This document shows, in pieces, positions 1 through 64,000 of a stretch of 64,000 bases of DNA. The first letter of the stretch is position 1, and every line of letters begins with the position of its first letter. The position numbers and the translations under genes are program-made. The notes under the pieces are model-generated. The model ran no database searches and was not told where the DNA came from. It worked only from the letters and a program-made list of their open reading frames with translations. The stretch comes from Stegostoma tigrinum (Eukaryota), in contig NC_081402.1 in NCBI RefSeq assembly GCF_030684315.1, positions 1,736,001 through 1,800,000 of the forward strand. Direction: 5' to 3'.

Positions 1-249
1 AAAGTCTCAGTAAAAACTGCTGTATGGTCTTTTGGTACAGATCCTCCAATTCGGGTGCTCTCTGTGCACTGACAAACTTTCAAGCTGCTACTCGGGCATC
101 CATTTTAAATCTCTGAGCAGAAAGAGAGCGCCGTCTTCTAAAGGGACCGCGCAATGCTTTCCCCACGTAACGTTTACAAGCAGCAAATTCTAACTCCCTG
201 CCTCCCAATCCGCAAGTACTCGACCCAACTTTGCAACGAAAGCAGGCGG

Positions 250-870
250 GTGCAGTCAGTCTGGATTTCCTGAAGACTTTTGACAATGCGCCACATAGGA
301 GCTTGCCAAATAAGATGAGAGCCCATGGTGCTAGAGGCAAGGTACTGGCACGGATAGAGGATTGGCTGACTGGCAGAAAGTGGGCATAAACGTGTCTCTT
401 CCAAGATGGTGGGCGGTGACCAGTGGAGCTTCACAGTGTGGGCAGTGTAAGAGCCACAACTTTTCATGCTACACATTAACGATCTGTATGAAGGAACTGA
501 GGGGGACTACTGAAGATGACGCAAAGATAGGTGAGGGTCAAAGGTAGGGACAGGTGGTTTCGCGGAAGCCAGGAGGCTGCAGAAGGACTTGGACAGGCCG
601 GGGGGGTGGGCAAAGAAGTGGCAGAAGTGAAATACAGTGTGATAAAGCATGAAGCTGTGCATTTCGGAAGGAAGAATAGACGATTTTCCAATCACGGAAA
701 GGCTTTGGAAATCTGAAGCGCAGAGGGAGTCACAGTTCATGTTTCTCCTAAGATTAACGTACAGGCTCAGCGCTTGGGAAGGCAAATGTAATGTTCGCAT
801 TCATTTTGAGAGGGCTAGAGTGCGAGAGCGGGGAAGTGCTACCGAGGCTGCATTTGGCGTTTTGTCTAAG
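250..870 (+). mobile_element. Degenerate CR1 LINE RT fragment
   Basis: Decayed LDFxKAFDKVPH, WLxxRKQ, ADD and KCEVxHFGRKN-like CR1 ORF2 motifs. Confidence 0.7.
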
Positions 871-1046
871 GAAGGGCCTTTTTATCTCACCCTCCTGAGC
901 CAGTCCTGATTTTGTGGTGTCCCTCTGTCCAGACCCTGGTCTCTGTCTCTGTGTCTGAAGGCAGGCCGGGGATGGGGGTGGGGAGGGCGGGGAGTTTTTG
1001 CCGCAGGCGGTGACTGCTGCTCTCTCTCTTGATCCCCACTCAACAG

Positions 1047-1448
1047 GAATTGGAGATCCAGGCCCGTGTCCACGGTCTCTCGCTGAGCTCCCCCTCGGGC
1101 CTGAACACTGCCCAGCTGGCCGCCCAGGTCATCAAGCAGGAGCCGCAGAGCAGCCAGGCCACTGTTGATCCCCCAGCACTTGCCAGCATCCCCGAAGCAG
1201 CGGGTCCAAGCATGGACCTGGGCCTGGACCTGGGCCTGGGTATGACAGACCAGCCGCTTGGCTTCGACTCCCTCGCGGATTTGCCCTTCCCACTGAAGCT
1301 GGACTCTGGCCTGGGCGACATCCTAATGGACGACTCGCTGTCCCCAGTTGGAGCCACGGACCCTCTGCTGTCTTCAGTGTCTCCCGGAGCCTCAAAAGGC
1401 AGCAGTCGACGGGGTAGCATCTGTATGGAGGAAGAGCTGGGCTGTTAG
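1047..1448 (+). CDS. Terminal coding exon of a MiT/TFE-family transcription factor (TFE3/TFEB/MITF-like); upstream exons lie outside the window
   Basis: Polypyrimidine tract + CAACAG acceptor at 1041-1046, then ELEIQARVHGL...IKQEP...DILMDDSLSPVGATDPLLSSVSPGASKGSSRRGSICMEEE, the hallmark end of the leucine zipper and Ser-rich C-terminus of MiT/TFE proteins; TAG at 1446-1448. Paralog not resolvable from this exon. Confidence 0.9.
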   Translation, partial: ELEIQARVHGLSLSSPSGLNTAQLAAQVIKQEPQSSQATVDPPALASIPEAAGPSMDLGLDLGLGMTDQPLGFDSLADLPFPLKLDSGLGDILMDDSLSPVGATDPLLSSVSPGASKGSSRRGSICMEEELGC

Positions 1449-1484
1449 AGAGACTCAGACCCCACCAACTCAGCACAATCAACG

Positions 1485-1800
1485 ACCTTCTAGTAACTTC
1501 TCAAGAAGTCAGCAATCTTCTAGAATTTTTCAGACGCAGCCTTCTTCCAATTCAACAACCTTCTAGAAATTTCTGCATGTGTTGACCTTAGAGACACCCC
1601 CAGACATGCCAACACTCTTCTAGAAACATCTAAATTCTTCAGAAATCCTTCCAGAAGGCTCTAGACATGTCAGAAACTTCTTAGGAACTTCTAGGGGTGT
1701 CAGAAGCACCCGGGCAGCCCTCTGGAAGCTTCCGGAAATGTCAGCAATCTTCTAGCAGTGTCTGGAAACATCTGGGCGCGTGGCTAGCCTTCGAAAGACT
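1485..1800. repeat. Degenerate minisatellite rich in TTCTAGAA-like units (3' UTR)
   Basis: Recurrent gtcagcaatcttctag / ttctagaa / ttccagaa motifs. Confidence 0.5.
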
Positions 1801-2974
1801 TCACAAACCATCAACTCTGTTCAAAAAAAAAGCTTCCTCTGTTTTTATTTTTTTAGATGTTTAATTTCTGTTTTATTTTACTTTCATTTTAGTGAACTCG
1901 AATCTCTGGCAAGTCCGGAATTATGCCCGAAATTTAACAAACTTGAGGATCCCTTGCCGAGGGTCCCCTTGGGTCTTTTAAAGGGACAGTGCGCTTTTGT
2001 GATTATTCATTTATAATTTCTTTGGCCAGTGCAGTTCGGGGAAAGGCCGTCGCTATGGCCCGTTTCCTTTTCTTCAGCAGGGCTTTGTTTGGTCCTTTCT
2101 TGGTCCTGTCTCCATCCACCCCGTTCCTAAACAGAGCGGCCCAAGCCGCGTGTCCTCTGCCTGTGCAGTGCTCGCTGTGACCATTAACAGGAGCAAGAAA
2201 AGTCGCCACCAACTCTGTTCCACTAATCGGGGGAAAAAGCAGCACCACTCATCTGATTGAGGCCTCAACGCCATCTTCCCAGAATCCTTGACTCTTCGGT
2301 CAAAAATCTATCTAACTCAGCCTTGAATATACTTATTGACCCAGATGTGAACACTCTGTGGGACAAAATTCGTCCAGAGATGAAATTCCTCTTAGTTTTT
2401 GTCTTAAATGGGAGACCCCTTATTCTGAAACCGTGCTTCCTCATTTTAGACATCTCCCACGCAAGGGCAAGGGAGAGCATTGCTGTCGCTCTCAGTCTCG
2501 GCCTCTTTTCCCCCGCCTCCCCCTCCAGGACTTGAAATGTTTCAATGCGATCACCTCTCATTCTTCTCAACAGCCCGACCTGCTCACCCTTTCATGATCA
2601 GCCAAATGAACCTCGTCTGAACTGCGTCCAGTCCAAGTGTGTGTCCCCCCCCCTTGAGTAAGGTGACCGGAAATGTGTTGATATATCCAAGAGCTGGAGG
2701 GACTTGCAGGTGGATGAGGGGGAAACTGGCTGGAATTTGTAGCTCTGCTTGGGTTAAGCATCTCTGGGCTGGAGGGGATGGGGCAACAATGGGAGAGAAA
2801 CTCTTCTCTGTTAAACACCAGAGGGTGGCTAATGAACTGGGCCAGTGGACTGAAGCTATGCCAGCATGTACGTTGCAGAGATCATATAGTAACAGCACAA
2901 GCTCAATGAGCAAAGTATCATTTTCACCATGCCAGTGTTGCAGAATGGTCGGTATTTGTTTAACAGATCTGTAC

Positions 2975-2980
2975 AATAAA
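2975..2980 (+). promoter_or_regulatory. Candidate polyadenylation signal of the MiT/TFE gene
   Basis: TGTACAATAAA about 1.5 kb downstream of the stop codon. Confidence 0.5.
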
Positions 2981-4259
2981 ATTTTATACTCAGACTATTT
3001 GGCCTGACGTCTTCATTGACTTTGCAAGGGTGGGGAAAGTTGGCGGGGAGTTATTTGTGTATACCTGTAACAAGAGAGCACCAGTACATGTGCATTTTCT
3101 GTCATCATCAGGCTGTCAAAACCCAGCACCCTCAGTCTCTCTCTCTCTGCCCTCCCTTTCCTGGAACTGGCTGTTCACAGGCTGTCCTGCTGCAGATGTC
3201 CCTTTGACTGTTGGTGTGCTAAAAGTGGAAAGCTGAGGAAGCGATGCGGATCCTGCCATAGCCTAGAGGCTGTGAGAGCGGAACTGCGGATGGATTCCAG
3301 GTGTTAATGTGAGGCAGAGATCTTGGTAGACTGGATGCGGAAATGCTCTCGCTCCTGTGGAGGAGGGCAGAGTTAGGGGTTATGACTGGGAGTCAGTCGC
3401 TATCAAACCCGATTGGCAACTCCGAAGAAACTACTCGAAGCATGAGAATTGGAACTGTACTCCACAGGCAATGCTTGAGGTGAACTGTGCTGAATAAGCT
3501 CAGTGCAGAATCTGGAGGACCTCAAGGGGGCAAAAGGAATTGAAGGGTTTCCTGAAGGCTTTTGAGGCACTGTGCTACAATCTCCGGGCCAGGAGGCCAC
3601 AGTTCAACTCCCACCTATTCTAGAGGTGTTGATTTGAAAATGCTTAGACGAACGTGTTGAGAGGGTGAGTTGAGTGGAAGTAGAAAGATCTGTTTAGCAG
3701 AAACAGCAGGGAACAGAGCAAGGAACCCCCCACCCCACCCCATTTCCACACATGTTGCTGTTGATCTAATGCAGAAAATGTGGGTTTAGCTTTATTGTCA
3801 CATGAGTAATGTGAAACATTTGCGCATCTCTATTTAACATTGCCATCTTAGGCACCTCAGTACAGAATCTGAAGGACAGATTCTTAGGTTAGAAAAACAA
3901 GGGAATTAAAAATGAAGAGCAATGAGTTCAGAATAACAGCTCATCACCTCGAGGGCAGGAGGCAGAGTCTGCGTTGAGGCTGGGAGTCCATGTTGTCTCT
4001 CACCCTGAACGTTGCTGATGCTGCCCAAGAACAGGAGGTGCAAAGACACAGGGAGAGAAACAGATGAGCTCCAGCTCAGCCATCCTACTCTGTTACCATC
4101 TTGGAATGATCATTGTCCCCCGGTGATTGGTCTGAGGGCACTGTGGGTCTACCCACAGCAGGTGGACTACAGCGGTTCAAGAAGGCAGCTCACCACCATC
4201 TTCTCAAGGGGCAGGCAATAAATGCTGGACAGTTGGTGACACCTGTATCTCAGGAGTGA

Positions 4260-5040
4260 ATTAAAAACAAACTTGTCTCCCTAACATATTTGCATCTGTC
4301 CTCAAGTGGAAGCACCCGAGACTACGCAATACGTTCCAGCTTAGTTGTGAGAGGCCAGAGGGTTGGAGGAAAGGAGAGAGGGGACCAACACTCTGACAAA
4401 ATTCCAGACCTCCTGTGCAAAGGCATGTTCCAAATGGAGATGTGTAACAGAATGCTCGTTCCTGCGGTTGCTTGGAGATCAGCGTGCGGTGACGCAGAGT
4501 CCAGGCAAGTGTGATGGGCAGTGCCCTTCCTACCAACAGCCTGGCTATGTCTTGATGCTTGTTTGCAAGTTCTGGCCGTGAGATGTTCTGCCAAATGACC
4601 TTGCCAGTCTGCGCCCAGGAACCACCTGAAACGGTCATCCCTGAGTTTTTCTACAGGGTTTCGAGGACTTTATGTGCTGACCACTTCCTGATGAAGGGCG
4701 TCGTTGTTTTCAAATGTATCCACGAGGGACGGGCAACAGGCAACGGGTGAAGTATTTGGAGCGTTCCACGAGCAGACACTTCCCGTGTGACCCTGGGGGA
4801 AAGTAGAACCTCAGTACGTAGTGAGGGCGCGGAGGATCTACACACTGCTTGACGCTGTCATGCACAAAGTGGCCAGCATTTGGTGCCCCTTCCACCCTGC
4901 CCCTACTTATCCAGGGCTTTGTAGGTGGTGTCCTTGTGGATATGTTCCACCTTGGACCTCCAGATGAAGTGGAAAATGGCTCAGCTGACCACTATAGCTT
5001 GGGGAGTGGGCCAGACCTGCACCGCATAGGCCAAGTCTCC
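4260..5040 (-). mobile_element. Tx1/L1-like LINE 3' fragment
   Basis: Minus-strand frames give VIWQNISRPELANKHQDIARLLVGRALP and HYVLRFY, resembling the Tx1 ORF2 C-terminal region; homologous to 9160-9990. Confidence 0.6.
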
Positions 5041-5239
5041 TCTTGTAAGAGATGGATAGAGCTCTGAAAGAGATTGGAATCAAGGGTTATGGGGATAAGG
5101 CAGGAACAGGATACTGATAGTGGATGATCAGCCACGATCATAATGAATGGTGGTGCAGGCTCAAAGGGCCGAATGGCCTACTCCAGCACTTATTGTCTAT
5201 CGTATAGCAGCAGTGAGTATGTTTCGTACCCAATGACCA

Positions 5240-8030
5240 ATTTTTAGGTGACATGGGGAGGAAGCAGTTCTCTCCACTGCTCGGTTTCTGCCTCACCTTG
5301 TAGCATGCGGCCTGGTCCCTCTCCAGATCTTTTGGTAACCTTACCTGACGTTGAAGGGGTTGGAAGGATCAGTAGGCCCAGTTTCCAAAGAACATGCCTC
5401 GATGTATCTCGGCTCCCGAACTGGTCACGTGCTCGCGATTCTGCGCTCTGGATCCGAGCAGAAAGCGTCATCCACGTACAGGGGGGCTTTGGCCCGCTGC
5501 CTGGAACAGTCGCCCCTCCCAGGCTTGCATCTTCCTCCATGGGCTCGGCAACAAACTATGCAACAAGGCGGGAGACCTTTTCCTGACTCCACAACTGATC
5601 GGAAAGCTTTCACATTCCCACCCCGTCATTAGACTGTTCGTGTGGAGCAGTTAGGTCCCGATTGCAAATTCCGTCCCCTCAGGCCCGTCTTGGAGAATGC
5701 GTCCCACATGCACGCGTAGTTGGTTTTCTGGGGTGGCCGGTATTCCTCCCAGCTTTGTTTCGCAGCGGTTTGTACAGGGGGTCGAATTCAATGTGATTGT
5801 TGACGGAGTTCTGGTTGGAACTCCGGACGTTGGACGCCTTCATGGCCGAGATCGACAAATTCTTGATCTCGGAAGGAATCGAGGGCTACGGGGAGAGTGC
5901 AGGGAAGTGGTGTTGAAATGCCCATCAGCCATGGTTTAAATGGGGGAGTGGACTTGATGGGCCGAATGGCCTTACTTCCACTCCTATGTCTTATGGTCTT
6001 ATGGAATGCCAGGCCTCCAGGAATGTCTCTGTTTGGCTTGTGCTGTTATGGATGTGTTGTTCCAGTCAAATTTGCGTCCTCCTTTGTCTGTGTATATGGA
6101 GAATTAGTTGTGTCTCTTGGTGTTCATGTATCTTTATTGCCAGTTTTCTTCCAGTTTGGCCTATGTAATGTTTCCTCTCAGTCCTTGTATGATATTTTGT
6201 ACATTACATTAGTTTTATTGGTGTTGGGTTGTAGGGTCCTTGACATTCATCAGTAGTTGTCACAGGGAAGTTATTGGTTTGTGGGCTATCTTGATAGCAA
6301 AGAGTCTGGGTAGTCTTCATAGAATCCCTACAGTGTAGGAACAGGCCCTTAAGCTCAAAAGGCCCGGACCGACCCTTGCAGCATCCCACCCAGACCCATT
6401 CCCCTATACCCCACCTAAGCTACACATCCCTGAACACTGCGGGCAATTTAGCGTGACCCATCCACCTAACTTAATCTTTGGACTGTGGGAGGAAACCTGA
6501 GCACCCGGAGGAAACCCACGCAGACATGGGGAGAACGTGCAAACTCCACGCAGACAGGGTGGGATCGAGCCTGGCTCCCTGGCACCTGTGAGGCTGCAGC
6601 GCCAATCGCTGAGCCACCGTGCCACCCCATGGTCATCTCTGACATATCCCTGATGTGTGGGTAGGGAGACTAGCGTCCTGGCCGTCGTGTGCCTTCTTGC
6701 TGCGGTCTGTCGCAGAAGTAATGGCAGACTGTGCGCTTTGGGTAGCCATCCCTCTTAAAAACTCCAGGTGAGTGATCCTGCTCCACTTTGTGCAATCACA
6801 GATTGCTGCAGTGTGCAGTGGCTCATTTCGATAACGTCTTGGAGCAGCTCCATTTGTGGGTTTTGGGGTGGTACCGGTCCCTATGTGTTGTCTTTCTGTT
6901 CATGCTGGCCTGGAGTTCCCCAGCATTCTTACATTCCACCATTATGCCTTGGAAGGGTTGTCAGTTGCTTTCTTCTTTTGTGAATTTTATCCCGGTGAGG
7001 ATGTTGTTTCTGCGTTGATGAGTTTCTTCCAGACTAGTGCGTTTGATAACCACAAAGGTGTCATCCGCATATTGGACCCAGAGTTTGGGTTGTATGGTGG
7101 GGAGCACTGACCATTCTAACCTTGGCATTACCGTTCCCAACACCAGTCTTCATGTTGGGTATCCCACTGGTGTTGTGTTCATTTGTTTAATTATACGGCC
7201 ATTGAACGTGAAGTGGATTGTGAGGCGCAGATCCACTAGTTTCAGGGTGCTGTCCTTGTTGATGCTGTCAACGTCGTGGGGTGCCTGCCATCCCGAATTG
7301 CCCAGCAGTGTAGCAGTCGGCCCTGGCTAGTCGCTGTTTATGGATGGAAACGGGGCCGCGATACCATTATCTCGTCTTCCTCTACTCTGGTGTCTTTGAT
7401 AATGTTGAGGAATTCTTGGGAGGAGTGGATGGAGTGGGCACTGCTGTCAACTAAGTATTTCAGTTTCCATTGTAGTTCTTTGACTCGTCTATATGTTACT
7501 GTAACATAAAGTGTGGGGCTGGATGAACACAGCAGGCCAAGCAGCTTCTTAGGAGCACGAAAGCTGACGTTTCGGGCCTTGACCCTTCATCCGAAAAATT
7601 GGAGTGCCTGGTAGTGAGACAATGGGTCTGAGGGGGGTCCTGGCTTGTGTACCTTAAGGAGCCCATGGAAGCAGGGTGTGCTGGATCCCTCTGGCTTCAG
7701 TTTTTGGTATTCTGTCTTGCTGACATCTCCGGAAGTGAGAGGACCTGGTTCGCTAACTGTGGTGTGGGGTCTATCACCATCTGTTGGTATGTGCTGGTAG
7801 TGCATTGGTTTTCTCGATGTATTGAGCTCTAATAAGGATTACTGTCATGCGTTCTTTGTTTAACAGTAGGATTACGATGTCCTTGTCTTTCTTGAGTCTT
7901 TCGAGGGCTTGCTTCTGGTCTGTGTTGAATGTGTTCCACTTAGCTTTTCTGACCCATGTTGGGACTGTCATCTGTCTGACGGCCTGTTGCATTTCGTCCA
8001 TGAGTCCACAACCAACAACTACCCTGCGAC
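5240..8030 (-). mobile_element. Fragmented Penelope-like (Poseidon-type) RT remnants interrupted by SINE/CR1/pLTR insertions
   Basis: QPKLWVQYADDTFVVIK (6961-7143), LYVDDAF (5425-5613), FHGLLKVHKPG (7587-7805), degenerate DKG region (7774-8001). Confidence 0.7.
6321..6628 (-). mobile_element. HE1-like tRNA-derived SINE
   Basis: tRNA-like head (GGTGGCACGGTGGCTCAG), central GGAGTTTGCACGTTCTCCCC core, CR1-like tail. Confidence 0.8.
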
Positions 8031-8034
8031 TGAC

Positions 8035-8400
8035 CCCTTACCCATCACCAATAAAACTAATGTAATATACAAAATATCATGCAAGGACAAAAACTGGCAA
8101 TAAAGATACATGAACACCAGCGAGCTACCAAGAGACACGACTAATTCTCACTGGTCTCTATACACACAGACAAAGAAGGACGCGAATTTGACAGGGACAA
8201 CACATCCATCAGAGCACAAGCCAAGCAGAGGCATGCCAGGGAATCCCTGGAGGCTTCCATCAACCAGCACATTGAATTAGACCCCGTGTACAACCACTGA
8301 GAAACAAAACTGGGAGGAATACTGGCCACACCCAGAAAACCGAGGCATATCAATGCAAACGGGACAGAACACCAATGCTCTGCCGGATGTACACGGACGA
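8035..8400 (+). mobile_element. Penelope-like GIY-YIG endonuclease remnant
   Basis: TNVIYKISCKD, EHQRATKRHD and HIELDPVY motifs. Confidence 0.6.
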
Positions 8401-8654
8401 TGTTACGTAGTGAGCCTGCAATCAAGCACACCACCGGCTCGGCGAGCAAGTCTACAACCGCAGGAAGGTCCGGCTCAGGGGGGTCGTGCCCTGAATCCTT
8501 CAGAGCTGTTGTTGTGCTCTGTTCCTGGTTCGGTCCATCGCTGCTCCCAGTAGCCCAGAGCCATTGTGCGATCGATATTCCGCGGTTCCTGACATCAGGA
8601 GGTGGGGGTTTACCTGGGGCCCTTCCTATGTATGGCATTTCCAGACTGGGGATG

Positions 8655-9040
8655 GTGTGAAGTTGCTGATTTGCTTGTTTCTGTTCAGAAGTCTCATCTC
8701 CGTCCTAGGTGACATCGTCAGTGGAGCCTCTGATGAAGCGGTGTTATTCTACTCGGCTTGGAATTTACACTGTCCGGTCCGTTATGGTGAGCATTGTAAT
8801 TTCCAGTTTTGATCTGTACAGGTTTATACATGGGGTCCAATTCGACATGTTTGTTGATCAAACTATGGGTGGAGACCCTTGTCTCTAGGAATTCCCGTGC
8901 GTGTTTATGTTCGGTTTGGGCGACTATGTTTACCTTGTCCCAGTTAAACTGATGGCCTTCGTTGTTTGATTGTACTGATATGGAGGAGTTTGAGGATATT
9001 AAGGCAATGTTGTGCCTCTTTCCTTGGTGATTTGCCACTT
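8655..9040 (-). mobile_element. Penelope-like endonuclease C-terminal remnant with decayed terminal hammerhead-like motif
   Basis: ORF 8718-9038 HQFNWDKVNIVAQ..HAREFLE..INKHVELDPMYKP; followed by CACTGACGATGTCACCTAG on the minus strand. Confidence 0.6.
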
Positions 9041-9159
9041 TTTGTTTTGTTTATAATTGTTATCCCTCACATCTTTGCTCCCTCACTTAGCCACCGGATT
9101 AAGCTGTAGCTTAATGCTGCTCACCCTGCTTAACAAAGCCCGATGCTCACCAAAGCCCA

Positions 9160-9990
9160 CATCTTTTAATTTCAAAAATGTACTTTAGTCACAAAGATAT
9201 CTTTATATGCGATACATATATACTGAAGCCGTTCAGTTCATTTAAGTAGCATATGAAGGAACAAACAAACAAACATTGGAGTTTCACTCTATCCAACAAA
9301 CAAAGCAAAGGCATTTCTTACCTGTGCAAGATTATATTGACATGGTGCAATAACCGAATCAGCCCCCATTTACCTTCAGTGGGAAGATCTCAGACAGCGG
9401 TCTTTCCCCACTGCGCTTTGGTAGTAGCTGACACAAGCTTTAGCGCGTCCCTCAGTGCGTCATCCTGGGCCTTGGAATGTGCCAGTCTGCAACACTCGGT
9501 CAGGGTCAACTCCTTGCTCTGGAAAACTGGCAACTTTCAGGCAGACCAAACGTGGTCTTTCACCGACTTGATGGCCCTCCAGGCGCAGTCGATGTTTGTC
9601 TCAGGGCACGTCCTGGGAAACTGATGGTAGAGCACAGAGTCCCGTGTCCCAGGACTGCTGGGATGATCCGCAGCAAAAAAGCATCGCATCGTTCTCTCTT
9701 GCCAAGGTGCTTCCCAGCAGGAGGTGTGTGACATTTTCTAACTGCACCATTCCCACCATCGCCACTTCGAGAGCAGCGTGCTGGGCCACAGGCATGCTTG
9801 GGCGTACAAGGAGGATCTCACAGGTAGTGCCCTTCTCACTACCATCCAAGTGATGTCTTGTCGCTTGTTGGAAAGTTCTGGTGATGGCTTTGACAGTCTG
9901 CTCAGGAAACAACCCAACAGAATCCACTTTCCCCTTTCCCACAGGGTCTTGCAGAAACTACGTGCTGACCGCTTCCTGATGGAGTTCTCC
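9160..9990 (-). mobile_element. Tx1/L1-like LINE 3' fragment
   Basis: FPRTCPETNIDCAWRAIKSVKDHVWSA and VTHLLL (zinc-knuckle region) in shifted frames; A-rich 3' end. Confidence 0.65.
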
Positions 9991-11554
9991 TTGAAGGGCA
10001 GATGTTATGGGAGGGTCTGAATGCTTGGACCATTCCTTGGCAATGAATCCAGAGTTATGCTTCGAAACACTGGGGACAGGTGCCACCTCATCGAAGCCAG
10101 ATTTTGACCTCAAATGGCAACATTTCAACCTCACTGTGAACTTTGCTGCTTCTGAGTCACAGCCTCTGTGACCCCCTTCTCGGCCATGGTAAGAATTGTT
10201 CTTAGTCATCTCTCTCTCTCTCTCTACCACCCTGGTTCACCTATCCTTCCTATCACATCAAGAAACACTGAACATTCAGTTCCTGCTCTTCCTCAAGCCA
10301 TGTTTTTGTCATAATTCTACTTCCATGAGGCATTCCGAGCCGACAGCTCACCAATCTTACTTGCTGTACTCTGTACCGTAACATACTCACAGTTGACCCC
10401 TTGTGTAGGATCTTGGAGCGGACAATCAGCATGTGGAATTAACTAGGGCAGAGCCTGTGAATAGCAACAAATGAGAATAGAATCTCGACAAGTGTGGAAG
10501 CAAGCCGCTCAGCCCATCGAGTCCATACCAACTCCCAAAAGAACATCTCACCAAGACCAGCCCTATCCCAGTAGCCCTGCATTTCAATAGACAATAGGTG
10601 CTGGAGTAGGCCTTTCGGCCCTTCGAGCCAGCACCACCATTCATTATGATCCCACGCCAAACCCACCCAAGCCCTCACATCCCTGGACTCTGGTAGCTTG
10701 GCCAATATATCTGAATTGCACATCTTCAGACAGTGGGAAGAAACCCCTGAGGGGGATAAGCAAACCCCACACAGACCATCACCCAAGGCTGGAACTCATC
10801 CTGGGTCCCTGGTGGTGTGAGGCAGCAGTGCTAACCGCTCATTCATTGTGCCACCCTTCGATGAGCTGTTTGAGGACCACCAAACAAAGAGGAAATGCAA
10901 GCAATGTTATAAATCAGGAAAATTGAGGCGTATGTAACAATACAATAAACATAGAGGACGACAAAATGTGAGGCTGGAGGAACACAGCAGGCCAAGCAGC
11001 ATCTCAGGAGCACAAAAGCTGACGTTTCGGGCCTGGACCCTTAGAGGATTTAGTTTACTCGTAAATCACTGTGAAGGTAATTGGCACTAATGCTATAAAG
11101 GACAAAATGCTGGAATTTATTTGAGATGGTTTTTGAGAATAATATAGTGAGAAGCAAATGAGAGACTAGGTTATTTTAGACCCATCGCTGGCCAATGAGG
11201 AAGAACTAATCATTAATCTCATTGTAAAAGGACATCTAGGAAAGAGGTGTTACCTGTGTAATGTTGTTGAGACTGGTAGACACGCATTTCTCCAAGTAGA
11301 AGCACCAGAATGGACAGCACCACCAGGACGGAAACAAGGGCCAGCCAAGGAAGAGCTGGCAAAGTGCATTTAAGGAGAGCCTTTGAGACCAGGATGAAAT
11401 GTCGGTGGGAGCAAAAGAGATTGCGATAGACCAATACTGGTCATGGTGTCTTGCTGCCTGTTGCAGAACCTAAAGAACTTACTTCAAATCTAACCTTCCT
11501 TCTGGGAATGCAGGCATCATTGGCTGGGCATGCATTTAGTGTCCATCCATTGGA

Positions 11555-12185
11555 CGGGTTTGGGACTTGTGCCTTTATTGGTCAGTGCATTGAGTACAAG
11601 AGTTGGGAGGGTCATGTTACAGATGCACAGGGCATTGATGAGGCCGCTTTTGGAACACTGCATGCAATTCTGGTCTCCCTTCTGTAGGAAGGATGTTGTG
11701 AAACTTGAAAGGGGTCAGAAAAGATCTATGAGAATGTTGCCAGCGTCAGAGGGCTTGAGCTAGAGGGAGAAGCTAAATAGGCTTAAGCTATTTTCCCTGG
11801 AGCACCCGAGGCTGAGGGGGTGACCTTATAGAGGTTTATAAAATCATGAGGGGCATGGATATGAGGGTAAATAGATGAGGTCTTTCCCCCCAGGGTGGGG
11901 GGAGTCCAAAACCAGAAGGCGTAGGTTTAAGATGGGGGTGGTGGGGGAAGATATAAAAGAGACCTAAGAGCCAACTTTTTCGTGCAGTGGGTGATATGCA
12001 TATGGAACCAGCTGCCAGAGGAAGTGGTGGAGGCTGGTACAATTACAACATTTAAAAGACATCTGGATGGGTACAGAGATAGGAAGGGGTAGAGGGATAT
12101 GGGTCAAATGGGGTTAGATTAGTTTAGGGTATCTGGCCGGTATGGACGAGTTGGGCTGTACATCTCCATGACTCTGTGACTCTAC
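11555..12185 (+). mobile_element. CR1 LINE 3' fragment
   Basis: ALMRPLLEHCMQFWSP..KDVVKLERGQKR..MLP, CR1 3' UTR. Confidence 0.85.
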
Positions 12186-12634
12186 GATTGTCTTATGAAG
12201 AAAGGCATACAGCTTGGGACCCTACTCATTAGAGTTTCGGGAAAAAGACAGGGGTGCATGTAGCTTCTGAGTGGTCCTAACGCCAACCTCAACGTGACCT
12301 CCTTGGCTTCAGTGGAGGCAAAATGGTGCTGAAAAGTAGTGACTTTCATTCCAGTGGCAGTGCTGAGGCATAGTGGATTTGTGCTTGGCTACCAAACCCA
12401 TGCCCCATGGCAGGGCACTTCTGTGTTTTAAGATGGCACCGGGCAGTGAACAACACTTTGTAAGAAAATTCACGTGGCAATGAATCAAAATCAAATCAAA
12501 AGTCAGAGGTGATATCCTTGAAACGAAAGATTCACGAGGGGTTGACAGGTTCCCGCCGAGAGGATGCTTCCCCTCACAGAGACTGAGATGAGGAATTTCT
12601 TCTGTCAGAGGGGTGTGAATCTTTAGGATTGCTT

Positions 12635-12948
12635 GGCAGCACAGTGGCTCAGTGGTTAGCCCTGCAGCCTCACAGCGCCAGGGACCTGGGTTCGATTCTA
12701 GCCTCGTGCGACTGTCTGTGTGGAGTTTGCACATTCTCCCCGTATCTGTGTGTGTTTCCTCTGGGTGCTCCGGTTTCCTCCCACAGTTCAAAGATGTGCT
12801 GACTAGGGTGGATCGGCCATGCTAAATTGCCTGTAGTGCTCAGGGGTGTGTGGGTGATAGGGGGATGGGTCTGGGTGGGATGCTCCAAGGGGCGGTGTGG
12901 ACTTGCTGGGCCAGAGGGCCTGTTTCCACCCTGTAGGGAATCTAATCT
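12635..12948 (+). mobile_element. HE1-like tRNA-derived SINE
   Basis: A box TGGCTCAGTGG, B box GGTTCGATTC, conserved core and TCTAA tail. Confidence 0.85.
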
Positions 12949-13433
12949 TGCAATAGAGAGCTGTGGGGGCAGATCGCTTGCCTATACATAAGGCTGGGCT
13001 AGATGGACTCCTGCTCTGTTGGGGAATCAAGGATTTCAAACTTTCAATGGCAGCTCGAAGGAAAACACAAGCTCAAACATTTCCAAGGATGCTCTTTTTA
13101 TTGCCCGATATGCAATATGGACTTTTCAAATGGCTGAAATGTTTTGGAAGTTAATGACATAACAGCGGAGTGTTTGAATTTGTCAATTATTACTAAACCA
13201 AGAAACAGCTCGCAATGACATTGGGTGTAGAAATAAAAGCTAACTTTTCGTAGAATCCTCCTCGGTTGCGTCTCACTGCTGCCCTCTGTTGGATGCTCTT
13301 CCTCCTGAGAGCACCAGGCCCTCTGCAAAACATTCTCAGTTACAATGGGCAAACCAACTTCTCCCAGAACACTATAATAAAATGTGAGGCTGGATGAACA
13401 CAGCAGGCCAAGCAGCATCTCAGGAGCACAAAA

Positions 13434-13468
13434 GCTGACGTTTCGGGCCTAGACCCTTCATCAGAGAG
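13434..13468 (-). ncRNA. Minimal type I hammerhead ribozyme motif in Penelope 3' terminal repeat
   Basis: Minus strand CTGATGA-A-GGG-tctagg-CCC-GAAA-C-GTC; palindromic ACGT stem III; stem I is weak. Confidence 0.7.
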
Positions 13469-13688
13469 GGGGATGGGGGGAGGGAACTGGAATAAATAGG
13501 GAGAGAGGGGGAGGCGGACCGAAGATGGAGAGTAAAGAAGATAGGTGGAGAGGGTGTAGGTGGGGAGGTAGGGAGGGGATAGGTCAGTCCAGGGAAGACG
13601 GACAGGTCAAGGAGGTGGGATGAGGTTAGTAGGTAGCTGGGGGTGCGGCTTGGGGTGGGAGGAAGGGATGGGTGAGAGGAAGAACCGG

Positions 13689-15968
13689 TTAGGGAGGCAG
13701 AGACAGGTTGGACTGGTTTTGGGATGCAGTGGGTGGGGGGGAAGAGCTGGGCTGGTTGTGTGGTGCAGTGGGGGGAGGGGATGAACTGGGCTGGTTTAGG
13801 GATGCAGTGGGGGAAGGGGAGATTTTGAAACTGGTGAAGTCCACATTGATACCATATGGCTGCAGGGTTCCCAGGCGGAATATGAGTTGCTGTTCCTGCA
13901 ACCTTCGGGTGGCATCATTGTGGCAGTGCAGGAGGCCCATGATGGACATGTCATCAAGAGAATGGGAGGGGGAGTGGAAATGGTTTGCGACTGGGAGGTG
14001 CAGTTGTTTGTTGCGAACTGAGCGGAGGTGTTCTGCAAAGCGGTCCCCAAGCCTCCGCTTGGTTTCCCCAATGTAGGGGAAGCCGCACCGGGTACAGTGG
14101 ATGCAGTATACCACATTGGCAGATGTGCAGGTGAACCTCTGCTTAATGTGGAATGTCATCTTGGGGCCTGGGATGGGGGTGAGGGAGGAGGTGTGGGGAC
14201 AAGTGTAGCATTTCCTGCGGTTGCAGGGGAAGGTGCCGGGTGTGGTGGGGTTGGAGGGCAGTGTGGAGCGAACAAGGGAGTCACGGAGAGAGTGGTCTCT
14301 CCGGAAAGCAGACAGGGGAGGGGATGGAAAAATGTCTTGGGTGGTGGGGTCGGATTGTAAATGGCGGAAGTGTCGGAGGATAATGCGTTGTATCCGGAGG
14401 TTGGTAGGGTGGTGTGTGAGAACGAGGGGGATCCTCTTGGGGCGGTTGTGGCGGGGGCGGGGTGTGAGAGACGTGTTGCGGGAAATGCGGGAGACGCGGT
14501 CAAGGGCGTTCTCAATCACCGTGGGGGGAAAGTTGCGGTCCTTAAAGAACTTGGACATCTGGGATGTGCGGGAGTGGAATGTCTTATCGTGGGAGCAGAT
14601 GCGGCGGAGGCGGAGGAATTGGGAATAGGGGATGGAATTTTTGCAGGAGGGTGGGTGGGAGGAGGTGTATTCTAGGTAGCTGTGGGAGTCGGTGGGCTTG
14701 AAATGGACATCAGTTACAAGCTGGTTGCCTGAGATGGAGACTGAGAGGTCCAGGAAGGTGAGGGATGTGCTGGAGATGGCCCAGGTGAACTGAAGGTTGG
14801 GGTGGAAGGTGTTGGTGAAGTGGATGAACTGTTCGAGCTCCTCTGGGGAGCAAGAGGCGGCGCCGATACAGTCATCAATGTACGGGAGGAAGAGGTGGGG
14901 TTTCGGGCCTGTGTAGGTGCGGAAGATGGACTGTTCCACGTAACCTACAAAGAGGCAGGCATAGCTGGGGCCCATGCGGGTGCCCATGGCCACCCCCTTA
15001 GTCTGTAGGAAGTGGGAGGAGTCAAAAGAGAAGTTGTTGAGTGTGAGGACGAGTTCCGCTAGGCGGATGAGAGTGTCGGTGGAGGGGGCCTGGTCGGGCC
15101 TGCGGGACAGGAAGAAGCGGAGGGCCTTGAGGCCATCTCCATGCGGAATGCAGGTGTACAGGGACTGGACGTCCATGGTGAATATGAGGTGTTGGGGGCC
15201 AGGGAATTGGAAGTCCTGGAGGAGGTGGAGGGCGTGGGTGGTGTCACGGACATAGGTGGGGAGTTCCTGGACCAAAGGGGAGAAAATGGAGTCCAGATAG
15301 GTGGATATGAGTTCGGTGGGGCAGGAGCAGGCTGAGACGATGGGTCGACCAGGGCAGGCAGGTTTGTGGATTTTGGGAAGGAGATAGAAACGGGCCGTGC
15401 GGGGTTGGGGAACAATGAGGTTAGAGGCTGTGGGTGGGAGGTCCCCTGAGGTGATGAGGTCATGAATGGTGTTGGAGATGATGGTTTGGTGCTCGGGTGT
15501 GGGGTCATGATCGAGGAGGCGGTAGGAGGTGGTGTCGGAGAGTTGGCGTCTGGCCTCGGCGATGTAGAGGTCAGTACGCCATACTACCACTGCGCCACCC
15601 TTGTCTGCGGGTTTGATGGTGAGGTTGGGGTTGGAGCGGAGGGAGCGGAGGGCTGCCCGTTCTGCGGGGGAGAGGTTAGAGTGGGTGAGAGGGGTGGAGA
15701 GGTTGAGGCGGTTGATGTCTCGACGGCAGTTGGAGATGAAGAGGTCGAGGGAGGGTAGGAGGCCTGGGGGTAGTGTCCAGGAGGAGGACTTGTGTTGGAA
15801 GCGGGTGAAGGGGTCAGTGGAAGGAGGGTTGGGTTCCCGGTTGAAGAAGTAGGCATGCAGGCGAAGACGGCGGAAAAACTGCTCTATGTCCGACCGTGAC
15901 TGGTATTCGTTGATGTGTGGTTGTAGGGGGACAAAGGTGAGCCCCTTGCTCAGGACTGACCGTTCGTC
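13689..15968 (-). CDS. Penelope RT + GIY-YIG endonuclease ORF (lacks native start)
   Basis: Provided ORF 13689-15590 extends in frame upstream (DERSVLSKGLTFVP...NLTIKPADKGGAVVVW) to the insertion junction. Confidence 0.8.
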   Translation of the reverse strand, partial: DERSVLSKGLTFVPLQPHINEYQSRSDIEQFFRRLRLHAYFFNREPNPPSTDPFTRFQHKSSSWTLPPGLLPSLDLFISNCRRDINRLNLSTPLTHSNLSPAERAALRSLRSNPNLTIKPADKGGAVVVWRTDLYIAEARRQLSDTTSYRLLDHDPTPEHQTIISNTIHDLITSGDLPPTASNLIVPQPRTARFYLLPKIHKPACPGRPIVSACSCPTELISTYLDSIFSPLVQELPTYVRDTTHALHLLQDFQFPGPQHLIFTMDVQSLYTCIPHGDGLKALRFFLSRRPDQAPSTDTLIRLAELVLTLNNFSFDSSHFLQTKGVAMGTRMGPSYACLFVGYVEQSIFRTYTGPKPHLFLPYIDDCIGAASCSPEELEQFIHFTNTFHPNLQFTWAISSTSLTFLDLSVSISGNQLVTDVHFKPTDSHSYLEYTSSHPPSCKNSIPYSQFLRLRRICSHDKTFHSRTSQMSKFFKDRNFPPTVIENALDRVSRISRNTSLTPRPRHNRPKRIPLVLTHHPTNLRIQRIILRHFRHLQSDPTTQDIFPSPPLSAFRRDHSLRDSLVRSTLPSNPTTPGTFPCNRRKCYTCPHTSSLTPIPGPKMTFHIKQRFTCTSANVVYCIHCTRCGFPYIGETKRRLGDRFAEHLRSVRNKQLHLPVANHFHSPSHSLDDMSIMGLLHCHNDATRRLQEQQLIFRLGTLQPYGINVDFTSFKISPSPTASLNQPSSSPPPTAPHNQPSSSPPPTASQNQSNLSLPP

Positions 15969-16049
15969 CTATGCAAAGCCTCTTCTCCCAGAACACTCCC
16001 CGGTTGCTTCTCACTGCTGCCCTCTGTTGGATGATTTTCCTTCTGTTAG

Positions 16050-17230
16050 GTGCCGGGTGTCGCAGCATTTGAAATTAGAGGGAATCTCGAAATTAAGATG
16101 CAAGAAATAGCTAAGGTTTAGTTAAAAGTGGAAAATAAAATCTAGATTGGAAGAAAAGCAAGAGAAAACCAATAGAAAGAGAACGAAAAAGAAAAGAGCA
16201 ATTGAAAGTGAGTAGAGAATAGAAATAGAATTGGAAATAAAGAAGCTTGAAGTGTGAAGTGAATAGAATGAAAAATACGCTAAGGTAGATTGTTTTAAAA
16301 AATAAATTTCAAATAGGTAAGGAAGACAGACAATTTCCTTTGTTCAGTGACGAACTTAGAGGAACCAAAAAGTGTTAGAGGCTCGGAGAACATAATTCTG
16401 ATTCCAATGAAGAATTAAATTTAATCAGGGTGCCCATATATATTCAGAGAGAGAAGGGAGTTAAAAGATACTTCAGTTCACTTGAAATGTAGTTAGGGAG
16501 CCCAAATGTCCAGAAATATTTGGAACTTAACGTTTTATCAGTTGTAGCTATGGGTATGTGTGTGCCAGTTTGTCAGAAGAATGCACTGAAAACTATGAAA
16601 TTGGTGAAAGGGCGGGGGGGGGTGCGGAAGCATGCTACATTCTTATGAACACGTCCTTGAAGATTATTAACTAAATTTAGGGCTGCAAGAAAGAAGCCAG
16701 ACATTTGTAGAATTTTCAAGAAGGGATACCTTTTGTTGTTTTGACCACTGAAGTCATAAAAATATGTTTGGAATTTAAGGGGAATTATAGTTTTGGAAGA
16801 ATTCAGAAATAATATTCTACAAAACTCTAAGAGGTCAGCAGTCAAATATCAAAATTCAGGATAACAGCAATTCAGTTATTGATGTATGGCATCTCATGCA
16901 AGCATTGCATGCGGGGAGCTGGCAATATGGAAATGAGCAATAATTGGAAGAATAGAGAATCTGCCGATGATAGAGGTACTGGTTTCGGTAAACAAACCAA
17001 AGGACGGCAATAAAATAAAAGAGAAAAGCTGGAACCACGTAGCAAAAAAAGAGAAAGTATAATATTTCCATTCCACAAATACTGCGAATATCAAAGTTGG
17101 AAGTTAAATGTGCGACCAGCCGCAGTGATCAGAGTACCCGAGGAATCCTCAGAAACGAAGGCATCGGGAAGTGAAATTAATACTAAAACTGTGACAGTGA
17201 TACAAAACGGGCATGTTTACTTAAAATCTT
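16050..17230 (+). mobile_element. Highly decayed Gypsy-like gag region
   Basis: Purine-rich coiled-coil-like stretch and LEEFRN-like motif, many stops. Confidence 0.35.
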
Positions 17231-18779
17231 TTCATTTAAAAAAAAGGGCTGGCCAGTATCTATTGCCTATCCCTAACTATCCAGATACAGCTAAGAGTCA
17301 AACACATTGGTCTGAACCTGGGGCGTCAAACCAGGTAGGGGTGTCAGATTTTCATCCTTAAAGGACATTGGTAAACATTTATAACATATAACAATGACAA
17401 TTAGCAGTGATTTTGTGGTGCCCACTGGGACAGCTTTTTATTCTGCATTTTGCTTCTAATAAATGCAAATTTCACTATCGGCCACAGTGGGATTCAAACC
17501 CCTTGCCCCAAAACACTTGCATGAGGTTTTTGGTTGCTCCATCCAGTGGCATTACCATTTCCCCACTGTCTCTCTGTTTCTGAGGCAGGTGAGATTATTC
17601 AGGGCAGTCAAGAAAATACTTTCTCAACCACTGGAAATCCGAGATAGTTCATGCTAAAAAGAGAATGTATTCCTTAATTCTGTAACTGATTGGATTCATT
17701 GATTGTCACATGTACCTAAGTACAGTGAAAAGGTGTGTTTACAAGCAGTATAGGCAGTTCATAGTAAGGAAGGTGTTATGAAGCAGAGATCAACCCCACT
17801 TCCACCACCTACCACCATGATAACTAAAACCGAAACCACCAACGAAGCTCACGTCACCTGTTATAAAGGAGAGGTTAAACAAAGTGAACTCCTGACAGTC
17901 ACTCCATAATTGACAAGCAATGATTTATATATCTAACTCTTAGTGAACAAATTCACCGAACTACTAACAAACCAAGCCATTCCCCCTTAACCACTAACTA
18001 ATCCCAAACAAAGCAAAATTCTAATGGTATGTTGTTCCAACAAACACAAGTCCCACTTATATAAATCAAAATAATATAATTAAAATTTCAAGTTTATAGC
18101 CAGGGAACATCTTACAGAATGCTTCGCACTCTCTGCTGATCCTCAGTCAGGAAAGCTTTTCTCCATCAAATTCTGTGTAAGGATATTAGTGAAAAGTGCC
18201 ACTATAACTTTAGTTTAGATGATGGCTTTCTGACCGCTTGGAAAATTCTGTGAGAGCCGATGATCCTTTCTTTTATAGCTGAGAGATGTTCTCTTGGAAG
18301 ATGACAGTTGACTCTCACATTTATTTTCAAATGACCTTCTTACAATAAGATTGGTCTTAGGTTGTCAAAGCCATTAGTCTCTAATTGCCAGTTTTAAATT
18401 AATAGGTTGATATTCAAACTGGTTGCCTTGCTAATGAAACAAGACTACTGCCTACGTTGTTAACCACACAGCTTTTTGATGCAAGTTTCAACTTCAGGGG
18501 CTCTCTGTGCACCTGCCCATTTTAAAAAAATCTCCAAGCCTAGAAAAATCACATCATCTTTAAAGGGACCATGCAATACTTCCCCCACACCCCCACACCC
18601 CCACCTCATTATTTTACAAACATCAAATTCTAACGTCCTGCCTTCCAATCTGCAAGTACTCTGCCCAACTTCAGAACAAAGAACATACAAATCAGAGGGT
18701 GAGAAAAAAAACTAGACAGAGGCATTGAAGTTGCATTGCACAGGGACTGTGCTAGGCAGGATCAACATGAGCAAGTTCA

Positions 18780-19300
18780 TCATTACTTGAAGTTAGAGTG
18801 TCCATTCATCAGCCTGATAATGGCAAGGAAGAAGCTATTCTTGAACCCGTTGATGCATATGTTCAAGCTTTTGTAACTTCTGCCTGACAGAGGAGGTTGT
18901 AGGAGAGCATTGCCAAGGTGAAATGTATCTCTGACGATGTGAGCCACCTTTCCATGGCAGTGAGAAGTATAAATGGAGTCCACGGTTGGCAGGTTAGCTT
19001 TTATGATTGTCTAGGCTCTGCACACAACCTTCTGCAGTTTATTGCGGTACTGGACAGAGCAGTTACCATGCCAGTGTGCTTTCAATGGTGCTTCTGTAGA
19101 AGTTGGTGAGGGTTCATTAAGGACCATCCTTAATAGTATGCAGTAACAGTAGTCTCTTATGATAATCATTAGGACCTCACGGGTATGCCAAATTTCCCGA
19201 GCCGCCTGAGGAGGAAGAGGAATTGTTGTGCCTTCTTGACCATGACATTGATGTGGAAATTCCAGGCCAGGTTGTCAGTTAATGTCATTCATAGGATTTT
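18780..19300 (-). mobile_element. Rex1/L2-like non-LTR retrotransposon 3' fragment
   Basis: VKKAQQFLFLLRRLGKFG..TLTNFYRSTIES and LSGRSYKSL..FKNSFF.AIIRLMN. Confidence 0.65.
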
Positions 19301-19310
19301 TTTAAAAAAT

Positions 19311-19625
19311 AGAATCCCTACAGTGTGGAAATAGACCCTTCAGCCCAACAAGTCCACACCCACTCTCACAGCATCCCACCCAGACCCATCCCCCATAGCC
19401 CACCTAATCTACACATCCCTGAACACTATGGACAATTTAGCATGGCCAGTCACCTAGCCTACACGTTTTTGGACTGTGAGAGGAAACCAGAGCACCCGGA
19501 GGAGACCCACGAAGACACAGGGAGAAAGTGCAAACTCCACACATACAGTCACCAGAGGGTGAAATTGAACCCGGATCCCTTGATCTGTGAGGCTGCAGTG
19601 CTAACCACTGTGCCACCATGCCACT
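19311..19625 (-). mobile_element. HE1-like SINE
   Basis: Reverse complement of tRNA head, core and tail as in 12635-12948. Confidence 0.8.
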
Positions 19626-20844
19626 CTCCAGCCTCTCAATCTCTGTTCTGTTGATGTAGATGGGGGCGCATTCTCCTCCCTTTTTAAGGAACTGGCAAAC
19701 CAATAAACATATTGTGAAACATTGGAGCAAGCCAGTCACTGAAGTGGGTTGGCAGTTTATCTACAAGTGAGATTAGTGTAAAAGAACATATTAATTGGAA
19801 GTGTACATGGAGACTGCAAACCAGTCTCAACATGTAGAGTCAGATTAAACAGTATATGGAAAAATTGTAGCTGGAGCGGCGCAACAAATCCCCAGAGAAG
19901 GAATGGATTATATTTTGAAGAATGAAAATATTGACCTCATTGAGGGCGCTGAAACAACCAACAGAAGTAAAAGAAATTGAGATGCTGTGGGAGGAACACC
20001 CTTGATAGATTCATGACTGTGTTGTGACTGGATCTCAGGCCTGCAGATGCAGACAGGGTGTGGAGAAAAGCAAGTTGACTTGGAAATTGTTATAGAAAGT
20101 TGATAACATATTTTAAAAAGGTGGGGGAACAGGGTGGATATATTTAGCCCCGTTTCTTCAGTAAAAATGCAACAAATGGGTCACATATTGACAGAATGAT
20201 AACAAACAGCCAGTCAGAAATTGAATTAATATGCGATTCTTGTTACTTAAAATTCAAACCATCCCAAATACCAGATGATAAAGAAGGCAATGGTCCATCA
20301 TGTGGTAGGTCCATGTGAATATTACATTGAGGTTTAATGAGTGGGACATGCAATTCCAATGGCAGGTCACAAGTTTGAGGAAGACAGATAAAAACATTAC
20401 ATTTTAATTGCAACGATGCTCCATTTTTTATTGCCAGATATGCCAAATGTGACAGAATCACAGAACTGTCATACTGCAGGAGGAGGCCTTTCAACTCACT
20501 GTGCCTGCACTGGCTTTCCTTCCTCTTCTCAATATCTTTGCGCAGTTATTTCTGTCAACGTAACCTTCCAATGCCCTCACACATTCCCCAATTGAACCTG
20601 CCTCCAACACATTTCCAGGCAATGCATTCTAAAATTTGCTTTATGAAAAGAAAATCTCACATCACATTTCCTTCACTTTAAACATCACTTTAAACCTGTG
20701 CCCTTTTGTTTATTCATTTACAATTGGGAACTGTCCCCAGCTGTCCTCTATCCAGCCTGCCCATGATTTTAAAAAATGTCTACTAAATATTCTCTCATCT
20801 GCCTTTCCTCCAAACTCTGCAATCTATCCTCATATCTATGTCAG

Positions 20845-21500
20845 GTAATGGGATAATCACAACCATCAGTAAATCCCACATCTTTAGTTCTGACAGAACT
20901 TCACTTTAGTGGGGACATAAGAGATTCTGTAGGGCCCCTGTCCAAACCAGGAATGGAAATCAGTAACTTTGAATAATTATGGGAGTGGTGGCAAGATTTC
21001 CTGAAGTTGAAAAGTCATGCAAAACTACTAGTGGAAATGTTGGCTCATTTTGTTTTTTAAACAAGTTATGGGTTTCCAAACAAAAATACAATCAGATCAA
21101 GGTTTAAATTTAATGCCACAAATATTCAACTATTTGGTTTGAGATTTCAAAAAATTAAATCTTCTGTTTCAAATCTGCAATCTTAAGGAGCATTGGAAAG
21201 ATGGCTTTAAAGTTCAGCGAAGAAGGTCCTAATGATTATCATAAGAGACTACTGTTACTGCATACTATTAAGGATGGTCCTTAATGAACACACAATATAC
21301 AGACATTTTGAACCGATATATATGCACACATGAGGCAAGAGGACTCCTCAACTTGATTGGATAGGCATTTACAAATCAAACCCAAAGATAAACCTCTAGC
21401 TTATGTTATGTGTTTCAGAGAGAAAGTAACCAAAGCATGCAAATTGGCCAAAATATATTTGGCCATTCGATGTTTGGGTCACCAAAAATCAGAAATGAGC
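20845..21500 (+). mobile_element. Decayed Gypsy-like integrase fragment
   Basis: YGFPNKIQSDQG and GALERW-like motifs in broken frames. Confidence 0.5.
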
Positions 21501-22439
21501 ACTCTAATCATTCAGGCAACATTTTATACCCACCATCAAATAGTAACTCTTCCACCAGTCCCATTAAAATGCTAATCAGCTTCTCATGAACATGTTGAAA
21601 TAGACAAGCTGGACTGAAGGGTTTGCCTGTATGCTGTATGACTCTGTGACCCCTTTGAATGGCACAGAGTTGGATGTATGGGAGCCCAACTTCAGAACTT
21701 CTGGACGATTCAGAAATTGAAATATGAAACATTTGGAGGGTAATGTTAAAGCCCACAATGACAGAGCAGCAGGTGGAAGGGGCAATGATGGAATATAATA
21801 CAGAGAAATGAGAGATCATTTAAATTGAGAGAAATAACACAATGCTGAATGAAATCTACAATTGGAAAGGGAATATCATGCCTGAGGCTGCTGTGTTTGT
21901 GTGTGTCGAACAGAAATGATTCAAGTAGGTGTGACACTATGAGAGTTCACCTAATTTGACATTTGGTAAGGTCTTAGGCTTTAGTGAAAGGGACCAAAGG
22001 TGTCAAAGCATAAGACTGGTTCAAAAGTCATTCCTTGTGATGGGAAGGTGGAATGTGAGAGCAGTGAGATCTGAAATGATCTCCAATAAAGCACCAGGGA
22101 CCCGCAAGGATATTTCTTGAACCCAGCCAGTGGTTTGGAAGTGGAATGCGCTGACAGAGAGTGAGGATGATATAGATTTCATCATGGCTTGACACAGAGA
22201 AATGGTACATTATCCGCAGACTGTTACTTTGAGATAACAGGATAAGGTAAAGTGCAGAAGATTTAGGTGTGCAGATGTGACAAGGAAGGTTTACAACGAG
22301 GGGCTGTTAAGTATTTGGAACTCACTGCCAGTATGGGTGGTAGAAGTAGAAACTCTCATAACCTTGAAGAGCATTGCATGCAAGACTCATGGGCCAATTA
22401 CTGAAAAATGAGATGAGAATAATTCCGTGGTTGAACATG

Positions 22440-23115
22440 GACATAGCAGGTTTGGAGAGTAAATTTTCGAATGACACTAAAATTGGAGGCGTAGCGGGCA
22501 GTGAAGAAAGTACCTCAGAGTACATCAGGATCTCAAACAGATGAGCCGATGGGCCAAGGAGTGGCAGGTGGAGTTTAATTTAGATAAATGTTAATTTATT
22601 AAGGAATTTTGTTAAGCTGCTTTGGAATATTGCACTCAGTTTTGGTCCCCGTGTTATAGGAAAGATGTTGTGAAACTTGAAAGGACTCAGAAAAGATTTA
22701 CATGGATTTTGCCGGGGTTGGAGGATTTGAGCAACGGGAGAAATTGAACAGATTGGAGCTATGTTCCCTGGAGCATTGGAGGCTGGAGTGTTACAGAAGT
22801 TTAACAATTCATGAGGGGCATGGTTAGCCAAAGTCTTACCCCAGTGTAAAGAAGTCCAAAACGAGGCAATACAGCTTTAAAGTGAGAGGGGCAAGATTTA
22901 AAAGGACCTCAGGGGAAACTTTTCCCCACAGAGGATGGCACAAATATGCAGTGACAATCCAGAGGAAGTGGTCGGGGCTGGTACAATTACAACATTTAAA
23001 AGGCAGGTTAGGAGACATATGGGCGAAATGCTAATGAATTAATTTACAGTATCTGGCCACCATGGGCAAATTGGACTGAAGGCTCTGTTTCCATGATGTA
23101 CAACTGTATGACTTT
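22440..23115 (+). mobile_element. CR1 LINE 3' fragment
   Basis: SKFxDDTKIGG, LEYCTQFWSP, CR1 3' UTR. Confidence 0.8.
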
Positions 23116-23748
23116 ACTGACAGTCTCATATGTGATGGGCTGAATAGTCATTTTGGCACTGTAGATAACGTTGGCTCTATGGCACTTTTGAAATGAATGC
23201 ACTTTTTCTCAGATTTAGACATCATATTCTGGACAAATGTTACTCATGATGAGTCAGTGGAATAGTTAAAATTTTAGCTCATAATATGTGCGTACTTGCC
23301 TCAGTTCAGTTTTGTTCGCAATATCCTAGTACTTTAATTGTTTCTTAAAGAACCTACCTGATCGTTTCTGAGACTGAACCATATCCAGTCTGTTTGTTTA
23401 TATAATTGGTCATGTTACCTCCCTTCTAAAATTCAGTCTTTGGTGATCAATGTGGGAGGGGACAAGGAAAGGAATCCGCTCAATCCATTTGGACCCAATC
23501 AGAACGTGGGGTCAATCAACCACTACCTACCAACTCCCAGTCAGCAGAACGTACTAGTATTAATCAAACCTAAAAAGATCAGAGCCTAACAAGCAGATCC
23601 CAAATAAAGCAAAGAGCCACAATCAATAAAACAAATATGCATCAGTTCCCCGACTGAGAAGCTCCTTTCCTATAAATTGCGTCACTGACCATTGTCTAAG
23701 AGACCCAACATTCCGATGCCCCATTCATCCAACTTCACTCGATCAGAT

Positions 23749-23871
23749 GGGTCTAGGCCTGAAACGTCAGCTTTTGTGCTCCTGAGATGCTGCTTGGCCT
23801 GCTGTGTTCATCCAGCTTCACACTTTGTTATTTTGGATTCTCCAGCATCTGCAGTCCCGATTATCTCAGAT
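23749..23871 (+). mobile_element. Short Penelope terminal-repeat insertion (family A) with TCAGAT target duplication
   Basis: Near-identical to 55551-55686; TCAGAT at 23743-23748 and 23866-23871. Confidence 0.75.
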
Positions 23872-24240
23872 CCCCAGTAATCAGTTTCCAATCTTTGAGT
23901 GCCCATTCATGCCAGCAAACCCAATTAACCACACATCAGATGCATATCAATGAGATTTGGAATCTATTTTCTAAAGATGTAGCACAGGACAATGTGTGAA
24001 TGAATGAAATACTCAGTGACACGAGTGCACAGCTATATGGAGTTTGAAGAAGCCAAATTGTGGAACATTCATCTTCACTCTTATTTTCCAACATGTTCCT
24101 CAATCCTTCACTGCTGTCTATAGCTCTTAATGAGACACACTTTCCAAATCATTTAAAATAACTTTATTTCTTAAATATTATTAATAACAATCAATATGCA
24201 TTATAGTTAAAACAGTTAATCGTTGAAATTGTAATAAAAC

Positions 24241-27817
<3,577 letters not shown>

Positions 27818-27875
27818 GATCCCCTGCGATCCTGGCAGCTCCCGGAATTCTGCTGCGTCTCACCGCGCCCCGCGC

Positions 27876-27960
27876 TATTTATACCGAATCTTCCGAAGTC
27901 AACTCGAGCTCTGATTGGTCAGTGAGCACAAAGGGATCCGGTTGCCTGGGGAGACGTCAA
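27876..27960 (-). promoter_or_regulatory. Core promoter of tubulin copy 1 (TATA, CCAAT, CRE-like)
   Basis: TATAAATA 27876-27883, CCAAT 27914-27918, TGACGTC near 27953-27959, about 60-140 bp upstream of ATG; near-identical to copy 2 promoter. Confidence 0.75.
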
Positions 27961-29119
27961 CATGGAAAGGAAGGTCGCCTCGCGGCGGTGGGTGTCCATC
28001 GGAGACATCAGCAATGGGACACAGCAGGCCGGGCAGCATCAGAGGGGCAGGGAAGCTGCAGACTCGGCCTGGGACCCTCCTTCAGAAACGCTCCCGATCC
28101 GAAACTTCCGCTTTCCTGCCTCTCTGATGCTGCCCGGCCTGCTGCTCTGTTTCTCCAGCTCCACACCCTGCATCGGCAGTTTTCACTGCCACTGCAGCGA
28201 AGTTGGGTCATTTTAACGTCCCCTCGGCCTGCCCTGCCCCTTAAATATCCCGAAACCCTTCATCACCAGATTTGCAGAGTGTGGTCACTCACTTTCTACT
28301 TCCACATTGACTCTTATGCATTCGCTTGATTCTTTCCTTTTAACATTTCTCCTCCTGTTTACACTTTCAAAATCAGACTAGGAACGGTTCGTCTGCAGAT
28401 TTATTTCCGATTTCGATTTAATTTCAGCCAAATTGAAAAGCGTCCTGCTTTCTCTCCTCAGTTAGGATTGCAACACGGTCGAAAGGCCGCCCCTCATTCA
28501 TTCTTCGAAACAAAATATGGCTGGAATTTCTTCGTCGCATGCCCGTTCAAATTCCCAATGACGGTTTTTTTTTATTGGTTACTCATTTGAATGGAGGAAG
28601 GAAAGAATCAAAGGACAGTGACTTTGGTTATAAGACCCTCATCACATAAAGAGTGGCCAGAGGAGAGTTGTCTGAATATAGAGCTCGTGTAATACAAGAA
28701 CTGTCGGGCAAAAGTTGTAATGCCTGCATTCAGAAGCTGATTGCACATTATTAGGATCTGTTGCAAATCAGGTACTTTAGCAACGGTAGATTCATGAAAA
28801 ATATTAGAAATCGCACTACATCACATTACAGTCCAATAGGTTTATTTGAAAACATAAGCTTTCGGAGCGTGGCCCCTTCATCGGGTGAAGTGAGAGGAAA
28901 AACGCACAGAACACAGAATTTATAAGTAAAGACTCAAAGGGTCACGCAACTGATCAAGATTTATGAAACAAACCTAACATGGTTTTAGATCGCATCAGCT
29001 GAAGATCCAGGAGCCTGAGTTAATGCAATGTGAAGCTAGAGGAAATACAGTAAGTCAGGCAATATCAGAGGGGCAGGAGAGTCAACTTTTAGGGCCTCGT
29101 TCCTTAATCAGGAAGCCGA

Positions 29120-29900
29120 TGTGCTGAGGAATGGCAAATGCAACTCGATACAGTGCTGCAATTTGGAAAGTCGCACCAAAGTAGGAATTCTACTGGAAAT
29201 GGTCAGGCCCTGAGGAGAGATGTGGAACGGGGCGACTAGGAATGCGAGTTTGCGCTTCGTTGCACGTGGCATCACAGCGAGACAGTGCGGTTAAAACGGC
29301 ATTAGGCATGCTGGCCTCCATCAGACGAGGCATTGGCTGTGCGAGTTGAGACGTTATTATACAGTTGTAGAAGTCGTTGGTGAGACCACGCTTCGAGAAT
29401 TGTCTACAATTTTGGTCACCCTGATGAAGGAAAGGCATCGTAAAACCCGAAAGTATGCAATGAAGATTTCCGAGGAATTTGCCAAGACTACTGGGCCTGA
29501 GTTACAGGGAGACGTTGGCTAGTATAGGACTTTAATGCTCGGAACAATGGAGATTGAGGGGCATAGATAGAGCGAACACATACAGTATTTCCCCCAGGAA
29601 TGAGGAATTGAAAACTAGAGGGCATAGGTTAAAGGTGGGAGGGGACAGCTTTACGAAGAAACTAAGGGGCACCTTCCTCATGCAGACAGTGGTGTGTATA
29701 TGGAATGAGCTGCCAGAGAATGCGGTTGTGGGAGGTACAACAGCAACATTTTAAGAACATTTGGATAGGGACATCGATGGGAAAAGTTTTAAAGGAAATA
29801 GACACCATGGGGCATTTGAAACTAGCTGAGTGGGCACCTTGGTCAGTATGGACCAGATTGTGCCAAAGGATTTGTTCCTATTCGGTTTTTTTGTATAACA
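29120..29900 (+). mobile_element. CR1 LINE 3' fragment (CpG-rich)
   Basis: LYKSLVRPRFENCLQFWSP, KTRGHRLKV, VVCIWNELP. Confidence 0.8.
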
Positions 29901-29905
29901 CTGCG

Positions 29906-29929
29906 ACACACACACACACACACACACAC
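29906..29929. repeat. (AC)n microsatellite
   Basis: about 12 AC units. Confidence 0.9.
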
Positions 29930-30363
29930 CCTCTCTCAGCAACACCCACACATACACACGCTCGTGACTCTCCGGGGTGAATCTGTGCATTCTATTTTGT
30001 TCAAAAAGCACGCAAATTATCAACAGTCAGTCAACGTGGCATTTCATAAATCCCTACTTTAGAAATAAATCCAGGCTGACTCTTAACCAAATCAGCCACA
30101 GAATCTAAACAAGGCCTCACACCTAGCATGCATTGTCTGACAGAAAATTCTGCCTCTTCTTTAAGCTATTAGAACCTTCAGTCCTCTTAGGGCCCTGACT
30201 TGAAAGAAATTCGGGTATTTAGATATACGTATGAAACAATTAAAACCGTCCAACTGATTAATGTTTTAACAGCATCTTAGGTTTGCTTAGTGAATCCGCA
30301 TGGGTTATGTGACCTGTTGCTCTTTTATTTATAAATTCTGAGCCTGGCGCTGGCTCTCTCACT

Positions 30364-30402
30364 AACACCTGAAGAGGGAGCGAGGCTCCGAAAGCTCGTG
30401 TT
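30364..30402 (+). ncRNA. Minimal type I hammerhead ribozyme motif (family B Penelope end)
   Basis: AACAC-CTGAAGA-G-GGAGC-gag-GCTCC-GAAA-GCTC-GTGTT: 5-bp stem I, 5-bp stem II, palindromic AGCT stem III, intact core. Confidence 0.65.
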
Positions 30403-30989
30403 TTCAAATGAGCTTGTAGCCATGCGATTTCTGACCGGGTCCACTCCAGTCCGACACCGGCCACCTCCACATCGTGAAATGAAGTGAGCGGAGTTTGATG
30501 GGGGCTAATCCTCCATTCTCAGTTTGCTTGGTGTGTTGTTGAGCCAACAGACTGCTCCGTCAGGGTGATGCTGGGGCTCTGCTGTAGCAGGACATCCAAC
30601 TAGCAATGGGCAAAGTGACACGTGACAAGCCCTGGCGCGAAACCCATTCAGTCAATGAGACAGTAACAACGTGGGCAGCAAAGCGGCTGAGGATCAGGAG
30701 CAGGAGGATCCCAGTGGATGACCGTTTTCCAGACTGCATAGACCCTTATAGCGCAGTTCTCAAGCGGTTCCTGGAACGGTTACTGCTGCTGCATGGAGGC
30801 TGGCGCATGGAACACAGTTTTACAACGTGCAGAGGACGCACAGCCTGGAATAACGACGAAACGTGAGCTGGTTAATGTTGAATCACACAACACCAGAGAC
30901 CAGCGTTTGGAACGTGTCGGAGAGTGTCAGATGGAAATTAATGCAGAATAGTGTGAGGTCACACACTCACGGTTTCATGGGGTTGGACG

Positions 30990-32610
30990 GCTCGGAAACA
31001 CACTCCTGTTCAACTCGTCCGTGCCACCGAGATATCCTCAATTGAACTAGTCCCGGCATGTGGCCCATTTCCCTCTAAAACTGTTCCAAACATGTACAGA
31101 CCCAGATGCATTTTAGATGTTGAAATTGTACCAGACTCCATCATTTCCTCTGGAAGTACATTCCAGACACACACCATCCTCTGCATGCACAAATAACCAC
31201 TTATGTCCCTACTAAAGCTTTCACCTCTCGCTTTATGCCCAGGCCCTCTCGTTTTGGGCTTCCCTAACCTGGAGAATACACCTCGTCTACTCACACTATC
31301 CACACCCCTCATGATTCTATAAGCGTCTATAACGTTACCCCTCAGCCTGCAACTCTCCAGGGAAACTAGCCCTTGCCTGTCAGCCTCCCCCTATCGCTCA
31401 AACACCCCAAATCGGACAACGTCTTTGTAAATAATTCGTGAGGGTTTTCAAGTTTCCCAGCATCATTCCTGTAACAGGGAAGACCTGGATTCAACACAAT
31501 ATTCCAACAGTGGCCTGATCAATGTCCTGTACAGCTGCAAATGATATCCCAGCTCCTGGCCTCAATGCACTGACCAATAAAGGGAAACATTCCAGACACT
31601 TTGGTCACCACCCTGACTTCCTGTGACATCACTTTGGGGGAGTTATCAATCTGCAACTCGAGGTCTTTGTTCAACAACACTCTGAGACCCTGCCATTTAT
31701 TGTACAAGTCCTACCTTGATTTGGCTTCACAAAAGCAGCACTTCACATTTTCATAAATGAAACTCCATCTGCTCCCCTCGACCCATTGGGCTTCCTGACT
31801 GTGGTCCCATTGTACTCTCAGATCGTCCTCTTCAGTGCCTTCTACTTCATTGGCTTTGATGTCATCTGCAAATATACTAACCATTGCTCCTGTATTCACA
31901 TCCAAATCATTTACATAAATGCCAAAAGCAGTGAACCTCGCACTGATCCTTGCAGTTCCATCTGCGCACCAATCTCTGCGCGAAAAAGTTGCCCTCTCAC
32001 CTTCAACACACGCCCTGTAGCTTTGAACTCCCCCACCCCAAGGAAATGACCTTGTCTATTTTCCCTACCTATACACGCCATGATTTAAGAACCTCTAGAA
32101 GGTCACTGCTCAGCCTTCAACGTTCCAGGGAAAATAGCCCCAGACAATTCAAACTGGTCCTGTAGCTCCAAACCTCCAAACCTGGCAACATCCTCCCAAA
32201 TCTATTCTGAACCCTTTTGAGTCTCACAACATCCTTTCTACAGCAGATTTGCACGCAGTGTTCCAAAAGTGGCCTCATCAATGTCCTGTACAGCCGCAAC
32301 GTGACCCTCCCAACTCCTGTACGCAATGCACTGACAAATAAAGCCAGGCATAACAAGCGCCCTGTCGACCTGCAACTCTACTTGCAACGGAGTATGAACG
32401 TGCTCTCCAAGATCGCTTTGTTCAGCAACACTCTCCAGGACCTTCCCATGATGTGTACAAATCCTGCCCTGCTTTGCCTTTCCAAAATGCATCACCTCAC
32501 ATTTATGTAAATTAAACGCCATCTATCTCTCCTCGGACAATTGCTCCATCTGGTCAAGATCCCGTTGTGCTGTCAGCTAAACTTTTCGCTGTCAACGGCA
32601 CCTTCAATTT
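30990..32610 (-). mobile_element. Two adjacent CR1 LINE fragments
   Basis: SIFADD, LYRTLMRPLLEHCV, KCEVMHFG, MVCVWNVLPEE motifs on the minus strand. Confidence 0.8.
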
Positions 32611-35600
32611 TGCAGCAATTAGTCATTCAGCTTATATGATCCTTCGTGTTGTGAACAGACACTTCGTATACAATAGTAGAAGCAAGATCGAGGCATGTTA
32701 ATCCCTGTGCCGGAGAGGTGGCTCATTGGAAGACACGGATTTTAATGATCGCCGAACAAAGCAACAAGCACATGGAGGATTTATTTTATTTTTAACCCAG
32801 CTCGTTGTTCGTACAAAGAATGTGTTGTCTGACAGATAGGTCCATCGAGATCTATTCGTCACTTTCAACAGAGAATTAGTTCGCTTTCTGAGAAGGAATA
32901 AACTGCAGGAAGTGTGAGGTAGAGGGCAGACGTTTGAGAGGGGGATGTGAGAGCAGACTTTTTTTTAATCATTCCGGGCTTGGTTGGAATCTGGAACTCA
33001 CTGCCTGTGAGGTTGTTAGATGCAGCAACCCAAGTACTATTGAAAAAGTACTTGGAAACGCAGCTCTGCTTCCCAGCTGCAAAGTTCTGGTTCAAATGCT
33101 GGGAAACGGAATTTGATTTTCTTTTTAGTCATCGTGGACTGAATGACCTGAAACAGGGTGTTCATCACAGATCTCTATGGCCCCACGACTCAGCACCAGA
33201 ATATAAAAATCAATACATATTTCACAGATTTTAGAGATTGTGCCTAGTTTTATGATGGTTATTCCCGGAATTCTGTGTTTTGATTAATAATATTAACAGC
33301 ATTGGCTGAGTTAGGTTTAGTTTGAATGATCTGTTTTTGTTTGAATGTTTCGAAATGAAGCAAATTGACTTTCCGAAACTGGATGACACTTCAGGCTCAT
33401 GATTATATCGCTGGTAATGTCGACGCGCCTTTGACCAACAGATTTGCTGCCATCAATGAGCGAGGGGCAAGAAAATGAATCAGCTCACCCCCTACTAATT
33501 TTAACCCAAAGAGATCCCAAACCCAGTTGAAACGAATTTTTATTCTGAAAATCCTGTCACTGAACACCAACTGAGACAACTACATCCATTAAACGCCGTG
33601 CAACTTAATCACCGTTCAGCACCATATCTGCAGCGGCCCTTGTGGGACAGTGTACCATGTCTTCCCTCCTGTTAATTACATCTCCAATTTGGCTCTCACT
33701 GTGTCGCCCCAAGTGGGCAGAATGGCCTGCCGCTCCCTTCTCCACATTCCTGCTTTTTGACAAGATTTGTGACGTTGACAAATTTAGTCCAAAAAATCGA
33801 GAAAGGAAGCTGCAGCTCACCAAGATCAGGTCTCGCTTTCTACATCGAACACTTTGAACCCGACTCAGCGCCGGCATTCCGTTCCTTTACCGGGACAGAG
33901 AGAGGATCCTCTTCGTCAGTGAGGAAAGATCCAACGCACTCATTAAATCACAGAGTTCTGCTGTTTGCTACAAGAAAATACTTCATTCCATCTCCATACT
34001 GAGAACAGCCGTCCCTTCGAGCAGCCGGTAACTCTTAATCATCTGATAACAGATATTTCTTGCGCACAACTTAATTGTCACATGATGATCCGTACTTTTA
34101 ATATAGTGGGCCACGTCCGTTTCCTTAAAAATGTGAGATTAGTTTAAAACGCGTTTCCTTTTCTCGTCACTGAAGTTTGCAACATCGAGGATAGCACGCC
34201 TCTCACTTCTTGCTGGTAGAGAATTGTCAGTAGTTTCGGATGTGAAAGCATTTGTGAAATGCTTCTTACAATTGGAGTGATAAGAGTACTAGAGAATGGA
34301 AGCAGGTCCTTCGGCCCTAACTGGCCCACACTGACCAGGTGCCCACTCAGCTCGTTCCAAATCTTTCTATAACCCATTCATTTACTTATCCAAACGTTAC
34401 TGCAATAGTCTCAACCATTTTCTCTGGCATCCCATTCCATATGCACACCACTCCCTGCGGAAAACAGTTGCGCCTCAGGCCCGTCTTAAATGTTTCCCCT
34501 CTCATCTTAAACCTCTAGTTTCCAATTCCCCATCCATTGGAAAAAGTCGAGATGTATTCAACCTATCTGTGCCCCTCACGGTGTTGTGCACCTCAATAAG
34601 TCACCCTCATTCTCTTACATTCCAAAGAATAAAGTCCGAACCTAACCAACCTTTCCTGATAACTGAGCGATTTCTGATCTCGTCCAGCCCCGTCCAACAC
34701 TCGCTCCTCCACATCATCGTTTGAGTAGAGGAAGGAAACGTGCAGAAGTCTGATTGGGTGGGTCATAATTTCCCCCATCCTCCCTGTGGGCGCCAGAGAT
34801 CAATTGGATACATTACCGGCTTGTTCAATGCAAGGGAGTTGAGGGACAGTAGCTTCTGACCAGTAATTGTATTTCCGGGATCGGGAAGTTTCCCGAGGAA
34901 AATTTGCAAAAGCCTCAGAGATCAGCAGCGTTCATCGGCACACGTAATGTGGATTTGGCTTCAGTTATTCCCGAGCAGGCATAAGAATGGCCAGTGTCGT
35001 GCGGTGGTGCTGGTATGAAATGGAATCAGAAATGCACAGGGTGTTTGGACAAAGCGCCATGCACCAAGCTTCCGAACGAAGGTTCACCGAGGTACTCGGG
35101 AAGGTGACACGCCAGAGAACAGAGATTTGAAATGAGCTTCAAAAGGTCACCAGGGGATATACAAAACATGTCTTGAACCCAGCGACAGCCTCGGATGTGG
35201 AATGTGCTGTCAGAGAGAAGGGTCGGAACAGATTTTATTTTGGCTTTCAGTCAAGAAATGGGTCACCGTCTCAAGACTGAGAAAACAAAAAGCCCCCATG
35301 TTGAGATGAAGGGCAAGGCAAAGTGTAGAAGGCTCAGGGGGGACGTGAGAAAGAACCTTGTCTCCCCGAGGCGGGAAGTATTTGGAACTGGCTGCCTGTG
35401 AGAGGTGGAGGTAACGACTCTCATACCGTTGAAGAAATACTGAAGCACGCACTTGAGATACCGAGAACTGCAAGGCAACACGACAAGTGCAGAAAAGGGG
35501 TCAGATATTAGGTGGCTGCCTTTTGACTGGCGTAGGAGCATTGGGCTGAAGGGCCGCTTTCTGCTCTGCAGCTGACTACGACTGTATAGGAAACTGTTGA

Positions 35601-37107
35601 ATTATATACATATTTTCTCCGATTTAGAGATTGAATGTCAGAGAAATTCCATGATGGTCAGTGGGAGCAATTTGGATTTTCAATAGTATTGCTTCCATAT
35701 TTGTCTCAGATAAGATTGTTTGTAATATTGTGGTTCTTTTATTGTTCCTGAATGAATTTGCCCGATGCTTTTTCAGAACCTGAATTATAGCCAGTCTCCT
35801 GAGAATGTAACAAACAATATGACCTCCCCCTTTTAAATTCAGACATTGTGATGATCAGTGGGGAAAGTGCAAAGAAAGGAATTCATTCAACCCTCCTGAC
35901 GCAGAGAGGTTGGTGAGGTGAATCAGTCCCTCGACAGCAAATCCCAATCATAGACCACACTCTGTTCAATTAGTGGAACAGTCAGATCCCAAATGCATAC
36001 GGAACTGTATATCAATAAGAAAGTCATGAATCTGTCCTCGATGGAGCAACTCTGATTCTCTAAATCCTGTTGGTGAAGATGCTGTAGCTTTGAGGTTATT
36101 TTGTCTTTTAAGAAAGAGATAGAGCAAGAGGTGGAAAAGTTGCCTACTGAAGATCACTCCAGTCAACAGCTCGGGACGCTTTGGCCATTTTCGAAAGCAG
36201 CCTTGCTGGGTGTGACCAGCTGTCACAGGTCAGCATTTTGGAATTGTATCAAAAGCTGTTGCGGTGTCAACAGTGTTGGAAGCCTCAGTAAATATCTCAT
36301 GGCTGCCAGTCCATCTGAATTTAGACGATGCTGTTCTCCTCCTGGATTGGATACCTGCATGTGAGAATCTGTGCCTGACATCGCATTTTTACTGAGGATG
36401 CATTCATTAGATGTTACGATGTTGGAACTGTGAATTACTAATATTTACTAAATCTATTATTCAGTTAAGTTTCCAACTGAGTTGTTACTCCAAATTCCTC
36501 TTTCTTTGGTTGTATTTCAACTACAGTGTTTGATTAAATTGCGTTTTGCTCAATGTCAAGGATTTTGGCCGGTTGCATCACATGCAGAACAGGAACTTCA
36601 CATTTGCCTTTAAAATTAATGTAAAGTTCGGTTCCAGGCTGCACTCTGAAAATATTTTCAGTGGGTCTGGTCTGGCCCATAACATGTCACTGACCAATAC
36701 CTCATAATCCCATTCCCTGTACCCAGTTCATCTGATTCCCCTCAGTCCGATCTTCAATGATCAGTTTCCAGTCTTACACTGCCCATCCCTGCCTGCAGCT
36801 CTAATCAATTAACAACTCAATCAGACACAAATCAATGAGATATGTGATGCATTTAATCCAGCCCTCGTAAAGCACAACATGAGAACGACTGAAATATTCA
36901 ATGGCACTTGGTCTGAAGCTGCTTTCTGGATCCATTTGCCTTTACTCATCTTCTTTCCCATAGCCTTCCTCAATCCTTCGTGTGTAATGAGCTCTTAATG
37001 AGACACACTTTCAAAATCATTTAAAATAACTTTATTTCTTAAATATTATTAATAACATCGATATGCATTATAGTTAAAACAGTAAATCGTTGAAATTGTA
37101 ATAAAAC

Positions 37108-40375
<3,268 letters not shown>

Positions 40376-40433
40376 GATCTCCTGTGATCCTGGCAGCTCC
40401 TGGAAATCTGCTGCGTCTCACCGCGCCCCGCGC

Positions 40434-40553
40434 TATTTATACAGAATCCTCCGAAGCCAATTCGAGCTCTGATTGGTCAGTGAGGACAAAGGGATCTGGT
40501 TGCCTGGGGAAACGTCAACACAAAAAGGAACGTTGGTTCGCAGCGCTGATTGG
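40434..40553 (-). promoter_or_regulatory. Core promoter of tubulin copy 2
   Basis: TATAAATA 40434-40441, CCAAT 40472-40476 and 40549-40553. Confidence 0.75.
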
Positions 40554-40749
40554 ATGGTTTTTATAAGCGGGGGAGCCCAGGGGACGGTCTAGCATCTTGT
40601 ACATTTCATGAGGGAAGTCTCTCATTCTGCCAAATCCCCATGGGCAAAGGGCTATCCCAGTCCACCCTTCCCAGAAATGAATCGAACGAGCCTGTCCTGG
40701 GCGGTTTCCAACTCATTAATCTCCCTTTGTAAAATCTCTGCCTCTGCAC

Positions 40750-43700
40750 GTTCATAGAGGCGTACATCGCGGAAACAGGCCCTTGGGTTCAACCTGGCCA
40801 TGACGCCCATAATCCCGAACTAAACTAGTTCCACCCTCTGTTCCTGTTCCGTGTCCCTTCAAACCTTTCCTGCTCGTGTACTTACCCAAAGGTCTTTTAA
40901 ACGTTGCCACTGTGCCCACATCTGGCACTTCCTCAGGAAGTTCATTCCTGACATTGTGTAAATAAGAAATTGCCCCTTGTGTCATTGCTTTTAGACTTCT
41001 CTCCTTTCCCCTTAAAATGTGCTCCTGGTCTTGAACACTCCCATCCTAGTGGAAAGACACTTACCACTTACTTTCTAGATCCTTCTTGATTTTATAAACT
41101 TCAATGAGGTCACCTCTCAACCAGGACCGCTGTGGCTGTGGGGAAACGGCCCCTATCTCTATACTGCACCGCACCCCTTGCAATATTCCACTCGCTTCAC
41201 CTGTCGCACCTGATCTGTTTCTGCAGAGTACGACTCTATGTGTCAAGATCCACAGGTCGCTTTGTGTCTCCAAATTCTCCAATATCGCTGTCTTTTAGCT
41301 GTCTTTGCCAAGGTGGAAGTGCTCATATTTATCCACATTATGTTCCACCTGCCAAATGTTTGCATGCTGTTTTAACCTGTTTACTGTTAATCCAATGATT
41401 GACTTGACCCACATGGAACAGTGAACGATGTTCTTCCTCATTAGAAGTATATCTCAAATTGTATTGTGTTCCCCAACATCTTTGTTTGGCAGAAAGACCT
41501 GCAGTTACCTTTCTGTATTCCTGCTTTTTGACGAGATGCGTTATATTTACAAACCATTGACATCATCCCCAGATCCCAACAGGAATGAACTAATATGATA
41601 CAAAAGCTATACTGTAAATGGCAGGTGCATTGGCATACAGAGGAATCTTGAGGTGCAAGTCCATAGTCCCCTGAAATGGAATAAGGTGGTAAAGAAGGTA
41701 TAAGGTACGATTACCTTCATCTTTCGGGGCAGTGAGTCTAAAAGCTGGCAAATCATTTTGCGCCTGTACAAAACATCTGTTCAGCCTTATCTGGATTATT
41801 TTGTATCCAGTTGTAGTCGCCATACTGTAGGAAGGACTGGGGGCTTTGGAATGGGTGCAGAATAGGTTAACCAGGATGTTGCCTGGATTGGAGTGCATCA
41901 GCTCTACAGAGAAGTTGGACAGTCTTGGATTGTTTTCTCTAGGGCATCGGAGGCTGAGGGGGTGAGCTGATGGACGTATATAACATGATAGAATATTTTC
42001 TCCCAAGGTGAGAGGAGATAGACTGAAATAAGACATGGGTCTTTGCTTGGAATGGACTTCCAGAGGTGCGGTTACAACATTTAGAAGACATTTAGATGAA
42101 TAAGAAATGTTTGAAGGAATATTGGCCAAGTGCAGGTGGGGCGAGTACAGTTGGGGTTATGGTCAGCATGGTTGGACCGAAAAGTTTCCCTACTGTATGA
42201 TTCCATCTCAGGTGAAAATGTCAAATACTAGGAGAATAGGTTTAAGGTATGAGACGAAATGTTTAAAGAATGTGCAGGAGTTCTGTTTACACAAAGGGTG
42301 TCGGGTGCTTGGAACATGCTGCCGAGGAAGAGGTGCGTACAGATATGATCGCGCTTAGAGCCATTTAGACAGATAGGAAACCGGGGGGGTGGGGTTATGG
42401 ATCATGTGCAGGAAAACTAGATTAGTTTAAAATGGAAGCCGAGAGAATGCTGTAAATCAGAAACAAAAAAAAACAGAAAATGCTGGAAAAGCCTGGCAGC
42501 TATGACAGCATCTGTGGTGGAAGAGTAACGTTTCAGTTGGTGTCACTTTTCCTCAGAATTCCCTCAATGGAGAGGGAACGGACTTTAACAGTCTGGGGAG
42601 TACGGGACGGTCAGAGAAGCAAGGTTCCGAAACTTATGAATGAATGGTAATAAGGAACCATTTCTTTCGCTCCAAACCAATGGCATTTGCCGAAGGTTCA
42701 GACTCCGGAGGCACAATTAGGACGATGGTGATGATCAAGGTCCCAATTCATTTCAGCAGAATTCCATGGATTTGGAGAGTCTTGAATGATACCATTAGAA
42801 GCAGACTGGTGTATGGTTTAGATAGAGTCATAGAGCATAACAGCAAGTCCAACCGTGCCAACCATAATCCCAACTAAACTAGTCCCACCTGCCTGCATTT
42901 GGCCCATATTCCTCCAAACGTTGCTTATTCATGCACCTGTATACATGTCTTTTTAATATTGCAACAGTATCTGCATCCATCTCTTCCTCTGGAAGTTTAT
43001 TACACACATGTACCTCTCTCTCTCTGCAAAATAAAAGCCCCATTATTTTAGTCTATCTCCTCTCACCTTAAAAATACTTCCCCTCGTCTTGAAAACCTTC
43101 ATTCCAGAGAAATGATCCATGCCATTCCCCTTATCCATGTCCCTCATGATTGTACAAACCACAACTAACCTCTGGGTGGCACGGTGGCTCAGTGGTTAGC
43201 ACTGAAGCCTCACAGCACCAAGGGCCTGTGTTCGATCCTAGCTTTGGGCTAGTGTTTGCACATTCTCCCCCAAGTCTATTTCCTCCCACACTCCAAAGAT
43301 GTGCAGGTTAGATGGATTGGCCATAGTGTCCAGGATGTGTAGGCTAAACGGATTAGCCAAGGGGAAAAAAATGTACGGTTACAGGCATAGGGTAGGGGTC
43401 TGGGTGCGATGCTCTACAGATGTGCAGTGTGTATTCGATAGGCCAAATGGCCTGCTTCCCCACTGTAGGGATTCTCCTACACTTCAGTGAACAAGGTGCC
43501 AGCCTATCCAACCTCGACCCATGACTCAGTCCCAATGCAGTCACGTTCTCTCTATAATGTAATGACCAGAACTGCATACAGTAATCCAACTGGGGTCTAG
43601 ACAAATTTCTGTACAGGTCCAACATAATCGCCTTACTCTCATAATCCATGCCTTGACTGATGAAGGCCAGTGTACTTCTTAAGCACAATATTAACTTCTT

Positions 43701-44010
43701 CTGTTACCAAGCACCCCAAGATCTCTCTGTTCCTCTATGCCTCCTACAGTCCTGCCATTTATTGAGTACTTCCCGGTCCTTAATCCAAAGTGCATCACTT
43801 CATATTTATCTGGGTTAAATTCTAACCACCAACTAATCTGCTCATCTGACCAATCCTTCTACATTCTCCTGCACCCTAACATCTTCTTCACTGACAACTA
43901 CCCGGCCAATGGGTTCTGCAAATTTATTTGTCACCGTGCCCCCAAAACTCTACATCACTTATGAATATTACCAATAATAAAGGGACCCAGCATTGATCCC
44001 TGCAGTATGC
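40750..44010. mobile_element. Cluster of decayed CR1 fragments in both orientations
   Basis: LRGDLIEVYKI, LYRNLSRPQLDYCMQFWS, RLTRMLPGLE and CR1 3' UTR pieces. Confidence 0.7.
43174..43476 (+). mobile_element. HE1-like SINE (internally deleted)
   Basis: GGGTGGCACGGTGGCTCAGTGGTTAGCACTG head, CTGTAGGGATTC tail. Confidence 0.75.
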
Positions 44011-44899
44011 CGGGTCTTAGTCACAACACAAGACAACTTTATATTACAGTCCTCTTTTTCCTGTCACTAAGTCAACTAAACGTAATGAATTTTCAGGTCA
44101 TTTTTGTCATGATATAATATGTCAAATACGTGTATGAATGAGAGGACAAATTGTAAAGAAAATTTTAAAATTGCAATTTAGAAGCTCAATAAACAGTTTC
44201 AAATGATGGCTACCAGGCCTTCATGAAATCCTTGGAAAAGGGATTATTCACAGAAAAGTTGAACAGTATATAATCGTTCGAAATCTGAAATCACTCATTA
44301 ATTCAAACAGTTTCGGCACACTTCTGGAAATATTCTTTCAAATTAGAATTCTTTCCTCAGAACATTCAGCAATTTTATAACTAGACAGAAACCAGAGACA
44401 GAGCAAAACAAAAGAAGCACAACATACGGAAGCTTTCAACATCATTATTTTCTCTCTTTTCCATCAATGTTGTGATCGGTTGGTAAACATTAGTGTTCCT
44501 TTGACTGACCAACTCAGTAATGAATCAGTTGTCATCCCCAAGAATATAAGCACTCAATGGCCTACAGTGTCCCTTGATCAGTAAGTAAATCATATTACTT
44601 TCCAGGCCAGTCCCAAATAGCAAACATTTGTTTTTGTTCCTCTTCACTTTTAAAATAAGCTGCTGTACAAAGCTCAATTCTTAACTTCACCTCACAGCTC
44701 CAAAACTAAAACAAATAAAAGCAAAACAGTGATGGTCTCTACATGCCTCCACCCTTAAAATACTAAAAGCCATTTCAAACATGCAATTCATGACAAGATT
44801 AACAACATCTAAATGACAAACAAGACACAAAACATGCAGTCATTCAATTCTTCCTCTCACTAGATTCTTAAATGCTACACAACTTTCTTGGTTACATTC

Positions 44900-45480
44900 T
44901 TAAATTTTAATAGTTTACATTCAGGATGAAAGATCAGTATTTGAATATTTTCCCCCCCTCGAAGTACATGCTGTTTACATTGAAAGGTTGCAATAACGAA
45001 CTTGAATGGAACAATCTCAAAATTTCAGATTTAAATCTCTCAATAAACAGATTATAATCAATTAAAAAATCAAAGTCTCATACTTTTCATGTTGAGCATA
45101 AACTTCAAATTGTTGAAGAGCTGCAAACACTACCAATGCACTCTATTTTACAGTTGGATATCTTTTCCAATGCTGACTCAATTCCTCGGGAAAAAAAACT
45201 ACCGGCTTCCCCATTCCAATTTTGTCATCCTGTGGGAAATTGCTCCAATCCCCAAATTGCTAGCGCCAAATTGTAAAAGTTTGTTAACATTAGGTGCCAT
45301 TAAAACAGGTTCATTTGTTAAGGTTGCTTTTAGCTTTTCATAGGCTTTCAGACATTTTATTTTATTGACCATGCCATCCTCAAATGTTTTCTTAGAAAGT
45401 TTGAGTGAATGACAACTGTACAGAGTCAAAGTGCAAAATTCCAACAAAGTCTGACACTCCCAAAAGCCTCATTATTCTCA
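44900..45480 (-). mobile_element. Decayed Gypsy-like RT/RNase H fragment
   Basis: AYEKLKATLTNEPVLMAP..ASNLGIGA. Confidence 0.55.
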
Positions 45481-46610
45481 GCAAGGAGTCACACCACTGG
45501 CAAGAAGTCTGTACCAGCCATTATTATAGCACAGACTGGTTTCCTGTGCTGAGCAGATGACAGATGATGGATAAAAATATGAAGATCAACTCTTGGCAAT
45601 AAGAATGAATGTGACAGGGACAACATTAATTTTAACATCCACAAACAATATGCCAAAAAACAAGATTCAGGATAGAAAATTAACCCGAACAATGAAGGGA
45701 GCTAGCACCTTACTGGAGAGTACCATGACACTGCATAAATCTATGAACGTTTACCTCAACGATAACAGATGTTCCTGGTACAAAAGGAACACCAAAGGTT
45801 AAAACCATTGAGGGAAAAAAAAACAGCTATGTGGGATGCCTACAGTCATACATGAATCACATCCTCTGGAACGTTTTATCTACTGACTGGTGGATAAATA
45901 GTTGAGAATGTTTCCATTGCATGAACTTCTGATGTAATGGGGGAAAGAATGTTGTGTATTTGTGTAATTATGGTGGACTGTCACTTTGAGTCCTGCCATT
46001 TGAAGCATTAATCCCACTTTGTGTGGGCAATCAACATTTCCTACCCCTGATGCCTACACAGAGTGAACACATCGATAATAAGATTTTGGCTGTTTAACGC
46101 GTCAGCGTCTTGGAACATTGGGAGCTGGAGGTCCAGCAGGGAAGCTATCGAATGGAACCCAGGGACAAACCATCAAGAGAAGGAGGGAAATAATGCAGGA
46201 GAATTAGAGAGTCGAAGATCCATGAAGGGAATCGTGGAGAGAGAAAACAGGGAGAAAGAGAAAGGGGAAGTCATGACGAATGACCATTTTGTGATATCTA
46301 AAAGATTCCTAGGATCTGCTCAATGGAAAATCTGTTCCAAAGTCAGTAACCTGTAGGGATTATGAACTTCCATTTTAAGTTCAGTCATTTTGTCAATTCA
46401 AATTCTTTCAGCTAGATTTTGAAACATTTTCCAATGTGATCTTTTGAACAGAGACAATTCAGATCAAATCTCAAATAGCATTTATTTCCTTAGTTATGAT
46501 CAACAACATTTTTGAACTGAAGTTAAAAGTTTTGACTCTACATGAATAAGTCAGTTTGAGACTTTTTGGAAATTTAGTTAAACCATTTAAATATTCTAAA
46601 TTAATAAATC

Positions 46611-51878
<5,268 letters not shown>

Positions 51879-51938
51879 AATGTCTTTATATTGCCGCAGC
51901 TCCTCTCGAACTGTTGCGCATCTTTTGACGCCCGCGCC

Positions 51939-52094
51939 ATTTATACCGCATGGCCTTTGACCAATTCGAGCTTTGATTGGTCGCTGAGAACAATGCGCTC
52001 TTGTTGCTTTGACACTCGTCAACAAAGGCGTGACTCTACACTGCGCTGATTGGTTACTTTGTGAAAGAGGCGGGGTCGAGTCGTCACAATTGAT
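51939..52094 (-). promoter_or_regulatory. Core promoter of tubulin copy 3
   Basis: TATAAAT 51939-51945, CCAAT 51976-51980 and 52049-52053, GC box near 52067-52075. Confidence 0.75.
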
Positions 52095-54264
52095 GCTGGG
52101 AGGAGTCCAAGGCAGGAAGCAAAGGCGGGGTTTGTCGCTCAGCCACTGGTTCAATGGGACGAACAAGCAGAGTTTCGCCTCGCAGAGACAGTCCTTAAGG
52201 GCCCATTTGTGGTATTCATCAGTCCGAGCCCCTTCTTCAGATCATCACCAGTCAGTTCCCTAGCTCAGTCAGTGTCATCATTCAGATCCCATTCATAAGA
52301 GACTCATCAGTCAAAATCCCTGGACAGTGACAGTCCCATCAGTCAGAATCCATTCATCAGAATTCTTTCATTCAGATTCCTTCAGCCACAAGAATCTCCT
52401 CTGTTACCTTCCTCAAAGACCTGATTGATGATCCTGCAAGAGAGCCAATATGATAGGGAGCAGGGTTTTAGAGCCGTATTTTTCAAAGGCAGCCTATAAG
52501 ACTTTTTACTGTCTCTTGTAAATATTTTGCACATGCCAGAGCCTCTAAAATGGCTCTTTTTAATGCATATACTGCGGGGAAAGCTGACACTCTGCCCCCA
52601 TCAAACTATAGGCCATTAAACTTGGAAACACCTCTACTTTGTTTCCATCTGTCAGACTCCCAAATATTAGTCATACTTGTACTGTTAACTTCAGACTTCT
52701 TTTGTTTGGATTCATTCATGGGATGTGTGTCTCACTGGCTGGGCCAGTACTTGTTGCCCATCCCCAGTTGATCTGGAGAAGGAGGTGGTAAACTGCCTTC
52801 TTGAGCCGTTGCTGTCCATGTGCTGTAGGTAGATCCACAATGTCATTAGGGAGAGGTTCCAAGATTTTGAATCAGCAGCAATAAAAGAATGGCAACATAT
52901 TTGCAAATCAGGATGATTTGTGGCTTGGAGGGGAATTTGCATGTGGTCGTGATCCCATGAATGTGCTCTCCTTGTCCTTCCTTTGAGTTAATATTATCAC
53001 AACAACGATCACAAAGGTTCTGGGGATTACTATCTCTTCAACTATCTTCATCAGATTTATTTCCGAATGGTTACTATCTGCAAACCCAACCTGTTGAATG
53101 TCATCCATTAGATTTCTACTTATAAAATGGCTATTGATCGGCTCACAATCTATCAGAAACTCTGAGTGTCATGATTTATAAATGTTTTTCCAAGATTCTT
53201 GTTCTTGTACTTTATGGAACCAAAAATATTAGGAAGCTGAAAAGATATTGGCAAATGATAATCATTGAAATGGTGGGACCTGTCAGATTTCCATTAGGAC
53301 CAACTGCACCATGAGCTGGGAACATAGAACATAGAACATTGAAAATTACAGCACAGTACAGGCCCTTCGGCCATCGATGTTGTGCTGGCCTGTCGTTCCG
53401 ATCTCAAGCCCATAAAGTGGGTTCAGAGGGAAGTGAACCTTTTGTGTTCAATCTACTTCTCAATCTGACACCTATCTTTGGCACATCTTTAAAGTCAAAA
53501 CTTGTACTTCTTCTACCATCCTTGGAACTATGGATTTGTATGCTTTACCCTTTCCTTTTAAGGGAATATGCTCTGATTGTACCTGAGCCATTCTTCTTTG
53601 AAGGAAGCATGTTATTTGCCTATAATTGTTCTTGTCAACCTTTGATTCCAATTCACTCAACCTAGATCTTTTCTTGCTTCATTGAAGTTGGCTCTCTCTC
53701 AGCTAATTATTCATTGTTCTATTAATTGTCCTTTTCTATTGATACACTAAACCTTATGAGACAATGATCACTGTTTCTCAAATGTTCTCCCACTTGCTAC
53801 TCCTTGACCTACTTTTGTCCATCTTATTGCCAAGAGCCAGGTCTAGCATTACCTCTTTTCTTCTTGAACTGGATTTGAGTTCAGATGAAGAGATGTCTTA
53901 TTGCAGTTATACAGACCCTTGATGAGACTACCGCTGGAGGATTATTGGCAGTTTTGGCTTCCCTACTTAAGGCAGGATATACTTGCTTCAAAGGGAGTGC
54001 AGCAGAGTTTACTATCAGAGCTGCTATCAGAGATGGCAAAATTGTCCTATGGGAAGAGGTTGATTTGATTTTATTCATGGGATGTAGGCATCTCTGGCTG
54101 GGTCAGCATTTATTGCCCATCCCCGATTGCCTGGAGGGGATGGTAACAGTCAACCACATTGCTATGGATCTGAAACCAGATTGGTTTTTACAACAATTAA
54201 TAGTGTTTATACAGTCACTATTGGGATAGCTTCTTCTAAATTCCAGAAATTTTTATTGCTGTAG

Positions 54265-54460
54265 AGACAGTAGGAACTGCCGATGCTGGAGAATCTGAAA
54301 TAACACTGTGTAGAGCTGAATGAACACGGCAGGCCAAGCAGCATCAGAGGAGCAGGAAAGTTTGACATTTTGGGTCAAGATCCTTCCTCAGTCAAACTTT
54401 CCTGCTCCTCTGATGCTGCTTGGCCGGCTGTGTCCATCCAGCTTAACACCGTGTTATCTT
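54265..54460. mobile_element. Inverted (hairpin) pair of Penelope terminal-repeat fragments
   Basis: ggccaagcagcatcagaggagcaggaaagtttgac ... gtcaaactttcctgctcctctgatgctgcttggcc. Confidence 0.75.
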
Positions 54461-55550
54461 ATTTTTATTGCTATGTTTGGGGTTCAAATTGGAAGATTAA
54501 TTTGGAGTTCTGGAGTACTAGTCCAGGGCCTATATTCACTAGACATTAAAAGGACGTCAGGGGATATGATTGCAATGTATAAAATTCTAACATGGTTGGA
54601 CAGAACAGGTGCAGAAAGGAAACTTTGCTTGATTGGTAAGTCTAGAACCAAGGGTCACAGTCTCAGGGTAAACTATATAGGGCTGAGAGGAGGAAATATT
54701 AAATTAAAGGGTACAGAACCTGTGGAATTCTCAATCGCAGAAGGCTGTAGAAGCCAAGTCATCGAATATATTCTAAAAAGGGTTGTTTCAGGTATTAAAG
54801 ACATCATGGGGTATGGAGAGAAAGCTGAAATGTCATTAAAATAGAGGATCAGCCATGGTCATATTAAATACTGGAGCAGGCTTGAGGGTGAATTGGTCTA
54901 TTCCTGCTGCTAATGTTTATGTTTTTATACTGCTGCAGAAAGTTTTCAACATCCCTGATGAACATTTTCCCATCACTGCCCATGACACTACAACTAGTCC
55001 AGCATACATTTAGATAATCAAAGGCACCCATTGTAACTGCCCTATAGCTTTTGCACTCATGTATGAATTTCTTGCAAGCATCTTCCTCTACATCCATTGC
55101 ACTAGCTCGTGGTCTAAAGACTACACTCAGTAAGTATGTCAGTAATGTAAGTTTGCCTTTTGTTTTGTTCATTTGCACCAGCCGAATATATTATGTCCTT
55201 GTTCCCATTGTGACATCCTTTTTCTCTAAATCTTTCCTTTGAGTTTTGCGGAAGGGTTACTGGACCCAAAATGTTAACTCTGATTTCTCTTCACAGATGG
55301 TGCCAGACTTGCCAAGCTTTTCCAGCAATTTCTGTTTTTGTCTCTTTCTCTGACAGTGAAATGTTTTCCGCAGCCAGTACCACCACCCATCCTCCTTTCC
55401 TTATCCTTCCTAAACAGGTTGTTCTCAAGAATATTTAATACCCATTCTTTGAGCCAAGTCTCTGTTGTCGCCATAATATAGTCACATATCAATCTATACC
55501 TGTAGCACACAAATGCTATTTGTCATGCATGCACAGAAACCCTGATTTAA

Positions 55551-55686
55551 GCTCTCTGATGAAGGGTCTAGGCCCGAAACGTCAGCTTTTGTGCTCCTGA
55601 GATGCTGCTTGGCCTGCTGTGTTCATCCAGCCTCACATTTTGTTATCTTGGAACTCTCCAGCATCTGCAGTTCCCATTATCTCTGA
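55551..55686 (+). mobile_element. Solo Penelope terminal repeat (family A) with intact hammerhead core and 9-bp target duplication
   Basis: CTGATGA 55556-55562, GGG/CCC stem, GAAACGTC 55576-55583; CTGATTTAA at 55542-55550 and 55683-55691. Confidence 0.85.
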
Positions 55687-56176
55687 TTTAAACTTCATGA
55701 CTTTCTCCTTTAGTCAGGCACTGGTCTTCATAGGGTTTGGAACACAGTGGGGACATTTGATGGTGATAGTGGATAGCTGGAGATTGGTGTTATAGTTTTT
55801 TTTTCCAAATGCTAGCCCTTTGACGAGGGCTTAGGTCGCAAGAACAAGTGTACAAGGGTGCTCTTCTGATGGACTGCCTGTGGTAGATGTGCTTCTGGTC
55901 CAGAAGGGGCTGCCTCAGATGAGACAGCACAGAGTGGAGCTGGAGGCAACACAGCAGGCCAGGCAACATCAGAGGAGGAGGAGAGTTGATGCTTTGGGTG
56001 GGAGACCCTTTTTCAGAAAGTGTTCCTCTAGCTCCACTCTGTGACTGAGCGGAGGAATCTGACTAATGAGGCTCTGACTGATGAGCCCCTGATGCCTGTC
56101 TCTTTGCCAGAGGAACTGCAAGGCAAGCCCGGCCTTCCTTTCAGCTTTGGGCCCCTCCCAACATCAATTGTGACGA

Positions 56177-56324
56177 GATAACAAAATGTGAGGCTGGATG
56201 AACACAGCAGGCCAAGCAGCATCTCAGGAGCACAAAAGCTGACGTTTCGGGCCTAGACCCTTCAAACAGACTCACATTTTGTTATCTTGGAATTCTCCAA
56301 CACCTGCAGTTCCCATTATCTCTG
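56177..56324. mobile_element. Penelope terminal-repeat insertion (inverted + direct pieces) with 14-bp TSD in copy 4 promoter
   Basis: ATCAATTGTGACGA at 56163-56176 and 56325-56338; single copy at the paralogous site 52081-52094. Confidence 0.85.
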
Positions 56325-56341
56325 ATCAATTGTGACGACTC

Positions 56342-56480
56342 GGCCCCGCCTCTTCCACAAAGCAGCCAATCAGCGCTGTGTAGTGTCGCTCCTTTGTTGA
56401 CGTGTGTCCAAGCAACAAAAGCCCATTGTTCTCAGCGGCCAATCAAAGCTCGAACTTGCCAAAGGCCACGCGGTATAAAT
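56342..56480 (+). promoter_or_regulatory. Core promoter of tubulin copy 4
   Basis: GC box 56342-56350, CCAAT 56366-56370 and 56439-56443, TATAAAT 56474-56480. Confidence 0.75.
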
Positions 56481-56540
56481 GGCACGGGCGTCAAAAGATG
56501 CGCAGCAGATCGAGTGGAGCCGCGGCAATAGAAAGGCATT

Positions 56541-60640
<4,100 letters not shown>

Positions 60641-61199
60641 GATTTATTAATTTAGAATGATAACAAGATTTAACTAAATTTCCTGATGTTATAAAGGTGG
60701 GGTTCTCAAGCTTAACTTAATTTTGCATGCACATTATAGATTATAATAAAGAAAACACATGGATTTGGAAATCGTTTTGCAATGTAGTTTGTTTACAAGA
60801 CAACAGAGGATGGGAAACATCATTTGGATGACACCTTTCATAACACACAGGTTTCAGGTTGTAGCCACTTTTGCAGAAACAGCAACACACTCATCAAACA
60901 ATCTGAAACAATAAATTGATAATCGTCAGATCCTTGGTTATTTTTGTTTTGTGATCTGGATTCAAGGGATTAATTTTCACCAGGATGCTGTGGAAATACC
61001 CTTCTGTTCTTGAAGTGCTGTGGAATCTTTTGTATTCACTATTAAAGCAGAAGAGCAATTGAAAGTTGCTAGCCAGGCAGGAAAGAAAAGTTGATCGCCA
61101 ATCACATCAGCCATCGTCTTAAGCAAGTAGACAGTATCCTGGGCTTTATTAATATGGGCAAAGAGTTTTTTGAACTTGCATGAAATTAAATAAAACAAC

Positions 61200-61400
61200 T
61201 GAAGATGCTTGATTTCTGAAACAAATAAAAAGCAAATTGCTGGAGGAACTCCTCAGCTGTAGTGAGGAAAAGTGTTAATGTTTCAAGTCCAGTGACCCTC
61301 CTTCAGAACTGAAGGGTCAATGGACTTGAAATGTTGAAACTGTTTTTTTTTCTTTCCACAAATGCTGCCAGCTGAGCTTCTCCACTAATTTCTGTCGCTG
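61200..61400. mobile_element. Inverted pair of decayed Penelope ends (family C)
   Basis: tttcaagtccagtgaccctccttcag-aa-ctgaagggtcaatggacttgaaa hairpin. Confidence 0.6.
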
Positions 61401-62294
61401 AGTTCATTCAGCCTCAGCTGGGGTATTACATTCCAGTGCTAGTCACTATACCCCAGGAAGGGATGGAGAACTTCACATACAGAGATAGGCTAGGAAAAAC
61501 TAGGGCTCCTTTCCTTGGAGAAGAGAAGGCTGAGAGGAGAGTTTCTTTTGGATGGATTCAAAGTCACAAGGGACATAGGCAGTGGGGTTGGGGGGAGGAG
61601 ATCTGTTCCCATTAGTGGATGGATTGAGAAATAAGTGCAGATATGAAATCATTGGCAAAAGTTAGGTCCAACTGCAAAGGAAATTAGACTGGTCTCTGCA
61701 AAGGAAGAATATACAGGGTTATGGGGGGAAAATGTGGTGGAAAGACATTAAATGAAATGTTCATTGTAAAGAACACCTGAAAATCTTCTGCCAGTATCTA
61801 GTAAACAGGTAATAAGTGGTAAGTAGGACCTATTGTAAAAGAAGAAGTCAATTTTTATATCCAAGAGAGTAGTCTACAATACTTTGAATACTTGGTATGT
61901 GTTTACTGTAAATATAGATAGAAGAAGAGTGGCAGAATTTGTGTTGGAGTGGAAATTGATACGGTGTAGTGAAAAGGCTGGCTACGATTATACTGGAGAA
62001 GCTGTCTGGTCCACAGAGCTTGCATCTCAGGTTGGTAGACAAAACGGGGTTGGGGTTAGGTGGGGAGATGGTGCCATGATCTTCCAAACATCCCTAGCCA
62101 GACGATAAATCAAGTCTTAATATCACTGGACTCCTGAAACCAGGACGATGTTTTGCGGATGTGAGCTTGAATCCCATTGTGGCAGATGCTAAAATTTGAA
62201 TTCAGTAAAATTGTAAAGAGAGAGGTGGCTTTATGGCAACGATGTAACCACTGCTGATGGTGGTAAAAAGCCATCTAGTTCACCATTGTCACCT

Positions 62295-62445
62295 TCTGAG
62301 GAAGGGTCACTGGACCCAAAATGTTAACTCTATTTTCCTTAACTCTATTTTCCTTCACAGATGTTACCAGACCCACTGAGTTTTTCCAGCAATTTTGTGT
62401 TCGTTCCTGATTTACAGCATCCACAGTACTATTGGTTTTTATTTT
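62295..62445 (+). mobile_element. Decayed Penelope end (family C) with hammerhead relic
   Basis: CTGAGGA-A-GGGTC-actg-GACCC-AAAATGTT (CpG-decayed GAAACGTT); internal 15-bp tandem duplication. Confidence 0.6.
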
Positions 62446-64000
62446 GTAATTAACTGTAATGTGTAATCTAATGTCCTGGTATATCCGTACATGCATTATC
62501 ATCATTGAATAAAGTAATCAACTTGATTTTAAAAAATGTGGCAGAAATTTCCACCCAAAGATGAGATGCAGCATCAGCAGTGCTTTAGCATTGGCTTATA
62601 TGTGTGCTAAACAACAGAAGCAGCATGCAATATAGTAAGGTTGTGAGGTACTAACATATCCAGGTGTGAATAGTGTGGACAATTAAACGACAAGCTAAAG
62701 GAGGAGGATCATCCATATCCTCAGTAAAATTAGGTAACCTAGTTCATCAGTGGAAAGAATAAAGCTGAATGATCTGAAACCAACTTCTATCAGTCTAACA
62801 ACTTGATCCATCCAGAGATATCCTCCGATGAACAACTTCATAGATGCCTCCCTTCAATTCATTTGATAGTTAGGAAGCGTTCGCATAGCACACTGGATGC
62901 ACAGGGGTGGGCAATGAATGCTGACCTTAGCAGCATTGCTCAAATCATGAAAATAAAGCTTTTAAGAGCTATATGAAGGAGCAGTATATACTTAGAGAAC
63001 AGATGGATCTTTCTGTGACCCAAACATGAGTTTAGAGTGGCATGCTGCCTTCATGGTTTCAGGGTCATTGATGCCAGGGAGCAAATGCACAGCACTCTGA
63101 GGGAGGAAGAATCAACTGTCAGCATCTGAGGTCCTCATCAGTAACAGTGAAGGTTTTCAGGCAGATTTTCAGGAACTAGGAAGACGAATAGCATGCAAGA
63201 CCACAAAGTTAGTAATCTCTCTTAAACAGGAATACAGAGTATATTAAAACATTGGTGGAGCGATGGTATGGGGTTCAAATGGATGGGCTTTGGATTCCTG
63301 GGTAGTTTGGATGGAATGCGCTTCAACTGGGCAAATCTTCATGTGGTGCAGTTTGCTAATTCTATTGGGAAAAGAGTGTAAAATTGCAAAAGAATGTTGC
63401 ATGAAAAAGGAAAAGAGCAAGCAATAGCATGCGTGTACTGGAGTACTGAGTGCAGCACTGGTCATCTCCTAGAGGAAGGATATGATTACACTGGAGGATT
63501 TGCAGAAGGGATTCACCTATGATGGACCATTTCAACTGTGAAGAGAGGGTAAACTTAGGTTTTCTTTAGAGCAGAGGTTGAGGGGGACCTGGTCAAGGTG
63601 CATAAAATTCCAAGTGTTAGCAGGATTAGTGTAGTTAGGTCAGCGCAAACTTGATGGCCTGCTGCGTATATATACAAAAAGGAAGTGTGTAAGAATTAGT
63701 AAGGTATGAGTTAGGGTCAGAATAAGAAGAAATGCAAGTATAAGTTAAGATTACAACATAGAACAGTACAGCACAGTACAGGATGTTGTGCTGGCCTAAT
63801 ATCCTACTGGGATCAATCTACCCTGCATATCCTAATAGAACAAATGCAGCTGCAGGCACAGAAAATCAAATGGGAGTACAATTTCACATCACTAACAGAG
63901 TGCTGTCTCATAAAGGTTAGTTCTGGGTACAAAATATCTTGGACAAAATATGTAAGAAAGATAAGGGGAGGACTGAAAGAAGTATGGATAATTGTATTGG

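Follow-up and report, generated by a model that had tools for sequence, protein, structure and literature searches.

Short repeats carrying the core of a minimal hammerhead ribozyme are scattered over the window, the whole stretch of 64,000 nucleotides of shark DNA that was analysed, which raises the question of whether they form a mobile ribozyme unit of their own or are the remains of longer elements. From our analyses, we conclude that they are real, mostly dead end-pieces of known Penelope-like elements, and probably by-products rather than a new ribozyme element. The available text of Cervera and De la Pena (2014, PMC4209133) already reports dispersed minimal hammerheads; this kind of repeat is known, and the remaining value of the locus is mechanistic.

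Repeats and their lineages

Searches with nhmmer, using references cut from the window, matched all 19 intervals listed in a preliminary description of the sequence (family A 6/6, its older relatives 4/4, B 3/3, C 4/4, D 2/2), and the reversed window gave zero matches at E ≤ 1. The listed elements are therefore all genuine repeats. Families A and C cross-match each other (nhmmer E 8e-5 to 2e-3), so that the lineages number three (A/C, B and D) and not about four as first proposed; by sequence comparison, family C is an older relative of A. Metagenome and viral contigs contained no match to the exact 28-base pattern of family A.

Description of the parent element of family A

The following features belong to the only long family A copy in the window.

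13374..15981, minus strand: 5'-truncated Neptune-type Penelope-like element, the family A parent type, with homologues found.
13358-13373 and 15982-15997: 16-bp target duplication of this element.
13689..15968, minus strand: stop-free frame of 759 aa, with reverse transcriptase (YIDD), Cx4Cx2C linker and GIY-YIG endonuclease.
13435..13466, minus strand: the intact family A hammerhead, of minimal type I, with C3 = 13464, a stem I of only 2 bp and the cut predicted between 13437 and 13436.

The element reaches 15981, beyond the end at 15970 given for it earlier. Compared with full-length relatives of 890-950 aa, the frame lacks about 130-190 N-terminal residues, and it is 94% identical to a protein labelled as zebra shark. 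Its matches to RVT_1 (E 3e-4) and GIY-YIG (E 2e-3) both lie under the Pfam cut-offs, while a relative 50% identical to it passes both. The single ORF has the order expected of Neptune-clade EN+ elements, reverse transcriptase followed by a C-terminal GIY-YIG domain, and the linker between them, CNRRKCYTC, matches the CX2-5CxxC pattern as defined in PMC8557442. The terminal features of that clade are also present, namely a hammerhead in the terminal repeat, an optional tail, an inverted 5' arm and a target duplication, and relatives of the element carry the same hammerhead motif about 100-140 nt past the ORF. Positions 55552-55646 differ from the element's end at 1/95 positions. On this sequence evidence, family A represents the 3' module of the Neptune-type element (13374-15981), as the preliminary description had held, and the identity of the repeats as minimal hammerheads of Penelope pseudo-LTRs is upheld.

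Description of the family A copies

Positions are numbered from the first core base of the hammerhead (C3), the predicted cut site being +28.

7504..7594, minus strand: A stub, start -1 to +2, core U4 changed, end +89; within a family D remnant.
10961..11042, minus strand: A stub, start +6, without core start, end +87; its 7-bp flanking repeat is at chance level.
23749..23871, plus strand: A stub with tail, +8 to +131, without core start.
55552..55687, plus strand: A stub with tail, -4 to +131, intact hammerhead, C3 = 55556; probable target duplication of 9-12 bp.
56177..56324: two-armed head-to-head A insert, left arm +4 to +92 on the minus strand, right arm about +75 to +131 on the plus strand.
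54263..54460: older insert with two arms, 0 to +128 (left) and +25 to +93 (right), a 12-bp target duplication and a core that has decayed at CpG sites.
28012..28190: older insert, also two-armed, with its centre at the 5' edge of the hammerhead and its left arm starting at -1; core dead.
55922..56045: older insert, left arm from about -3 and a short inverted right arm; core dead.
28996..29113, minus strand: older A/C-type stub; core dead.

Measured against the copy at 55551, the left arm at 56177 has 0/87 differences and the long element 1/91, and the differences of the other copies are almost all private.

Description of the copies of families B, C and D

30267..30475, plus strand: B 3' fragment with an intact minimal hammerhead at 30364-30402, 5-bp stem I, C3 = 30369.
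28826..28987, minus strand: B fragment, start about -100, core U4 changed.
51487..51616, plus strand: B stub, start about -6; core dead.
62294..62444, plus strand: C stub, start about -2; G12 and ACGT lost through CpG-type changes.
55246..55345, plus strand: C stub; core dead.
42444..42558, minus strand: C stub; both core boxes kept, stem II broken.
61197..61416: C two-armed head-to-head insert, arms 61197-61307 (minus strand) and 61311-61416 (plus strand), centred on the hammerhead's 5' edge.
25745..26170, plus strand: D 3' fragment, an endonuclease-like coding tail followed by a pair of decayed hammerhead units, which lie 67 bp apart and of which the second starts at +1.
8560..8963, minus strand: D terminal repeat whose hammerhead (C3 = 8721) has decayed, at the head of a decayed element reaching to about 5700.

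The description of the repeats as solo units of about 100-200 bp fails for both D copies and two of the three B copies, which are longer fragments. The D copies at 8660 and 26020 share 250-290 bases upstream of the motif, inside longer decayed remnants, and the B copies at 28830 and 30364 share about 100; the B fragment at 30267..30475 includes at least 100 bases of upstream element sequence. A search of the family D coding remnants against Pfam and a protein database returned nothing significant, and the remnant has a weak reverse transcriptase match at 6856-7257 (E 0.003). Its translations carry motifs reminiscent of the Penelope/Poseidon clade, in which reverse transcriptase and GIY-YIG occur without the linker and to which family D may belong.

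State of the hammerhead motif

A strict minimal-hammerhead descriptor found 3 sites in the window (13464 on the minus strand, 55556 and 30369 on the plus strand); the reversed window and each of 30 shuffles gave 0. The same three sites have the features of the minimal type I motif (CUGANGA...GAAA...UH, an extra base after A9, G10.1-C11.1), which 16/19 intervals lack. The core arrangement had been ascribed to all elements, in intact or decayed form; both core boxes together with a paired stem II are kept in only 3/19 intervals. A fourth (42556, minus strand) keeps both boxes but its stem II is broken, the core start is missing from three young A copies (10961, 23749 and 56177), and the remainder carry core mutations. 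Rfam hammerhead families gave no match at E ≤ 10 in the window. Two miRNA-like Rfam matches, at 28021-28146 and 54320-54437, proved to be fold-back inserts.

The stem II pairings quoted earlier are all present in the sequence. In a covariation test over stems I and II of 16 sequences, 77% of cells were paired, with 46 double changes, and 0/500 shuffles scored as high. This set comprised 6 sequences from the window and 10 loci chosen by a stem II filter, so only the covariation of stem I, whose first two pairs are each kept in 14/16 sequences, is independent. When two cores were cofolded in a model, they paired through stems I-II into inactive duplexes, a prediction that neither shows nor excludes dimer activity.

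Ends of the copies

Five of the seven young A arms start within -4 to +8 of C3. Under an exponential-stop model of random truncation, this clustering had P<1e-5 (no more than 6e-6 for any of the 11 mean lengths tried), the 13-nt window of the test having been chosen post hoc with the data already seen. In four older two-armed inserts, an arm begins within -4 to 0. Edge starts also occur in unrelated families with differing upstream sequence, namely D 26092, B 51490, the related invertebrate loci L008, L009 and L026, and family C, for which, as for the older single-arm copies, upstream limits were judged without a parent element of their own. The 3' ends fall into two groups, with 5 arms ending at +87 to +93 and 4 at +128 to +131, the difference being the optional tail already known from Penelope elements. 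The sequences upstream of 8 stubs are similar neither to one another nor to the UTR of the element (scores 16-27, with a null 95th percentile of 28). Extensions of the copies at 23749 (to -29) and 29030 (to -65) by local alignment were rejected as low-identity run-on, in agreement with the flank test.

The sequencing runs point to the same edge. In contig run X1, possibly the window's own source sample, the best-supported 5'-side loose end among those listed was 13465 (-1), with 602 records and an agreement of 0.37, i.e. with varied flanks. In the raw reads of X23, a run biased by bisulfite conversion, 13463 forms one side of both opposite-strand joints listed within the module, which are covered by 350 and 227 reads with 127 and 121 starts. 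Across the edge, summed contig depth, which is not copy number, falls by a factor of about 4-5 in X1, X5 and X9; in the smaller contig runs X5 and X9, 13465 was not among the loose ends listed (24 of 1725 rows). The X23 depth was dropped as a test of this step because of strand-dependent under-mapping, C-to-T reads being under-mapped on the module and G-to-A reads upstream of it. Among the invertebrate relatives, three inserts (L008, L009 and L026) have an arm at the edge, while most extra arms are off-edge; about 10 others start at -33 to -61, at -222 to -246, or beyond -400. A reading of L026 as a full-length copy starting at the edge was rejected, its fold-back being of a different family from the motif that follows its ORF.

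The 5' ends are thus non-random, as had been anticipated, while the notion of a ribozyme-bounded unit does not hold. The stub starts lie 20-32 nt upstream of the predicted cut site, and starts at -4 to +8 compared with +28 mean that the stubs are not cleavage products. An earlier proposal was to seek support for such a unit in a peak of 5' ends just upstream of CTGATGA; that test is mis-aimed, since a ribozyme-bounded RNA would start right after the GUC cut (+28), and a peak at CUGAUGA implies an uncut template.

Target duplications and two-armed inserts

Target duplications are clearly above chance at the long element (16 bp), 56177 (14 bp) and 54265 (12 bp); in a random-interval null, 5/300 reach 9 bases and 0/300 reach 12. 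That of 55551 is borderline, with 9 exact bases or 12 with one mismatch, and the 6-7 bp repeats found at other copies by a loose search are at chance level. The suggestion that some solo units have their own target duplications therefore stands for 56177 and 54265 and, with reserve, for 55551. The 14-bp duplication at 56177 (56163-56176 and 56325-56338) is proven by the empty paralogous site, in a tubulin promoter near 52070-52082. The tubulin paralogues offered no clean empty site for 23749 or 28015. In five of the inserts, two arms are joined head to head, both 3' ends pointing outward.

Origin of the short copies

We consider it fairly probable that the short copies are separately inserted, mostly dead Penelope end modules, produced when the RT-endonuclease copies the 5' repeat of uncut RNA and runs off at its edge. 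The protein would start copying at an internal site, +90 or +130, in the 5' repeat of its own uncut RNA, and would likely run off the RNA 5' end at the front edge of the hammerhead. Most copies begin at this edge, likely because the copied RNA begins there; judging from the DNA, the RNA would physically begin at about C3. Both nicked DNA ends may be primed, the two cDNAs joining through 1-2 bases of microhomology to give two-armed inserts, and the lone hammerheads would then be inert in place and decay neutrally. In PAc, a Poseidon element of Anolis, two internal reverse transcription starts set the tail, both strands are extended and mainly uncut RNA serves as template, according to the available text of Frangieh et al. 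(2024, PMC11167929). Transcription is known to start inside the pseudo-LTR (PMC2377424). Against this reading, two of the three B copies extend upstream. A start at the edge also departs from the layout known in D. virilis, where the start site is found 46 + 75 nt upstream of the hammerhead region (PMC2377424 and the available part of PMC4209133).

The same by-product origin could be combined with a fixed end that is set after transcription, by 5'-to-3' exonuclease trimming to, or a reverse transcriptase stop at, a protein-bound hammerhead or C3-based hairpin; we regard this as possible, if rather unlikely. The predicted family A fold pairs C3-G8 with CGUCAG across the cut site in a hairpin that starts exactly at C3, with a modelled energy of -11.4 kcal/mol compared with +1.7 for the monomeric hammerhead register. 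Edge starts in unrelated families with different upstream sequence also agree with it, and the Poseidon protein assists its own hammerhead in the available text of PMC11167929, and so likely contacts this region. However, a reverse transcriptase, which moves 3' to 5', would presumably pause where it enters the hairpin and not where it leaves it, and the single-strand folds do not surpass those of shuffles (z 0.67 for the family A module; -0.55, -0.64, -1.39 and 0.35).

Returning to copying that runs off uncut RNA, a more far-reaching version of it seems doubtful to us: the front edge would be the 5' end of the shark Neptune RNA, and hundreds of thousands of 90-135 bp stubs would be the Penelope equivalent of strong-stop cDNA, inserted directly into the genome; a few would have run off at the cut site and jumped templates, so preserving in DNA a trace of cleavage in vivo, and some fold-backs would now be self-spreading non-autonomous units.

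It is improbable that the module is a non-autonomous, SINE- or retrozyme-like RNA, expressed from stub loci, processed or circularised by the hammerhead and mobilised in trans by the Neptune protein, one of two origins first proposed. Fixed ends, own target duplications, a 5 to 1 ratio of stubs to long copies in the window and identical fold-back joints recurring in >120 read starts would suit it, as would the descent of retrozymes from pseudo-LTRs (bioRxiv 10.64898/2026.07.22.740005). Two joints in X1 (depth 285 and 204) even link the tail to 13436, the predicted cut site, with 1-2 bases of ambiguity, but they are tiny next to the module depth of 1e7, and the usual starts lie upstream of the cut. 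The window contains no tandem array of the module, the nearest same-strand A copies being kilobases apart, and no two or more consecutive units with complete hammerheads; its only tandem pair (26026/26093, 67 bp apart) has two dead cores. Pol III A and B boxes, scanned with a consensus, are absent from the A, B and C modules, and D has no B box, whereas the window's SINE copies show both boxes in the same scan. ARAGORN found 0 genes in the window. A small sample of five stubs and one long copy revealed no stub-specific variants, and 16/19 intervals have no working core.

Solo pseudo-LTRs formed by recombination between the two repeats of full-length inserts are very improbable here. Such recombination predicts one repeat within one target duplication, with fixed ends, and has been held partly responsible, with deletion, for the solo pLTRs of Adineta vaga (PMC3846280), but it leaves the five head-to-head inserts and the starts at +4, +6 and +8 unexplained, it would have only 90-130 bp of homology to act on, and the empty site at 56177 shows a two-armed insert without any trace of an element body. 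Ordinary, randomly 5'-truncated debris is scarcely credible: heavy 5' truncation is known for Penelope-like insertions (PMC8557442) and some arms start elsewhere (+25, about +75, -100), but the clustering test and the read junctions reject random stops for family A, so that extreme 5' truncation, the other origin first proposed, is right in kind and wrong as a random process.

Relation to known systems

The motif resembles the minimal hammerheads of Cervera 2014, in the available text of which (PMC4209133) we find the CUGANGA core, the extra base between A9 and 10.1, G10.1-C11.1, a palindromic 15.2-16.2 and a short stem I. Copies there number thousands per genome, most of them single and attributed to truncation of the elements, with opposite-strand pairs 100-700 bp apart, and the motif occurs in fish Neptune, Poseidon and Xena elements. 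Family A differs in a stem I of only 2 bp and a stem II of 4-5 bp, and that text neither names sharks nor describes fixed 5' ends at the motif edge. The literature searched yielded no description of a fixed 5' edge at the hammerhead.

EN+ Neptune-clade elements (Craig et al. 2021, PMC8557442; Arkhipova et al. 2013, PMC3846280) share the reverse transcriptase, Zn-finger-like linker and C-terminal GIY-YIG domain, heavy 5' truncation, an inverted 5' copy, an optional 30-40 bp tail at one end, target duplications of 8-10 bp or longer and solo pLTRs; most inserts here differ in comprising nothing but the 90-135 bp module and in having a preferred 5' end. PAc belongs to another clade and starts 111-118 nt into the ORF, and the available text (PMC11167929) reports no RNA ends at the cut site in that system and does not discuss the 5' ends of genomic copies. 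Animal non-LTR retrozymes (Cervera and De la Pena 2020, PMC7229834; bioRxiv 10.64898/2026.07.22.740005) likewise have a type I hammerhead, pseudo-LTR ancestry and dispersed monomers, and one chondrichthyan has them, with a mean of 363 bp; they are defined by tandem complete-hammerhead units of 150-450 bp with a canonical ribozyme, of which the window has none, and by circular RNA.

The repeats bear on two open questions about this class of elements, the formation of pseudo-LTRs and the role of the Penelope hammerhead. Both become testable in a family that is young and very abundant, includes two-armed inserts, and has two fixed 3' ends and one fixed 5' end. The present results argue that cleavage is rarely part of the insertion path, matching the in vitro result for Poseidon.

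Repeats and hammerhead motif

All 19 intervals assigned in the preliminary description to families A, B, C and D, groups of short repeats carrying a minimal hammerhead motif or its decayed form, proved to be true repeats, and the reversed window gave no hits. They are genuine repeats of a known kind and have one feature that is not random, a preferred 5' end. Minimal hammerheads are fewer than described; a strict descriptor matched three sites in the window, against zero in 30 shuffles, and the remaining 16 intervals either have no core start or are altered in the core or a stem, frequently by CpG-type changes (G12 to A, ACGT to ATGT), as would be expected under neutral decay. The proposed grouping was also revised: A and C cross-match and thus form one lineage, D copies are ends of longer remnants rather than short solo units, and two of the three B copies, likewise described as solo, carry about 100 upstream bases. 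A further family B piece at 34658-34715 (+) consists of the 3' part only, without hammerhead.

The suggested covariation was borne out. In 16 aligned motifs, 6 taken from the window and 10 from loci of invertebrate type, 77% of cells are paired and both sides are changed in 46, values as high being reached by 0 of 500 shuffles. Stem I, not used for selecting motifs, has its first and its second pair each conserved in 14 of the 16 sequences. With pairing and double changes above the shuffles and the stem I pairs kept, we conclude from these alignments that the motif is a real structure under selection in the lineage. Across 80 related loci, 26 sites fit the descriptor, versus 2 in reversed controls.

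Coding element and genomic setting

An alpha-tubulin gene cluster lies among the repeats. We take the name alpha-tubulin from translation of its four paralogues, which lie in two orientations, have third exons 94-96% identical, and have duplicated promoters (CCAAT and TATA boxes). The 300-bp SINE copies resemble the shark HE1 family.

Other features in the window
5700-8990 (-), decayed second Penelope-type element (family D)
24200-27230 (-), alpha-tubulin-like paralogue
37070-39650 (-), alpha-tubulin-like paralogue
46570-50300 (+), alpha-tubulin-like paralogue
57075-60680 (+), alpha-tubulin-like paralogue
51779-52132 (-), tubulin-type promoter copy, 88% like 56325-56640
6319-6625, 12639-12948, 19309-19624, 39889-40196, 43174-43475, about five copies of a 300-bp SINE with Pol III boxes

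The family D element contains an internal inverted piece (8030-8460) and a further dead hammerhead at 8394 (+), and is interrupted by a family A stub (a 90-135 bp copy of the Penelope-like 3' module) and a SINE.

The long element (13374-15981) is 5'-truncated and flanked by a 16-bp target duplication. Its 759-aa open frame (13689-15968, minus) encodes an RT and a GIY-YIG domain joined by a Cx4Cx2C linker, which is the arrangement that PMC8557442 defines as Neptune. The closest named relatives are carpet shark proteins (94% over 420 aa, Stegostoma-labelled; 88%, Rhincodon; 77%, Chiloscyllium). Although its frame is open, this copy is probably inactive. Its RT motif at 14898-14900 (-) reads LPYIDD; R or K precedes Y/F-IDD in 15/15 aligned relatives. 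An older 64-bp direct repeat (84%; 13244-13307 and 15982-16045) in the surrounding host DNA is separate from the target duplication.

Target sites and copy ends

Positions are given relative to C3, the base with which CUGAUGA opens (window positions 13464 on the minus and 55556 on the plus strand) and which marks the hammerhead edge; the predicted cut lies between +27 and +28. The insert at 56177 has a 14-bp duplication, and a paralogous tubulin promoter has that sequence once, without the insert; it therefore represents one genuine insertion event of a two-armed unit whose 3' ends both face outward. The insert (56163-56338) lies just ahead of the CCAAT boxes of one tubulin paralogue, some 140-300 bases upstream of that gene's TATA box, and its empty site is at 52070-52082 in another paralogous promoter. 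The copy at 54265 has a 12-bp target duplication and that of 55551 is borderline; shorter flanking repeats at other copies are at chance level.

The 3' ends fall into two groups, +87 to +93 (five arms) and +128 to +131 (four arms); a further four, all older, stop short of these positions or could not be traced. These groups match the optional 30-40 bp tail of Penelope-like elements, tied to two internal RT start sites by Frangieh et al. (PMC11167929). Only one of the two arms carries the tail in both 56177 and 54265.

The 5' ends of family A are concentrated at the hammerhead edge: the seven young arms in the window start at -4, -1 (or +2), +4, +6, +8, about +75 and -2517. If stops were exponentially distributed, at least five of seven starts would fall within the 13 nt from -4 to +8 with a probability of at most 6e-6 for any of 11 mean lengths; this 13-nt interval was picked post hoc, and a 15-fold correction would not rescue random stopping. 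In four older two-armed inserts an arm begins between -4 and 0, and the second unit of a 67-bp D tandem begins at +1. None of the copy starts examined in the window falls at +28; the right arm of 54265 comes closest, retaining 2-3 bases upstream of the cut.

Sequencing reads

Four runs (of 24 listed) were compared over 13290-13890; the junction evidence comes from the 24 of 1725 loose-end rows and 15 of 495 joints listed. In X1, which may be the source sample of the window, the best supported 5'-side loose end among those listed is 13465 (-1; 602 records, unrelated flanks); this end is absent from those listed for X5 and X9. Summed contig depth, which is not copy number, falls 4-5 fold across the hammerhead edge in X1, X5 and X9. 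Among the joints listed, raw bisulfite reads of X23 contain opposite-strand joints from 13447 to 13463 (350 reads) and 13453 to 13463 (227 reads), which we read as head-to-head inserts in which one of the arms ends at C3/U4, with microhomology of 1-2 bases. For a genome assumed to be 3-4 Gb, the upstream depth (about 25,000, from 1.9 billion letters) would roughly correspond to 1e5 UTR-bearing copies; six A copies in 64 kb extrapolate, also roughly, to about 3e5.

Origin of the stubs

The stubs are somewhat more probably than otherwise copies whose synthesis was primed on uncut element RNA, within its 5' repeat, at +90 or +130. The protein would nick DNA, copying would run off the RNA 5' end at the hammerhead edge, and priming from both DNA ends would give head-to-head pairs. 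We infer an RNA start at that edge; Schostak et al. 2008 (PMC2377424) place the start site inside the pseudo-LTR. Against this reading stand two head-to-tail joints in X1 from 13436 to 13374 (depth 285 and 204), which link the tail to the predicted cut site within 1-2 bases; they may stem from a local 68-bp duplication or from rare run-off at a cleaved end, in which case they could be a trace of cleavage in vivo.

A close rival, trimming or stopping at a protein-bound motif, is in keeping with the predicted family A hairpin, which starts exactly at C3, and we regard it as possible but rather unlikely. The retrozyme- or SINE-like non-autonomous unit proposed earlier for the solo copies is improbable, failing on the lack of tandem arrays in the window, of Pol III boxes and of stub-specific variants, and on the position of the start (retrozyme definitions from PMC7229834 and bioRxiv 10.64898/2026.07.22.740005). 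The supplements of the latter list chondrichthyan families and may include these.

Cervera and De la Peña 2014 (PMC4209133) report the same motifs, their low activity as dimers, pairs on opposite strands, and thousands of single copies that they attribute to truncated elements, and Arkhipova et al. 2013 (PMC3846280) report inverted pLTRs, head-to-head palindromes and solo pLTRs. In the literature searched, as far as its text was available and with Repbase, Dfam and subscription papers outside its scope, we found no account of these shark families or of a fixed 5' end at the edge of the hammerhead.

Invertebrate relatives have an arm at the edge in only three inserts and about ten extra arms begin further upstream, so the edge-start rule is not general. 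The extra arms in Neptune-like relatives seem to favour other fixed 5' ends, near -60 (L027, L060, L063) and at -222 to -246 (L034, L051, L053). Two further Neptune-like loci (L019, L021) have a hammerhead upstream of the ORF in 3.7-3.8 kb units with repeating ends, suggesting tandem arrays.
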